Virus record (IMG/VR): IMGVR_UViG_3300037246_000975
Coordinates: 1-56,723 of that record
Direction: 5' to 3' (one strand)
Length of the DNA stretch: 56,723 nucleotides
DNA from: a virus
Lineage: Duplodnaviria; Caudoviricetes
Shown here: positions 1 to 56,723 of the stretch, one piece after another
Numbering within the stretch: the stretch's first letter is position 1
Layout of the letters: every line of letters begins with the position of its first letter
Made by a program: the position numbers and the translations under genes
Notes under the pieces: generated by a model
What the model was told of the DNA's origin: nothing
Databases searched by the model: none
Seen by the model: the letters and a program-made list of their open reading frames with translations, nothing else

Positions 1-591
1 ATTTGTATTCTGAGCTACACCATTTAGTTGATATTCCCCGTTATGATTGCCAGTTTCATCTACGACAACAGCATTTGCAGCTTTATCATTCATTTTGTAA
101 TGAGCAATGAGCGTAGGCGGAGTACCGGCAGCACCACCAACACCTGAAAAACTCGAAACATGAACATGAGTCTTTCCACCAATAACTTCGTAATAATCAT
201 CCTCCGCAAAATTGGTATTTATTTCGGTCAGAGTGGGATTACTTTTGGAGCCGGTAGCCTTGAAGATATGAGGAGCAGTAAATGGTAAAACAATTTCGCC
301 ACCTCCAGCGATTTTATCCAGCCACACAAAGCCCCTGAGATCGCCGCCGAACCTTTTACGAGCTTTTGCACTAATCTCTGGGCTTGCCAATGAAACTTCG
401 GTATCGGGGTTAAAGTTAGCGGTTATTTTAATAGGATTCTGATACGAAACGCTTGTTTGTTCTTTCCCGTTCTCGTCAATATATACTGTTTCTTTTTTCA
501 ACCTGTCACCATCCCATACATAATCCGGGTCAGGATAACCGTACCATATATCCTTCTCTAATTCCTCATCATAAGTAAGCGTAAAGGCCAT
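1..591 (-). CDS. Virion protein, N-terminal part, truncated at the window start; enters a LamG/concanavalin A-like domain
   Basis: Not in the ORF track. Hand translation from ATG 591 is open to base 1: MAFTLTYDEE...PPTLIAHYKMNDKAANAVVVDETGNHNGEYQLNGVAQNTN. 'IAHYKMND..VVDETGNHNG' is the typical LamG-domain entry. Confidence 0.75.
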   Translation of the reverse strand, partial: MAFTLTYDEELEKDIWYGYPDPDYVWDGDRLKKETVYIDENGKEQTSVSYQNPIKITANFNPDTEVSLASPEISAKARKRFGGDLRGFVWLDKIAGGGEIVLPFTAPHIFKATGSKSNPTLTEINTNFAEDDYYEVIGGKTHVHVSSFSGVGGAAGTPPTLIAHYKMNDKAANAVVVDETGNHNGEYQLNGVAQNTN

Positions 592-605
592 CTTTATTCA
601 CAGGA

Positions 606-1130
606 TTAAAGTCCACTGTATTCCACAGTAACATCGTCAGAACCGCTGAGAGCATCAAAGCCAATCCAGAACCGATTGTACCCGAAAGTATCAAATGAGA
701 CGGTTGCAATTCCCGTACCGGATTCCTCCGTAGTAACACTAATGGTTTTGTTCCAGTATTGGGTTACAACACCTGTCTTGGCAAAATACCGAGCCGATGA
801 TATGGCATTTGGTTGAGTCCCGGCAGTCCAAGCCACTTCTGCAATCATTTTAACAGTAGTCTCACCTTCGCGGGCTGCGAATATTTGCATGGTGGCAGTA
901 CCAGCATTGTCGTTGAAATGTGCCCGAAGTTCCAAATGATTCAAGGCCGTATCATTAGATAAATTGATATATGGTAAGACGGCTTCATCTGTATCGACCA
1001 TGTACGCGACAAATCGTTCCGTTACGTCACCTGGGGGATCATAAGTAGCCCCTCCAGTTGTGGGCCAATCTACCGTAGCTATAGCAGACCTAATAGCCGT
1101 CCAAGCCGCTCTGACTGTATGAACAAGCAT
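606..1130 (-). CDS. Hypothetical virion-module protein
   Basis: ORF 606..1166; more likely start is ATG 1130 (MLVHTV) after a GGAG RBS. Confidence 0.65.
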   Translation of the reverse strand: MLVHTVRAAWTAIRSAIATVDWPTTGGATYDPPGDVTERFVAYMVDTDEAVLPYINLSNDTALNHLELRAHFNDNAGTATMQIFAAREGETTVKMIAEVAWTAGTQPNAISSARYFAKTGVVTQYWNKTISVTTEESGTGIATVSFDTFGYNRFWIGFDALSGSDDVTVEYSGL

Positions 1131-1146
1131 AATATTCTCCTGAAAG

Positions 1147-1184
1147 AAAAAGCCGAGTGGAAGCATATCCTCGCCTCCACTCGC
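1147..1184 (-). terminator. Intrinsic terminator
   Basis: Minus strand CGAGTGGAGGC...GCTTCCACTCG followed by a T-run. Confidence 0.55.
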
Positions 1185-1217
1185 AATTCAAACTTCAATT
1201 TGAGGTCTTTGTTCAGA

Positions 1218-2228
1218 TTACTCTTCGTAATCGCTTTCCGCTATACACGGCTTTCCGCTGAGGTAATTCAAACCCCAACTTGCAGCACCATTACCAGAAG
1301 TTCCAATCCAAATCGACCTATTGGTTCCAACGGTTATGAGGGTACTTGTATCTTTACCTACAACATGATTCCCATCAATCATACCTTTTGTACCTTCACC
1401 GAAAGTGATGGCTGCTCCCTTGGTATTATACACAACGGAAAACTTGTTGTCGAAGATTCCGCCATCTTGGAAGTTGGCCGTAGTTGAAGCAACATTGATG
1501 CCTATAGCAGCATCAGCAACCCTAAAGATGTTGTTGCGGATTTCTGTACCGGGGACAACATTTGGCCCTATTCCAGAAGTAGGAACGTAAATACCAGTAT
1601 CCTCAATCTTGTCACCAAATCGACAATCCTCAATCACCCAATTTATCATCTCACTGAAATTGCCGGAGCCACCTAACATGATACCGTTATTTACGACCAT
1701 ACCATTTTCCATCCCGAATCTGCAATGATGAATATGGACACCCCACACGGCATTTCCTGTTACATGGATACCGGGATAACCTGTTTTGGAACCAGGTTCA
1801 AGATTAGCAAGTTCAAGACCATCGGCTCCTGTGGCAATCTCTATCGCAGCTTTATCGCCCGTTGCTTGTATCCACGAGGGGCCTGATGCGTAACTATTGT
1901 AAACTCCGATGATGTGGACGTGGGATTTATTGATAACGATAGGCCAAACTTCAGTAGATGCTTGGTAATAACCAAGAACGAAAATATATTCGTTACTTCG
2001 TGTTATTCCACTCCAATCCGAGCAATAACTCAATGCCTTAGTGATTGACTTCAGAGGAGCCTCTGGGGTCTGACCAAGACCAAGAGCAGCATCGTCACCT
2101 TGACTCCCATCTACAAAAAAGATATGACTGAGACCGTTCATTACTGGGAAATAGTTATACAGACCACAAGTCAATGCGTACCTTGCACCATAGCGGTCTA
2201 TCATTTCATTTACTGTTTTCGCTGCCAT
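1218..2228 (-). CDS. Right-handed beta-helix (pectin lyase-like) virion protein, paralogue 2
   Basis: ATG 2228 with AGGAG RBS; FFVDG..GDD..G.TP..PL.SI..AL entry motif and I.(N/H)C.F beta-helix repeats; aligns by eye to 2246..3277. Confidence 0.7.
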   Translation of the reverse strand: MAAKTVNEMIDRYGARYALTCGLYNYFPVMNGLSHIFFVDGSQGDDAALGLGQTPEAPLKSITKALSYCSDWSGITRSNEYIFVLGYYQASTEVWPIVINKSHVHIIGVYNSYASGPSWIQATGDKAAIEIATGADGLELANLEPGSKTGYPGIHVTGNAVWGVHIHHCRFGMENGMVVNNGIMLGGSGNFSEMINWVIEDCRFGDKIEDTGIYVPTSGIGPNVVPGTEIRNNIFRVADAAIGINVASTTANFQDGGIFDNKFSVVYNTKGAAITFGEGTKGMIDGNHVVGKDTSTLITVGTNRSIWIGTSGNGAASWGLNYLSGKPCIAESDYEE

Positions 2229-2245
2229 TAATATTCTCCTAAAAA

Positions 2246-3277
2246 TTAAGCCAATGCTGGACTTACAGCGAGTTCTGAACCACCCTTGTAATTCAGACCC
2301 CACGCAGGGCCGCAGGCAGTAGTTGTTAAGTACGGATTTTCGGCCATACTGGCTTCATTAGCTAATACACTGGCCACATTGCCATCTATGAATCCACCAG
2401 TCACGCCAGCCGCCAAAGTAATAGCATCGCCAACGCTGTCCTCCGCAAGGATAAATCTATTGTCGTAGATTCCACCGCCTCGGAGATTTGCAGTCGTATC
2501 AGGGATATGAATACCTACGTCACCTGAGTTGACATAAAACTGATTCTTACGGATAATCGTTCCGTAAATTGAGTTCGGCCCACTATGAGTACCATCGGGT
2601 ACATAGATACCAGCAGCCGTAATCAACTTGCCAAATCGACAATGTTCAATCAACCCATAAAGCATCTCGCCAGCGGCGTAAGTGTCAGTGGAGCGACCAA
2701 GAACAATACCATACGCAGCATCCGTGTTGCTTCGACCTTCAAGACCGAAGGCACAGTGATGAATATGGTTGCCCCAAAGACCACCTTGGTGCATCTCAAT
2801 AGCCCCACGTACTGAGAGGGCTTTTTGACTCCCCATTATCAAGTTGGCAATTTCACAGTATGCTCCGTATGTTCCACCGGCAGCACCGAAAGCAAAAACC
2901 GGAGTATCAACGGTGTCCCCCGGGGCACATATTTTGAAGGTCGGAAGTATCCCGTTGCGTACACCGATGATATGAACTCTCTGTTTACTAATTACGATGG
3001 GCCAAGTCTCTGCTGGTGCGGTATTGGGATAATTCAAGACGAAGATGTAGTCATTTGCACCACTGGTACACAAACTCAATGCGTGAGTAATTGTCAAGAG
3101 GGGCTCATCGGGAACCTGTCCCAATCTATTAACACCATCATCCCCCACTGCCGAATTCCCATCGACGAAAAAGACGTGGGAGTTAAAATTCATTGTGGGG
3201 AAATAATTTGCGATTCCACAAATGGTAAGGTATTCCGTTCCCCACTTTCGGACGGCCTCTTTTATTGTTAAAGCCAT
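2246..3277 (-). CDS. Right-handed beta-helix (pectin lyase-like) virion protein, paralogue 1
   Basis: 343 aa; same motifs (FFVDG, WPIVISKQRVHIIG, HIHHC.FG, IEHCRFG); directly after the capsid gene. Confidence 0.7.
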   Translation of the reverse strand: MALTIKEAVRKWGTEYLTICGIANYFPTMNFNSHVFFVDGNSAVGDDGVNRLGQVPDEPLLTITHALSLCTSGANDYIFVLNYPNTAPAETWPIVISKQRVHIIGVRNGILPTFKICAPGDTVDTPVFAFGAAGGTYGAYCEIANLIMGSQKALSVRGAIEMHQGGLWGNHIHHCAFGLEGRSNTDAAYGIVLGRSTDTYAAGEMLYGLIEHCRFGKLITAAGIYVPDGTHSGPNSIYGTIIRKNQFYVNSGDVGIHIPDTTANLRGGGIYDNRFILAEDSVGDAITLAAGVTGGFIDGNVASVLANEASMAENPYLTTTACGPAWGLNYKGGSELAVSPALA

Positions 3278-3306
3278 TGTTTTTTCTCCTAAGCTAAATT
3301 ACAGTT

Positions 3307-3372
3307 AAAAAAAGTTGGGGAAGCCTGAAACACCGACAGAGAAAGGAAGAAAAATGCCGACTTCCCCAAACT
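3307..3372 (-). terminator. Intrinsic terminator after the major capsid gene
   Basis: Minus strand TTGGGGAAGTC...GGCTTCCCCAA then TTTTTTT. Confidence 0.65.
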
Positions 3373-3403
3373 ATTCACTTTTCAAATAAACCCTGCGGAG
3401 GGC

Positions 3404-5002
3404 TTAAAGCATAGTGGCTTCTGTGAGACCCGTTAATTTGACAGCACGAGGATCTCTTGGTGCAATTAAATTGTAGTACCAGAAAGGAGCCTCCACTAAT
3501 TCCTGTGGGGCACCAGAGGCAGCACGGGCTATCATAAACACACCGGAAAGTCCACCAAGCGGAGCCAAAAATTCAAGTTCCGGCCCCATCTTGCCATCCA
3601 TTCCACCCAATCTCGGAGGACTAAATCTCTGGATGTTGTCCCCACCGAACTTCATGGCATACAGCGTATTACTCAGGCACATCGGACTCATAATCCACTC
3701 ATAGCTTCGTCCACCGAACTCATAAGCAATCTGAGACCAACCGCCCTTGAAGCTCAGGGCTTTCCCGGTACGCTCATAATTTTGCCTGTTGTTATACAGA
3801 CCCGGCTGTTGAAGCCATTTTAACTGAACGCCCTGCGTGGTGATAATGGTGTCTAAGGTTTCCCCCGGATAAGCATCCAAGTATCCGCCAATGTAACCAT
3901 TAATCACATCGTCGGTAAGAGGCCCATTCACGGCTTTAACCTGAGACTTGAACTGTGGATATAAGGTCAGGTCAAGAGCTTGGGCTTCAGAGGCTCCGCC
4001 CATAATAACACCAGATGCCTTAATCCAATCATTGAGTCCCCAACTAAACTGAGGGCGGTTACTGACACGACTCGTATGGGCTATCACAATCCAGTCATCC
4101 GCAGCAACAGGATTGCCAGTTTGAACCCAGTCTCCCGTTGCACCCTCGTCATAGGTCGCCTGAATACCAGTCACGGAGTTAATGGCTTTAACTGTGAATG
4201 CTTTCCCAAGATAATCAACACTGGTGATGATTACCTGACAATAGGATTGAGCATTCCACTCATAGTTACGCACATCCGACCCGTCATCATTAGTCCCGTC
4301 TTGTAATACACCTCCGACATCGGCGACAAGATCAAGTCTCATACCCTGACGGAAATTGGCGATTCGACCATACTGCTCGTCAATATCAATTTTGATGTAA
4401 TCTGTGGAACCAACTTCGGCTATGACCTTGACTCTTCCGAGAACCTGATTCGATGCACCCGAGGTTGCATCTGTCCCTGTTTGATTTACTACACTGTGGG
4501 AGAAAAAGCTGGAAGCCTCATATATAGCTTTCAGTTTCGCTACGGCCTTCATGTCCCGTGCCACTACCTTAATCTGGGCAGCATTTAACAACTCAGCCTG
4601 CATCCAAGAGGCGGGGAGACTAAAGTTCCCCACGACCTTATGAAGGACAAGTGTTCTCTTAATATCGCCCATGTGAGGCGATTCCGAACCCTTCGGGAAA
4701 ACCGCTAAACCAGCAATCGGAGATTCAATTCCATATCTCTGGTCTAACAGTTTAGTTTGTGTCCCGGTAATGCCATCCATTTCCGGGCCGAGTGGGTCAG
4801 CCGACTCAATCAAACCAGCCACACCAGTTTCATAAAGGTGAAGCACTTTATATCCACGACCAAGACCAGTCTGGCTTTTAACTCCCAACGCTGTTCGTTT
4901 AATCTTATCGAACACAGGAGCTATGGTGGGGCCTGCCTCCTGGATCATCATCGGCAGTTCTTCTCTCACCAAGTTATCGAGGGCTGCAATTGCTTGTGCC
5001 AT
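3404..5002 (-). CDS. Major capsid protein (putative)
   Basis: 532 aa; portal-scaffold-capsid synteny; GAGG RBS; terminator downstream; capsid-like C-terminus (YYNLIAPRDPRAVKLTGL). Confidence 0.75.
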   Translation of the reverse strand: MAQAIAALDNLVREELPMMIQEAGPTIAPVFDKIKRTALGVKSQTGLGRGYKVLHLYETGVAGLIESADPLGPEMDGITGTQTKLLDQRYGIESPIAGLAVFPKGSESPHMGDIKRTLVLHKVVGNFSLPASWMQAELLNAAQIKVVARDMKAVAKLKAIYEASSFFSHSVVNQTGTDATSGASNQVLGRVKVIAEVGSTDYIKIDIDEQYGRIANFRQGMRLDLVADVGGVLQDGTNDDGSDVRNYEWNAQSYCQVIITSVDYLGKAFTVKAINSVTGIQATYDEGATGDWVQTGNPVAADDWIVIAHTSRVSNRPQFSWGLNDWIKASGVIMGGASEAQALDLTLYPQFKSQVKAVNGPLTDDVINGYIGGYLDAYPGETLDTIITTQGVQLKWLQQPGLYNNRQNYERTGKALSFKGGWSQIAYEFGGRSYEWIMSPMCLSNTLYAMKFGGDNIQRFSPPRLGGMDGKMGPELEFLAPLGGLSGVFMIARAASGAPQELVEAPFWYYNLIAPRDPRAVKLTGLTEATML

Positions 5003-5069
5003 CGTATTATCCTCTAACTAAACACATTTACATTAATATGCAGTTAGTCAAGGATTTCAATCCGCGAAT

Positions 5070-5966
5070 CTACTTCATCTTCCGGGCTTCGTGAACCGCC
5101 CTTTGAAGATACCTTGCAACAAGATTCTCCTCATTAGCATCTTCATTTGAAGGAATTCGCTTGATTGGTTCGTCAGCTTGGATTACAGATGAAAGCCCTT
5201 CACTCGGGGTCAGGCCCAAAACGATGGGTTGCTGATTGAGTTTCTTTGGGATACCTAATTTAGTCAACTGTGACCGCACCATCTGTACGCTCGCAGTAAC
5301 CAAATCGGCCCCAAACGGTTTTCCGTTCTGAATCTTCGTCAGAACATCCTCAGCTACCATATTTCTTACTTCGGCGAGAACTTCTTCTTTGTCCTCACCT
5401 ACTATCATTTTACCAATTATCTCATCTTTGTCAACCGCTTTGTCCGATATTTCTCGAATTTCTTTTCTGGCATCATTAACATGCCGTTGCGTAGAAAACT
5501 CCAAAGTAGCTCTAACCTCCGCAGGAGTGGCCCCCATTACCTTCTCAAATTCGGCATTAAAGTCTGCGGAGGTGGCTTTAGTGGTCGCTTTAGGGTCAGG
5601 GTCGTCCTCTTTGAGATGCACCATAAACTCAGCGGGGTTAATCCCCCAAAGACCGGCTAATTCCTTAATATCCGCCTCAGACGGATTCTCGGCCTCATTT
5701 ATTGACTTTACAAGAACACCCGCCCGGGCATCCTTCTCAGCGGCTTTTGTGGCCTCAGCAGCCTCTTGGAATCTTTTGTCGGCCCCAGATGCTTTCGAGG
5801 CTCGCTCTTTGAGTTCATCAAGCGTTAATGCAACATCCACCCCATCTACCTTAATAGTGTGGGTTTCAGTTTTCTTTGGTTCCGGCTCGATTTTTGGTTC
5901 TGGTTCAGGTTTTGGCTCCGGTGTAGGAGTTGGAGTCGGTTCTGGTTTAGGTTCTGGCTCTGGCAT
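5070..5966 (-). CDS. Capsid scaffolding protein (putative)
   Basis: PEPK/PT low-complexity N-terminus; HTIKVDG...TLDEL...ADKRFQEAA motif typical of scaffolds; upstream of the capsid gene. Confidence 0.7.
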   Translation of the reverse strand: MPEPEPKPEPTPTPTPEPKPEPEPKIEPEPKKTETHTIKVDGVDVALTLDELKERASKASGADKRFQEAAEATKAAEKDARAGVLVKSINEAENPSEADIKELAGLWGINPAEFMVHLKEDDPDPKATTKATSADFNAEFEKVMGATPAEVRATLEFSTQRHVNDARKEIREISDKAVDKDEIIGKMIVGEDKEEVLAEVRNMVAEDVLTKIQNGKPFGADLVTASVQMVRSQLTKLGIPKKLNQQPIVLGLTPSEGLSSVIQADEPIKRIPSNEDANEENLVARYLQRAVHEARKMK

Positions 5967-5979
5967 TTTTTTCCTTTCG

Positions 5980-6264
5980 TTATTGTTTTACGGGTTGTAC
6001 ACGCATTTCATCGGGGGCTTCACAGTAGAATCCTTCTTTCCGTTCAGGTTTATTTTTCCACCTTAATTGAATCCATCCATAAGGGATATAGTGACTTATT
6101 TCTCCGGCTCCGACTCTGTGACCATTATCGGAAACAATAAGAAATTGAGGATTCTCAATACGAACAATTTCGTTGCTTGGGAAAACATATTCTCGCCATT
6201 CTTCCCAAGAGGACAAATCCAATTTCTTATAGTAAGGGAGTAAACTTTTTCTGGTCGGTTTCAT
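5980..6264 (-). CDS. Hypothetical protein
   Basis: 94-aa ORF with AAGGA RBS between portal and scaffold. Confidence 0.65.
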   Translation of the reverse strand: MKPTRKSLLPYYKKLDLSSWEEWREYVFPSNEIVRIENPQFLIVSDNGHRVGAGEISHYIPYGWIQLRWKNKPERKEGFYCEAPDEMRVQPVKQ

Positions 6265-6278
6265 TTTTTTCCTTTCAA

Positions 6279-8297
6279 TTATTGTTGTGATATTTCTCCC
6301 TGCGGAGGTTGAAGTTCAAGTTCTGCTGCATCTTCCATCAGAGGCATCTCTTCTGGTATTTTTCCCAATATGTTGTCGTGTTCTTCATCATGTGCCACAA
6401 AAGCATTTCTTACCGCTGGCGAGGCGGCATAAAATTCAGGGCGAGCCATAAAGGCATTAAGGACACTTTTATGAATTAAAGGCATGTCACGTTCACTCAC
6501 GATAACTTTCCCAGGTTTCTCCCCATCCCCAAATAAGGCTAAGTTCTCTAATTTGGCCCGGCGGTAGTTTTGCCAAGCCTGCTCGTTACCGACTGGGGAA
6601 GTTAGTCCTAATTCTCTTACTTTGAAAGAGTATTCGTCGAGAGTAAGCACCCCATCTTTGAGGGCTTCTTTTAACTCCAATTTCTGTTGCTCTTTTGATA
6701 TAGGGACTTCGGAGGCCACATTGATATTCACTTCGTCAGGAGATGGGATGGCATTTCTGGCGAGGTTAATTTCCCCAGTCTCCATATCAAACGCAATTCC
6801 GGCCAAAGAATCATCGAGATTACTAATACTGACGACTTTTTCTCCTGGCCACATATCCCGACAAATCCCTAACATAGCACGATAAATCCCAGATATTGCT
6901 TCGGCCACATTTTTAGCCGTTGGCGAAAGCGGAATACCACTTGTCTCGTACAGGAACCCTAAACCGGAGGCAGAATCCACACGACCAGGAGCACCACCTT
7001 TCAATATCTCCATTGGTTGATTTGCGATTTTATCCATCAAACCACCGGCAACCATAGCCGCCTCTATATTCGATTTTGACATTTTCGCAGGCATTATATT
7101 GAACGGTTTCTGTTCTGGGCAAGTATAATCTATCTCATATTCTATTCTTTTAATTCCGTCCTGTCCTCTATGAGCCTCTGGAGAAGTTCCAAGAGATGTT
7201 GGCCACATCTGTATGCCATATAAGTCAAAATCGGCTACGGACTGGAATAGACTACTGAGACTATACTCCGCCTCGGTATTCAATGGAATTAAGGTGTCGA
7301 TAAAAGAGCGGCCATAGAATCCACCTACGACAATATCCCGTGCAATTTTAACTGGCATGTGATACTTACTTTGGGAATGGTCGTGACGATATAACTGATT
7401 CAGTTTCTGATAAGAACCGGCAAAGATAAGATACTCCGCCAAATACCCATCTGATGTCTCAGTCCATACCTCGACGAGTAGTGTAACATCAGTTTGCGTC
7501 TTATCTTTTTTAGTGTGCCGCCCCGCCCATTGGGTCTCGACTTGGCTCTGCCCACTCCGGATATAAAAACCCCCGCCCGTATGCGTAAGAGAAGCAGTCC
7601 CCTGAAAATTAGAGGATATATCGGCAGGCAAGTCCCCAAAAGGAACTTTCACATCATCCATTCCTTTATAGACTTTTGATCCTTTACCCGGGGTTATAGA
7701 TAAACCTTTTATATAGTCTGTGGGGACATATCTCACCCGAATTAAACCCCTCACATCTGACGGGGTAGCCACATCTATTGGAATCGGAATCAGTTCCCAG
7801 GGATTTATAACTTCTATCCCAATGCTATCAACTCCCTCCACCCATAACCCAAATCCGATTGTTCCATAATGAAGAAGTGGGGGGAAAGCATTCAAAGCCA
7901 ATTTAGAAACTTTCTCTTGTGGAAATGCCGAATCAAGAACCACCTGAGCCGTACTTGCCTTCCTCAACCCATCAAGACTCACCCCACGCCTCGATACAGC
8001 CGGAGCCAGATTTATCGCCAACAATCTACCAAGCTGAGCTTGATATTTTGCAACAATATCTTCATATCGAAATTTTAGTACCCCAGACTGATCCAAATAC
8101 GACGCATTTAATGTGCCTGCCCCGTAATTAATATTACTGAAATTCCTTAACCCCCTCATATAGTAATGATTCATATACCAATTTATTGAGATGGGATTCA
8201 TTTTTGACTTGCCAGTGGAGACAAGATATTGAAATATGGATTCAACCTGATGTTTGTTATCTTTTGTATTTTCTGGTAGTTGGAACTTATATCCCAT
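6279..8297 (-). CDS. Portal protein (putative)
   Basis: 672 aa between terminase and scaffold; size and helical character fit a podovirus-type portal. Confidence 0.7.
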   Translation of the reverse strand: MGYKFQLPENTKDNKHQVESIFQYLVSTGKSKMNPISINWYMNHYYMRGLRNFSNINYGAGTLNASYLDQSGVLKFRYEDIVAKYQAQLGRLLAINLAPAVSRRGVSLDGLRKASTAQVVLDSAFPQEKVSKLALNAFPPLLHYGTIGFGLWVEGVDSIGIEVINPWELIPIPIDVATPSDVRGLIRVRYVPTDYIKGLSITPGKGSKVYKGMDDVKVPFGDLPADISSNFQGTASLTHTGGGFYIRSGQSQVETQWAGRHTKKDKTQTDVTLLVEVWTETSDGYLAEYLIFAGSYQKLNQLYRHDHSQSKYHMPVKIARDIVVGGFYGRSFIDTLIPLNTEAEYSLSSLFQSVADFDLYGIQMWPTSLGTSPEAHRGQDGIKRIEYEIDYTCPEQKPFNIMPAKMSKSNIEAAMVAGGLMDKIANQPMEILKGGAPGRVDSASGLGFLYETSGIPLSPTAKNVAEAISGIYRAMLGICRDMWPGEKVVSISNLDDSLAGIAFDMETGEINLARNAIPSPDEVNINVASEVPISKEQQKLELKEALKDGVLTLDEYSFKVRELGLTSPVGNEQAWQNYRRAKLENLALFGDGEKPGKVIVSERDMPLIHKSVLNAFMARPEFYAASPAVRNAFVAHDEEHDNILGKIPEEMPLMEDAAELELQPPQGEISQQ

Positions 8298-8299
8298 TC

Positions 8300-8590
8300 T
8301 TAATTCCCAAGTGACATAATATAATTTGTATTTTCAGGCTCCTTCTTGTCTTTCTTTCCATCAGCTATCCCCCTAAGTTTACCCTGCGGAGGTTTATTTA
8401 GGGCAACTAAAGCCCTTAATGCAGACTCTGGCTTCTCATCCTTCCCAGCTACTACAATCAAGAGTTGCTTATTGGTTTCCGTAATCTGATAAACGGCCTT
8501 GCTTAGTAATCTCATAAGGAGGCAGATAAGAGCCAAAAATAACCCGATCACACCAAGCATCCCGAACCCAAGATAAGTTTCCATAGACAC
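8300..8590 (-). CDS. Small membrane protein (one N-terminal TM helix)
   Basis: Hydrophobic YLGFGMLGVIGLFLALICLLM; GGGAG RBS. Confidence 0.6.
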   Translation of the reverse strand: MSMETYLGFGMLGVIGLFLALICLLMRLLSKAVYQITETNKQLLIVVAGKDEKPESALRALVALNKPPQGKLRGIADGKKDKKEPENTNYIMSLGN

Positions 8591-8608
8591 ACTCCCTTTC
8601 TATTTTCT

Positions 8609-8636
8609 ATTATATCACGATTTCAGTCCTTGTCAA
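8609..8636 (-). promoter_or_regulatory. sigma70-type promoter for the head operon
   Basis: TTGACA-16 nt-TATAAT with TGn extension. Confidence 0.65.
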
Positions 8637-8907
8637 CCTTTTTGACAAAGAAATCAACTCCCCACTTGAACCCTGCATCAGTTAAATCGTCTCGGAAAGC
8701 CATCATATCTCCAACTGTAAATTTTCGCTCTCCCCGCATCAAAGCTCCGACATAGGCATTATAGCCAAGAGTACCATCATTAGCCCCCACCCCCTGAAAA
8801 TCTTCAAAGCAGTGGCCTGTTTTATCCACGAAAAGATAATATTGTTCATCTGTCATTTCTGTGTCTCCGAATGATAACCCATATCCTGAACAGGATATAT
8901 CCTCCAA
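8623..8907 (-). CDS. Hypothetical protein (start may lie further downstream)
   Basis: 94-aa ORF co-oriented with its neighbours. Confidence 0.5.
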   Translation of the reverse strand: MEDISCSGYGLSFGDTEMTDEQYYLFVDKTGHCFEDFQGVGANDGTLGYNAYVGALMRGERKFTVGDMMAFRDDLTDAGFKWGVDFFVKKVDKD

Positions 8908-8931
8908 ACAGGAAAATTATCAAATATTTAA

Positions 8932-10779
8932 TCATCCTACGATATTCCTTTGGCCTCGGATAATACGCCGGTTGTTTTTGTCTATGGCCGACTTACGGGC
9001 ATTTTTACTCAATATATCGAGCATCTCGTCCGTTACCTCCGCAGAAGATACTCCCGAAAGTAGGGGTGTCCCTTTTATAAGAGGTATATTCCTGCGGATG
9101 CGTTCAAGCAAACTGGGTTTGCCTTTTTCCCGGATGAATTTCCCACCACGATTCTTGACAACATATTGGTACATCGAGAGTGTATCAATAGCATCGTCGT
9201 GAGGCAGTAGAGCTAAGTCCGGTGTAAAATCCTCTGTCTGTTGATACAACTGGTCAAATGGCCACTTCCCAGCGAGATGAGCCGGATACTTTATTCTCCC
9301 GGGGCGATACCGCCACTCTATCCCGCAGATTCGATTGCTCTTGGACACACGAGCCGGATATGTAATTGGAAAAACTCTCGCTCTCCAAGGCTGTGATATT
9401 TTCTCCTCCATCTCTTCAATGTATTCCTTGACAGCCTCCGCAAAACTCATCTGAATACTCACGGCCTCTATCCCAAGTACCCTTGGTCTCCAAGCCAACC
9501 CCTTCTCATAAATCAATCTCAGAAGAGTTGCGTCCTTAGCCCGACCCAACCACATATCCAAAATCCACAAGGTGTTCGTAGTATCGAACCCAAGAATGAG
9601 AATACAAGAGTAATCATTATATTGAGACATTCCACTGCCGTAATCGAACAAAAGAATTCGATACATCGGCAATACGAGTTCTTTATAAGGCTTTTCATAG
9701 TCTTTATAAACCCTGTGACCCGGCTCCATAAACCGCTCTGACCATTTTATCAGGCCCGTATGAGTTAGTGGATTGTTCCAATCAAATTCTCCTTCAACGC
9801 TATATTCATTCTTGCGAGGGTCAATTACTAAAATACGGTCTTGTTCTGAGATGGGTTCATTGCAATATTCTGAGGCAAAGGCCGATGGGCCGATTTCTTC
9901 CCGCCGAGCTTCAAGAACAGCCTGAGACCATTTCTCCGGCCACAAAACATAGACTTTTTTAGGGTCATCTTTGTCATATTCTATTGCTTTCAGAATCTTA
10001 CGATTCCAGAAATCAAACCGAGGGTCGTCACTCCCCACAGCGTGATACAAGAAAGACCGCCTATTGATTAATGTCCCCGCCCAAAAAATAGAGGAACCAG
10101 ATTCGAGCATAGGAATAATTTGCCGAAACATAATCATCTCAAACTTCTCAATGACAGCTTGAGCAGCAGCTTGAGAATCAGAATCAGGGTCATTTTCAGG
10201 GTCGTCAAGTATAAATAATCTCGGCCTACCTCCCCGCTTCTTCCCCATCACGCTAAGACCTTTTATCACGGCCCCATTCATTAAACTTAATTGATGATGG
10301 TTCCAAATCTTCCGACCTCTCGGAGGCTTCATTTCTCCGAAGTCTTGAAGTATTAATTCATTTTCAGTGAATTGCTGTATCAACCTATCAAATCGTTCTT
10401 CAACAAGTCTATCTATCGCCTGTCCAATAGTCATCTCATAATGGGGGCGGGTCAGTCCTAATAGAAGGGGAATCTCCAATCCCATCACAAAACTCTTGCC
10501 ACTCCCTCTTGGGGCAGCAATAGCATTCCGACCGTGTTGGCCTAGATCAAAAACCATTTCATAGTGGAAATCTGCGGATTCCTCGAAGCCGTTTTTGTAA
10601 AATAACTTCCCCGCCCCCGCAAGATAGCATCTGCGGAAGAAATCCCAAGCCACTACCAAATCAAAAGGAGTCGATTGATTATGCAGAACGGCCAACCTCG
10701 CCTGCTTCTGAGCATCAGTCGATAACGAACCATAATCCCTCGGCAGTGGCCATATCGGAAATGGTCTTTTAATCCACAC
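8932..10779 (-). CDS. terL: Terminase large subunit
   Basis: Walker A AAPRGSGKS, Walker B FILDDPE, FASEY.NEP linker, RNase H-like nuclease residues (LLFDYG, DYS, HDDAIDTLS). Confidence 0.92.
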   Translation of the reverse strand: MWIKRPFPIWPLPRDYGSLSTDAQKQARLAVLHNQSTPFDLVVAWDFFRRCYLAGAGKLFYKNGFEESADFHYEMVFDLGQHGRNAIAAPRGSGKSFVMGLEIPLLLGLTRPHYEMTIGQAIDRLVEERFDRLIQQFTENELILQDFGEMKPPRGRKIWNHHQLSLMNGAVIKGLSVMGKKRGGRPRLFILDDPENDPDSDSQAAAQAVIEKFEMIMFRQIIPMLESGSSIFWAGTLINRRSFLYHAVGSDDPRFDFWNRKILKAIEYDKDDPKKVYVLWPEKWSQAVLEARREEIGPSAFASEYCNEPISEQDRILVIDPRKNEYSVEGEFDWNNPLTHTGLIKWSERFMEPGHRVYKDYEKPYKELVLPMYRILLFDYGSGMSQYNDYSCILILGFDTTNTLWILDMWLGRAKDATLLRLIYEKGLAWRPRVLGIEAVSIQMSFAEAVKEYIEEMEEKISQPWRARVFPITYPARVSKSNRICGIEWRYRPGRIKYPAHLAGKWPFDQLYQQTEDFTPDLALLPHDDAIDTLSMYQYVVKNRGGKFIREKGKPSLLERIRRNIPLIKGTPLLSGVSSAEVTDEMLDILSKNARKSAIDKNNRRIIRGQRNIVG

Positions 10780-10934
10780 TATTTCTGTTGTCCTAATTCA
10801 AAATTCTTATGACACCATTCACATTGTAGGAGGTCGCCTTCTTCGCATGGCCCATCATGTTCACTCCTTACCCCACAATAAGGACATCTTGCCGTAATGG
10901 TTCGATATTGTTGCCACTTATGACTTTTTCGCAT
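10779..10934 (-). CDS. Small Zn-ribbon protein
   Basis: MRKSHKW...CPYCG...CEWC (3' part of ORF 10779..11027); abuts the terL start. Confidence 0.55.
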   Translation of the reverse strand: MRKSHKWQQYRTITARCPYCGVRSEHDGPCEEGDLLQCEWCHKNFELGQQK

Positions 10935-11772
10935 TGTCCAACTCCTTGAGAGCAGGTAAGGTACGGATGACATCGAAGAATGCGATGGTTGTAGCGATAC
11001 CGGCTGTCCACGCCGAATTGCCAGCATTGCTACCCATCACAATTTTCAGACTGGGCCAGATGCCTTCAATATAGCCGGGTTGATTCAGGAGAGCCAAAAC
11101 CATATCGGGAATCATAGCCCTGTCTTGAAAGTCCCACATTGTAGTTGAAGGAGTCATCAATGGCTCAGCACACAAAGACACTATATGAAAAGCGACAGTG
11201 TTCAAAACAAACCCATCTTCCAGAATATACTTTTTTAAGTTTGTGAATTCAATATCCTCCGCAGGTTTAGCTCCGGCAATGCCTGTATCGTATGTGTGCT
11301 TTACTTTGAAATCAGATGGTAGTTTCTCTATACCGGGAATAGGTGTTGCAACAGGGTAAAACTCTTTTTCATTTTTAGGGAAAGATTCTGCCGTATAGTC
11401 TGTTTTATCAGTCTTCTGCGGAGGAGATTCCGGGGAAGAGGTCTTGGTCACAGGTTGGAGGTCTGGTTTTGATGCAGGGATTTTCGGAATTTTGTGGGTG
11501 GGCATCGTCGTTTGGGGTTCCTCCGGGTACTGGTCTTGGAGTCTCTCCTCCGTCTGGCGGTTCAGTTCCTCCAGAGTCAGCATCTCCTGGGGGGAAGGCT
11601 CGTCGGGTATCAAGGATGGGTTCATCGGAATTAGAATTGTTCCTTTTTGTACTTCTTTCTTCACAACCTTGGCCACCTTTTGAAGTTCCTCGCTGGTTAA
11701 TTTCGCAGGAGGAGTCGCTCGGTCGCCTATCGCTTTCTCGATTGGGTTCGGTTCGGGTTTCTTTTTTGTCAT
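10918..11772 (-). CDS. Hypothetical protein with Pro/Lys/Glu-rich N-terminal half
   Basis: 284 aa; AAGGA RBS; 5' third overlaps the upstream gene. Confidence 0.65.
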   Translation of the reverse strand: MTKKKPEPNPIEKAIGDRATPPAKLTSEELQKVAKVVKKEVQKGTILIPMNPSLIPDEPSPQEMLTLEELNRQTEERLQDQYPEEPQTTMPTHKIPKIPASKPDLQPVTKTSSPESPPQKTDKTDYTAESFPKNEKEFYPVATPIPGIEKLPSDFKVKHTYDTGIAGAKPAEDIEFTNLKKYILEDGFVLNTVAFHIVSLCAEPLMTPSTTMWDFQDRAMIPDMVLALLNQPGYIEGIWPSLKIVMGSNAGNSAWTAGIATTIAFFDVIRTLPALKELDNAKKS

Positions 11773-12133
11773 TTTCAGGTTCCTTAATAGTAGATTCTAT
11801 TTGTTTTGTTGGATTCAAAATACCAGCGATACGTTTCGCAGAAAAGGTAGTCGAGCCACCTTGGGCATTAGGGAATGTTTGAGACACTTTCGCAGTGTAT
11901 CCAGCAGTCTCGGCAGCTTCCCGAAGTAGTTCCCGCAAATATTTAATTGCCTTGAATTTAACTGAACTATTAGTATTTTGTTGGGCAAGTTTCACCGTCT
12001 CTTTAATTTCAATGGAATATGACCATCCTAACTGGCGGAATAGGTTTGTAATAATACTTGGATCATTAAAACTCTGGATTGCAGCCAGGACATCATCAGG
12101 ACTTGGCTCTGATTTTTCAATTTCATCAAGCAT
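11408..12133 (-). CDS. Hypothetical protein, terminase small subunit candidate
   Basis: ATG 12133 (MLDEIEK) coupled to the upstream stop; helical 'VKFKAIKYLRELL' core; upstream of terL. Function is inferred from position only. Confidence 0.5.
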   Translation of the reverse strand: MLDEIEKSEPSPDDVLAAIQSFNDPSIITNLFRQLGWSYSIEIKETVKLAQQNTNSSVKFKAIKYLRELLREAAETAGYTAKVSQTFPNAQGGSTTFSAKRIAGILNPTKQIESTIKEPENDKKETRTEPNRESDRRPSDSSCEINQRGTSKGGQGCEERSTKRNNSNSDEPILDTRRAFPPGDADSGGTEPPDGGETPRPVPGGTPNDDAHPQNSENPCIKTRPPTCDQDLFPGISSAED

Positions 12134-12377
12134 TGTAGGACATCTTGCCCCCAAATCTTTTAACCAGTTTGTCGTGAAATTCCTGACCGGACTCTGCGAT
12201 GACAGCAGGACTCGAACTACAAGCTGTCCCCTTACCGTCAAGACCTAATCCAGTCCAGAACAACACGCCTGGAGCGAAATCAAAGTCATCCTTGCTTCCG
12301 GTAACGATGAATGGACGACCGACAGTACAAACACAGACTTTACCAACTAAATTTTCATTTGGATTTGGCATTCTCAT
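12126..12377 (-). CDS. Hypothetical protein
   Basis: 83-aa ORF tightly packed in the operon. Confidence 0.6.
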   Translation of the reverse strand: MRMPNPNENLVGKVCVCTVGRPFIVTGSKDDFDFAPGVLFWTGLGLDGKGTACSSSPAVIAESGQEFHDKLVKRFGGKMSYNA

Positions 12378-12378
12378 T

Positions 12379-12765
12379 TTACAATCCCTTCATTGGTTTT
12401 TTAATTTCGGGTTTAGGTACATCGAAATATATGATGAACGTAGGTTTTTTTGCTTTCTTGGCTTTTGCGATTGTGTCGGCGGTTCCAGCAGATTTACCAT
12501 CCCAGAAAACCAACAGCATATCACAGTTATCAACTATCAACTGGTTGCGGATGAATCCTGCCGACTTACCATATTTACTCCATTCAGCTAAGAACCTTTT
12601 AACTGGAATATGATAATAAATTGCATATCTCTCTCCAAGACTATCTGCCCCCGCCGCCCCACCAGATATGATTTCTTCAATATTCTCAAACAAAAACAAA
12701 CCCATATATTTTAGCAATAAATCATAGTTGTTAAAATATCTACTCCCGGCGATTGCTAATTTCAT
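12379..12765 (-). CDS. SLOG-family (YspA/DUF2493-like) protein
   Basis: MKLAIAGSR, IISGGAAGADSLGE, YGKSAGFIRN, FWDGKSAGT motifs. Confidence 0.85.
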   Translation of the reverse strand: MKLAIAGSRYFNNYDLLLKYMGLFLFENIEEIISGGAAGADSLGERYAIYYHIPVKRFLAEWSKYGKSAGFIRNQLIVDNCDMLLVFWDGKSAGTADTIAKAKKAKKPTFIIYFDVPKPEIKKPMKGL

Positions 12766-13184
12766 TTTTCACCTTCTTTCTGGGGAGGATGGGTAATCAA
12801 CTTCTTAAGCACAGAACTATCCCGACCAGAAGCGGCAATCATCTCTGCCAAGATTCGGGGGGATGTTGCTTCCAAAAGAATCTCGTCCGTGACTTTAACG
12901 AGAAAACCTTGTTCTCTTAATTTGGCGTTGCCCTTGGCTGTACTTGTGGGGAAAATGAAACCAGGACTCCCCGGACGGCTAAGAACAAACATAATTCTAT
13001 TGAAAGTGGATAGGCAGAAGAAAACCTCATCCTTGAGGTAAAGCGGTTTGATTCGGAGAGCTTTAAGATACAACAAGGCAATCTTTCTTGAAATCCCAAA
13101 CGTAGTCTCTAAATGGGAAAGCTCAACTAATTCCCCGAACCCGAAATCATAGACTTTAGGCAAATTTAATGGTAACTGAATCAT
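12762..13184 (-). CDS. Hypothetical protein, possibly DNA-binding
   Basis: 140 aa; first gene after the 13207-13234 promoter; AAGGA RBS. Confidence 0.6.
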   Translation of the reverse strand: MIQLPLNLPKVYDFGFGELVELSHLETTFGISRKIALLYLKALRIKPLYLKDEVFFCLSTFNRIMFVLSRPGSPGFIFPTSTAKGNAKLREQGFLVKVTDEILLEATSPRILAEMIAASGRDSSVLKKLITHPPQKEGEK

Positions 13185-13206
13185 TATTTCCTTTCTCTGT
13201 ATTCTT

Positions 13207-13234
13207 ATTATAGCAGATATTGGACATTTTTCAA
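13207..13234 (-). promoter_or_regulatory. sigma70-type promoter
   Basis: TTGAAA-16-TATAAT with TGn extension. Confidence 0.55.
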
Positions 13235-13692
13235 GACTTTTTTAATCCTGCTATAGCTACTTGATATGTGGTTGTTTTTGGAGGCCACTCCAATTCAATA
13301 TCGGCATTGTCCTCCATTAAGTCGGTGACATTGACTCCCATTGCCTCTGGGCAAGTTGTTATATGATGATGAGGAAGCATTTTTTTGGCTCTCGTAATCT
13401 CGGCCTTGAGGTTTTTCCTGGCCGTACCTTGCCAGTATAGACAACAGTATAGTTGCCGGTCAGTCCAGTCAGAATGCTTTTTCCTCATCTTCTTGACGTG
13501 AGTAGCCAAATCAAATTCCGTATAAATTAAATAAAAGTCTTGGTCAAATATGTCAAAAAATAATTTCTGTTGAGGAGGACAACCTTTCTTTTTACCGTAG
13601 TTGGGACATCCTTTGGTGTGGCCCGGATAGGATTGACGACATAGTTTTTGAAACATAGGATCAATATTTATGGTATGAATATTATATATCAT
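13231..13692 (-). CDS. DUF2284-like predicted metal-binding protein
   Basis: C...GCPNYGKK.GCPP and PEAMGVNV motifs. Confidence 0.7.
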   Translation of the reverse strand: MIYNIHTINIDPMFQKLCRQSYPGHTKGCPNYGKKKGCPPQQKLFFDIFDQDFYLIYTEFDLATHVKKMRKKHSDWTDRQLYCCLYWQGTARKNLKAEITRAKKMLPHHHITTCPEAMGVNVTDLMEDNADIELEWPPKTTTYQVAIAGLKKS

Positions 13693-15233
13693 TTTTGATT
13701 TTTCCTTAGTGCTGTGGAGGCTGCGTCAATAATTCTCTGCCTGCTTTCAGAGACGTGCGGTAGGCTCTCATTTGGACGATGACATTTGCCGCCTGCGGAG
13801 TCTTTTGTCGTCCTGACCGTCTCCATGTTCTTAGTAACAGGCAGAGATGTTTCTAAAGTGATTTCTTGACCTGAGACTGCTGCGATGCGTTTTACGGCGA
13901 TTTCACAATATTCTCGTTCCTTCTCAATGCCGATGAAGTTGATGCTAAGTTCTTTGCAGGCTATTCCTGTCGTGCCGGAGCCGAGGAATGGATCAAGGAT
14001 TATTTGGTCGGAGCCGGGCATCTTGAGAAGCGTACACAGATATTTCATTAAGGCAAGAGGCTTAACTGTAGGGTGTATGTTCTTCCTGATTGTTTCGCCA
14101 CGCTGATAAGGATTGTCGATTGGGGTATCTCTACCGTCGTTTACTTTTTCACCAGATTGATCGTCCAATCCCACATTACGTTCTTTGCGAGAAGTTTTAG
14201 CACAATAGAAGAATCGAGAAGCCCCCCCGGAATCATTATGTCCCCTTATTCCGTGTAAGTCACCACTTGGATTTCTAAATGTATCACCATCTATGCCTTT
14301 ACCCTTATCGGCCCTTTTGCTTGTAGTTATTCCAGTTTGTTCGTCCAGCATCGCCGCCGCTTCTTCGTCGAGGATTAAATTGGCAGGCCATCGACCTTGA
14401 ACTTCTTGGCCTTGATATGTTATACCACTCCCAGGAGAACAATTAAATGTGTCTTTTTTAGCTTTTGCGGGTGTGCTAAATCGTTTCTCTGTTCCGATTC
14501 GGGCAGCGTCGATGTTTAGGCCAGCGACTCCGTGTGCCTCGGCGTTGTGGGCGAATGTGCCATCAAGAGGCTTCATTGCCACGATGATAGGCTCCCAAGC
14601 AGGCTTGAGGGCTGTACCGTAGCCATCCCAGACCTCCGCAAGAGAAGTGGCGGGAGCGGTTTCAGTAAATGGTTTATCCCACACATAATTATCATCATCA
14701 TAAGTTTTCGCTCCACCCCCTTTATTTCCATTAGTTCTAATTTTTGTGATTTTTCGTGTGGCTCCGGCGATTTTGTCGATGGCTTTGCTGATGTTGTGGG
14801 ATTTGGGGAAGCCTGAGCCATAGAGCCACATCATACAGTCTCGGATTTCCCAGCCAGCGTCCTCGATGGCACAGGCGAGACGATGGTAGGTGCGGGTTCC
14901 GCCGAAGCAGAGCAGGAAGCCCCCGGGTTTGGTGATTCGCAGCATTGTTTTAGCCCAAGCCGTGAACCATTGCTGAAATTGGGCATTGCGAGAGAAATCA
15001 TAAGAACCGGCTGCGTTTGATCTATGAGTTCTCATAATTCCCACTGCGGGTCTTTTGTTATCTTGTCTCATCCTCTCATCAATAGAGTTCAGGCTGAAGG
15101 TGTCCCAGTCCTTGCCCATAAAGCCGATACCATAAGGGGGGTCGGTGACGATGGCGGAGATGAAGTTGGATGGCCAAGATGAGACGACTTCGAGATTACC
15201 TCCGCAGAAGATTTTGTTTTTTAGTGGGTTCAT
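13689..15233 (-). CDS. Site-specific DNA methyltransferase (N6-A/N4-C, beta class)
   Basis: Catalytic VTDPPYG, then HPTVKP and SAM-binding LDPFLGSGTTG; likely start MNPLK at 15233. Confidence 0.92.
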   Translation of the reverse strand: MNPLKNKIFCGGNLEVVSSWPSNFISAIVTDPPYGIGFMGKDWDTFSLNSIDERMRQDNKRPAVGIMRTHRSNAAGSYDFSRNAQFQQWFTAWAKTMLRITKPGGFLLCFGGTRTYHRLACAIEDAGWEIRDCMMWLYGSGFPKSHNISKAIDKIAGATRKITKIRTNGNKGGGAKTYDDDNYVWDKPFTETAPATSLAEVWDGYGTALKPAWEPIIVAMKPLDGTFAHNAEAHGVAGLNIDAARIGTEKRFSTPAKAKKDTFNCSPGSGITYQGQEVQGRWPANLILDEEAAAMLDEQTGITTSKRADKGKGIDGDTFRNPSGDLHGIRGHNDSGGASRFFYCAKTSRKERNVGLDDQSGEKVNDGRDTPIDNPYQRGETIRKNIHPTVKPLALMKYLCTLLKMPGSDQIILDPFLGSGTTGIACKELSINFIGIEKEREYCEIAVKRIAAVSGQEITLETSLPVTKNMETVRTTKDSAGGKCHRPNESLPHVSESRQRIIDAASTALRKNQK

Positions 15234-15508
15234 TAGTTCATCCTTTCCGAGATTAGTTCGAGGAGGAGACAACCTGGAAATACGAGGGGGAAGATTCTGT
15301 AGGTGAGATGGGGATTGCCGTGATGTACCCAGTATTTCTCGGAGTGGAAACTCATGAGGACGGTGTCCCCGAAGTTTATGTTGGGGTGTTTTGGGAGAAA
15401 GAAGAAATGGTACATTTCCATACCAAGGTCATGAATGGTCACTACCTGATTCTCACCGTAACTGTACGATTCAATCACTTCTCCAATTATAGGTTCGTCG
15501 GTTATCAT
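15233..15508 (-). CDS. Hypothetical protein
   Basis: 91-aa ORF; stop overlaps the methyltransferase start. Confidence 0.6.
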   Translation of the reverse strand: MITDEPIIGEVIESYSYGENQVVTIHDLGMEMYHFFFLPKHPNINFGDTVLMSFHSEKYWVHHGNPHLTYRIFPLVFPGCLLLELISERMN

Positions 15509-15696
15509 AATCTGTTTATTTTTTTCTTTTTAGGATGACCCCACAAAGCAAACAGCAACCATCTTTGTCGATAGGTCTCTTACCTTGACAATAGTGACAA
15601 TCAACTATTTCACCAGTTGAGATGGGGGGCTTATATTTTTTACTTTTCATTTTAATTCCTGTCAAACCAATATTTTAACACCTTCTGCGGAGGAAG

Positions 15697-15864
15697 TCAA
15701 GTCTTTTCCCCGAATTTGTGAATATATCTATCTCCATGTGTATAGGTTATTGTGCAGTTTTCTTTCTTGTCTCGATGCTTAGCTCGATGTCTTGCGATTC
15801 CTAAGTAGTGGAACGCCTTATTGCAAGTCTCACAAAAACAGTTTTTTGCATAGGTTACTTTCAT
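15697..15864 (-). CDS. Small C2H2-type Zn-finger protein
   Basis: MKVTYAKNCFCETC...HRAKH; AAGGGA RBS. Confidence 0.55.
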   Translation of the reverse strand: MKVTYAKNCFCETCNKAFHYLGIARHRAKHRDKKENCTITYTHGDRYIHKFGEKT

Positions 15865-16220
15865 TTTTAATCCCTTTCGTCCATAAAGAATAACTCTCCG
15901 CATTCTTCACATTCAATCTCCTCATCCTTTTCAAGTTCAACGGTAAACTCACCCCAACACCTGGGGCAAATAACTTCTGTTTCATCTGGCATTATTTACT
16001 CCTATAAGTGTTATATTCGTTATAGTTGGAACCAAGGTTATCAACGAGTTTGATAATGTAGGGCAAAAAGTGGCATTTTGGGGCCGTGAGCCAAGATTTC
16101 GCTTGCGGAGCAGAGGGGAAGTGGTTGTGATAGTCTGGGATATTAGGCTAATAATGAAGATTATCAATTCCTCTCTCCCTGTGCTCTGCATTTTGATAGT
16201 CTGGCCTCTGGTTGTAGTGG

Positions 16221-17324
16221 TTATGATGATTGTAGCCTCCATTCCCAACGGATTATATGAAGGCTTCCTTTGGGTCGGATGGGGATGCCTAAGATGCCCA
16301 TTGACTTTTTTACTCGGTTTAGGGTTGCGGAAGAATAACCCAAGTCTTTACCTTCCTCGAAGATTAGTTTGGAATCGACTGGGCCTTCGGACAGGAAGGA
16401 TTCGAGCCACTCGGAGGCGTCGGTTTGTTTGCGTGGGCGACCTCCGGGTTGCTTTCGGGGGGCCAAGAGTTCGGCGGCTGTTAGATGGACGGGTTCTTTC
16501 TCGAAACAGACTTGAGAGTAGAAGTCTTTCCTTTCGGTTCCGGGTTGTTGGACTAAGACGTTCATGAGGCGGTAGGCCAGGCCGGTGTTGCGGGGGCAGA
16601 GATTACCCTTGAGCCAAACCATGTAGCGGCGATCTTCGGCATCTGGGTCTTGGGCGATGAGCCAGCACATTCGGGCGGCGTTTTGTTGGCCTACGGAGCC
16701 GAGGAGTCGGAAGTCGGCGGATGAGTCCTCTTTTTTGTTGAGGTGGGTTATGCCAATCATGGCTAAGTTGTAATCCGCTGCGATTTCTCCAAGAGGACGG
16801 AGGAAACTCCTGACTGCTATATTGTCATTGGAATCGGCTCCTATACCCATATAAGAGGTGTAGGGGTCTATACCCACGAGTTTTGGGTTAGGGGCTTTGT
16901 CGAGGACTTCTATAAGCATATCTAAGTCGCCCGTTTTAGATTTAGAGAGATTGTCGATGCCCACGAGTCCGGTCTCGCCATTGTCCAGGGTTACTTTCTT
17001 GCCCTTGAGGATGCAGAGTCGGCTGATATCGGCCTGCATAGCCATTAGACGGGGTATTATTATGTCGCCCGGTTGATCTTCGGCGGAGAGCAGAATGCAG
17101 TCAGCGGGTTCTCGGGTTGTTCCGGGAGGGTCGTCAATCCAGGGTCGGCCCGTAGTTATTTGGGCAATCATGTATAGGAGAAGGGTTGACTTGCTGACTC
17201 CTCCGATTCCCGCCATTATAGCGAGCATTCGTAGAGGCCAGCGATTAGGCCAGAGCCAGTCGATAAATTCGACCTTAACTTTGTCGCCCCAGATAAAATC
17301 GGCTTCTTTTTTAACTATGCCCAC
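16221..17324 (-). CDS. RecA-family AAA ATPase / RepA-like (AAA_25) helicase
   Basis: Walker A AGIGGVSKST, LSAED, Walker B LVGIDP, ITHLNK, LGSVG, K.N arginine-finger region; C-terminal winged-helix-like tail. Confidence 0.85.
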   Translation of the reverse strand: MGIVKKEADFIWGDKVKVEFIDWLWPNRWPLRMLAIMAGIGGVSKSTLLLYMIAQITTGRPWIDDPPGTTREPADCILLSAEDQPGDIIIPRLMAMQADISRLCILKGKKVTLDNGETGLVGIDNLSKSKTGDLDMLIEVLDKAPNPKLVGIDPYTSYMGIGADSNDNIAVRSFLRPLGEIAADYNLAMIGITHLNKKEDSSADFRLLGSVGQQNAARMCWLIAQDPDAEDRRYMVWLKGNLCPRNTGLAYRLMNVLVQQPGTERKDFYSQVCFEKEPVHLTAAELLAPRKQPGGRPRKQTDASEWLESFLSEGPVDSKLIFEEGKDLGYSSATLNRVKKSMGILGIPIRPKGSLHIIRWEWRLQSS

Positions 17325-17563
17325 AAGAACTTCCTGAATATGTTCAGTATATTTCTCCTCGTCTTTTTCAGTTTACTTAGATTACCGTTCTCGCAAGCTC
17401 TAAGCCAGTTACACTCTTCACAGGAGGGACTGTAGGGACAATATCCGTATTTGTCACGAAAGTTTTTCATGAAGTGTTCCTTAAAAATAGTGGGGGCCGG
17501 AAAGCGGTCAGGAAAACCGACCCCCTGAATGGCCTGTGAGCCATTTGGTGTGTATGATTGCAA
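17315..17563 (-). CDS. Small Cys-rich protein
   Basis: CPYSPSCEEC...C motif; first gene after the 17597-17624 promoter. Confidence 0.5.
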   Translation of the reverse strand: MQSYTPNGSQAIQGVGFPDRFPAPTIFKEHFMKNFRDKYGYCPYSPSCEECNWLRACENGNLSKLKKTRRNILNIFRKFLWA

Positions 17564-17596
17564 TTACCTGACCGCATTCTTTCCTTCATACTATTC

Positions 17597-17624
17597 ATTA
17601 TAGCCGATGTCGGAAAGTTGTCAA
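17597..17624 (-). promoter_or_regulatory. sigma70-type promoter
   Basis: TTGACA-16-TATAAT. Confidence 0.6.
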
Positions 17625-17632
17625 GGGGAATG

Positions 17633-17875
17633 TTACTGGCAGTCGGGACAAGGGCAATCTGCATAGCAGTTTCCGTCTTCTGCGAGACACTTTCCACAGC
17701 CATCTTCAGGTTTTTTGATTTTGGTATCGTTGCAAGTTGGACAGGGAAGGAGGGTGAGAGCTTCACGAGCAAGGTATCCGATAGGCCCATCACTTACAGT
17801 GAGTGGTTCTGTATTTGTAATTGTGATTATGCTTATAAGTTTTGTGCGGAGTTGGATGATTTGGTCAGGGGTCAT
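17633..17875 (-). CDS. Small Cys-rich hypothetical protein
   Basis: CPTC, CGKC and CPCPDC motifs; ATGA overlap with the upstream gene. Confidence 0.6.
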   Translation of the reverse strand: MTPDQIIQLRTKLISIITITNTEPLTVSDGPIGYLAREALTLLPCPTCNDTKIKKPEDGCGKCLAEDGNCYADCPCPDCQ

Positions 17876-18177
17876 TTTGGTTCCTCCGGGATTTTTGTTG
17901 CTCGATATTCGGGGATGGATTCACCTGCACAGGTATATCGCAGGATATTGCCGTTGGCATTTTTAACGTGTATTTCAACTTCGCCACCGTCTAATAAGTT
18001 GTAGTCCCCGACATCATATTCTTCGGCTCTTTTAACGGCAGCGAATTCGGATGAATAAGCGTATGTGTCCTGCCAATCATCGTCTCCGTCGTAGTCAGGG
18101 ATATGAGTTTTCCATAGAGGAGGACACTTGTGGGTAGTATCCCATTTGAATTCTTTGCAGATTTCACATCTTGCCAT
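17872..18177 (-). CDS. Hypothetical protein
   Basis: 101 aa; GAAAGGA RBS. Confidence 0.65.
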   Translation of the reverse strand: MARCEICKEFKWDTTHKCPPLWKTHIPDYDGDDDWQDTYAYSSEFAAVKRAEEYDVGDYNLLDGGEVEIHVKNANGNILRYTCAGESIPEYRATKIPEEPK

Positions 18178-18192
18178 TTTGTGTTCCTTTCT

Positions 18193-18228
18193 AAAAAGAG
18201 AGACTAAGTTAGTTCCCAGTCTCTCTCG
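18193..18228 (-). terminator. Intrinsic terminator
   Basis: GAGAGACTGG...TTAGTCTCTC then TTTTT. Confidence 0.6.
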
Positions 18229-18273
18229 GGCAGTTGCCCTTATACCATAACGAAGGTGTTACCTCGGTTATTG

Positions 18274-18486
18274 TCAATTTGTTTTGTCGCGTTCCAAAGT
18301 GCCGGTACAACCACAATTTCCACATTCCATATCACTGACGTGAGGCCAAACTTTCCGGCCTTTAGGAATTTCAAGAGGAACTACACACGGACGCCCAGCT
18401 CCTTCGATAGATAGATTGGGGGTCGTAGGGGTATGTCCACAGTTGTTGCAGACTGTTTCGATTGTGTACGTTTTCTTGTCGGACAT
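18274..18486 (-). CDS. Small Zn-ribbon protein
   Basis: CNNCG...CGNCG; GAAAGGA RBS. Confidence 0.65.
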   Translation of the reverse strand: MSDKKTYTIETVCNNCGHTPTTPNLSIEGAGRPCVVPLEIPKGRKVWPHVSDMECGNCGCTGTLERDKTN

Positions 18487-18526
18487 TTTTGGTTCCTTTC
18501 GATTAAGGTTTCGGTTTTAGAAAAAT

Positions 18527-18703
18527 GTTGGCGACCGATGACATTCACCATTCTCATTCTTTAGTCATCCCAAGGTCGAACTCTTGTAATGCACCCGTTT
18601 AGCAAGATAAGGTACGTCTAAGTTCGTCATCAAAGGCAACTTGCTTTGCCATAGCAGAATTGGGACTGTAACCCAGTTCGTGTTCTACCACGCCGCCGCC
18701 AAC
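18527..18703 (-). ncRNA. Candidate structured non-coding RNA A (about 177 nt)
   Basis: Starts about 10 nt after a promoter; 5' GTTGGCGGC pairs with 3' GTCGCCAAC followed by ATTTTT; five internal hairpins; no ORF longer than 17 codons found by eye. Confidence 0.5.
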
Positions 18704-18712
18704 TATATTTGT

Positions 18713-18741
18713 ATTATACCATATCGGGGGAAACCGATCAA
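18713..18741 (-). promoter_or_regulatory. sigma70-type promoter
   Basis: TTGATC-17-TATAAT with TGn extension. Confidence 0.55.
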
Positions 18742-18751
18742 AGGTAAAATA

Positions 18752-18899
18752 TAAAAAAAGAGAGTCCGGCGTACTGCAACAATCCTAAACGGAGGGCCGC
18801 CATCCTTAATGCTGTTCTGACGGAGAGGGCTTTCGACCAACTCTCGCCTTATCATCTCACACAGGTGCGTGAATGACTTATAGGCCCGGGCTTCACGGC
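18752..18899 (-). ncRNA. Candidate structured non-coding RNA B (about 148 nt)
   Basis: Lies between the 18906-18934 promoter and a T7 run; nested stems GCCT/AGGC, TCAT/ATGA, CACG/TGTG, GAGAG/CTCTC. Confidence 0.4.
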
Positions 18900-18905
18900 A
18901 ACTAT

Positions 18906-18934
18906 ATTGTAGCATACCGAGGGATGTCGGGCAA
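18906..18934 (-). promoter_or_regulatory. sigma70-type promoter
   Basis: TTGCCC-17-TACAAT with TGn extension. Confidence 0.5.
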
Positions 18935-18973
18935 GGGAAATGTGGGGATTTTGGGAATATTTTTGAGATTTAT

Positions 18974-19346
18974 TTATCGGACGGAAGCATACTCAGGCAT
19001 ACCTTATCGGACGTGAGGGAGACTTCGCTACTACGGGGACGTGCGGGGGACTGCGTGAATTTTGGCTCGGGAAATAAAAATGAGTTTAAGTGGGAGAGGT
19101 CTTTGACCTAACATTACCGGACGTTGCTGGGGGCCGATGGGGGGTTGCTGTGCAGGATATTATCGGACTCGGTGGTTATCGGACTAGGCATGATGGCTAC
19201 GGAGGTTGGATGTTATCGGCGATGTCCTATAACCCGGCAAGTATAACCGCAAGTCTTGAGGTGTAATGGACTTAGTTATCGGACAATTAGTTATTCAGAC
19301 TTATCGGACTTGACTGGACAATTGGTTATTCAGACACTTATCGGAC
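18974..19346 (+). repeat. TTATCGGAC repeat island A (iteron-like)
   Basis: Exact copies at 18974, 19004, 19160, 19176, 19276, 19301, 19338; TTATTCAGAC at 19291 and 19326; inverted variant at 19224; ACTGCGTGAATTT at 19050. Confidence 0.9.
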
Positions 19347-19440
19347 GCTGTGGTGGGTATAGGTAGAAGAAAGGCCCGGATCATGATAACCCTGGCCATG
19401 TGTTATTTAATTTTCAGGCTATAACCAAACCCCCCACATT

Positions 19441-19701
19441 CTAACAGTTATCAACCAATTCTATCCTATACCCAAGACAACGACTAACAGTTCCGTTGTC
19501 CCATGTCACCTCAAATCCTGCTGAAATACCCCGGGATTTATTTGCTTGCAATATTGCCGTAATTGTACCCCGCTCATTACAAGCTTTTTGATATGCTTGT
19601 TTGGCATTAGATTTCGCAGGTTCACGTCCTAAACTTTGCCAATAGTCTCGTTTCCCCTTAAGGCTATATCCACTTTGTTTTACTCTGTCTTCGATTTTCA
19701 T
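19441..19701 (-). CDS. Hypothetical early protein
   Basis: 3' part of ORF 19441..19749; likely start MKIEDRVKQ after an AGGT RBS. Confidence 0.55.
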   Translation of the reverse strand: MKIEDRVKQSGYSLKGKRDYWQSLGREPAKSNAKQAYQKACNERGTITAILQANKSRGISAGFEVTWDNGTVSRCLGYRIELVDNC

Positions 19702-19783
19702 TTTATACCTCTTTTGACATAAGGAAGAGCCGGACGGCATCGCGACCATCCGGCCCCAGATGAAATGATGTGACTAAGCCCAA

Positions 19784-19981
19784 TCAGCTTATCTTAAGTA
19801 ACTCATCTCGTATAGCTTGACCGCCACATTCCGACGTGTCTTTAACTTCGCAGTTTTCACAAGCCGACAAGCCGTCAAATTGTATTAGCCAGCAATCACT
19901 TGTTAGCTTATCTTGGTCGATCTCTTTGCTTTCAGTAATCACTATTTGACCATTTTCAACCTTTGCTTTTCGATATAACAT
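19784..19981 (-). CDS. Small Cys-containing hypothetical early protein
   Basis: AGGAGGATCAAAAATG start context. Confidence 0.65.
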   Translation of the reverse strand: MLYRKAKVENGQIVITESKEIDQDKLTSDCWLIQFDGLSACENCEVKDTSECGGQAIRDELLKIS

Positions 19982-20007
19982 TTTTGATCCTCCTCGATTT
20001 ATGGTTC

Positions 20008-20322
20008 TTATAGTTTCCCATTAGCGACACAATCTCTTTTTAACCCCTCCGATACTGTCCACAATATCGGATAATCATTCAGCCGCTCATAATCAAAAAT
20101 ACACACGTTTCCGGTTGACCAATCCAAGTGATATTTTTTAGGCAACCAACCTGCATCAAACATAACCTCTAAAGTTGTTTGTTTGTAGTGTTCACTGTAA
20201 CCATAACGGAATGATCCAACAACAACAGCATTATCCTTGTGCCGAATACATCGAACGGAATGATAAGTATTTCCATTTACTTTATCAAACCACTTTTTCA
20301 CAATCACTGTAAATCGTTTCAT
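20008..20322 (-). CDS. Hypothetical early protein
   Basis: Likely start MKRFTV; W.DKVNGNTYHS...YGY.EHY motif of small phage early proteins. Confidence 0.65.
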   Translation of the reverse strand: MKRFTVIVKKWFDKVNGNTYHSVRCIRHKDNAVVVGSFRYGYSEHYKQTTLEVMFDAGWLPKKYHLDWSTGNVCIFDYERLNDYPILWTVSEGLKRDCVANGKL

Positions 20323-20963
20323 ATCAATTCCCCCCCCCAGAACCATCTCATCTCATCAGAAAACAAATCAGGTTCCCCGGTAGTCAAAGACACAAACAAC
20401 AGCTCTTCCTGATCCTCCCGTATTTTTTGCTCCTCCGCATCCGCAATACAGTCTTCGCATAAATACTCTTCTTCATATTCATGCAAATCTTTATAGTACT
20501 CACTACAACAAGAGCAAAGACCGGAATCGTAACATTCAGAACAAAGCAAATTGTCTGCCGTCGATTCGATCCCGCCACATCCATGTATGTCTATTAGCCT
20601 TATTTCGTCGGCATCCGTTATTTTACATCGACACTCCGAACAAATCGCAAAAGGTTCCGCGTCCGGACTATTGTAATTATTGAACCACCGGATAACTCCG
20701 AGAACATGGGGACAGGCCGACTCGGTAGCAAAACTCCTCAGCTCCTCTTCATTATCCAGACAATACACAAAGACTTTGTTACTAAAACTGTTCCCGTTAT
20801 TCTCAAGCAAATCCGTTGCGGCTTTTAGATCCTTGATCCCGCCTGTACCAGTTGCGGCTATATTCTCGAATGTCCCGGCCTTGTCAATATAGAAAAAGTT
20901 CCATTCCCAAATGCAGCCGCCATATCCTCCTCCGTCGTATTGTACTAAGATATTTGTGTTCAT
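20319..20963 (-). CDS. Hypothetical early protein with multiple CxxC motifs
   Basis: 214 aa; GAGGAG RBS; CSEC, CSEC, CSCC and CEDC. Confidence 0.7.
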   Translation of the reverse strand: MNTNILVQYDGGGYGGCIWEWNFFYIDKAGTFENIAATGTGGIKDLKAATDLLENNGNSFSNKVFVYCLDNEEELRSFATESACPHVLGVIRWFNNYNSPDAEPFAICSECRCKITDADEIRLIDIHGCGGIESTADNLLCSECYDSGLCSCCSEYYKDLHEYEEEYLCEDCIADAEEQKIREDQEELLFVSLTTGEPDLFSDEMRWFWGGELI

Positions 20964-21289
20964 TTTTGCTCCTCCTCATTTAAGCGTAATTCACATAAAG
21001 GATAGCCGTCATGCTCCTCCAAATAGATAGTTTCCCCGTCTCCGTCAATACGCATTTCGGCAGACAACGCCAACGGTTTTAGTTCCCCGGCATCGACCAA
21101 CGCCTTAAGTATTTCCTTATCAGACGGCACAAAGTCGGTGAATTGTCCGGGTTTTCCCCGGTTATAGGTTTTAGGCATGGTCGGGATAATGAAGTCGCGG
21201 CTGGCACAATTTTTATCATTCACATCAAATCCGTCTACTTCATTACCCCACACATCGTAAAACCATAACTCATAACTAACATATTTCAT
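20960..21289 (-). CDS. Hypothetical early protein
   Basis: YDVWGNEVDGFDVND motif; AGGAGG RBS. Confidence 0.7.
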   Translation of the reverse strand: MKYVSYELWFYDVWGNEVDGFDVNDKNCASRDFIIPTMPKTYNRGKPGQFTDFVPSDKEILKALVDAGELKPLALSAEMRIDGDGETIYLEEHDGYPLCELRLNEEEQK

Positions 21290-21304
21290 TTTTGATCCTC
21301 CTGA

Positions 21305-21466
21305 TTAGTCTGCTATTTTCTCAATTCTCTTGATTTTCTTTGTTGGTTTTAATTTTTGTACTTGTATTTTTGCATCGGCTTTATCAAAGGCCATTATTCT
21401 GATTGAACTCTTATCCTCAAAGAATACCCGATAAACATGCTTATATAGTGGCGTTTCCGATTTCAT
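21305..21466 (-). CDS. Small basic hypothetical protein (53 aa)
   Basis: Hand-translated MKSETPLYKH...KIAD; GGAGGTG RBS. Confidence 0.55.
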   Translation of the reverse strand: MKSETPLYKHVYRVFFEDKSSIRIMAFDKADAKIQVQKLKPTKKIKRIEKIAD

Positions 21467-21477
21467 TTTTCACCTCC

Positions 21478-21624
21478 TCAATATCCGTGTTCTTTTAACC
21501 AAACATCTAAAATCATGGCCGCCTCTTCCAGTGTTAAAACTCCGATATTTTCCTTGTAGATCAAATCATTCTCAAGTCTGATATACTCTTCCATGTGTCC
21601 CGGTTTCAGATTAAGTGCAATCAT
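21478..21624 (-). CDS. Small hypothetical protein (48 aa)
   Basis: Hand-translated MIALNLKPGH...KEHGY. Confidence 0.5.
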   Translation of the reverse strand: MIALNLKPGHMEEYIRLENDLIYKENIGVLTLEEAAMILDVWLKEHGY

Positions 21625-21625
21625 T

Positions 21626-21778
21626 TTACCCCCCTTTATCGTGTTCTTTATTTATTTTTACACATTCTTCCTGAACAACTGGATGCCATATGCCTTTGAT
21701 TTCAGAATAAGGCACATAATTAGTTTGTGCCCACTGTCTAAATTCTCGTTTTTCTGTTTCATTTAGTTCTCTGAACAT
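21626..21778 (-). CDS. Small hypothetical protein (50 aa)
   Basis: Hand-translated MFRELNETEKREFRQWA...WHPVVQEEC; AGGAG RBS. Confidence 0.6.
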   Translation of the reverse strand: MFRELNETEKREFRQWAQTNYVPYSEIKGIWHPVVQEECVKINKEHDKGG

Positions 21779-21867
21779 ATCAATCTCCTAGCTTATTGCC
21801 CAATACACCGCCACCACAAGCCGTAACATATTTATTGCCTTGATATTGTTAAATAGTGTGTTCATAA

Positions 21868-22047
21868 TTAGCATCCTATATATGTTTTGTAGCAATCTTC
21901 CCCACAACAAACCTGTTCTGGATATTCAGGCGTAAACTCCTGACCGCACCAAGCACATTCTCGTTTGTAATCCTTCCAGGCATCGGGACAGCCGTGTTCG
22001 TGGCATAAAACGCCATTGATTATCATTACTTCACATTGTTCGCACAT
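21868..22047 (-). CDS. Small Cys-rich protein (59 aa)
   Basis: Hand-translated MCEQCEVMIINGVLCHEHGCP...CAWCG...CCGEDC; GGAGG RBS. Confidence 0.65.
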   Translation of the reverse strand: MCEQCEVMIINGVLCHEHGCPDAWKDYKRECAWCGQEFTPEYPEQVCCGEDCYKTYIGC

Positions 22048-22080
22048 AATTGATCCTCCGATTGCTTAATCATATAGTAA

Positions 22081-22109
22081 AGTATAACCTATTATCGACT
22101 ATAAAGCAA
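22081..22109 (-). promoter_or_regulatory. sigma70-type promoter for an early gene block
   Basis: TTGCTT-17-TATACT. Confidence 0.5.
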
Positions 22110-22138
22110 ATAAAATATCTGTAAATCGAACATTTTTA

Positions 22139-22167
22139 TTGACTACCGTTATCAAATCTGTTACAAT
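22139..22167 (+). promoter_or_regulatory. Antisense-oriented sigma70-type promoter upstream of repeat island B
   Basis: TTGACT-17-TACAAT on the + strand. Confidence 0.55.
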
Positions 22168-22199
22168 ACAATGGCGGCATTCCCGGCAAGCCTGAAAGG

Positions 22200-22311
22200 T
22201 TATAGGACGTGCCGATTATCGGACGTTGTGTCCCGCCACGCAGATTATCGGACTATCCCCCAGACTCATTCCTGATACTGCGTGAATTTCCACTCGCGGA
22301 GTTATTCAGAC
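22200..22311 (+). repeat. TTATCGGAC repeat island B
   Basis: TTATAGGAC 22200; TTATCGGAC 22216 and 22245; ACTGCGTGAATTTCCACTC 22277; TTATTCAGAC 22302. Confidence 0.85.
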
Positions 22312-22327
22312 TATTTAGGTAAAAGCT

Positions 22328-22365
22328 AAGGCCGCCCAGACTACTGACACCCCAGACGGCCTTTT
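22328..22365. terminator. Hairpin, possible terminator between convergent promoters
   Basis: AAGGCCG...CGGCCTTTT. Confidence 0.4.
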
Positions 22366-22451
22366 CTACTATATTGCATCGTATCGGTTTTTTAGTTCAT
22401 TTTTAATCCTCCTATTTATTGGCCTATAGTAGGCTCAGTTCGTATATCTGT

Positions 22452-22480
22452 ATTGTACCATAATCAATAATACAAGTCAA
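22452..22480 (-). promoter_or_regulatory. sigma70-type promoter
   Basis: TTGACT-17-TACAAT with TGn extension. Confidence 0.6.
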
Positions 22481-22649
22481 GGGAAATGTCCTGCGGAGGT
22501 AAAGAGGAGGAGCCGCCCAGTTGTGGTGGCGGGAGGTATCGCCCCGGGCGGCTCGGTGGTGAAAATGATTCCCTATTCATTTATGTTCAAAAAGGGCTGG
22601 CCGGTAATGCCGGATCACTATGCCGGATATTGCAGCCAGCCTTTACCAA

Positions 22650-22931
22650 TTATTTATTATTACAAGCTATTCCAGCTAAAAATGCCTGCATCCAGTTATA
22701 AAGCTCTCGTTTTGTGTTATAACCACCTGTACTGATGGTACTAATGCCACCACCTTCGTTGTACATCCTAACAAGTTTAATGCCACCATAAGCATAATCA
22801 AGGTGATAATTGCCAATATTGACTTTGTATCTTCCCTTGCCTGTTTCTCTCCATGATTTTATTGGTGAATCTGTAACTTCATTGATTCTTTTGACCAGAT
22901 ACTCAAGGTCTTTTTGTGTGATTCGATTCAT
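22650..22931 (-). CDS. Hypothetical early protein
   Basis: 93 aa; GAGGA RBS; NIGNYHLDYAYGG motif. Confidence 0.7.
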   Translation of the reverse strand: MNRITQKDLEYLVKRINEVTDSPIKSWRETGKGRYKVNIGNYHLDYAYGGIKLVRMYNEGGGISTISTGGYNTKRELYNWMQAFLAGIACNNK

Positions 22932-23006
22932 TTTATCCTCACTTTCTTGAAAAACAAAGTCACCACGTTCCGCCTAATAGACAAACTCAATCAAGTCGGC
23001 ACTGAA

Positions 23007-23498
23007 CTACGCCAATTTCCCATCCTTAGTAAACTCGTAATCGTTTGCCTTAATACTCTCAATTATCTGCTCCTCACTTGCCAAATACTCATATCCTTTC
23101 TGGAGCATTATTCGGTAATCCTCTAAAATACTTAACCTGAATTCTTGCCGGATGTAATCGGCATCCTCACAATCTTCGTTATCTTCAGCAAGGTATGTAT
23201 GGTATTCGGCTAAAAACTCTGCGGCTGTTTTGAATGTTTCACAATCTTTTCCATGTTCTTTATGTATCTTTTTTGCTGTTTCGACTGCATCTATATCAAA
23301 ACTCCCGAGACAATAGCTCCCTCTATCTATATCGAATTCCGTAATCGTAATCCCGACGTTTTTAGCATCCTCAAAGGTATTTTCCCACCAGTCAGAGAAA
23401 AGGTTTATATCATACAAACCCTGCACGGCCTTTTCTTTTGCATCCTCCGACAATTCGTCAAAAGGATATACTGTTGTTTTCGTTACTTTGATTCTCAT
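23007..23498 (-). CDS. Hypothetical early protein (acidic)
   Basis: VYPFDELSEDAKEKA...YEYLASEE.I.ESI.ANDYEF, a recurring phage early-protein pattern. Confidence 0.7.
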   Translation of the reverse strand: MRIKVTKTTVYPFDELSEDAKEKAVQGLYDINLFSDWWENTFEDAKNVGITITEFDIDRGSYCLGSFDIDAVETAKKIHKEHGKDCETFKTAAEFLAEYHTYLAEDNEDCEDADYIRQEFRLSILEDYRIMLQKGYEYLASEEQIIESIKANDYEFTKDGKLA

Positions 23499-23644
23499 AA
23501 GTTTTTCCTCCTCTTATATTCTGCCGCCAGATTCTTTTTAACCTGCACAACAATCTTCTTCGCATTAGCCAGCCCTGCATTAGCCAACAGCTTATCCGTC
23601 AACGCCTTTGCCATATTATCAATATCAACTTTGGACAATTTCAT
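23495..23644 (-). CDS. Small hypothetical protein (49 aa)
   Basis: Hand-translated MKLSKVDIDNMAK...; ATGA overlap with the next gene. Confidence 0.5.
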   Translation of the reverse strand: MKLSKVDIDNMAKALTDKLLANAGLANAKKIVVQVKKNLAAEYKRRKNL

Positions 23645-23654
23645 ATTCTACCCC

Positions 23655-23855
23655 CTAATAAGCAGAAATATAAATATCAGGACGGCTTGTTACGTTATAG
23701 ATATAACTACCACAACGAACTAACAAAGCTCTTTTTCCGTAAAATTTATTTTTCATGCCTCGAATACTGCCGGTATGGTGAAAGTTCGGTAGTCTGCCAC
23801 CAATAAGCCCAATTTGTTTCCCGTTTTCAACTTTAAGATATTTTACTCTTGCCAT
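23655..23855 (-). CDS. Hypothetical early protein
   Basis: Likely start MARVKYL with GGAGG RBS (3' part of ORF 23655..24065). Confidence 0.6.
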   Translation of the reverse strand: MARVKYLKVENGKQIGLIGGRLPNFHHTGSIRGMKNKFYGKRALLVRCGSYIYNVTSRPDIYISAY

Positions 23856-23897
23856 TTTTGCCTCCGAAAAAGTGAAAACCTCTATTTCACTATGCAA

Positions 23898-23926
23898 AGT
23901 ATAACACATCCCGCCTGACAATGCAA
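23898..23926 (-). promoter_or_regulatory. sigma70-type promoter
   Basis: TTGCAT-17-TATACT with TGn extension. Confidence 0.5.
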
Positions 23927-24108
23927 GTACAAAATTATAAATTTTAGAAAATATCCACATTTTTATACAATCCTCCGCAGTAATGCTTTTAATCCTGCGG
24001 AGGTATATTCTGAAAACTTCCACACTTTTATCCATCACAAAACGAATAACTAATACAACCCCCACTATCTCTAAAACCCCCCAAAATCGCTATAAAAAAA
24101 CTTTTCCC

Positions 24109-24137
24109 TTGACTATCCTTTAGATATGTGATACAAT
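24109..24137 (+). promoter_or_regulatory. Antisense-oriented sigma70-type promoter upstream of repeat island C
   Basis: TTGACT-17-TACAAT with TGn; same hexamers as 22139-22167. Confidence 0.55.
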
Positions 24138-24170
24138 GAAAATGGAGTTTTTCTGACTACGCCGAAAACA

Positions 24171-24262
24171 TTATCGGTCGTAATAGTTATCGGACTGTCC
24201 TCCGCAGAACATTATAGGACTAATCCCCGTAGGTGTTTATCAGACTGCGTGAATTTCCACTC
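24171..24262 (+). repeat. TTATCGGAC repeat island C
   Basis: TTATCGGTC 24171, TTATCGGAC 24187, TTATAGGAC 24212, TTATCAGAC 24237, ACTGCGTGAATTTCCACTC 24244. Confidence 0.85.
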
Positions 24263-24428
24263 ACCATTTCAAAACCCGCCCTGACCGCCGAATCAATCCG
24301 TCTTGTTTTAACATGGCGTAGCATGTAATAAATTCAATGTGGTTTATCTCTCCGGTAGCATAAGCCCATCGTAAATCCTCTTCGGCCCGGCTAACGGTTC
24401 GCGGTCTACGTTTACTACCTTTACTCAT
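24261..24428 (-). CDS. Small basic hypothetical protein (55 aa)
   Basis: Hand-translated MSKGSKRRPR...RVLKW; GGAGG RBS; ATGA overlap. Confidence 0.55.
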   Translation of the reverse strand: MSKGSKRRPRTVSRAEEDLRWAYATGEINHIEFITCYAMLKQDGLIRRSGRVLKW

Positions 24429-24661
24429 AATTTTTTAGCCTCCTCTTTGATTTCAGTTTCTATCTTTTCCATATTTGCTAAAAGGGAACCTCGAACATCT
24501 GCGATGATGAGTCTGGTGGTATTATAATTCAAGGTAATTCCCGAGAGAGAAGTCTCCGAGTCATCAACAGTCAACCGTGCCCCATGACAATTACACATTT
24601 TATGGAATTTTGTCAGGTCTGCATATTGCTTGCTAAGCCTTTCAATTTTACTTACGTTCAT
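24425..24661 (-). CDS. Hypothetical protein
   Basis: 78 aa; AAGGA RBS. Confidence 0.6.
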   Translation of the reverse strand: MNVSKIERLSKQYADLTKFHKMCNCHGARLTVDDSETSLSGITLNYNTTRLIIADVRGSLLANMEKIETEIKEEAKKL

Positions 24662-24672
24662 AATTTTCCTTT

Positions 24673-25584
24673 CTAAAGAATAGGGTAGCTTCTTATTTCG
24701 ATTTTCGGACTTACATATCCCTTATCCCCTATGCGTTGCTCGTAGAATGGCCAAATCACTATCTTCGCTGTCATAAAAGCCCTCGCTGGATAGCAGGAGT
24801 TTGACTCATAGGTTCCCCTCCCAATAGAATGACTATCAAGCCAACACCCGGGGTTAAGAGCAAAACGGTGTCGCCACAGTAACTCTGCGGGCAATTCTCC
24901 TCTTGTAGGAACACTCGCTGCTGGTTGGGGGGGTAACACACAAAAGGTGTGAGTATGACCACTAATACAAACATCGGCACATATCCACTCATCCAACATC
25001 GCTTTTAGCTTCATAGGCTCTGCTCCTGCACTCCTACCAGAACCATAACCGTGCCGGGCCACAACGGTAACAACTGAGCTATTCTTCCCATCCCCTCTAA
25101 CAAATCTAAATCGAATCAAGACTTCATCTGATAAATCCGGTATATCAAGTTTAGAGCATAACTCAGTTTGAATATCCTGATTAACCCGCTTACGAATAGT
25201 TTTTTCGTGGCCACCTTCAAGTGCCCCTATAATTAGATGTCTTATTGGGGCGAGGATTTCTGCCAACCTGTCAGCCTCCTGTGTCGTCATATTAGACAAC
25301 TTATCTTTTACATCTGCTACATTTCCGGCCAAAAGCCAATCCGCCATATCGGAGAAATCAAATCTCCTTACATCATTTGGATTAACGGCATTCAAAACAT
25401 CTCCTCCAAGCAAAACCCGAACGTGCCGCCCTTCCATTTCGTCTCGTTTCTTTATTTCAGCCACTTCTTTTTTCAAAGCCAACTCGTTGCAGTTATATTT
25501 CCCACAATGTATATCCCACAACGGGAAAATCTCCCCTCGATCCCCACGACCACTGCATTTAATCTCAACATCTAATAGCTTCAT
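24673..25584 (-). CDS. Calcineurin-like metallophosphoesterase
   Basis: DIH, GGD, GGHE (a GNHE variant), RHG and SGHTH motifs. Confidence 0.85.
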   Translation of the reverse strand: MKLLDVEIKCSGRGDRGEIFPLWDIHCGKYNCNELALKKEVAEIKKRDEMEGRHVRVLLGGDVLNAVNPNDVRRFDFSDMADWLLAGNVADVKDKLSNMTTQEADRLAEILAPIRHLIIGALEGGHEKTIRKRVNQDIQTELCSKLDIPDLSDEVLIRFRFVRGDGKNSSVVTVVARHGYGSGRSAGAEPMKLKAMLDEWICADVCISGHTHTFCVLPPQPAASVPTRGELPAELLWRHRFALNPGCWLDSHSIGRGTYESNSCYPARAFMTAKIVIWPFYEQRIGDKGYVSPKIEIRSYPIL

Positions 25585-26162
25585 ACCTTCATCCTTTCAA
25601 GATTCAGCATTCTATACATAGCCAAAAATATTTCTTCCGCAGGCTCAGGGAGCCAAGGAATTATGATCTCTTCTACAGGATTACTGGCATCCACTATCCA
25701 GTCAAAACCAGGAGGCATTTCTGGCATCAAATCTCGAATCTCTGTAGCCATCATCCGAATGTCAGCCTCCTTAACCTCCACAGAATAGGTTAAGTCAACT
25801 CCTAACGCTAAACCAATTATCGGTTGGATTTCTCGTTCAAAACCTCCAACTGTTTGAAAATATCCCGTAGTAGGGTCTTTTACCCAAAGGAGTCTTTTCC
25901 AAGGTTTAGCTATATCGCCGATATATGTCTCATCCGCATCGTGGAGCAACTTCGCCAGCGGATCGCCGGGCAAATCCTCATTCATCGCCATCAGCACACA
26001 ATGCTGAGCAACGGAGTAAAACTGCCGAGTATGCCCCGTATATCTACATTGGTACGCCAACGAATGAGCAATGTCCTCTATACAGACCATTTCGGGTTTA
26101 GGATTTAACAAATCGAAACTCTTCCCGGCGTAAGTTGCAACATGATTAATGCTATTGTTCAT
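25581..26162 (-). CDS. HD-domain phosphohydrolase (YfbR/DatZ-like)
   Basis: IEDIAHSLA..CRY.GH, YSVAQH, LLHDADE.YIGDI, VKEAD motifs. Confidence 0.9.
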   Translation of the reverse strand: MNNSINHVATYAGKSFDLLNPKPEMVCIEDIAHSLAYQCRYTGHTRQFYSVAQHCVLMAMNEDLPGDPLAKLLHDADETYIGDIAKPWKRLLWVKDPTTGYFQTVGGFEREIQPIIGLALGVDLTYSVEVKEADIRMMATEIRDLMPEMPPGFDWIVDASNPVEEIIIPWLPEPAEEIFLAMYRMLNLERMKV

Positions 26163-26427
26163 TCCGTTCCTTTCGTATATACCAAATCAACATTCCTAAC
26201 CAGATTGTATTCACCGCTACCACGCCTAAACCTCCTGCAAAACTCACCCATTGTCCGAGATGTGGATAATAATGGATGTTCCAGTAGCCCCAAGCCGTAA
26301 AGTAGGCTATGTGCACGAAGCTCAAACCCCGAACCTTCTTGTCTTTATAGAGTTTTATACAAATGAGCATAATAAACAAGCCGCCTAAAAGCTCGAACAA
26401 GCCATTAACTTTATCTTGCCACATCAT
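26152..26427 (-). CDS. PQ-loop/SemiSWEET-like 3-TM membrane protein
   Basis: 91 aa; three hydrophobic helices; KLYKDKKVRGLS loop matching the PQ-loop 'K.K.v.glS' pattern. Confidence 0.65.
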   Translation of the reverse strand: MMWQDKVNGLFELLGGLFIMLICIKLYKDKKVRGLSFVHIAYFTAWGYWNIHYYPHLGQWVSFAGGLGVVAVNTIWLGMLIWYIRKERNEQ

Positions 26428-27098
26428 TCACCTCGTTCAAGGTCTTTGTTCGTTTCCAGATAAGGCACAACACAATCTGGATATTTCTTAATAATCTCTT
26501 TGGCTTTCAGATTGAAATGTTTCTTGTAGAGCTTATTAGGATTCCGCAACGGTCTATCATCTACCCAATTCCCCATTAGCATTGAATCCCGAAGTGTCAC
26601 CAAAGTCGTTATTGCTTTTGTGACGTGGGACATACCGCTATCGGAGTCTATATCTTCCCCCTCAAACCAATCCATAAGATGCCCCATAGCCGCATCATAA
26701 TACACAGTAGCACTAACCCCCATCGCCCGATAGTTATGCCGCCCATATTTTCTCGCCCCCTCCAGCATCCCTAATCCCATCTCAAACAACACCGCACAAG
26801 ACAGTGTGGACACCGGAGCCTTTTTCATCCCAATTATATCCTTCGGATTCGTCTCTTTAGACTCCTCCACAGGTGTTTCTACCTCACATTTCTCTGCGGA
26901 GGTTTTTGCTTCATATAACGCAGCCGCCGCTTCAGCCTCTTTCTCGGTGTTATATCTGTAAACCGTCCCACCGGTTCCATCCGGCTGAATATATCCAGTC
27001 ATGGCATTTGTCTCGCCTACAATATCCGCTATCCATTGGTTAAAATATTCAGGATCGCTGTAAAAATGTTTTCGCACTCTCGTTATTTCTTGTGTCAT
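26424..27098 (-). CDS. dATP/dGTP diphosphohydrolase-domain (DUF5664-like) protein with N-terminal extension
   Basis: TNPKD.IG.KK, GARKYGRHNYR, YYDAAMGHL..W.EGED.D.DSG.SH, DDRP motifs. Confidence 0.85.
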   Translation of the reverse strand: MTQEITRVRKHFYSDPEYFNQWIADIVGETNAMTGYIQPDGTGGTVYRYNTEKEAEAAAALYEAKTSAEKCEVETPVEESKETNPKDIIGMKKAPVSTLSCAVLFEMGLGMLEGARKYGRHNYRAMGVSATVYYDAAMGHLMDWFEGEDIDSDSGMSHVTKAITTLVTLRDSMLMGNWVDDRPLRNPNKLYKKHFNLKAKEIIKKYPDCVVPYLETNKDLERGE

Positions 27099-27652
27099 TT
27101 CAGTTCTTCCTTTCCTAATAAAACTTTACCTGTTAATTTCGGGATCTCAAGATAATAACATACAAAACCAGGTGCTTCATATTTACGGAAGATACCTACA
27201 CCCTCAATCCTGCCCAGCTTCTTCGCCTTCAATATAGTCTCGGGCAGATACACCTTGAATCCTTTTTGCATCCTATAAAGCGGAACCGACCCGAGCCATA
27301 TAATAGGCTGCTTATCCATTTCCTTTATCATACACGCCGTCTTAAAAGTCGTGTCCCACCAATTTGGGTGTACCACAGTTACAAACAAAAAGCCATTAAA
27401 ACCAACATATTGTTGCCTGACAAGAATAGGCTGGTCATTCAAGAAAAGCCTCTTTGCCAATATATAGTGGCCCCTTGGTTTCCCTTGTGAGAAATGAGGA
27501 CAAATCGAAATAGGTATCCTAACAGCTTCCATATCATTTTTGAATGAGTACATCTTTTTTGGGGGCAATATGTTTGGCAGTTTTTCGTAACCTTTGCTCG
27601 GATATATTATCGTTTGGTTTAGTATCCCACAGAAGTTTAATTTGGTTGTCAC
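27095..27652 (-). CDS. Hypothetical protein
   Basis: 185-aa ORF coupled to the DUF5664-like gene. Confidence 0.6.
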   Translation of the reverse strand: MTTKLNFCGILNQTIIYPSKGYEKLPNILPPKKMYSFKNDMEAVRIPISICPHFSQGKPRGHYILAKRLFLNDQPILVRQQYVGFNGFLFVTVVHPNWWDTTFKTACMIKEMDKQPIIWLGSVPLYRMQKGFKVYLPETILKAKKLGRIEGVGIFRKYEAPGFVCYYLEIPKLTGKVLLGKEELK

Positions 27653-27921
27653 TGAAATTATACTCTTTTAGTATATCTGAAAATCTTTTTTTGGTCATTA
27701 GTATTTCCTTTATAATCCAAATAATAACTGAAATGCTGACAGGCAGTTGGTCTGCAACAACCGTGTCCGGTAATCAAAGCCCACGCAGGGTTATATTTCA
27801 CCTTTCATCCGCATTGTCAGGCTACCACGTCACCGCCAGCATTATTCACTTTTCAAAAAGCCAGTGACGAATCACACGCCCTTAAAACCGACTATAACGG
27901 CTGGCCACACACGTGTCTTGC

Positions 27922-28458
27922 TTACGCAGTTGGTACTTCGGCTGGAACTTCTGCCGATGCTTCAATCGGAGCCGGGTCAGGATTCTCAGTCTGACCCTCA
28001 ACCGGTTCTGCGGAGGTCTCGGTGGTCGTGTTGATAACTTCTCGGATGTAGCAGTTGGTGAAATCCTTTTTGTACTTGTCGCTAAAGGACGTGCTGACCT
28101 TGACTCGGAGAACCATGTTGATAGATGCTTCAAGAACCTCAAAAGCCTCTTTAAGATCATCCAAAAGAGGATTTCCCGAAAGTATCCTTGCGTCGCCTTT
28201 CAGAATTCCATAAGCTGACGACCTGTAAAAATTAACAAGGAATTCCTTGCCGTTGAGTTTCTCGTCTTGGACATCCTCGATTCGGCCTGTGAGTTTGTAC
28301 CAAGCAGTCTTAACCCCGTCTTTCACTTTTTGGCCAGAATCAAACTTGACGATGGATACAATATAGTCCCCATCTGGCGGCATCCAATTACTGTAAACCT
28401 CTGACTCCTTGAACGCCTGATTATGCTCTGCGAGCAACTGTTCAAATGCTAAGTCCAT
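27922..28458 (-). CDS. Single-stranded DNA-binding protein (DUF669-like, putative)
   Basis: Likely start MDLAFEQ with AGGAG RBS; PPDGDY.V.I OB-fold start; acidic disordered tail; next to the Sak4-like gene. Confidence 0.65.
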   Translation of the reverse strand: MDLAFEQLLAEHNQAFKESEVYSNWMPPDGDYIVSIVKFDSGQKVKDGVKTAWYKLTGRIEDVQDEKLNGKEFLVNFYRSSAYGILKGDARILSGNPLLDDLKEAFEVLEASINMVLRVKVSTSFSDKYKKDFTNCYIREVINTTTETSAEPVEGQTENPDPAPIEASAEVPAEVPTA

Positions 28459-28483
28459 AGTCGTTCTCCTAAAAAATATGTTT

Positions 28484-29455
28484 CTATTGTTTTTTTGCCG
28501 CTTCAATGGCGGTATTATAATTCTTAACAAACACATCCCACGCATTGACAAGAGGGATTTCAAATTTCCGGCACATCCCTGGAACACCCCTGGTTTTTCC
28601 TTGTCGTTCTTCAGTTGTAATAGAATTAAGATAAAAGGTGGGGACGATTGTCTCCTTCACTTGTTTAATGATTTGGCCATTGCCAAGTTTCTTTGCAACA
28701 GTTTCCTTAGCCGTCTTACTAAGATAGTAAATCGTCAGCTTAAAATCGCTACTATTGACAATTTGAGCCGCCATAGTTGGAAACACGGAATCTCGAACAA
28801 CAGTTCTCTCTTTATGGGTCGCTGGATTAGTCTCTGTCTTTGTAATCATGTGTCCTACACAAGACCACACAAATCCAGCCTCTTGCAATTCTCGCAGCCT
28901 TGACCAGCACCGCTCCCGAATCATAGCCCACCCTTTCCCCTGACTCCCGAACTCTGTAATATCATCACAGCCTTTTTCTGTTTGTAATCGAAGTTTAATC
29001 ATTCCAATCCATTCATCTGTGGTATCAATAGAGATTCTACGAACCACGTGCTTCCCCGCCTTACCCTCGTCTATGAGTTTTTTGGTGACTTGCATATAAT
29101 GTTCATAATTTAGAATAGGAACTCGCATTGCTCTTGTTCCTACAACACTTTCTGCACTCCTGTCAAAATCCAGAATCATGCTATCAGGAATACTTGACTC
29201 AAAAGTGGTTTTGCCTTCACCACTTGGCCCGACAATATACAAATTCAAATCCTCCGCAGGCTTAGGGTTATAGCCGGTTTGGACTCCAAGTTTGGCCCAG
29301 TCGGTGGGGATAACCGGCACAGTATTAGGAGTCGCAGGCAACACAACATTCCCCTGTGGAGGTTTAGCTTTCACCGGAGCCGAGGCAGGAGGCATTACTC
29401 TTACTGGTATCTGTGGGGCTTTTTTTGGTTGCTCTGGAATAATTAAACTTGTCAT
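28484..29455 (-). CDS. AAA_24 / Sak4-like ATPase (single-strand annealing)
   Basis: Walker A VGPSGEGKTT, LDFD, Walker B ISIDT, GKGW, VGH. Confidence 0.8.
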   Translation of the reverse strand: MTSLIIPEQPKKAPQIPVRVMPPASAPVKAKPPQGNVVLPATPNTVPVIPTDWAKLGVQTGYNPKPAEDLNLYIVGPSGEGKTTFESSIPDSMILDFDRSAESVVGTRAMRVPILNYEHYMQVTKKLIDEGKAGKHVVRRISIDTTDEWIGMIKLRLQTEKGCDDITEFGSQGKGWAMIRERCWSRLRELQEAGFVWSCVGHMITKTETNPATHKERTVVRDSVFPTMAAQIVNSSDFKLTIYYLSKTAKETVAKKLGNGQIIKQVKETIVPTFYLNSITTEERQGKTRGVPGMCRKFEIPLVNAWDVFVKNYNTAIEAAKKQ

Positions 29456-29757
29456 AGTTTCTCCTTAATGTTAAAAAGGAATTTAGCTTTTTCAAGGAAA
29501 ACTGCTGTGTTATGGGTACAATCACAGCCGGGGCCAGTAAGACAATACACTCGTATTTGGCTTTTTTGGCCGTTACGCATATCTTCGATGCAAATCATAT
29601 CAGTTCCATACCGATTCTCAAATATATCCCCGTGCTCCCACTTATGTTGAGGTGGAGTCTCTAAATCTTTTTGGGTTTCCTCCAGTCTGGATAAAAGTTC
29701 ATTCCCGCTGGTAATCACCTTTTTGAGACTACTGATTGAAGATTGTAACTCAGTCAT
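29452..29757 (-). CDS. Hypothetical protein
   Basis: 101-aa ORF in the operon. Confidence 0.6.
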   Translation of the reverse strand: MTELQSSISSLKKVITSGNELLSRLEETQKDLETPPQHKWEHGDIFENRYGTDMICIEDMRNGQKSQIRVYCLTGPGCDCTHNTAVFLEKAKFLFNIKEKL

Positions 29758-29909
29758 AATTTTTCCCTTCTAATTTTTCTGCATCTTCAATGGCTTTCTC
29801 CGACGTACAACGTAACTCGTGGCAACTACGATTGTGACTGGCTACACCAAACCAATATGTCCTGCCATTACAACCTTGATAAGCCAAAGCAACCGGGCCT
29901 TTAATCACA

Positions 29910-30338
29910 TTAAACATTTTTTGCCTCTAATTCTTCGATTCTTTTCTTGTCTTTAGGACGCTGGCGATATGCTCCTCCTAATAATGTTCCAAGCGTACCG
30001 CCGAACAACATAGGAAGAGCTAAACCGACTGGGCCTTGTGGGGAAAACAAAGTTGTCTTAATCTCTTCCCCACCTAATATCCCAAGATTCGTTATATTTT
30101 TGTAGTATCCCCCTTTGATTTTCTCAATCGTAATCTTGAAATCAATAGCCGACCCGACTCGTTTAGCGTCAAATAGAGTTGTATATGGCATGAGCAATTT
30201 CGGTTCGACACCTGCCCACTCTGCCGCTTCCTCGTTCACATAGGTAGGGGTAATCACATCCTGAAAAGCGGAGCAACCAAACATCACCGCTAAAGCCATC
30301 ACCATCAGAACAGTCAGTGTTTTTTGTTTCTTGTTCAT
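29910..30338 (-). CDS. Lipoprotein with a C-terminal hydrophobic segment
   Basis: MNKKQK, hydrophobic stretch, MFG|C lipobox; C-terminal VGLALPMLFGGTLGTLLGGAY then RQRPK. Confidence 0.7.
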   Translation of the reverse strand: MNKKQKTLTVLMVMALAVMFGCSAFQDVITPTYVNEEAAEWAGVEPKLLMPYTTLFDAKRVGSAIDFKITIEKIKGGYYKNITNLGILGGEEIKTTLFSPQGPVGLALPMLFGGTLGTLLGGAYRQRPKDKKRIEELEAKNV

Positions 30339-30544
30339 TTTATCTCCTCAAACCCAAAAATCTTTGAAATTGATTCTGCTGATTCTGTAACAAGGTATAC
30401 CATACTTAGGGTAGTTACTCTTGTCCGAGCAGAGTTTTTATCGTCGGCGGGAATGTCAACAATGTCTTTTAGACTCTCAGTAGCAGGATTAATATAAACC
30501 GCACCACCCCCCGCCCAAGCTGTTAATTTTATCATTTTATTCAT
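30335..30544 (-). CDS. Hypothetical protein
   Basis: MIKLT...VYINP...V.ES.E.I pattern, FlbD-like. Confidence 0.55.
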   Translation of the reverse strand: MNKMIKLTAWAGGGAVYINPATESLKDIVDIPADDKNSARTRVTTLSMVYLVTESAESISKIFGFEEIK

Positions 30545-30771
30545 TTTCTACCTTTCATTTTTTGTAGAATTTTCCACATATAACCCGGACGGTATCCACA
30601 CAGACGACACCTTATGTATTTTCTTTCGCCAGGATAATGTTTGAACCAATGCTGCCCAAACGTAATTATCCAACACAAGCATTTCATTTTCTTATACTCC
30701 ACAGGAGAATAGGATACAGAGAATAATCGTAAGAATTATCCCAATTAAAAAACTTTTTTCTTGGAAATCCA

Positions 30772-32055
30772 TCAAACATCCTCCCCGCCAACATCAGGTT
30801 TACAATAAGTGTTAGATTCAACCAAATTGCCATCTTCGATGTAGAATCCGATTTTGTTGTCGTCGGATACCTTTTCAATCCAAACTTGGTAATCCTTCCC
30901 GGCCACTAATTCACCGATAGCGACCAAACTATCCTTGTCGAGACCATTACCGTCAATCCGCAACACTTTTAGTTTAGGATTCATAGCCATTGCAATAGCG
31001 ACACATATTTTAAGCCGTTTAGATTGACACTCTTGCTCCAACGGGAGACCATTGTACCCCAAGCCATCAGACAGAATTGAGAGTCCTTCTATAGGCATAA
31101 CCGTCTCGGCCAGCTTCTTGGCCTTCCGATGTTCAACCATCTTAATTTCATCCCCAAGGTCTCTGTAAGCCGAAGCGTGTATATCCGCATCCACCATCGC
31201 CGCTCTCTTCTGGTTATTTCGGCGAATGGCCTCATTCGTGGCAGACAGGGATTTCAATTTAGCCTCAACCTCCGCAGGGTCTTTCTCCTTACCTGGAGAG
31301 TTGCATCCTATTTCGTGGTCTAAGGAGGCTCTTAATCTCTGAAGATTTGTCAAACGGGTTTGCCAATCCTGAATTGATTTCTTGGCGGCGACTATATCCT
31401 TATGAATACCATCAAGTCGAGTTAGCCGAACTGCATTCTCCGTTCTTATTTTCTGGTATTGGTTATTGTGGGTTTGTATCTTTTTCAACTCAGCCAACAA
31501 AGATTCCGAGGATACTTCCTGTGGAGGGAGATTCGGCGTAGTGGTAATACTCTCGGCCTCGTGGAGTCTCCGTTCCTTCTCTTTCCGAACCTCAGAACGC
31601 TGTGCCTTGATGGTTTCAATTCTGTCGGTGAAATCTTGGAGATTTAAGCCGAGGAATTCCATCAGTGTGTTCCGCTGCTCGGCAGGCTGTTTGTTGAGAA
31701 ATGCCAGTGGATCGAAAGACAGATTCCCGACTACTTTATCGAGAAAAGCCTGTGGACTCCGAATCTCCGATTTAGTCTCGCCGGTAGTCTGAACGGTCAG
31801 GGTAGAGTTAGCCCCAAAGAACTTCCGTGTTACCTTGTATTCGCCCATATCAACCTCGACTTTTGCCCGAACTTCTCCGTCTTTTATGGGCTTTTTTGGC
31901 ATCTTGCCACCACACAATGCCGCCTCAATAGCATCGAGCACACTACTTTTACCCGCCGCGTTCTTGCCGGAGATAACAACTACATTACCGTCCGGAGTGA
32001 TTTCCACAGCGGATAACCTCTTGAAATTTTCAGCAATCAGTTTCAGTATTTTCAT
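30772..32055 (-). CDS. SMC/Rad50-like coiled-coil ATPase
   Basis: ENFKR, Walker A SGKNAAGKSS, long coiled coil, C-terminal VLRIDGNGLD (Walker B and D-loop). Confidence 0.85.
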   Translation of the reverse strand: MKILKLIAENFKRLSAVEITPDGNVVVISGKNAAGKSSVLDAIEAALCGGKMPKKPIKDGEVRAKVEVDMGEYKVTRKFFGANSTLTVQTTGETKSEIRSPQAFLDKVVGNLSFDPLAFLNKQPAEQRNTLMEFLGLNLQDFTDRIETIKAQRSEVRKEKERRLHEAESITTTPNLPPQEVSSESLLAELKKIQTHNNQYQKIRTENAVRLTRLDGIHKDIVAAKKSIQDWQTRLTNLQRLRASLDHEIGCNSPGKEKDPAEVEAKLKSLSATNEAIRRNNQKRAAMVDADIHASAYRDLGDEIKMVEHRKAKKLAETVMPIEGLSILSDGLGYNGLPLEQECQSKRLKICVAIAMAMNPKLKVLRIDGNGLDKDSLVAIGELVAGKDYQVWIEKVSDDNKIGFYIEDGNLVESNTYCKPDVGGEDV

Positions 32056-32444
32056 ATCTTAACTCCTAATTTTCTAAGACCTTTCCTCTCTTTTCGAGAT
32101 AAAAAAGCCCAAGAGGTTTGATATTCTCGCTTACACAACTTACATTTGTAAACTATATGGAGAAAAGCACCTGTTACCCCAGAGTAGTGAATACAGTCAA
32201 GTTTATCGTCGTGTAAACAATGTTGTTTCAGTCTGTGGATTTCTTTCCTGTGGCTATTCTCAACTACTTCGAGAGTAGTAATTCTTTTATCCATCTCGAA
32301 TTGATTTACGATAAGCCTTTTATCCCGAACAGAAATCTCTTCAGACATAAAGTTCTTGAGTACCATAAGCAGTTCTGTCAAATCTTCCTTAGACAACTGC
32401 ACATTAATCGGTTTCTTCTGGGGTTGTTTCTTTTTCTGTTTCAT
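32052..32444 (-). CDS. Hypothetical protein with C-terminal Zn-binding motif
   Basis: C.H...CKLC; GAGGA RBS near MKQKKK. Confidence 0.55.
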   Translation of the reverse strand: MKQKKKQPQKKPINVQLSKEDLTELLMVLKNFMSEEISVRDKRLIVNQFEMDKRITTLEVVENSHRKEIHRLKQHCLHDDKLDCIHYSGVTGAFLHIVYKCKLCKREYQTSWAFLSRKERKGLRKLGVKI

Positions 32445-32760
32445 TTTTTTCTTCCTCAACAATAAGTGTTTTCCTTACTTTAACTGGTTTTGGCAAAGGC
32501 GTAATACCAGCTTTGGCATTGATTTGTTCACAGAGTTGTTTGAATCTTTCAATACAAATAGCATCATCGCGTAAATAATAATGAGTTGCTTTTTCATCGT
32601 AGAAAGATAAACTTATGTTCAATTTCGGTTTCTCAGCCTTAAACGAATTAAGTTCACAAGAGATTGAACGATAATGAGATGATCTCTTTAGTTCTCTTAC
32701 TATCGTATCAGCATTATCAAACAAGAATTGGGCTAAACGTTTTATCGTTATAGCTGACAT
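32404..32760 (-). CDS. Hypothetical protein
   Basis: 118 aa; GGGAG RBS. Confidence 0.55.
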   Translation of the reverse strand: MSAITIKRLAQFLFDNADTIVRELKRSSHYRSISCELNSFKAEKPKLNISLSFYDEKATHYYLRDDAICIERFKQLCEQINAKAGITPLPKPVKVRKTLIVEEEKNETEKETTPEETD

Positions 32761-33779
32761 TTTTCTCCCTCTTTGATTTTATATTTAACATTGAACAGTT
32801 CCGGCCACCGGGATTTCGGTGACTCACACAAGTCGAAATAGATACACGGTGAATCATACAGGAAACAATGAAATCTCGACGGGTCTCGGCTATACATCTC
32901 TGGTTTATTACCCCGCTCGCTGAGGCTCCTTATATAAATCAATTCACCCATCAATTCTGGGGAATATAATGGCTCGTTGAACATTATAGCTCGGGACTTA
33001 ATCGCATCTGTATCCTTCTCGGCGTACCACTCTTTAACCCTGCGGAGGTAAGCATCTTCAACAGAGCAATTCCAAACCTTTGAGTTCTTATCGTCTTTAC
33101 CACAGAGCTTAATCCCCGGCTTCATAATCCCATCAAGAATAAACCCCTTAGCCCCCCGGTCATACTTGAAATCAGCTTGCCAACAATAATCTTCTACCAA
33201 GATTCGATATATTCTGGCTTGAGTTGACCAAGGAAATCCGGCGAAGATAACATCCAACGTTTTCATCCCCGTGCTCTTATGGTCACGAATCCAAACATCT
33301 GAATTCCGGGTATCCACAAGGAGTTTATCAATGGTTCCTTCTAAGACTATCCCGGCCAATATCCCATCCTTGATTGTCATGGTATGTTTTATCTCGGTTC
33401 CGATTGTCTTGAGGTAGCTTGGGGTTGGGTAGCGTTCCCAAAAGATATGAGCCATCGCCTCAGCCTTGTTGTATAGTGTCGTGAGTAGATTTGCCAACCG
33501 AAGCATTTGACCATCTAAATCTGCACCTTTATCAATCTGTGCCATCAAATCAACCTGCATAGTTCTTACCCACGCCAGTACATCATCCTTGCGTCCCGGC
33601 CCGAGCTTTTGGAACTTGTGGTAAATCTGCCCGAGCGTCGCACCTTCCTTTACCTGAACGCCTCGTAACTCAACGCCCCATCGCTCAGCAAAGAACCAAC
33701 ACCGCTCACAACCGTGTGCACAGGATATGCTGGACTGATGACACACAAATGGTTTCATTTGAATTTCTTCAATTTTCAT
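32748..33779 (-). CDS. PD-(D/E)XK nuclease (AddB/Cas4-like)
   Basis: GQIYH, EGTIDKL, IRDHKS, Q..IY; N-terminal Cys plus C-terminal C....CIYFDLC (Fe-S staple pattern). Confidence 0.85.
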   Translation of the reverse strand: MKIEEIQMKPFVCHQSSISCAHGCERCWFFAERWGVELRGVQVKEGATLGQIYHKFQKLGPGRKDDVLAWVRTMQVDLMAQIDKGADLDGQMLRLANLLTTLYNKAEAMAHIFWERYPTPSYLKTIGTEIKHTMTIKDGILAGIVLEGTIDKLLVDTRNSDVWIRDHKSTGMKTLDVIFAGFPWSTQARIYRILVEDYCWQADFKYDRGAKGFILDGIMKPGIKLCGKDDKNSKVWNCSVEDAYLRRVKEWYAEKDTDAIKSRAIMFNEPLYSPELMGELIYIRSLSERGNKPEMYSRDPSRFHCFLYDSPCIYFDLCESPKSRWPELFNVKYKIKEGEKCQL

Positions 33780-34099
33780 TTCTTGGCCTTTCGCATTCTG
33801 TTTAATCGGAGCAGTTCACGATAAAAAGCAGGCGGATTCTGCTCAAAATTATAAGCCTCACGGAAACAACTGAAAGAAGAATCAACTAAACGTCCTGGAC
33901 ATCCATCACAATGTTCAGCACTCGTAATATAGTTACAGAAAAAACAATTAGATGACAGAGGACTCGCTGTAAATCCATTATCTCTAAGCCATCTTCTTTT
34001 GAGTTTTTCAACATCCTTTCCTTTGACCCACACCTTTGCAATCCACCGCCACATCCGAAGGCACAATGTCCAAGTTTGATTCAGTGTTCTTTTTTTCAT
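33776..34099 (-). CDS. Cys-rich hypothetical protein
   Basis: MWRWIA...CFFC...CDGCP motif. Confidence 0.6.
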   Translation of the reverse strand: MKKRTLNQTWTLCLRMWRWIAKVWVKGKDVEKLKRRWLRDNGFTASPLSSNCFFCNYITSAEHCDGCPGRLVDSSFSCFREAYNFEQNPPAFYRELLRLNRMRKAKK

Positions 34100-34428
34100 T
34101 TTCTGACTCCACTGGGTTTAATTTGAAGGATATTTGCTACTTTGCTTATGAATCGAGACCACAACGAGCCTCGTTTCTGTTTAGTTTCTTTTTTGTGCAC
34201 TGCCAGAGCTTTCTTTATCGCAGAACATTTCGGGAGTCCCCATGTAAGTTTCAAACTACTCTTTGTCTCGTGCATCGCTATCCGTTTCCTGATTTTATTA
34301 GGAACCCTAACCTCGAATGGTACTTTAGGATTTTTTTTGTAATCGCCCATCAGTCTATCTCGATTCCTTCTAATATTGCTCGGTAGTTTGCTAACTCGGT
34401 ATAGCCGTTCATTGCCTGACCTTGGCAA
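34096..34428 (-). CDS. Basic hypothetical protein (start uncertain)
   Basis: ORF track; co-oriented with neighbours. Confidence 0.4.
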   Translation of the reverse strand: MPRSGNERLYRVSKLPSNIRRNRDRLMGDYKKNPKVPFEVRVPNKIRKRIAMHETKSSLKLTWGLPKCSAIKKALAVHKKETKQKRGSLWSRFISKVANILQIKPSGVRK

Positions 34429-34739
34429 GAAACTAAAGCCTGACCGGAATCAGATGCTTTTTTCGTTGCTACCAGCTTACGGAGAATTCCTTTGAGATAC
34501 CCAGTATAGGTAAGCTGTACTTCACAACCCTCACAAGGGTCACAATTACATTCATTTATTTCATCTGGATACTGAACGCAGGGCATTTTTCCATCGACTC
34601 GGCAAGGCTTTGTATTCTTTTGATTCTCTTCAGAAACATCATCAATCAACACATCAGCGAATTCACGAATGCAAGCCCAACAAGGCTCATCATCTTGGGG
34701 GTATGTATCGTGCATTTTACAATAAGAATACTTTAACAA
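34350..34739 (-). CDS. Cys-rich hypothetical protein
   Basis: First ORF after the 34777-34805 promoter; AAGGA RBS. Confidence 0.55.
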   Translation of the reverse strand: MLKYSYCKMHDTYPQDDEPCWACIREFADVLIDDVSEENQKNTKPCRVDGKMPCVQYPDEINECNCDPCEGCEVQLTYTGYLKGILRKLVATKKASDSGQALVSCQGQAMNGYTELANYRAILEGIEID

Positions 34740-34776
34740 TTTCTTCCTTTCAAAATACTATCTTATTCAAAACAGT

Positions 34777-34805
34777 ATTATAGCAAATCTCAAACTACAA
34801 GTCAA
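34777..34805 (-). promoter_or_regulatory. sigma70-type promoter
   Basis: TTGACT-17-TATAAT with TGn extension. Confidence 0.65.
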
Positions 34806-34824
34806 GTATTATTCTGAAAAAATA

Positions 34825-35106
34825 TTAAGTTTTTATCCAAGGTTCTCGGGGTCGAAATATGATATATATTTCGGTGCTAAATATATGAGCAATATCATTC
34901 AACTGTGTGAGAGTTAGATTATCCTGAACAATATCCTTTTTAGGAATATTTGTCATTAACAGAGGAGCTAAATCACTCCAGTCCATATCAAAATCCCGAA
35001 GAAGTAACTCAACAGAACACTTTAATTCATTTCGCATTCGCTCATAGCTTGCAGCTTTCAACCTCCGCAGGACTTCTTCACTTGTAGCTCGGTTAGGATC
35101 AACCAT
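34825..35106 (-). CDS. Putative XRE-like helix-turn-helix protein
   Basis: 'MDWSDLA...NLTLTQLNDIAHIF..EIYI' resembles an XRE HTH C-terminus; GAGGTG RBS. Confidence 0.5.
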   Translation of the reverse strand: MVDPNRATSEEVLRRLKAASYERMRNELKCSVELLLRDFDMDWSDLAPLLMTNIPKKDIVQDNLTLTQLNDIAHIFSTEIYIIFRPREPWIKT

Positions 35107-35328
35107 TATAACCACCTCGCAAAAGATTGGGCATAAGTCTGCGGGGTTTTTCTATGGACTTTTGCTGCTTACGTTTTGTAGTCACGGGATTTCCTTTCTC
35201 AAAAACGGAAGCCCGCTGGAGTGGTAGTTGCCACCCCAACGAGCGTCCTGCGGAGGTTAGGGTAAGGGGCAAAGTATCCGTTCTTTATAAGGCAATGTGT
35301 TTTAACATCTTTGCCCCTGTCAACCTTA

Positions 35329-35356
35329 ATTATAGCACAATTCAACATAAAGTCAA
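35329..35356 (-). promoter_or_regulatory. sigma70-type promoter
   Basis: TTGACT-16-TATAAT with TGn extension. Confidence 0.6.
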
Positions 35357-35365
35357 GCCTTATTT

Positions 35366-35575
35366 TCAAATTTGTTCCCGATATTTGAAGGGGCAGTGAG
35401 GAACTGCACCACCAAGATCAATCAGGTGATAATCCCACCAATCTCTATTACATTCCCAATCTAACCCTTCCCCTAATGCCCAAGGGCATTTCTCGTGATA
35501 ATAAGCACAAACACTCCACCAATGTCGGCCTCTTGGGTCTCCTTTGATAATATAATTTCCATTACTATCAATCAT
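35366..35575 (-). CDS. Small Cys/Trp-rich hypothetical protein
   Basis: 69-aa ORF. Confidence 0.5.
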   Translation of the reverse strand: MIDSNGNYIIKGDPRGRHWWSVCAYYHEKCPWALGEGLDWECNRDWWDYHLIDLGGAVPHCPFKYREQI

Positions 35576-35576
35576 T

Positions 35577-36158
35577 TTACTTCTCGCCTAAAAGGACGGG
35601 AGGCACATCAAACGTCTTTTGAAGAACATAGCCCATCATAATGTGTAACAATAAGTGTCCGGCCTTTCGGCGGGTAGCCGCACATCGGCTTTTCCAGGGC
35701 AAGAAGATGACGTGGAAGCCGTACTTTGCGATAGCGAGTGATAGGCGATGAGGGACTAATTCGGGGTTCTTGATGTGTGGATCATTGCTAAAGAGTTCCT
35801 GCGGAGAAGCCTCAACCAACAAGACTGGGTGCTCACAGGATGCAACCAGCTTCCTAAATGCTTTCGCCTGCCTAATACGGTCGAGGGAGTCATTGAGATT
35901 TTTGTATATCTCAAGTTGGCTCGCCTTCCGCTCAACGATACATACTTTAGGATACTCCTTGAGGCGGTAATCCCCACAGTCGAGCTTGACCCGCTCGTGC
36001 TTGACAGCAATAGGAATCTTCTTGTACGTCAATTCAGGATGCCCGATTTGTATGATTGCTGGAAACAATAACGGAAATTGCTCCCGAGTATCCTCTTGGA
36101 TAGTAATCTCCGCAGGAATCCTATAACGCCAGTGAATATCGAGTTTTTTTGACTTCAT
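35577..36158 (-). CDS. ERCC4-domain (XPF/Mus81-like) nuclease
   Basis: DTREQ, L.CGDY, IVERK, LLVE motifs. Confidence 0.85.
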   Translation of the reverse strand: MKSKKLDIHWRYRIPAEITIQEDTREQFPLLFPAIIQIGHPELTYKKIPIAVKHERVKLDCGDYRLKEYPKVCIVERKASQLEIYKNLNDSLDRIRQAKAFRKLVASCEHPVLLVEASPQELFSNDPHIKNPELVPHRLSLAIAKYGFHVIFLPWKSRCAATRRKAGHLLLHIMMGYVLQKTFDVPPVLLGEK

Positions 36159-36160
36159 TA

Positions 36161-36334
36161 TTATAACTCTTTTTCTATTTTATCTTTTAGCTCTTCGTGG
36201 GGGGCTGAATAGTCAAGCCAACTATACATTATCGACAAAGCTGCCCTGAAACCTAATCCAAAATCAATTTCATCGGGAGGACGATTAGGCAATTTTGCCT
36301 TACATTTCTCATACTCTATCTTGACTTGTTTCAT
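36161..36334 (-). CDS. Small hypothetical protein
   Basis: Likely start MKQVKIE. Confidence 0.45.
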   Translation of the reverse strand: MKQVKIEYEKCKAKLPNRPPDEIDFGLGFRAALSIMYSWLDYSAPHEELKDKIEKEL

Positions 36335-36854
36335 TGTTTTGCCTTTCTCTGTTCTCAATATATTCTACATAGGTATCTCCATGACAAGTGAGTGGCTTGC
36401 AGAAACATCCTAATGTCTCGCCTTTCAATTCATTCCACACGGCCTCTTGTAGTTCTGGATTCTCATAGAAATCCTTTTTGTGTTTGGCTATCACATCATC
36501 CCGAGTGCCGTCGGGGCCAATCTGGTAGATATTTGCAAACTTATTTTCCGCATCTGGAGGATTCCTCCATTTTCTTGAATATCGCCCTATATATGCCGTA
36601 TAGCCTTTATATTTGAGATTGACGACAATGGTTTTATTTATTTCCACATTATCCCCAAGAACTTTTTGTAGATTCGCCCAAGCTGTCTTATACTCAACAT
36701 CTACACATCCTATACCTGTTTTTGCTGTCACATATTGTCGAATTATACTTCTAAGATAGCCAATTATTTCCCTTGGATTACCTTTCCCGGAGAGCATATA
36801 GGCATCAATCTCTTCTTTTGTTACTGGCGTAGTTCTTATTGTCACATTAAACAT
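36309..36854 (-). CDS. DUF4326-domain protein
   Basis: YIGR...FAN.Y...RDDVI..H...ELKG.TLGCFCKP..CHGD. Confidence 0.85.
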   Translation of the reverse strand: MFNVTIRTTPVTKEEIDAYMLSGKGNPREIIGYLRSIIRQYVTAKTGIGCVDVEYKTAWANLQKVLGDNVEINKTIVVNLKYKGYTAYIGRYSRKWRNPPDAENKFANIYQIGPDGTRDDVIAKHKKDFYENPELQEAVWNELKGETLGCFCKPLTCHGDTYVEYIENRERQNNETSQDRV

Positions 36855-39459
36855 ACTCTTTTTTCTCCACTGTCCAAGGGATTTCTCGACCTGTCCATTT
36901 GTAAAAAAGGTCGAGGACGTAGTTATGTTCCATATTTCTTATAACAATTTCGTCCACGACTTCTTCCTCGCCGGGATATATGTCGGCAAACAAAGCATCG
37001 TAAATCTGCAAACAAATGAGAGTTTTCAGATGCAGGTCTCTGAATTCCAGCATTATTTGATAATGAGCAGATTGTGTTAGCTGGGCACAAGGAGTTTGGT
37101 GCATAAAGTTACAGATTTCCCCAGTGTAGTTTGCCACGCCACTCGGCCCAAGTCCAAATGTCCTGCTCCATCCAGTAGGCAACACAAGGCATCCCTGCTT
37201 CGCTGCTAAGTCAATCAGATTATCCTGCCACTCTTTGTAGACTGGATGTGTCTCATACCAAGTCTTAATTGCGTGAGCACAGAACTCAAGAGAAATCTCA
37301 ATCCCGGATTCTTTTAATACTAAAGATTGAAAACCTCCGGGGCCACCTTTGAAAAGTACCAGAAAATTCAAATCTTTTCCGACCTGGTACATATCGGTTT
37401 TTTTCCAGCCGGGGTCTGTCGGGTCTGCATCGGGAAAAATAGACACAGCAGTTTCAGTATGAACACTTCTACCAGTGGGATTCAAATATATATCCATTAG
37501 CAATGGGTCGCCTGACAACAAAGCAGCCATCCTAATATGGTCTTGATTATAATCGTACTCGGCTAACTTCCCATCCTCCCAACGTGACGTTGAACAATCT
37601 CGGATTGAATGTGGTTCCGTTTGTCTTGCCGGTTTTTTACAGCTAAAGCGTCCTTGAGTTTGACCTCCAACAGCGTCATCAGAACTTGCTCCCCGTTCAA
37701 AGTAACTCGGTATTGGATACCATGAGGGGTATACCATACCGACATTTCCCAAACGCCTAACAATACCTCGTCTGGGTTTTTCGAGGAGTGGTCTTGTGTA
37801 AGTGTTGACAATTTTGCTCCTTTCCTTATACTGTTGAAAATTAGATATGATTTTCAAATTATCCCCCGCAGGTAAATGTTTCTTCAATAAATTCGCATTC
37901 TCGACACCGATGGAAATATTTTTTGTTTTATCTGTATAAATAACTCGACTATCCCCCAACAACCGTGCGTCATGAATACAAGTCAGAAAGAATTCCCGCA
38001 GGGGCTTATCAGAACCTTTCCCAGCAAGTTTGATTCCGTACCGCCCCTCAGTGACTTTAAGAAGTCTCTTGCATCGTGTCAATTCTTTGTTGTGGAAGTC
38101 TTCGAGTTTCTTAATGTTCAGGGAACTGCCGTTCATATCCAAATCGAAAGTGTCCCACACAATAGCATTTCGCATCCAAGCACATTCGGGACTTAGCTTT
38201 TCCGAATCCTCTCCATATCGCTCGGCAATTCTTTTCAACAGTTCCTCTCGCAACTTTAAGGTGGTGACACCATCAACCCCGTTGTATTTGTGTAAGTCTT
38301 TATCCCAAGGGGACTTAGCAGTACCGGATTTTGCAGTAATCATCACTTTGCTGTAATCAGAAACCCCAAACAACATTGACAATTCCTTGAGTCCTTTCTC
38401 TGGTTGTTGCTCATACAAAAGAAAACTCAAAATCAAAGTGTCATCTACTTTCAATCTGCGAGGATCAATCCAATACCGAAGTTCCGTATCTGCGGAGGCT
38501 AAATACATCAAATCAAATTTTATGTTCTGGCCCACAAGCCTAATTCCTCGTTGGGATATTGTCTGAAACCACTGTCGAATAATCCCCAGATGTTTTGGGT
38601 CGCTGAAAACATATTCGGCGGAGTGTATAATCCCCGCCAAATCTCGCCACGAGAAATTAACACAAACTACTTGGTCGGGGAAATCAACTCCGTCAATATA
38701 TTTTGACTTAATCGGATTGAAAACTGTCTGCTCCACTCCTTCCAGGATTCCATAGGTTTCAATGTCACAGGAGACTACATCGGGAAGTTCCTTGGGAACT
38801 TGAATCCCAAGTTCCGGTTCTTCGATGTCCTCATTAGGAATAAATTTGCCTTCCAAGTATCTCCGCAGGAGAATAAAATGAGCCTCGACTGCCCGGACTA
38901 ATGCAGGTTTTCTCATAGGGTGGAGCATCGCCAGATGAAAAGTGGAAAAGACCCGCACAGGAAGTTCTTCTTCTAAGGCAAACATCGGGAAGATAGAAGA
39001 AATACTCCCTTGTTTTTTGAAGGTTTCTTTCAACGAGCTAATGTTTGTGACACTATAAGCTCCTTTAGCTCCGATAGCGAAGATAATAACTTCCTTGTAT
39101 TCCGATAACAACAATCCAATGTCATCATCTAAATACTGCCGACAGACTCTCACTTGTGCTTGAGTTATGTCACCGCTCTGAGGTGGTTGACATCGACATG
39201 CGTTCGAGATATATATATCACAATAGTCCGTCAATTTAGCGACCTCGACCATCTTCCGAAGAAGTTGTCCAGTGTATCCGACGAATATTTTCCCCGCCTT
39301 ATTCTCCTGATACCCCGGCGACTGTCCCACAAACAACAAGGCTTGGTCTTTCGTAACCTGTTGATTGTCGTACAACGGACGAGTTGGCAACCCAGGAGAT
39401 TTAGCTGTCTCATATAATGAGCATAAAGAGCAATCTGGATAAGATGAGAATTCTAACAT
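36847..39459 (-). CDS. polA: Family A DNA polymerase with N-terminal uracil-DNA-glycosylase-like domain and 3'-5' exonuclease
   Basis: UDG4-like CxxC, VGQSPG, FVG.TG, NACRC.PP, TFH; exonuclease CDIETYG, GQNIKFD, YNGVD; polymerase TQGRFS, motif A DYNQ, motif B K..NF, motif C QIYD. Likely start MLEF at 39459. Confidence 0.92.
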   Translation of the reverse strand: MLEFSSYPDCSLCSLYETAKSPGLPTRPLYDNQQVTKDQALLFVGQSPGYQENKAGKIFVGYTGQLLRKMVEVAKLTDYCDIYISNACRCQPPQSGDITQAQVRVCRQYLDDDIGLLLSEYKEVIIFAIGAKGAYSVTNISSLKETFKKQGSISSIFPMFALEEELPVRVFSTFHLAMLHPMRKPALVRAVEAHFILLRRYLEGKFIPNEDIEEPELGIQVPKELPDVVSCDIETYGILEGVEQTVFNPIKSKYIDGVDFPDQVVCVNFSWRDLAGIIHSAEYVFSDPKHLGIIRQWFQTISQRGIRLVGQNIKFDLMYLASADTELRYWIDPRRLKVDDTLILSFLLYEQQPEKGLKELSMLFGVSDYSKVMITAKSGTAKSPWDKDLHKYNGVDGVTTLKLREELLKRIAERYGEDSEKLSPECAWMRNAIVWDTFDLDMNGSSLNIKKLEDFHNKELTRCKRLLKVTEGRYGIKLAGKGSDKPLREFFLTCIHDARLLGDSRVIYTDKTKNISIGVENANLLKKHLPAGDNLKIISNFQQYKERSKIVNTYTRPLLEKPRRGIVRRLGNVGMVYPSWYPIPSYFERGASSDDAVGGQTQGRFSCKKPARQTEPHSIRDCSTSRWEDGKLAEYDYNQDHIRMAALLSGDPLLMDIYLNPTGRSVHTETAVSIFPDADPTDPGWKKTDMYQVGKDLNFLVLFKGGPGGFQSLVLKESGIEISLEFCAHAIKTWYETHPVYKEWQDNLIDLAAKQGCLVLPTGWSRTFGLGPSGVANYTGEICNFMHQTPCAQLTQSAHYQIMLEFRDLHLKTLICLQIYDALFADIYPGEEEVVDEIVIRNMEHNYVLDLFYKWTGREIPWTVEKKEYV

Positions 39460-40001
39460 AACTGGAGATGTTTCCAAGTTCTGCCGGTAACTATTTTACT
39501 AATAGCTGCATGTTTGACACCACCTAATCTCGCTAATTCTGCCTGTGTAAATAGTTTAGTGTTATATAGCTGGATTATTCCCATAACCTGAGCCTCCGTA
39601 AGTTTTGCGTGGCTATTCCTTACTCCTTTGGGGCCATTGGTATTATAAGTTCCGTGCCGAATAGAGTCCTTTATATTTTCACTATGTGTCCCCCAACACA
39701 AATTACCAAGATTATTGTTTAGAGGATTGCCGTCTAAATGACGGCATTCTAACCCATTCGGTCGTGGCCCTACGAAAGTTTCCAAGACTAATCTGTGGAT
39801 ATAACGTCTTGTTTTGGTCTTATCTCTATATAAATCAACATACAAATATCCTTTCCTATCCGTATATTGGATTAGCCATTTCCCGGATTTGCTACTTCTT
39901 TCTCTTGGGAGACTCCAAACTTTCCCCGTTTTTGTAACCCGGTAGTATGAAAATCCCGGAGTACATTTCGTACAATCAGGATGTGATTGGAATTCAATCA
40001 T
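39453..40001 (-). CDS. Free-standing HNH homing endonuclease (NUMOD4-HNH with C-terminal HTH)
   Basis: Y.V...G.VWS, GYLYV.L, IHRLV...F, CRHLDGNPLNN.L.NL.WGT.SEN, AKLT...V..I HTH. Confidence 0.92.
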   Translation of the reverse strand: MIEFQSHPDCTKCTPGFSYYRVTKTGKVWSLPRERSSKSGKWLIQYTDRKGYLYVDLYRDKTKTRRYIHRLVLETFVGPRPNGLECRHLDGNPLNNNLGNLCWGTHSENIKDSIRHGTYNTNGPKGVRNSHAKLTEAQVMGIIQLYNTKLFTQAELARLGGVKHAAISKIVTGRTWKHLQLC

Positions 40002-40398
40002 TGTGTTTTTTCAGATAATGCCTATTATAATTCTTAATCGAGATGAACTGTTTATTACATATCCGACAAACTCTTTCTGGATAGCATTTTTCTTGTGTTC
40101 CAGGTCTACTTAATGAAGCGTAAGAAATTCTCTTTACAAGATGACATCGTGAACATATATACTCTACTTTGCCATTATAGACAACCGTCTGTTTTACCCA
40201 GTTGTGAACATCGGATGCTTGTCCCATGATACCTAAAAGCCTTCTTTTTCGTGCCTTTTCCCCGTAGCGTCTTTCCTCCTCCCGGTTATACTCTTCTATT
40301 ATTGCTAATACCGACTTTTCTGCTCCTTCTAAAGTCGGGACGGTTAGTTCCTCCTCCCACTCCCCTGTACTATCACATACTTTAACTTCAACCTGCAT
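39994..40398 (-). CDS. Hypothetical protein with C-terminal Zn-finger motifs
   Basis: CSRC and CRIC...H....H; likely start MQVEVK. Confidence 0.6.
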   Translation of the reverse strand: MQVEVKVCDSTGEWEEELTVPTLEGAEKSVLAIIEEYNREEERRYGEKARKRRLLGIMGQASDVHNWVKQTVVYNGKVEYICSRCHLVKRISYASLSRPGTQEKCYPERVCRICNKQFISIKNYNRHYLKKHND

Positions 40399-40419
40399 TT
40401 TTCTACCTTTCAAATTCAA

Positions 40420-40641
40420 TCATAGATTAGTTTGAAATTTCTCAGGTAAATCGCATTGGTTTATGTCCCCATCACAATTACAAGCTATGTGGCATTCATA
40501 GTCCTCAGCGTCTTTTGGAATATATTCTAAGGAGAGGCTACACTTATATTCATCTCCGTTGAAATATCGGCAGGTTATCCTCAAACAAGATAACAACAAT
40601 TTTAACTTAAAAGAATCAGTCATTTCTTTAGTAACGGACAT
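40420..40641 (-). CDS. Small Cys-rich protein
   Basis: GGAG RBS before MSVTKE. Confidence 0.5.
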   Translation of the reverse strand: MSVTKEMTDSFKLKLLLSCLRITCRYFNGDEYKCSLSLEYIPKDAEDYECHIACNCDGDINQCDLPEKFQTNL

Positions 40642-40796
40642 AATTTCTCCTGACAATTACCCTCACAATCATCTGGATTCTTAGGATGATTACAAAAGGA
40701 AAGGTTCACGTCATTTTCGTTGTGGATTATATCTTCACTTGTCCAAATAAAAAAAGGACAAATTTGGACTCCAAGTTTGGTTCTACGAAATATCAT
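40620..40796 (-). CDS. Small Cys-rich protein
   Basis: CPFF...CNH...CEGNC...CP; AAGGA RBS. Confidence 0.55.
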   Translation of the reverse strand: MIFRRTKLGVQICPFFIWTSEDIIHNENDVNLSFCNHPKNPDDCEGNCQEKLCPLLKK

Positions 40797-40881
40797 TTTT
40801 ATTCCTTTCAATATGTTAGGCAGAGCAGGGAGGAAATACCAACAGGCTACCTGCGACCTGCTCCCCTAACGGTCATTTTAT

Positions 40882-40910
40882 ATTATATGAAACCTGTGAA
40901 GGTATGTCAA
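40882..40910 (-). promoter_or_regulatory. Consensus sigma70 promoter for the replication operon
   Basis: Perfect TTGACA-17-TATAAT. Confidence 0.75.
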
Positions 40911-40925
40911 GGGAAAAATAAAAAA

Positions 40926-43900
40926 TTATTGCAAATATTTTCCGAGGCCGACATCCCCCACGTCAATGTCCCGTGTGAGGGCTGACAAGCTGGCTTCACC
41001 TAAGATTTGACTAAAGAGCGGTCGATATGCTGATGGTAAACCTTTTTCGATTCGGTGTAGTCGAGATATTTGTCTGCGGTTTTCTAAAGCTCGTATATCA
41101 GACTTTTTGACTTGTAGAGGGCCAAGTTCGGGATATGCCTTTGCCCATTCACGTTGTACTTCCTCAGCCTTGTGGTTGTCGTTTTCCATCAGGGCTTGGA
41201 GATAATCTCGGCGATAGGCTCGGATTTTTTCACGTTGGGCTAAGAGCCAGCGGGCTGCACCTTGTTCAGCACTAACGCCAGAGGGTCGCAATCCCAGCGA
41301 TTTAAGAGTAAGTTGCAGCGGCGTTAAAGCCCCAATCAAGGCATGTTTGTTGTTGTAAATAGGAATCCTGCCGTCAGGAGTTTTGTTCTTGTAGTCTGCA
41401 TATTTAGGATGGAAAGTCCGATATGCCTTTCTTGCTGCGATTCCTCCAGGAATCACCAATGCTGCTGCTGCCCCTAAGTCCCGAGTTTCTCCGGTCAATA
41501 GAGCCTTAGCAGCAGTTCCGATAACACCTACAGCCGGCGGTACAAGAGGCCAAGGATAGAAAGGAGCACCTTCATATACGGGTACTGGCAAAGCCCCTGT
41601 GAGCAGCCCTGCTGATAGATCAACTCCTAATAGGTTCCTTGCCCCCACATACATCGCTGTGGAGCCTGCCAGAGTCCTTCCTATCGTCCCCCAGTCCAAT
41701 TTAGAAGGGTCTGGCCCCATTCTAAGCGACCCATGCAACATGCCCCCAAATCTCATCGGGAAGTGCATAAACTGCCTCCAAGGAGTCCAGACATTAATCA
41801 GGGCTTTAGGTATCCCCAGCGGCCCCCCTGTGAACTGCGTGGTCATCGTTAGCGTCTGTCCGACCCTACCAGCCTCATTAAATATCGCATCCTTTACTGC
41901 GGAGGTAGCCCCCGCCAATTTGTGAGCATTTTGATATAAATGCTGATTTCTTCCAGCATAGTAGGTTATGATCCTATTGAAACCCTCCGACGTACTAAAA
42001 GGCATCAGCATCGCAGTCTTGACTTTCTCCCACGCCCCCCCGCTAACCAGCTTCCGAGCAAACCCCTCTTTGGCAATATCCCCCGCGAGTAGGGATTCTA
42101 CAATCTGAGAAGCGTCCCCCATATCCTTAACATATTCTGGGAAGGCCACCCGAAAAGCTGTTTTAGTAGATTTCCCATCAACAACAACTGCCTTGATGTA
42201 GTTTTGCATCTTGGCAAGTGCCCCTGGCCCACCCGGAACCCCCTGAAGTCCTCGATACATTCCCCTCGGCCCAACAACATTTAAGGTGGTCAATAGAGTC
42301 TGCAAACTATTCTTACTTGCCGGGGATATATTAGCCCCAAGCGTTGACAGGTGGAACCAGTGAGATATATTCGCACCTAAACCCTCCGCAGAAAGAGAGC
42401 GGGTTGCATCTCCGGTATATTTCATTACCCAATCTTTCCCTTTAGGGCCAAGAATTCTATCGACCATCGGATGTGTGCTAACGAATTGATGTACTTTAGC
42501 TTTCTTCAGCGAGAAGGAAATAGACCGTTGTAGTTCTTGGTAGGATTTTAAGCCCATCACATGAGGAACCAAATCATCGTACACATAAGACTCAAGCCAG
42601 GGTTGATTCCCCCATACACCCGGCTGTTTAGCTATATCATTTATTCTTTTTCCTGCCCCTGTTCCGTGCCATGAATGAATGGTCGCAGAGCTATTGGCAT
42701 ATCGTTGAGTTGCATCCCAAACATTGAGAGTATATTGACGAGGTGTTCCCATAACCCGACCCACCTCTCGTAACTCTGTTTGGAAGAAATTACCACCTCT
42801 AATGTTTGCTTCTGATAAAGAATCTCCCATAGCAAATAGAGTATCACGAGCGGTATTTTTCCCTCCAAATCTACCGGCAAAGTCGAGTTTTTGTCCTGCT
42901 CCTTTTGTGAAGTAGTTCTCCATCCGTCTTACAAATTCGACGTTGGCTCGTCCTGTATCTAATCCTAATCCACTAACATCTCGCCACACTCTTTCTACTT
43001 CACGGGTAGCATCATCTCCCCAGCGTTGAAAAACAGAGGTCGCCGCTTCCGTATAGCCTCGTGGAATTATCCCTTGGGATTCTAAAAGACGCAGATGCTC
43101 TATATTGGGCATTGCCCCGCCTTGCCTTGCAACGGTAGCCCCGGAAATAGGCCCAACACTGGCCTCTTTCCGCATAAATTTTGCGTAGCGTTTCCGGGTA
43201 GTTCCTCTGACAGCTTTCAAATAATACTTGTCGTATTGGGCATTTCTTGGGAAATAATATTTTACGTCGTCTCCATAAGTGAGACCTTGTTTTGCCAAAG
43301 CATCTCTGATTCTATCTTCCCCCCCAGGGGTGGCTTTTAGAGTAGTTCTGACCTTACTCATCCATCCCCGCAGACCGCCTGCGAGTCCTGAAACTTCTCT
43401 TCTCATTCCAGCTTTTAACCCCCCCGCCACTGGAAAACCTATTCCCCCCATAACCCTAATAATCTCAGGCTCCTTACCGAGCATTTTCACTAAGATATGT
43501 TGTGGAGTGTGTAGGCCGTCCAATCGGGCCGCTATCATATACCCTTCAGCCTTCGAGATACGCCCAGCCTTCCCGAATACTTTATTTATGTCGTCTATAT
43601 GTTTCCCAATAAATCGGGTCTTAGTCTCAACGACATCAGCCAATGCTTGATAAATCCCCGGTACACTGCGGAGGTTATTAATTGCAGGATGGAGTCCCGA
43701 CATCATCTTCCCCATAGCAGCAGCCTTTGGAAGCATCCCTGCAGCCAAATCCATAAGCGGTTTCGTAGAGCCAATGGGGAATTTCCACAGACCAACAGCG
43801 AGTCCAATAATCACCAATGGATTTGTTGCCATATCAGTGATTGTTTTGAGAAGTGGATTAGGTTTTTTGCCTTTGAATAAGGCGTTCCGAAAACTTTGAA

Positions 43901-44069
43901 TCTCGTGAGGAGTCAGTGTTTGTGGGGCAAATATAGAGCGAGTCGCAGCGTCTATATCTCCACGAAGCAGATTACTAAATGCAAGCTGTGGACGGTCATA
44001 AAAAGTAATTGGGAAGTCAGCCGATGCGATACCAAACGGGACATCAGTATCAGGATTATATTTAGGCAT
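40926..44069 (-). CDS. Large internal virion (DNA ejection) protein, putative
   Basis: 1047 aa, Gly/Ala/basic and helical; last gene of the morphogenesis block, as in podoviruses. Confidence 0.6.
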   Translation of the reverse strand: MPKYNPDTDVPFGIASADFPITFYDRPQLAFSNLLRGDIDAATRSIFAPQTLTPHEIQSFRNALFKGKKPNPLLKTITDMATNPLVIIGLAVGLWKFPIGSTKPLMDLAAGMLPKAAAMGKMMSGLHPAINNLRSVPGIYQALADVVETKTRFIGKHIDDINKVFGKAGRISKAEGYMIAARLDGLHTPQHILVKMLGKEPEIIRVMGGIGFPVAGGLKAGMRREVSGLAGGLRGWMSKVRTTLKATPGGEDRIRDALAKQGLTYGDDVKYYFPRNAQYDKYYLKAVRGTTRKRYAKFMRKEASVGPISGATVARQGGAMPNIEHLRLLESQGIIPRGYTEAATSVFQRWGDDATREVERVWRDVSGLGLDTGRANVEFVRRMENYFTKGAGQKLDFAGRFGGKNTARDTLFAMGDSLSEANIRGGNFFQTELREVGRVMGTPRQYTLNVWDATQRYANSSATIHSWHGTGAGKRINDIAKQPGVWGNQPWLESYVYDDLVPHVMGLKSYQELQRSISFSLKKAKVHQFVSTHPMVDRILGPKGKDWVMKYTGDATRSLSAEGLGANISHWFHLSTLGANISPASKNSLQTLLTTLNVVGPRGMYRGLQGVPGGPGALAKMQNYIKAVVVDGKSTKTAFRVAFPEYVKDMGDASQIVESLLAGDIAKEGFARKLVSGGAWEKVKTAMLMPFSTSEGFNRIITYYAGRNQHLYQNAHKLAGATSAVKDAIFNEAGRVGQTLTMTTQFTGGPLGIPKALINVWTPWRQFMHFPMRFGGMLHGSLRMGPDPSKLDWGTIGRTLAGSTAMYVGARNLLGVDLSAGLLTGALPVPVYEGAPFYPWPLVPPAVGVIGTAAKALLTGETRDLGAAAALVIPGGIAARKAYRTFHPKYADYKNKTPDGRIPIYNNKHALIGALTPLQLTLKSLGLRPSGVSAEQGAARWLLAQREKIRAYRRDYLQALMENDNHKAEEVQREWAKAYPELGPLQVKKSDIRALENRRQISRLHRIEKGLPSAYRPLFSQILGEASLSALTRDIDVGDVGLGKYLQ

Positions 44070-44444
44070 TTAGCCTCCAATCATGTACTCCCCTTTAGCA
44101 AGAGATGGCCCTAACACACCACCAGATAGTTGTTGAAATAAGGCTTGTCTTGCCATAGATTCTTCCTCCTGTGCTGCCGGTTGTGCGGCTTGGAAATAGA
44201 GCGATTCTGGAGTTATCATTTCAGCCTGAGAGCGGAGTCCTTCTCTCTGGATTCCCCTCATCTTAGTCTCGTGAGTTGTTTGAAGTATCTTGTTGAGTAA
44301 CCAAGTGGCAAAAATTCCTGCCCCTACACCCTTGATACCAGGACGAGCAAGTAACCCCCCAACACCACCAGCCATACCGCCCGGTTTCCCACTAACAGCC
44401 CCGGCAAATAATTCTTCGTCTGGTAATCCCATTCCATTCGGCAT
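44070..44444 (-). CDS. Putative internal virion protein
   Basis: Gly-rich hydrophobic N-terminus, Gln-rich helix. Confidence 0.55.
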   Translation of the reverse strand: MPNGMGLPDEELFAGAVSGKPGGMAGGVGGLLARPGIKGVGAGIFATWLLNKILQTTHETKMRGIQREGLRSQAEMITPESLYFQAAQPAAQEEESMARQALFQQLSGGVLGPSLAKGEYMIGG

Positions 44445-44903
44445 CTAAAATCCTCCTTTCATTAGTCCGACCATCCCGGCCCCAGAAGCCTGCGTAGCTG
44501 CTCCCATTGGCCGACGACTCAACGCCTGCATAGCCTGAAGCACTAAAGCCATCTGTCTATTCTGACTTTCCGTGAAGGATTGTAAGGCCGCAAACTCCCG
44601 TGCTTCTTTTTTCTCTTCTTTTTTTACCTTTAACAAAGTCTTCATATATTCCTTTGTCCGAGCACGAGACTCCTTAACACTTCTTTCGGTAGCCTCCGCA
44701 GAAGCCTTACCCATCAATGTCTGCAATCTCATTTGTTCCCGGGTCAATCCACGTTCCCCAGCTTGACCATAAGCTCCAACTGCTGTACTACCTAAATAAC
44801 CTGCTCCAAGTAATGCAGTAATAAAATGCTTAGAACCATAAAGAGCTTTGAAAGCCGCTGGAATTTTCGGAGCTATTCCAGCTATCATTGGGCCTATAGG
44901 CAT
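44445..44903 (-). CDS. Putative internal virion/pilot protein
   Basis: Ala/Gly hydrophobic N-terminus and coiled coil. Confidence 0.55.
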   Translation of the reverse strand: MPIGPMIAGIAPKIPAAFKALYGSKHFITALLGAGYLGSTAVGAYGQAGERGLTREQMRLQTLMGKASAEATERSVKESRARTKEYMKTLLKVKKEEKKEAREFAALQSFTESQNRQMALVLQAMQALSRRPMGAATQASGAGMVGLMKGGF

Positions 44904-46240
44904 TATTCAACTCCTTCTAATTCAGGGTATCTTGAACTCAAATAATTATTAAACCAAGTCCTGTACTCAATATCATATTTATTCATATCGGCTGTGATGT
45001 CATATAGTTTAGGAACCTGTACCGATTTTGTCATCTCTTCAAAAACAGCTTCAAAATTCCCACCAACTAAATCTCTCATACGAGCAGCCCGTCCACCCAA
45101 AGAACTATCGTGAACGGTTCCTAAAGCATATTGTACCCGTGCTCCAACTGTCTCTGTCTCCGAACCAGTTATTTTTTTCTTGCTATTAGCAAGCCCTTCT
45201 AAACTATCCCGCATCTGAGAGATACTTAGGTAAGTATCTTGCCAGAAATCAAACTCCGAAGAATCTTTTGTGGCAGCAGTTCTTCGTTCCAAAATGGCAT
45301 CTAACATACCCTCTACCGCCCCAAGGGTTTTATTAATATCCTCGGTTTTTATATCTCCCCGCTGCATTTGATCCTCTATTTTGTTGATATTCTCTGGGGC
45401 CATTTCTTCAACCGAGATGATTCCTCCATGTCGGGTAATCTGGTCTTGAAGAACCCCCATCGGGTCGGCTATTCCCTCTTTTACTTTTTCTTTCAAACCC
45501 CTATAGCGTTGTATCTCTGCGTATGCTCCTAAAACCGGGCCTTTTATTAGCATACCTTTGGCTACATCCCATTTAGATGGGATTTGCTCTTTTATGCTTT
45601 CTGGAATTGGCAAATCCATCCGCTTATCATTAGCAATAGCTTCCATTACCCGTTCTCTTGTTTTAAGATAAACATCCTTGTCTTTATCAAATCGGTCAGC
45701 CTCCTCCTCTAATATTGTTTTAGCTTTCTCCATCGAGGTTTCACGTTTGAGACTTCCTTTGATGATAGAAAGCATAGCATTTGTATTACGTTCCGCAGCA
45801 TCCATCCCCAATTCAATATTAAACCTGCGGAGGGCTTCTCGTCTTTTCTCAATTTCGTCTTTGGCTTTTCTGTCTCCCGAAATAATAGCTCTCTGTTGGT
45901 CTCGGGCAAGTTCAGCCTGCTTCGCCTGAAAATCCCGAGATGCTTCTGACATCGTTTGGGCAAACTTTCTATCTTCCCGTTTTGCTCGCTCATCCTCCGC
46001 AGCACGTTTGTCGTCCGAAGCCAGTTGAGCGGCCTGCGTACCCCGCTGTGTTTCAGCCTGCATCGTTGCTCGTTCAGTCGCTCCCCGTTCAGTCATAGCT
46101 GTCCTCCCCGCCGCTCCAGCCTCTTGCATAGCAGCAACAAGCCTACTTCCAGCCTGCTGTTTACCTCGTTGCAAAGAAGTCTGAACATAAGGACTTAGTT
46201 CACCACCGACTTGTGTAGGAGCATCTTTTGCTCTTGGCAT
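44903..46240 (-). CDS. Putative internal virion protein (coiled coil)
   Basis: 445 aa, Q/E/R/A-rich. Confidence 0.55.
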   Translation of the reverse strand: MPRAKDAPTQVGGELSPYVQTSLQRGKQQAGSRLVAAMQEAGAAGRTAMTERGATERATMQAETQRGTQAAQLASDDKRAAEDERAKREDRKFAQTMSEASRDFQAKQAELARDQQRAIISGDRKAKDEIEKRREALRRFNIELGMDAAERNTNAMLSIIKGSLKRETSMEKAKTILEEEADRFDKDKDVYLKTRERVMEAIANDKRMDLPIPESIKEQIPSKWDVAKGMLIKGPVLGAYAEIQRYRGLKEKVKEGIADPMGVLQDQITRHGGIISVEEMAPENINKIEDQMQRGDIKTEDINKTLGAVEGMLDAILERRTAATKDSSEFDFWQDTYLSISQMRDSLEGLANSKKKITGSETETVGARVQYALGTVHDSSLGGRAARMRDLVGGNFEAVFEEMTKSVQVPKLYDITADMNKYDIEYRTWFNNYLSSRYPELEGVE

Positions 46241-46265
46241 ATTTACACCTTAAAAATAAGAAATA

Positions 46266-47324
46266 TTATCTATCTACCCTAAAACCCTTCATAAATTCAG
46301 CTAACGATGGTTGGGGTTTTGAAGGTTTCGCAGCAGGAGTAGTGGCACGAGGTCGAAGAGCCTCAGCAGTTCTCGTTTCCATCCTCGCAGCCCGTTCTTC
46401 AGCAACCTGAGTTTGAACTAAATCAGATAGTAAAGTCATAAGCGGGGTAGCATCCATAGAGAAAGTCGGAGTCTCGACTATCCAATTAGCGAGATTCTCC
46501 ATCCCCGACATCCGAAGTTGTTCCACTCCAATTTCAAACTGGGATACTTTTAGGTCGTAAGCATTTTGAGCATCCGCCTTATACCGCAACATATCGACGT
46601 GCTGCTGCTCTTGAAACCCTAAATACATATTTTGCTTAGTGTAGGCTTCACTAACAACCCGTAGATAATTCTGCCCTTGTTGCTCTTGTAACTGTTGGAA
46701 GGAAGCATGAATATTGCTCTGAACAACCCCTAAAGCATTCATCTTACTCATCTGGAACTGTTCAAACTCTTTACTCTCTGCCCCATAAGTCTCGACAATA
46801 TTTCTTTCCTCAGCTCTCATAGAACCAAGAGTAGCCTGTACTGACGCTTGCATCGCGTGAGCCTTAGAAAAATCCCTATCCTTACCAATTTGAGAATTTA
46901 TATCGTCCAATTTAGACAAAACTTCCCCAACTCTACTTCTCGCAGCTTGCACATATTCATCTGCTTTTTCAGGAGCAGCGGCCCAAGCCTCACGAGCCGC
47001 CGCTGCTTTTGTAGTCACACCTTCTCGTATCTTATCTAATCTCTGCAAATACTCAACCGTTGCCCCACCCTGCATCTCAAGAGCAGTTGCAGCTTTCTCC
47101 GCCTCTTTTGTTTTAACCCCAGCCTGCCTACCATATTGAGATATAGCAGTTTCCCCTATTCCTTTATAAGCCCCTCGAAGCTCTCCAACAGCAGTTTTTG
47201 CTCCAGCCGGAATAGCAACATCCCCAACATCCCGAGTCGTTGCCGCCGTTTTCTGTATCGTCTTTTGATAAGTCTCTGGATCAAAACCCCCCGGAGTTAC
47301 AGGATTCAATACATCTTTTGCCAT
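46266..47324 (-). CDS. Putative internal virion protein
   Basis: 352 aa, Ala/Gln-rich and helical. Confidence 0.55.
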   Translation of the reverse strand: MAKDVLNPVTPGGFDPETYQKTIQKTAATTRDVGDVAIPAGAKTAVGELRGAYKGIGETAISQYGRQAGVKTKEAEKAATALEMQGGATVEYLQRLDKIREGVTTKAAAAREAWAAAPEKADEYVQAARSRVGEVLSKLDDINSQIGKDRDFSKAHAMQASVQATLGSMRAEERNIVETYGAESKEFEQFQMSKMNALGVVQSNIHASFQQLQEQQGQNYLRVVSEAYTKQNMYLGFQEQQHVDMLRYKADAQNAYDLKVSQFEIGVEQLRMSGMENLANWIVETPTFSMDATPLMTLLSDLVQTQVAEERAARMETRTAEALRPRATTPAAKPSKPQPSLAEFMKGFRVDR

Positions 47325-47364
47325 TACTATAATCCAATCTTTTTAGACAGATTCCCTTACTATT

Positions 47365-47392
47365 ATTATAGCATATTATCCAAAATTGTCAA
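47365..47392 (-). promoter_or_regulatory. sigma70-type promoter
   Basis: TTGACA-16-TATAAT with TGn extension. Confidence 0.65.
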
Positions 47393-50028
47393 GATGCACT
47401 CACCTTGCGAGAATCAGTATAGGATACCGCAAATTCAGCGTCCGTTAGTTCAAACTTCACGCCAGATGCTATCTGTTCAATATAAGGCTCTAAATCAATT
47501 CCCTCTACATTCAAGCCCTCCGCAGAATCAGCGGGGTTGGAGTCAACAGATGGATAGGCTACAGTGGATTCAATCGAGGTTCCACCGTTCCTATAAGCTC
47601 CTACACGCCATTTATCATTCGAGTTGTTGTCAAATCCTGATAATTTCCGAGCTTTCAAAGCTATCCCCGATGTAATCCACCTATTGAATCTGGATAGTTC
47701 TTCGTGCTGCAATGCCCAAGCTCTTAAAGAAAACGGCACTGGACTAACTGCATAGGTGTCGCCGGTAGCTATATCATTATCAAAGTTAGATGTAAATGTA
47801 AATACCTTTGTCGAATTATCTATCGTTGCTATCTCCCGCGAATCTCCGGCATTATCGCCAGTCACCATATATAACCTCGACCCCTCCATATCTGCGTTCA
47901 AGGTGGCATTAGCATCTGTGAGGGTTGTAGCGGATGTGGCGGTTGCAGTACCATTGAGGGTATAGGTATCGCTTAAATCCCACATCGTACCACTACCAGA
48001 CTCTAAGTTGTCTGGGCTAACGATGAGGCCGGTTGCTGTAACGAAGAAAGCCCGGTCGTTCTTTCCAGAAGAAATGTCCGGCCCAGAAGTAGCGGCTACA
48101 AAATTAGCCCCATCAAGCATCGTACACACTTGAGTGGAGTGCCATAGTATCACCATTTCTCTCCGAGTTGAGTTCAGGAAAAAAGATGCGTTCATTAGAG
48201 CGTCGTAGCAACTCTTAACTGTTGACAAATCGGATTTCCAATCATCAAACATAACTCGGTCGGCTGCCGTTATACTCGCCATGCTTCCATCTGCGGCGTT
48301 AAGAATAGACAGTCCAAGACCTGTAATCATAAATATACTATTGCCGGAGGAGTGGGCTACTTCTTTCCCTACAATTCCTCTTTTCTTGTGTAATCGGGAG
48401 AATTGTAACGGCTTGAGTTTGCCCGACTTGAAGATATGAACTATTGCATTATAACCGAGTTGAAATAAGGAATCCGATGCAGCGATAAATCTCAAAGGTC
48501 TCCCATCTTTAGGGTCTCCTATTCGTCTGTTATAGGTGCTGAAATACTCCGGGGAAACATGCTCGGGGCTACTTGATAAGGTATCATATCCACCGTCTAC
48601 ACTCGCAGCTTGGGCCATAAAGGTTACATTGCTATATCGTCCGATTGTCCCACTCTGTGGAGGTGCTGCGACAATATCTTTTTCAGGATCATACATAGTC
48701 TGAAACGGTAAAGCCTCATCAACAAGCGTACCAATATCTACCGTTAAAGTATCCCACGCTCCTGATGATGCCCAATTTCCCGTTTTAGCGATTGTTTGCT
48801 CAAGATAGAATATAGCTCCTTGTGTAACAGTTGTATTACCTAAGTCGATTGTGCGGAATATATCGACCGTATCAAACAAATCTCCAAAACCATCCCCACT
48901 ATCTGTATAAACAAATCCAGCACCGCTGTCGGGGAAGTCTATAGTAATTTTTACTTGTGTTTCAGCCTCCGCAGTAACAACGCCGCCTCCTGATAAGGTG
49001 CTTCCAGAAACAGAAATATCGTCAGTATATTGCCCAGTTTCCACTACACTAAGGTCATAAGCATTCCCAGCCGTGCCTCGTACCTTGGCCTCCAACAATA
49101 CACTTGAGGCTTGTGCCGAAGCAGTGACGGTTGCTGAACTATCCCCATTGATTGCATCAGCTAAAGCTGTCGCGTGAGATGCAACGGTAGCTGCCGCAGC
49201 AGCCGCAATCGTGACATCTGACCCGGAATCAATATATTCATAAGACCGACTATTGATTGTGAAAACATCCCCCGCGACCATTAAACCACCACCACTTCCT
49301 GCGGAGGAAAAACTTATTGTCCCTACGGCCTTGGTGGTTTTGAAGTGGTCTAAATGCACTACGAGCGGGGCACTAAGAGCACTATATATTCCTCTTTTTG
49401 AATCATAAAAACGGAAAGCGACTTGGTAAGTCCCATTCCCCCGCAACTGATAACTTGTGTCCACTGCGGAGGTATTTAGTGTTGGAGCAGTGAGTTCAGA
49501 CCCAAAATCGCCAGACCCAGAATCCACAGCCACTAAATTTGACCCGTCATAGTACACGGTTTGTGTAGCCTTGCCATCTACGGCGACAAGTAAATAGGCC
49601 CCCGAAACGGCACAATCTATTTCAAGACTTGAAGTGATACTATTTCCAGTCCCCCAAATAGCAAGTCGTAGCCAATTACTTCCATTATCCAGAGTATAAA
49701 CTAAATCAATCTGTTCATCGGATGTCCCATTTCCACTATCCCATCTAATGACAAATCCCCGATAGACGGTGGACGTACCCCGCTTTTGAAAAGTGACGTA
49801 ACGTACAAAATCCGGGCCAGAATTGGCATCTATGGCTCCCATCCCCGTCACATCATCTAAATCAAGAACCTCTTTCATCCCGTAGAATTTCCGAAGCCCC
49901 CCGAAAAATCTACCGTCTATTCCCGACAGTCTCCCAAACGACCCCGGCCTCACTTGGTTTGGAGGCACAGATTGATCCATCCGAGGTGTTCGGAAAGGAT
50001 AGGGAATATAAATTCTGTCTTCAGGCAT
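47389..50028 (-). CDS. Tail nozzle / tail tubular protein (putative)
   Basis: 879 aa, beta-rich; between the fibres and the ejection proteins. Confidence 0.55.
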   Translation of the reverse strand: MPEDRIYIPYPFRTPRMDQSVPPNQVRPGSFGRLSGIDGRFFGGLRKFYGMKEVLDLDDVTGMGAIDANSGPDFVRYVTFQKRGTSTVYRGFVIRWDSGNGTSDEQIDLVYTLDNGSNWLRLAIWGTGNSITSSLEIDCAVSGAYLLVAVDGKATQTVYYDGSNLVAVDSGSGDFGSELTAPTLNTSAVDTSYQLRGNGTYQVAFRFYDSKRGIYSALSAPLVVHLDHFKTTKAVGTISFSSAGSGGGLMVAGDVFTINSRSYEYIDSGSDVTIAAAAAATVASHATALADAINGDSSATVTASAQASSVLLEAKVRGTAGNAYDLSVVETGQYTDDISVSGSTLSGGGVVTAEAETQVKITIDFPDSGAGFVYTDSGDGFGDLFDTVDIFRTIDLGNTTVTQGAIFYLEQTIAKTGNWASSGAWDTLTVDIGTLVDEALPFQTMYDPEKDIVAAPPQSGTIGRYSNVTFMAQAASVDGGYDTLSSSPEHVSPEYFSTYNRRIGDPKDGRPLRFIAASDSLFQLGYNAIVHIFKSGKLKPLQFSRLHKKRGIVGKEVAHSSGNSIFMITGLGLSILNAADGSMASITAADRVMFDDWKSDLSTVKSCYDALMNASFFLNSTRREMVILWHSTQVCTMLDGANFVAATSGPDISSGKNDRAFFVTATGLIVSPDNLESGSGTMWDLSDTYTLNGTATATSATTLTDANATLNADMEGSRLYMVTGDNAGDSREIATIDNSTKVFTFTSNFDNDIATGDTYAVSPVPFSLRAWALQHEELSRFNRWITSGIALKARKLSGFDNNSNDKWRVGAYRNGGTSIESTVAYPSVDSNPADSAEGLNVEGIDLEPYIEQIASGVKFELTDAEFAVSYTDSRKVSAS

Positions 50029-50040
50029 CTTGTTCTCCTG

Positions 50041-51252
50041 TTAAAACAATTCTCTCCAGGTTACTTGAGCATCTATAGTCGCACTATTAGCACTACTTCC
50101 TGCGATTGTTAATGTATCTCCGGGATTTAGGATTATTTTACTTTGTATTAACCCTATTCTAAAGCTATCATTTTTACCCGCGAGAAAATCACCTTCTAAC
50201 TCTTTACCACCTGTTATTGTTCCGTCAGTATCTATTTCTATAACAGAATTATTTGTATCTATATCAGACCAAGACGGCGACCCTCCAATGGCTGCGTTCT
50301 TTATGATTCTCACAGTAGCAAGATTGTTTGTTGCGTTTGCCTCAACACTTGCCCCCACTGCCAATAAAATAACGTCTATAAAGTTGGTCTTGGTGGCATA
50401 CGCTGCTTTATTTCTAATAGTAAGTATGACTGTTTCTGCTGTTACTGTTGTTTTTTCTTTTTTTCCCGATGAGTTTTCAGGTTGGTGCAATTCTATAAAT
50501 GAAGTTCTTCCTTCTATAAAAAAAGCGTAAGATGATGACTTTATTATTAAATCATCTGTAGTAGCTTTATTATTTACCCACATTGTATAAAAGAAATTAG
50601 GATTATACACCGACGGTACTACATTAAGATTAGCATAAAGGATTGTATGAACAACAACAAGCTCTCCTGTGCTATCATCTTCTATACATAATTGAATTTT
50701 ACCCGCCCCAAGATATTGAAATCTAATTTCCCATACATTCAAATTTGTTTTAACAAGGGTCATTCCTGAAGCCCCATTACCATCCAGAGGGTCATCCCAA
50801 TTAGCTTGGGTCACTGTCACCAGTGTATCATTTACCCACCTGTGAAAACCAAAGGTAGTGCCGTTGTATCCTATACCATACCCGTTCTCAAATGCCTGAG
50901 AGCTACCTCTTTCATCCATTATACCAGCATACTGTTCTGTAGCAGCAACAGGAGAAGTAAATAATGCGGTAAACCTCATGTTCCCACCAAGTCCAGGGCG
51001 ATATTTTGCGTGCTGTTTGCTTTGGAATAGTGCTGTGCTGGCTGTGGTTATTGAACTCCCGACAACAGCCATCCCTGATGCTTGAGTTACAGTTCCCCCA
51101 TCTTCAACAGTATTTGTATTCAAATCTGTATTACTTACAGTGTATTCAAAACTTCCTTGAAATTGAGGATGTAATTCACCCACTAATGATTCGCCAAAAG
51201 CCGTTTTGACACTCTCTTTGAAAGGTTTATATGTCATTATAATATCCACCAT
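50041..51252 (-). CDS. Beta-rich virion protein (tail/fibre-associated)
   Basis: TAFGE, SK...KYRPG and FQYLGAG.I motifs seen in phage structural proteins. Confidence 0.55.
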   Translation of the reverse strand: MVDIIMTYKPFKESVKTAFGESLVGELHPQFQGSFEYTVSNTDLNTNTVEDGGTVTQASGMAVVGSSITTASTALFQSKQHAKYRPGLGGNMRFTALFTSPVAATEQYAGIMDERGSSQAFENGYGIGYNGTTFGFHRWVNDTLVTVTQANWDDPLDGNGASGMTLVKTNLNVWEIRFQYLGAGKIQLCIEDDSTGELVVVHTILYANLNVVPSVYNPNFFYTMWVNNKATTDDLIIKSSSYAFFIEGRTSFIELHQPENSSGKKEKTTVTAETVILTIRNKAAYATKTNFIDVILLAVGASVEANATNNLATVRIIKNAAIGGSPSWSDIDTNNSVIEIDTDGTITGGKELEGDFLAGKNDSFRIGLIQSKIILNPGDTLTIAGSSANSATIDAQVTWRELF

Positions 51253-53057
51253 TCTGAACCATCACTTTGAATAGTGATTGATTCATATTGTACTGTTAAA
51301 ACAGCCGTTAAACCATCATCTATTGTTTCACTTGAATTTCCATCTACCGTGACAGTATTAGCAGAGGAATCTATTTTTTTTATGTAATATATCCTACCTG
51401 TATGAGAAGCCGCCGCAGGTAATGTTATTGTAAATGCACCCCCCGAAGCATTACATAAAATAGTATAGTCAGTAGCGGTAGCAGTGTAACCACTTGTTTT
51501 AGTTCTCAGATTACCAATAAAACCTTTTGTTTCTACTGTACCCGTAAATGTCCCACCAACCCAAGTGGGACTATCCCCTGTTCCCAATCCTAAAGTAGTC
51601 GCCTGTGCCGCTGCATTTGCATCATCTAATATAGCTCGCCCTGCGGAGGTTAGAGCAGATTCGGCCCAAGTAGCTTCAGAATAAAGTGTAGTCTCTACTC
51701 CTGTATATAATCTTCCACCATCATTTCCCACTATCAAATTACTTCCATCCGCATCAGAAGCTACCCCATGCCAATCTTTATCTGCATCCCCAGCTGGTTG
51801 TTGTTCAGTCCAAGTTACTCCATAATCATCGGATGTATATAACCTTAAACTATTCCCGGCTACTAAATGACTTCCATCAGAGTCAGATGCCACTCGTCTC
51901 CATTCTTTATCTACGTCTCCGGCTGGTTGTCTCTCTGTCCAGTTAACTCCGTAGTTTGCTGATGTATATAGCCTTAAACTATTTCCCGCTATCAAATGAG
52001 ACCCATCATCGTCAGAAGCTACACTATACCAATCCTTATTAGCGGCCCCGGCTGGTTGTCTCTCTGTCCAGTTAACTCCGTAGTTAGCCGATGTATATAA
52101 CCTCCCCCCATCATTTCCAACTATTAAATGAGAACCATCAGCATCAGAAGCTACCCCCTCCCAATTTTCATCAAAGTCTCCAGCAGGTTGTCGCTCTGTC
52201 CAGTTAGCCCCAGAATTGGCAGATGTCCATAGTCTCCCAATAAATTCCCCTGCTATCAAATGACTTCCATCTGAATCAGATGCTACTCCCCACCAATTCT
52301 TATTTGCGTCTCCAGCAGGTTGTCGCTCTGTCCAGTTAGCCCCAGAATTGGCAGATGTCCATAGTCTCCCAATAGTTGCATTTCCAGCTATTAAATTACT
52401 CCCGTCATCATCGGAAGCCACCCCAGACCAATTCATATTGGTATCCCCCCCCGGTCGTCTCTCTGTCCAATTAGCTCCTGAGTCAGCCGATGTCCATAGC
52501 CTACCTGGTCTTGCCCCGGCTATTAAATGTGAGCCGTCTGCATCAGAAGCTAATCCATACCAATCTTCATTTGCATCTCCTTTGGGTTGTCTTTCTACCC
52601 AAACAATTTCGGTATATGTATTATAAGCATTGGTATAAATCAGTCTGTTGGCGGCTGTACCAAGGTCATTTATTAAATCAAGATTGTGAGGGAGTGCTGC
52701 CAAGAAATTAGAGTTCTGAGGCAGATTCAAACCCATGACAGTAATTATCCCCGGTAATCCTTGTGGCCCCGGAAGTCCTTGTAGACCTCTTGGCCCCTCT
52801 GCTCCAAAGGAAATTCCACCCCCCTCCGCAGGGATTAAACTACTGGCTAAATCTTTTAATTGAGTTTCTCGGTCGGGGATTATTCCGTAGTCCCCATACC
52901 GTCTCGCAGTGCTTCCGCCACCCCAGGGAGTAACTATTCCGAAGCCGTCTACGAATTGCGGATTATCAATCCCGGGGAGGAACAATCCTTGAAGTCGAGG
53001 GGATGGCCCTGCTGTAATGTCGCTGCTTTCTCCGGAAGAGGTAAATACTTCACTCAC
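51237..53057 (-). CDS. Tail fibre / receptor-binding protein with collagen-like stretch and 7-blade Asp-box (BNR) propeller
   Basis: GPRGLQGLPGPQGLPG; seven roughly 44-aa repeats (WTERQPAG...VASD.DGS.LI.G...RL.TS...G.N); C-terminal TITLPAA...G..Y.IKK.D domain. Confidence 0.75.
   Translation of the reverse strand: MSEVFTSSGESSDITAGPSPRLQGLFLPGIDNPQFVDGFGIVTPWGGGSTARRYGDYGIIPDRETQLKDLASSLIPAEGGGISFGAEGPRGLQGLPGPQGLPGIITVMGLNLPQNSNFLAALPHNLDLINDLGTAANRLIYTNAYNTYTEIVWVERQPKGDANEDWYGLASDADGSHLIAGARPGRLWTSADSGANWTERRPGGDTNMNWSGVASDDDGSNLIAGNATIGRLWTSANSGANWTERQPAGDANKNWWGVASDSDGSHLIAGEFIGRLWTSANSGANWTERQPAGDFDENWEGVASDADGSHLIVGNDGGRLYTSANYGVNWTERQPAGAANKDWYSVASDDDGSHLIAGNSLRLYTSANYGVNWTERQPAGDVDKEWRRVASDSDGSHLVAGNSLRLYTSDDYGVTWTEQQPAGDADKDWHGVASDADGSNLIVGNDGGRLYTGVETTLYSEATWAESALTSAGRAILDDANAAAQATTLGLGTGDSPTWVGGTFTGTVETKGFIGNLRTKTSGYTATATDYTILCNASGGAFTITLPAAASHTGRIYYIKKIDSSANTVTVDGNSSETIDDGLTAVLTVQYESITIQSDGSEWWIL
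51700..52602 (-). repeat. Seven tandem coding repeats of about 129-135 bp
   Basis: Includes a 67-nt identical pair at 52176-52242 and 52308-52374. Confidence 0.9.
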
Positions 53058-53059
53058 AA

Positions 53060-54523
53060 CTATCTCCCTCGATAACGTCTATTATTATAAGAATCCGACT
53101 TATCAAGAGGGGCATCTGGAATATAGGCGTAGTATGCAGTTAATCTAATATTCCGAATTTCGTTGCGGTAAGCCTTGAGAATACTTGAAGCTCTTTTAGC
53201 ATTGCCTTCGATGGCTACAATTCGCCAAGCCGCATACAAGGCAACGACGGCATCCATTCCTTTATTAATCGCCGGAGCAATCTCGTAGTAAATATTACTA
53301 CCTGTTGGAATCGGGCTAAGAGGAGCATCAAGCGTAGCCTCTCTGGAAGTTTCATCATAGGCCGTTATTACTCGTTCTTGTAGGTAATTTCCTGTTCCAT
53401 CCGACCCTAAAATTCGGAATATACTACCCGCATAAGCCTCGTGATGTGTATCGAGAGTTCCAGCATTCGGAGTAGCCCCAAATGTAACGACAGTTCCAGC
53501 AGCATTAAGGGTGCATGTTCCATTATGAAGCCTCGCAATTCCTGATGGGATATACTCTATTGTTACTTCAGTTCCTACACTATATAAGTCAACAGTTTGA
53601 ATATGAAGAGTTTGATTCTCAATCCACATACCTCGACCAAATGAATTGAATTTACTTCTGGAACCATAAAAGGCTTTTGTTCCAGTATCATCTGTTGTAT
53701 AGATTCCATGAACAGACCCAACAGTGTGCGGTAATGGATATGTTGTAGTTCCACTGGCTATTGTCTTGGTGATCTTCGCAACAGCCGGTGTCCGGGAATT
53801 TCTATTTTTCTCATTAAGAACCAGTATATATGCTTTTTCAAGATGGGTTATAATCCTTGAATCCGAATATTTGGCCGCAATGATTGGCTCATCTGTACTT
53901 TCTCGTGCATCGGTTATAGCCCTCGATAAGAAACTATCGGAGTAGAACGCACTCGAACCGGCACTTGTGGCTGAAGCAATATCTTTTGTAAAAGCTACAC
54001 TACCTGATGCGGCGGTAAACGAAGATGACGCAAATGTATAACCAGAAAGATTACAGAAAATATAGTATGTCGTATATTCCAGATTAAATACAATTTGACC
54101 ATTCGTATCGGTAATTTTGGTTCCTGCTACAGATCCCGAGCGACTATTAGAACTGTTGACCCATACTGAAATTCCAGAAACAGCAGTCCCACCAGTAGTC
54201 CGAATTGTCAGAGTAACCTCATAATCCCCAGGAGTATATGAAGATGTATAAACAGCTTCGGGAACCCCTCTAACCTGAATGTTTCCAGTCGAACTTGCTG
54301 GGGCAATAAGAAGTAAATCTCCATTGGATTCGGCTTGTGTTATATCGAAAATATAATAACCATCTTCCAACTCGGTCGGATTCGTATCATCTACTGGATT
54401 GGCTGACGCTCCGTCTATCCGTAAGTTGGCAGTTATATTTGCAGCGTCTCCTGTTTTCGGGTTGAGACTTGTAGTGTCCCACGCATACACTACCCACTTC
54501 TGGCTTGCGACATTTTTTCTCAT
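53060..54523 (-). CDS. Head-tail adaptor-like protein with extra N-terminal beta domains (putative)
   Basis: C-terminal half has adaptor-like features (YSDSRII..L..AY, GTTTYPLP, VALYAAWRI); N-terminal MRKNVASQ...GYY.F.ITQAE module. Confidence 0.5.
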   Translation of the reverse strand: MRKNVASQKWVVYAWDTTSLNPKTGDAANITANLRIDGASANPVDDTNPTELEDGYYIFDITQAESNGDLLLIAPASSTGNIQVRGVPEAVYTSSYTPGDYEVTLTIRTTGGTAVSGISVWVNSSNSRSGSVAGTKITDTNGQIVFNLEYTTYYIFCNLSGYTFASSSFTAASGSVAFTKDIASATSAGSSAFYSDSFLSRAITDARESTDEPIIAAKYSDSRIITHLEKAYILVLNEKNRNSRTPAVAKITKTIASGTTTYPLPHTVGSVHGIYTTDDTGTKAFYGSRSKFNSFGRGMWIENQTLHIQTVDLYSVGTEVTIEYIPSGIARLHNGTCTLNAAGTVVTFGATPNAGTLDTHHEAYAGSIFRILGSDGTGNYLQERVITAYDETSREATLDAPLSPIPTGSNIYYEIAPAINKGMDAVVALYAAWRIVAIEGNAKRASSILKAYRNEIRNIRLTAYYAYIPDAPLDKSDSYNNRRYRGR

Positions 54524-54526
54524 TTT

Positions 54527-54685
54527 TTACTTTCTCAGTAAAACAATAATTAATCCAACAACGGTCATAATCAAAGGTATCGTCAGCATCCAATGATGCT
54601 TGATATGATTACCAAAATGTTTTGTAAGACTACATACTCGCTCATCTATTCTTACCAGCAGGTCGTGTTCTTCGGTATCAAGCAT
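54527..54685 (-). CDS. Small single-TM protein, holin/XhlA-like (52 aa)
   Basis: Hand-translated MLDTEEHDLLVRIDERVCSLTKHFGNHIKHHWMLTIPLIMTVVGLIIVLLRK. Confidence 0.65.
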   Translation of the reverse strand: MLDTEEHDLLVRIDERVCSLTKHFGNHIKHHWMLTIPLIMTVVGLIIVLLRK

Positions 54686-55115
54686 CACTGTGTTCTTTCA
54701 AATACGAGATCGCATTTACAAGTAAAGAAATTTCATCTGAAAAGAATCCAATACCTGTATTACAATTTCGACACAAAAGCCCTCTAATTTTTCCGGTCTT
54801 GTGGTTGTGGTCAACAGCCAATCGTTGGCCTGTTTTACATTTCTTACCACAAATAGCACATAACCCATTTTGTAAGGAAAAAATATGATTGTATTCTGCT
54901 AAAGTTAAATTAAAACAATACTTGATTCTGGCTTTCCTAGCAGCGTGTAATCCTTTCTTACTGTGTCCATATTTTTGTTGAGACCTGATTTTCGGTTTTT
55001 GACACTGGGAACACACACCAACTCTTTTTTTTGGATTATACTTATTCTGTCTGAAATTAATAATCGGCAATAGCCGTTTGCAATGATAACACTTTTTCAA
55101 ATCGTGGTCATTCAT
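54678..55115 (-). CDS. Endonuclease VII-like homing endonuclease
   Basis: QNGLCAICG, LAVDHNHKTGKIRGLLCRNCN.GIG, A..YL motifs; N-terminal CxxC...CxxC. Confidence 0.9.
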   Translation of the reverse strand: MNDHDLKKCYHCKRLLPIINFRQNKYNPKKRVGVCSQCQKPKIRSQQKYGHSKKGLHAARKARIKYCFNLTLAEYNHIFSLQNGLCAICGKKCKTGQRLAVDHNHKTGKIRGLLCRNCNTGIGFFSDEISLLVNAISYLKEHSDA

Positions 55116-55237
55116 TTATGAACTCCTTTTATCGTCCCGGCTTTTTCGGAAGCGAAGAACACACTTTTGCCTTTTTTCTCTCCATATTTTTTAATCATTG
55201 CCGCAATAATTTCAGTCCCTTTTTTAGTTTTGGGCAT
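55112..55237 (-). CDS. Small basic phage protein (41 aa)
   Basis: Hand-translated MPKTKKGTEIIAAMIKKYGEKKGKSVFFASEKAGTIKGVHK; AGGAG RBS. Confidence 0.7.
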   Translation of the reverse strand: MPKTKKGTEIIAAMIKKYGEKKGKSVFFASEKAGTIKGVHK

Positions 55238-55238
55238 T

Positions 55239-55628
55239 TTATTCTCCTATTGCGATCCGTTCCTGTCGCTCTGTCTCCTCCGAATCTTCATCCTGAAGGT
55301 TATGGTAGAAATCACTATCTCCTGCTATAATAGCTTTACTGGTAGCCTCCGCAGTAACCGGGTTGAAAAGCCTCCTGCGTAACTCACAGGCTTCTGTATG
55401 TCCAAAACTACCCAGCGATTTTCCAAGATTCAGTACGTCCACAAAGGTATCCTGACCCCCACCTACCCACTCACAAATACAATAGACTTCAAGTTTATCG
55501 TAGCGGAGAAGGAAAAGGCAACCCTTCCGTTGAGGGCTATCTTCCACAAGTCGCTCTAACCATTCGGCCATTTCCCCGCCGATGATAGTGTGTTCGTCGG
55601 GGTTATAGCAGGACACTAATCCTAACAT
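55239..55628 (-). CDS. Hypothetical protein
   Basis: 129 aa; start overlaps the upstream stop. Confidence 0.65.
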   Translation of the reverse strand: MLGLVSCYNPDEHTIIGGEMAEWLERLVEDSPQRKGCLFLLRYDKLEVYCICEWVGGGQDTFVDVLNLGKSLGSFGHTEACELRRRLFNPVTAEATSKAIIAGDSDFYHNLQDEDSEETERQERIAIGE

Positions 55629-55861
55629 TATTTCTTCTCCGGTTGTTTCAGGGGAATAATCTTAGGCCCTTTCTTTGAACCTTGGCCTTCAGATTCTTCT
55701 ACGGGAGGTTTTATCTGCGGAGGTATAATTGCTTTTATGTTCCCCAGAATAAAAGACACATCGTTGAAGGCATTGAGACCTGATTGTTTCAGGGCTGCAT
55801 CACATACATTACTAATCAGGCGTTGACCTTCTGCATTTACCTGAATGATTACTGGATTCAT
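55628..55861 (-). CDS. Hypothetical protein
   Basis: 77 aa; GAAAGGA RBS. Confidence 0.6.
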   Translation of the reverse strand: MNPVIIQVNAEGQRLISNVCDAALKQSGLNAFNDVSFILGNIKAIIPPQIKPPVEESEGQGSKKGPKIIPLKQPEKK

Positions 55862-55894
55862 TTCTGTTCCTTTCTAATGGAAGTTTCATTTTCT

Positions 55895-56110
55895 TTAGGG
55901 CCCAACATAACTCTTCGCCCCGACCATTTTTTTAATCGTTTCCTCATTCATCCCCGAGTTACGAAGTCGAGTTTCAGTGGTTGGTCTTTTCAAGCCTTTT
56001 AGCTTATAATATGTGTACTGTGTTCTCTTTTTCTCTTTTGCAAGATACCTCTTACCTGCCGGGCTATGTTTCATCTTCAGTAATGCCCGAATTATACTGC
56101 CCTTAGCCAT
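55895..56110 (-). CDS. Small basic hypothetical protein
   Basis: 71 aa; AAGGA RBS. Confidence 0.6.
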   Translation of the reverse strand: MAKGSIIRALLKMKHSPAGKRYLAKEKKRTQYTYYKLKGLKRPTTETRLRNSGMNEETIKKMVGAKSYVGP

Positions 56111-56122
56111 GATATATTCCTT

Positions 56123-56722
56123 TTACTTTTCGTATCTACTGCGGAGACCAAATGGTGAATTATTTCGTCTTAGTAACAATCGAGGTTCATCTACCTCCGC
56201 AAGAATCTCAGTCCCATGTCCATTGTTATGAAGTCGCTTAATCTCGGCCAAAGATAGTTCTTTACTAAAGAACATCTCGTTGTCAATAAGACCGTTGGCA
56301 TAGCTTGAGGAATATCTGCCAATCCATACTGGGTGGTCGAGGTTTTCGACTGCTACAAAAGAACCTGAATTACTTTCATTACTGCTGTCACCTACGCTCA
56401 ATCCATTTAGGTAAACTTTCATGCCGGAACTCAACGTCCCACCATCAGAAGTTGCTACAACGTGAATCCATTGATTTTCGTAGGCAATCAAGTTAAAGTT
56501 ATAATATGTACCGAGACGACAATTGAACACGCTATTATCAAATCTGTTAAATATCAATTCGCCCCCAGATGTCGTGTTGAACACCCACTCTCCATCCATA
56601 TTATACACACCCTTAGAAGCTATATAAAAACTTGTAGCATCGTGCATATAAATCCATGTACTAATGCTAAGCGGAGTACCTGAACCCGCAGTACCATCAC
56701 CGGGCGAAAAGTCGGTGTGGGT
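56123..56722 (-). CDS. LamG/concanavalin A-like domain protein, C-terminal part (open at the window end)
   Basis: Frame is open to the window end (THTDFSPGDG...PLSISTWIYMHD); NQWIHVVAT, MKVYLNG, GLIDNEMFFSKELS..EI..L LamG motifs. Confidence 0.85.
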   Translation of the reverse strand, partial: THTDFSPGDGTAGSGTPLSISTWIYMHDATSFYIASKGVYNMDGEWVFNTTSGGELIFNRFDNSVFNCRLGTYYNFNLIAYENQWIHVVATSDGGTLSSGMKVYLNGLSVGDSSNESNSGSFVAVENLDHPVWIGRYSSSYANGLIDNEMFFSKELSLAEIKRLHNNGHGTEILAEVDEPRLLLRRNNSPFGLRSRYEK

Positions 56723-56723
56723 T

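What the first reader, a model, noticed from the sequence alone, without database searches (positions are those of the whole stretch)
3393..55723. Genome-wide 9-bp signal CCTCCGCAG written into coding sequence in all six frames
Seen: at least 36 exact copies by hand count. As CTGCGGAGG on +: 3393, 5564, 6300, 8384, 11416, 15685, 22491, 23995, 26894, 28008, 33040, 35248, 38490, 41897, 43666, 45825, 49299, 49464, 51641, 55715. As CCTCCGCAG on +: 5516, 9036, 11256, 15199, 23972, 24199, 29251, 31269, 35062, 42383, 44693, 45994, 47517, 48966, 52823, 55346. Many 8/9 variants also occur (e.g. 201, 2440, 13793, 14633, 35799, 56194). Chance expectation is below one copy (2 x 56723 / 4^9 is about 0.4, lower for a GC-rich word). 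The word reads as PPQ, xSAx, LRR/LRS, xAEx and CGG in different genes, so selection is on the DNA and it visibly shapes the proteins. It is non-palindromic and not strand-polarised, unlike Chi or KOPS, and restriction sites are normally depleted rather than enriched. Inference: a binding or marking site for a phage or host factor. Options are a genome-coating or self-identification site, an uptake-sequence-like tag (it shares the GCGG core of the Pasteurellaceae USS), a modification target, or a packaging/ejection signal. This is the best candidate for an undescribed system.
Basis: partly seen in the sequence, partly recalled or inferred. Interest (0 to 1): 0.9.

Follow-up and report, generated by a model that had tools for sequence, protein, structure and literature searches.

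The report
Iterated polar 9-mer in a phage family
A family of uncultured tailed phages writes one short asymmetric DNA word about 30-50 times into its genes, mostly as inward-facing pairs, and different branches of the family use different versions of the word, which points to an undescribed DNA signal read by a direction-sensitive enzyme.

Summary
All 36 listed copies of CCTCCGCAG are present, against 0.27 expected from shuffles and 0.92 from a shuffle that preserves amino acids and codons.

The window is a complete 56.7-kb phage record. Eighteen related records were examined. Thirteen share the word at about one copy per 1-2 kb. Five deeper relatives instead carry CCTCAGCAG, GCCCCGCAG, CCCCTGCAG or CCCCTGCAA, at 29-48 copies each. 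These "dialects" follow the phage tree.

- **Conservation:** sites are kept in close relatives (about 70% against about 10% for background 9-mers). In distant relatives they turn over while density stays the same.
- **Local polarity (new here):** same-orientation sites are evenly spaced and orientations alternate.
- **Pair geometry (new here):** head-to-head gaps are short (median 481 bp) and tail-to-tail gaps long (1487 bp; label-permutation P<1/3000). This also holds in the other dialects.

No host was found, and none of 802 sampled bacterial genomes approaches the phage density.

My best reading, at 0.35, is a Chi-like polar signal for the family's recombination and replication machinery. 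The reader protein and the function remain unproven.

The parts
3393..3401 (-). motif copy (intergenic)
5516..5524 (+). motif copy; left arm of head-to-head pair, 48 bp start to start
5564..5572 (-). motif copy; right arm of that pair
6300..6308 (-). motif copy
8384..8392 (-). motif copy
9036..9044 (+). motif copy (in TerL gene)
11256..11264 (+). motif copy; left arm of head-to-head pair, 160 bp; conserved in G002, G003, G004, G019
11416..11424 (-). motif copy; right arm of that pair
15199..15207 (+). motif copy; left arm of head-to-head pair, 486 bp
15685..15693 (-). motif copy (intergenic); right arm
22491..22499 (-). motif copy (intergenic); follows a 6.8-kb motif-free stretch
23972..23980 (+). 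motif copy; left arm of tightest head-to-head pair, 23 bp; the pair is kept in G001/G004
23995..24003 (-). motif copy; right arm of that pair
24199..24207 (+). motif copy (intergenic)
26894..26902 (-). motif copy
28008..28016 (-). motif copy
29251..29259 (+). motif copy (in Sak4-like gene)
31269..31277 (+). motif copy
33040..33048 (-). motif copy (in PD-(D/E)XK exonuclease gene); same place in G002, G004, G012, G013, G019
35062..35070 (+). motif copy; left arm of head-to-head pair, 186 bp
35248..35256 (-). motif copy; right arm
38490..38498 (-). motif copy (in PolA gene)
41897..41905 (-). motif copy
42383..42391 (+). motif copy
43666..43674 (-). motif copy
44693..44701 (+). motif copy
45825..45833 (-). 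motif copy
45994..46002 (+). motif copy
47517..47525 (+). motif copy (sheath-like gene); same place in G002, G003, G004, G012, G013, G019
48966..48974 (+). motif copy; left arm of head-to-head pair, 333 bp
49299..49307 (-). motif copy; right arm
49464..49472 (-). motif copy; same place in G002, G003, G004, G012, G013, G019
51641..51649 (-). motif copy
52823..52831 (+). motif copy
55346..55354 (+). motif copy; left arm of head-to-head pair, 369 bp
55715..55723 (-). motif copy; right arm
32748..33779 (-). PD-(D/E)XK (Cas4/RecB-like) exonuclease; found in all 13 complete or near-complete relatives compared; candidate polar reader (inference)
28484..29455 (-). Sak4-like (AAA_24) single-strand annealing protein; found in 12 of 13 relatives (no hit in the 79%-complete G018)
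35577..36158 (-). ERCC4-type nuclease; found in all 13 relatives at 44-90% identity; the best-conserved non-structural protein
36847..39477 (-). family A DNA polymerase fused to an N-terminal UDG-like domain; found in all 13 relatives
13689..15272 (-). N6/N4 DNA methyltransferase; NOT part of the system, since it is missing from many motif-rich relatives

Best explanation
CCTCCGCAG, plus a following purine, is a direction-sensitive DNA signal kept by selection across a whole family of roughly 50-60-kb, probably virulent, tailed phages. It most likely works like a Chi site. An enzyme travelling along the DNA, such as a resecting nuclease or helicase-nuclease, or possibly the replisome, would recognise the word only when approaching from one side and then change its behaviour.

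The working unit appears to be an inward-facing pair, 5'-CCTCCGCAG...(tens to about 600 bp)...CTGCGGAGG-3', repeated every few kb. If the G-rich complement (YTGCNGRGG) is read from its 3' side, as Chi is, then degradation coming from either side would stop at the outer edges of each pair. That would leave a protected island whose two 3' tails overlap and can anneal. This would suit a circularly permuted genome that has to be rejoined or copied by the family's conserved toolkit: exonuclease, Sak4-like annealase, ERCC4 flap nuclease and PolA.

Shown here: enrichment, selection on the sites, polarity, pair geometry, dialects and the gene core. Inferred: that a tracking enzyme reads the word, which strand is read, and the annealing-island role.
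For: (1) Selection on the DNA. There are 36 copies against 0.27 expected, and 32 in ORFs against 0.92 under the codon-preserving shuffle. The word sits in all frames and both senses although nearly all genes lie on one strand.

(2) Purifying selection with turnover. Orthologous sites are identical in 19 of 26, 18 of 25 and 19 of 27 aligned cases, against 9-12% for all 9-mers. With divergence this falls to 6 of 23, 4 of 21, 4 of 19 and 0 of 16, while copy number stays at 23-43.

(3) Polarity.
- In 9 of 9 CCTCCGCAG genomes orientation alternates more often than the permutation mean (P 0.0006-0.11).
- Same-orientation spacing is more even than chance (0.49-0.80 against a random-placement null near 0.92, null).
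- All-site spacing is indistinguishable from random in 8 of the 9.

(4) Pair geometry. Over 14 genomes the head-to-head gaps have a median of 481 bp (n=166) and the tail-to-tail gaps 1487 bp (n=166). Mann-Whitney gives 8e-17, and 0 of 3000 label permutations reach this. Below 100 bp there are 17 head-to-head pairs and 0 tail-to-tail.

(5) Independent replication. The five genomes with other dialects show medians of 487 against 2104 bp, again with 0 of 3000 permutations.

(6) Co-evolving specificity. Five mutually exclusive words sharing CCYCNGCAR (matrix) map onto clades of a 6-protein tree. G015 has a lineage-specific extension, GGCCTCCGCAGG.

(7) Hairpins are unlikely. Close pairs show no stem extension beyond 9 bp, and nothing is conserved beyond about +/-3 nt.

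(8) Conserved gene core. The only DNA-metabolism proteins found in all 13 compared relatives are the exonuclease, ERCC4 nuclease, PolA-UDG and TerL. Sak4-like is in 12 of 13.

(9) Precedent. Chi-rich phages carry Chi as their commonest octamer at one per 1.86-1.9 kb, and sites 'come and go' (PMC12315714, sections 6 and 15 read).

(10) From recall, not from a call: known Chi words are G-rich on the strand that is read, lambda exonuclease pauses at a specific sequence, and XPF-family nucleases trim flaps in single-strand annealing.
Against: - No reader has been identified, and no helicase-nuclease is conserved in the family.
- According to PMC12315714 (abstract and section 15), Chi-rich phages are mostly those WITHOUT their own recombination module. 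This family has one.
- In cos phages real Chi is almost all in one orientation (20 against 3; 32 against 0). In the first 50,000 of P1's 94,800 bases, 27 Chi sites show no alternation (13 of 26) and no head-to-head bias (medians about 360 and 320 bp). The pair geometry therefore has no counterpart in the one permuted Chi-rich phage I checked.
- The annealing-island logic depends on which strand is read. The opposite choice can also be rationalised, so the geometry does not prove the model.
- G428 shows neither alternation (14 of 28) nor even same-orientation spacing. Its head-to-head and tail-to-tail gaps (7 each) are close in size and were not tested on their own.
- Genomes within clade A share ancestry, so their tests are not independent.
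Confidence: 0.35

Rival explanations
1. The word is the host's own Chi (the RecBCD or AddAB hotspot). The phages would have accumulated it to survive or exploit the host nuclease, as phages LLS, MD8 and P1 do. Dialects would then reflect different host groups.
For: - The density matches Chi-rich phages: one per 1.6 kb here, against one per 1.86 kb in LLS and one per 1.9 kb in P1. In those phages too the word is the commonest k-mer (PMC12315714 section 15).
- E. coli and Pseudomonas phages use different Chi words, which is a precedent for dialects.
- The complement of the word is G-rich.
- Sites are densest in core genes (0.85 per kb), lower in patchy genes (0.52) and absent from genes unique to this genome (0 in 6.5 kb). 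This fits slow accumulation.
- The assemblies close on themselves with 114-127-bp overlaps. That fits a permuted genome needing both orientations.
Against: - No enriched bacterium was found. In 401 genomes of the phylum of G020 the densest has 83 copies in 1.9 Mb, or one per 23 kb. The largest count is 168 in 6.3 Mb, where the reversed-word control gives 122.
- In 401 genomes of the class of G023, the 11-mer AACCTCCGCAG (9 copies in the window) never exceeds 7 per genome.
- These are small samples of about 200,000 species, and the host is unknown.
- The same 9-mer is kept in phages of 38-56% G+C, which suggests varied hosts.
- The family has its own recombination module, which is the class that usually lacks Chi (PMC12315714 abstract).
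- The first half of P1 lacks the pair geometry.
- Nine to ten bases is longer than any Chi I can recall.
Confidence: 0.2
2. The word is the binding site of a sequence-specific phage DNA-binding protein. Bound at many places, it would organise, silence, package or start replication of the genome. This would resemble the asymmetric stoperators of Cluster A mycobacteriophages or the dispersed C1 operators of P1, and inward-facing pairs would be bridged or would flank a cut or initiation zone.
For: - An asymmetric 9-12-bp site fits a monomeric binder. Stoperators are asymmetric sites bound by a monomeric repressor at numerous places across the genome (PMC9283540, title and abstract seen in the listing).
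- Dialects that track the phage tree, and a lineage-specific extension in G015, fit a co-evolving phage protein.
- One head-to-head pair lies inside the gene just upstream of TerL (11256/11416). That is where pac sites often lie (recall).
Against: - No small DNA-binding protein was found that is conserved across all dialect groups. With the queries used, 34825-35115, 12762-13184 and 27095-27652 are each missing from several genomes and have no family match.
- The TerS-like protein is poorly conserved even among genomes that share the identical word: 21-35% identity, partial coverage, or no hit.
- By recall, stoperators point one way relative to transcription. Here both orientations are equal although the genes run one way.
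- Looping over 100-600 bp does not by itself explain a 17-to-0 orientation rule or the even same-orientation spacing.
Confidence: 0.2
3. The word is an uptake-sequence-like or other host-wide repeat, carried passively by the phage because it shares the host's mutational or transformation drive.
For: - It resembles USS/DUS in length, density, presence in all reading frames and the existence of dialects.
- Pasteurellaceae temperate phages accumulate host USS (PMC6776037, passages read).
- The core-over-accessory gradient resembles USS behaviour.
Against: - Uptake does not depend on orientation, yet here orientation is highly structured.
- In that paper the large, likely lytic phages are USS-poor. 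This family has no tyrosine integrase in 0 of 5 genomes searched.
- No enriched bacterium was found among those sampled.
Confidence: 0.05
4. The word is the target of a restriction-modification, BREX-like or base-modification system. Inward-facing pairs are what Type III and Type ISP enzymes need in order to cut.
For: - The site is asymmetric and head-to-head pairs matter, as for Type III/ISP enzymes (recall).
- The window encodes a Type-III-Mod-like N6/N4 methyltransferase.
- It also encodes nucleotide-pool enzymes that hint at modified DNA.
Against: - Targets of nucleases are normally avoided, not enriched 35-fold or more and conserved.
- The methyltransferase gave no hit in G003, G012, G013, G015 and G018, all of which keep 23-43 copies.
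- No translocating nuclease gene is conserved in the family.
Confidence: 0.07
5. The signal works at the RNA level. The word and its complement in the same long transcript would pair, with the CCUCC-containing arm upstream masking the GGAGG-containing arm.
For: - All genes are on one strand, so both forms occur in the same transcripts.
- The upstream-CCUCC, downstream-GGAGG order is the favoured one.
Against: - A 9-bp helix across loops of up to 600 nt is weak.
- Close pairs show no extra complementarity.
- This does not explain why either arm is selected for, nor the even spacing of same-orientation sites.
Confidence: 0.03

Closest known systems
Chi hotspots accumulated in phage genomes (E. 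coli phages LLS and P1, Pseudomonas phage MD8; PMC12315714, abstract and sections 6 and 15 read)
   Same: - A short asymmetric word is the commonest k-mer of the genome.
- It occurs at about one per 1.6-1.9 kb and is written into coding sequence.
- It is positively selected, and sites turn over.
- Different words are used in different host or phage groups.
- It is read directionally.
   Different: - The word here is 9-10 nt, not 8.
- Both orientations are equal and arranged as inward-facing pairs with even same-orientation spacing. LLS and MD8 are one-sided, and the first 50 kb of P1 show no such geometry.
- This family has its own recombination genes, whereas Chi-rich phages mostly lack them.
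- No host with the word has been found.
DNA uptake sequences (USS/DUS) and their dialects, including USS in Pasteurellaceae phages (PMC6776037 passages read; dialects known to me from a reference title seen and from recall)
   Same: - A 9-12-nt word at about one per 1-2 kb.
- It occurs in all frames and on both strands.
- Clade-specific dialects exist.
- It is denser in core DNA than in newly acquired DNA.
   Different: - Orientation and pairing matter here.
- The carriers look virulent.
- The dialects track the phage tree.
- No enriched bacterium has been found.
Stoperators of Cluster A mycobacteriophages (PMC9283540 and PMC6550527, titles and abstracts seen in the listing only)
   Same: Many copies of an asymmetric site spread through a phage genome. 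They are read by a phage protein whose specificity evolves with the phage lineage.
   Different: - Stoperators are 13-14 bp, mostly intergenic, and point one way relative to transcription (recall).
- They belong to temperate phages with a known repressor.
- Here the sites are mostly inside genes, both orientations are equal and paired, and no repressor or integrase was found.
HIP1 (GCGATCGC) of cyanobacteria (PMC4390886, abstract seen in the listing only)
   Same: A highly iterated short word within coding sequence, maintained by selection, with unresolved function.
   Different: HIP1 is a palindrome in cellular genomes and is linked to methyltransferases. The word here is non-palindromic and polar, is carried by phages, and does not depend on the phage methyltransferase.

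Membership tests
Chi (RecBCD/AddAB recombination hotspot) | The word is strongly over-represented in the host chromosome and skewed with replication direction | tested here: inconclusive
   The host is unknown. None of 401 + 401 sampled genomes, nor the 5 genomes, approaches the phage density. This is a tiny sample of the held species.
Chi (RecBCD/AddAB recombination hotspot) | Recognised from one side only by a helicase-nuclease, which then attenuates degradation | not testable with these tools
   Polarity is inferred from the site geometry. There is no biochemistry.
Chi-rich phage class | The phage lacks its own recombination module and RecBCD inhibitor | tested here: not met
   A Sak4-like annealase, a PD-(D/E)XK exonuclease and an ERCC4 nuclease are conserved in the family.
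Chi-rich phage class | Site orientation is biased towards the packaging end (cos phages), or at least lacks a pair structure | tested here: not met
   Here the strands are 16 + and 20 -, with alternation and head-to-head pairs. LLS is 20 against 3 and MD8 32 against 0. The first 50 kb of P1 show 13 of 26 alternations.
DNA uptake sequence (USS/DUS) | The host genome carries the word at about one per kb and the host has a competence machinery with matching bias | tested here: inconclusive
   No such genome was found among those sampled. The host is unknown.
DNA uptake sequence (USS/DUS) | Function is independent of orientation | tested here: not met
   Orientation is highly structured in 13 of 14 genomes.
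Stoperator / dispersed operator system | A cognate phage repressor is conserved with the sites | tested here: not met
   No conserved small DNA-binding protein was found across the dialect groups with tblastn, Pfam, PHROGs or the Atlas. Distant homologues could have been missed.
Stoperator / dispersed operator system | Sites are oriented with the direction of transcription | tested here: not met
   Genes run on one strand but the sites split 16 + and 20 -.
Restriction-modification or methyltransferase target | The enzyme with this specificity co-occurs with the sites | tested here: not met
   The MTase 13689-15272 gave no hit in G003, G012, G013, G015 and G018, and only a partial hit in G019, all of which are motif-rich.
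Longer repeat or mobile element (MITE/REP-like) | Conserved sequence extends beyond the core word | tested here: not met
   Over 548 aligned sites, information is limited to about -2 to +3. Close pairs show no stem extension.

The most novel reading that the evidence does not exclude
The phage family carries its own self-marking system, a 'viral Chi'. A conserved phage enzyme (the Cas4/RecB-like exonuclease, or the PolA-UDG/ERCC4 machinery) would read a 9-10-nt polar word that the phage writes into its genes as inward-facing pairs. The pairs would delimit protected or initiating islands that let the phage rebuild and copy its permuted genome, while DNA lacking the word, such as host DNA or a competitor's, is simply degraded. 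The word and its reader would co-evolve, giving mutually exclusive dialects that could also act as an incompatibility barrier between related phages.
Probability: 0.3. Interest if true: 0.9.

Novelty: new variant of a known kind. Interest (0 to 1): 0.8.

Why it matters
Short iterated DNA signals such as Chi, uptake sequences and KOPS are central to how cells tell their own DNA from foreign DNA and how they steer DNA-tracking enzymes. Almost all known examples belong to cellular genomes. In the Chi-rich phages cited here the word is the host's own.

Here a whole phage family maintains such a word by selection. It has clade-specific dialects and a previously unreported rule of arrangement, namely inward-facing pairs with evenly spaced same-orientation sites.

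It would also be a natural source of sequence-specific, direction-sensitive DNA-processing enzymes with several ready-made specificities.

Either way, the five dialects make the question testable. Cognate and non-cognate words can be swapped between related phages or proteins.

Tried and rejected
**Host search**
It returned 120 scattered loci with no enriched genome.
- The few loci with 3-4 copies were checked. L085, a contig in a Sedimentisphaerales bin, has 4 copies in 4.2 kb, but its genome is not enriched (28 against 16 for the control) and holds no sheath homologue. Only a weak hit to one window protein was found.
- Two Nostocales genomes have 55-57 copies against 5-6 for the control. That is one per 130-170 kb, with many copies sitting as 25-27-bp hairpin pairs. 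This is not phage-like density.
- Phylum and class samples were negative. Two genomes (G468, G737) are marked unpublished. The negative statement for that sample includes them, at one copy each.
- TerL and PolA tblastn against cultured phages gave only hits at 20-30% identity, and megablast gave none. The Atlas gave no host clue.

**Sequencing runs**
- One coded DNA run (X1, labelled marine sediment metagenome) holds 94% of the sampled words. It may be the source sample.
- No RNA holder was listed. Read laying was not used, because only contigs are kept for that run, so read-start pile-ups at the word could not be examined.

**Reader search**
- Pfam, PHROGs, PDB and the Atlas returned nothing for 12762-13184, 27095-27652, 34825-35115, 10918-11772 or 40926-44069.
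- Co-variation by simple presence or absence did not single out a gene, because everything co-varies with the tree.

**Z-genome idea**
- A dATP/dGTP diphosphohydrolase N-domain is present, but PurZ/adenylosuccinate synthetase was found in 0 of 5 genomes.

**Other checks**
- Hairpin or terminator reading: no stem extension.
- Gene-position artefact: the relative positions of both senses within genes are spread from 0.04 to 0.99.
- Island composition: no G+C difference.
- Literature: no paper holds the 9-mer as a motif (whole-word search of both strands).
- Searches for phage Chi, uptake-sequence and stoperator work gave the comparators cited.

**Not seen or not done**
- The supplements of PMC12315714 (Table S3, Fig. 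S5) were not seen. They may hold Chi orientation data for more phages.
- Only the first 50,000 of P1's 94,800 bases were analysed.
- Structure prediction, complex prediction and the large protein-database searches were not used.

Full report
**What the window is.** The window is an entire virus record of 56,723 bases, rated 100% complete. It has 43.5% G+C. Nearly all ORFs lie on the minus strand, with Shine-Dalgarno-like sequences before the starts, and there are no tRNAs.

Recognisable genes:
- a large terminase at 8932-10779, a sheath-like protein at 47389-50028 and a virion protein at 50041-51252;
- a family A polymerase fused to a UDG-like domain at 36847-39477;
- an N6/N4 methyltransferase at 13689-15272, and an SMC/Rad50-like ATPase;
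- a PD-(D/E)XK nuclease, a Sak4-like AAA_24 protein and an AAA_25 ATPase;
- an ERCC4 nuclease, an HNH endonuclease, a SLOG-domain protein, and a protein with the dATP/dGTP diphosphohydrolase N-domain;
- a dNMP phosphatase.

No cultured phage is close. No tyrosine integrase was found in 0 of 5 family genomes searched.

**The observation.** The six named 8/9 variants exist. Under a shuffle that keeps every protein and the codon usage, the 82 ORFs hold 0.92 copies on average (maximum 4 in 500), against 32 observed. One-mismatch forms are about twofold enriched (28 against 13.1).

The word is read in every frame in both senses. It has no conserved context apart from A-rich -2/-1 and purine-rich, C-poor +1/+2. 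The enrichment is real and acts on the DNA.

**It is a family trait.** Searches with the polymerase, and later with polymerase and sheath profiles, found 18 further records.

| Group | Records | Copies of CCTCCGCAG |
|---|---|---|
| Close relatives (about 74% nucleotide identity) | G001-G004 | 35, 35, 36, 40 |
| Polymerase 49-63% identical | G010-G015, G018, G019 | 6 to 57, about one per 1-2 kb |
| Two further loci | L241, L242 | 12 in 13.3 kb; 9 in 13.5 kb |

Reversed-word controls gave 0-3. G+C in these records ranges from 38.5% to 56%.

**Selection on sites, with turnover.** In the three close genomes, 19 of 26, 18 of 25 and 19 of 27 alignable sites are identical at the orthologous place. 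For all 9-mers in the same alignments the figure is 9-12%.

Mapping through protein alignments gives these fractions of identical sites:

| Genome | G002 | G003 | G004 | G019 | G012 | G013 | G018 | G015 |
|---|---|---|---|---|---|---|---|---|
| Identical / aligned | 17/24 | 17/24 | 14/24 | 13/24 | 6/23 | 4/21 | 4/19 | 0/16 |

Copy numbers in those same genomes remain 23-57. Individual sites are therefore protected in the short term and replaced in the long term, and what persists is the density.

In the window, density is 0.85 per kb in genes shared by at least 8 of 13 relatives and 0.52 per kb in patchily shared genes. It is 0 in the 6.5 kb of genes unique to this genome. This explains the 6.8-kb gap at 15.7-22.5 kb.

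**Hidden polarity.** Strand totals are balanced. Within each of nine genomes, however:
- neighbouring sites alternate in orientation more often than label permutation predicts (for example 31 of 39, 25 of 34 and 21 of 29; P from 0.0006 to 0.11);
- same-orientation sites are spaced much more evenly than chance (normalised SD 0.49-0.80);
- the spacing of all sites together looks random in 8 of the 9.

Adjacent pairs written 5'-CCTCCGCAG...CTGCGGAGG-3' (head-to-head) are close, and the opposite arrangement is far. Over 11 clade-A records the medians are 481 and 1331 bp, with 17 against 0 pairs under 100 bp. A less-related subset gives 443 against 1413 bp. The three genomes that share almost no sites with the window give 544 against 1700 bp, with label-permutation P = 0.007.

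Several simpler explanations fail:
- Close pairs carry no complementarity beyond the 9 bp.
- The islands have ordinary composition.
- The sites have no preferred position within genes.

Hairpins, a longer repeat and a coding artefact therefore do not explain the rule.

**Dialects.** Five more distant family members (sheath 54-65% identical) have no or almost no CCTCCGCAG. Each has another dominant word at the same abundance:

| Genome | Dominant word | Copies |
|---|---|---|
| G425 | CCCCTGCAA | 29 |
| G426 | GCCCCGCAG | 29 |
| G427 | CCCCTGCAG | 29 |
| G428 | CCCCTGCAG | 29 |
| G429 | CCTCAGCAG | 48 |

In all five the word is usually followed by A. The words share CCYCNGCAR and are mutually exclusive. 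In the 14 x 5 matrix the off-diagonal counts are 0-5.

On a six-protein tree the CCTCCGCAG genomes form one clade under midpoint rooting, with G015 basal. G015 alone has the extended GGCCTCCGCAGG. The CCCCTGCA[G/A] genomes form another clade, and G426 and G429 are sisters.

When the dialect words are oriented homologously, they obey the same geometry. Head-to-head gaps have a median of 487 bp and tail-to-tail gaps 2104 bp, with 0 of 3000 permutations reaching this. G425 is almost perfectly paired (100-1339 against 2024-5890 bp). G428 is the exception: it shows no alternation or regularity.

**What it is not.**
- The methyltransferase gave no hit in G003, G012, G013, G015 and G018, and only a 17%-coverage hit in G019.
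- The terminase-adjacent TerS-like protein diverges widely among genomes with the identical word.
- There is no PurZ, so this is not a Z-genome.
- No bacterial genome I could sample has the word at anything like phage density. This is a weak negative, because the host is unknown and the sample covers about 0.4% of the held species.
- One coded DNA run labelled marine sediment metagenome holds the sequence.

**How it most likely works.** A rule that depends on relative orientation over hundreds of base pairs, plus independent even spacing of each orientation, points to an enzyme that moves along DNA and reads the word from one side. A static binder or an uptake receptor would not behave this way.

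The closest documented case is Chi in phage genomes. LLS has 23 sites (one per 1.86 kb) and P1 has 50 (one per 1.9 kb). Chi is the commonest octamer in both, and the authors infer positive selection with sites that come and go. Pseudomonas phages use a different Chi word (PMC12315714).

The family here differs in three ways:
- It has its own recombination genes.
- Its orientations are balanced and paired. In LLS and MD8 the orientation is one-sided.
- The first 50 kb of P1 show neither alternation nor a head-to-head bias.

The only DNA-metabolism proteins found in every compared genome are the Cas4/RecB-like exonuclease, the ERCC4 nuclease, the PolA-UDG fusion and TerL. The Sak4-like annealase is in 12 of 13. 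By recall, that set matches the toolkit for single-strand annealing and recombination-dependent replication. The assemblies close on themselves with 114-127-bp overlaps, as expected for a circular or permuted map.

I therefore favour a Chi-like resection or replication control word whose inward-facing pairs bound short islands. If the G-rich strand is read from its 3' side, the islands survive resection from both sides. They would then supply overlapping 3' tails for annealing.

This last step is inference. The opposite polarity, programmed breaks inside the islands, and paired initiation sites are not excluded. Within that I favour a phage reader. I put 0.2 on plain host Chi, 0.2 on a static phage DNA-binding protein, and small odds on uptake-like, restriction/modification and RNA-level readings.

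**Novelty.** The kind of thing, a selected and iterated short DNA word, is known. What I found no precedent for in the searches made is the combination seen here:
- a virulent-looking phage family as the carrier;
- five clade-specific dialects;
- the convergent-pair arrangement with even same-orientation spacing.

I did not see the supplements of the Chi-phage paper. They could hold orientation data relevant to the comparison.

Noticed in passing
window 18974-19346, 22216-22253, 24187-24195: A second repeated word, GTCCGATAA, occurs 10 times. All copies are in the same orientation (the gene strand), clustered in three stretches of the variable early region between small ORFs. It looks like operator or iteron sites. 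It is unrelated to the main motif.
   Followed up: partly
window 25581-26162, 26424-27098, 36847-39477: Three features hint at an altered nucleotide pool or a non-canonical base: a dNMP phosphatase (phrog_318), a protein with the dATP/dGTP diphosphohydrolase N-domain (PF18909), and a polymerase fused to a UDG-like domain with invariant cysteines. However, PurZ was found in 0 of 5 family genomes.
   Followed up: partly
window 51700-52600 (gene 51237-53057): Tandem repeats of about 130 bp (marker AACTGGACAGAG, 4 copies at 129-132-bp steps) lie inside the BNR/Sortilin-repeat protein, probably a tail fibre. BLAST shows the repeat number differs between relatives.
   Followed up: no
G015 (L226-L228), whole record: In this basal member, 90% of the 30 sites have G at -1, 76% have G at -2 and 80% have G at +1. 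This gives a 12-mer, GGCCTCCGCAGG, a lineage-specific extension of the word.
   Followed up: partly
G005 and G006 (genomes of loci L064 and L089, Nostocales): CCTCCGCAG occurs 55-57 times against 5-6 for the reversed control. Many copies sit as head-to-head pairs 25-27 bp apart, which looks like a small hairpin repeat of these cyanobacteria. The density is far below that of the phages.
   Followed up: no
L085 (4.2-kb contig in a Sedimentisphaerales bin); G016, G017 (6-7-kb virus fragments): These short fragments have 4-6 copies of the word and only a weak hit to the Big_1-domain protein 53060-54523 (L085 and G016; G017 gave no hit). They may be tail-fibre regions of further family members. The bin assignment is a weak host hint at best.
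   Followed up: partly
window 39453-40001: An HNH_3/NUMOD4 homing-endonuclease-like gene lies directly downstream of the polymerase gene. Its distribution among relatives is patchy: full-length hits in G002, G003, G013 and G018, and none in G004, G012 or G015.
   Followed up: no
window 15700-22490: This is the only long stretch without the motif. It coincides with small ORFs that have no homologue in any of 13 relatives, and it includes a local reversal of GC skew at 16-20 kb.
   Followed up: partly
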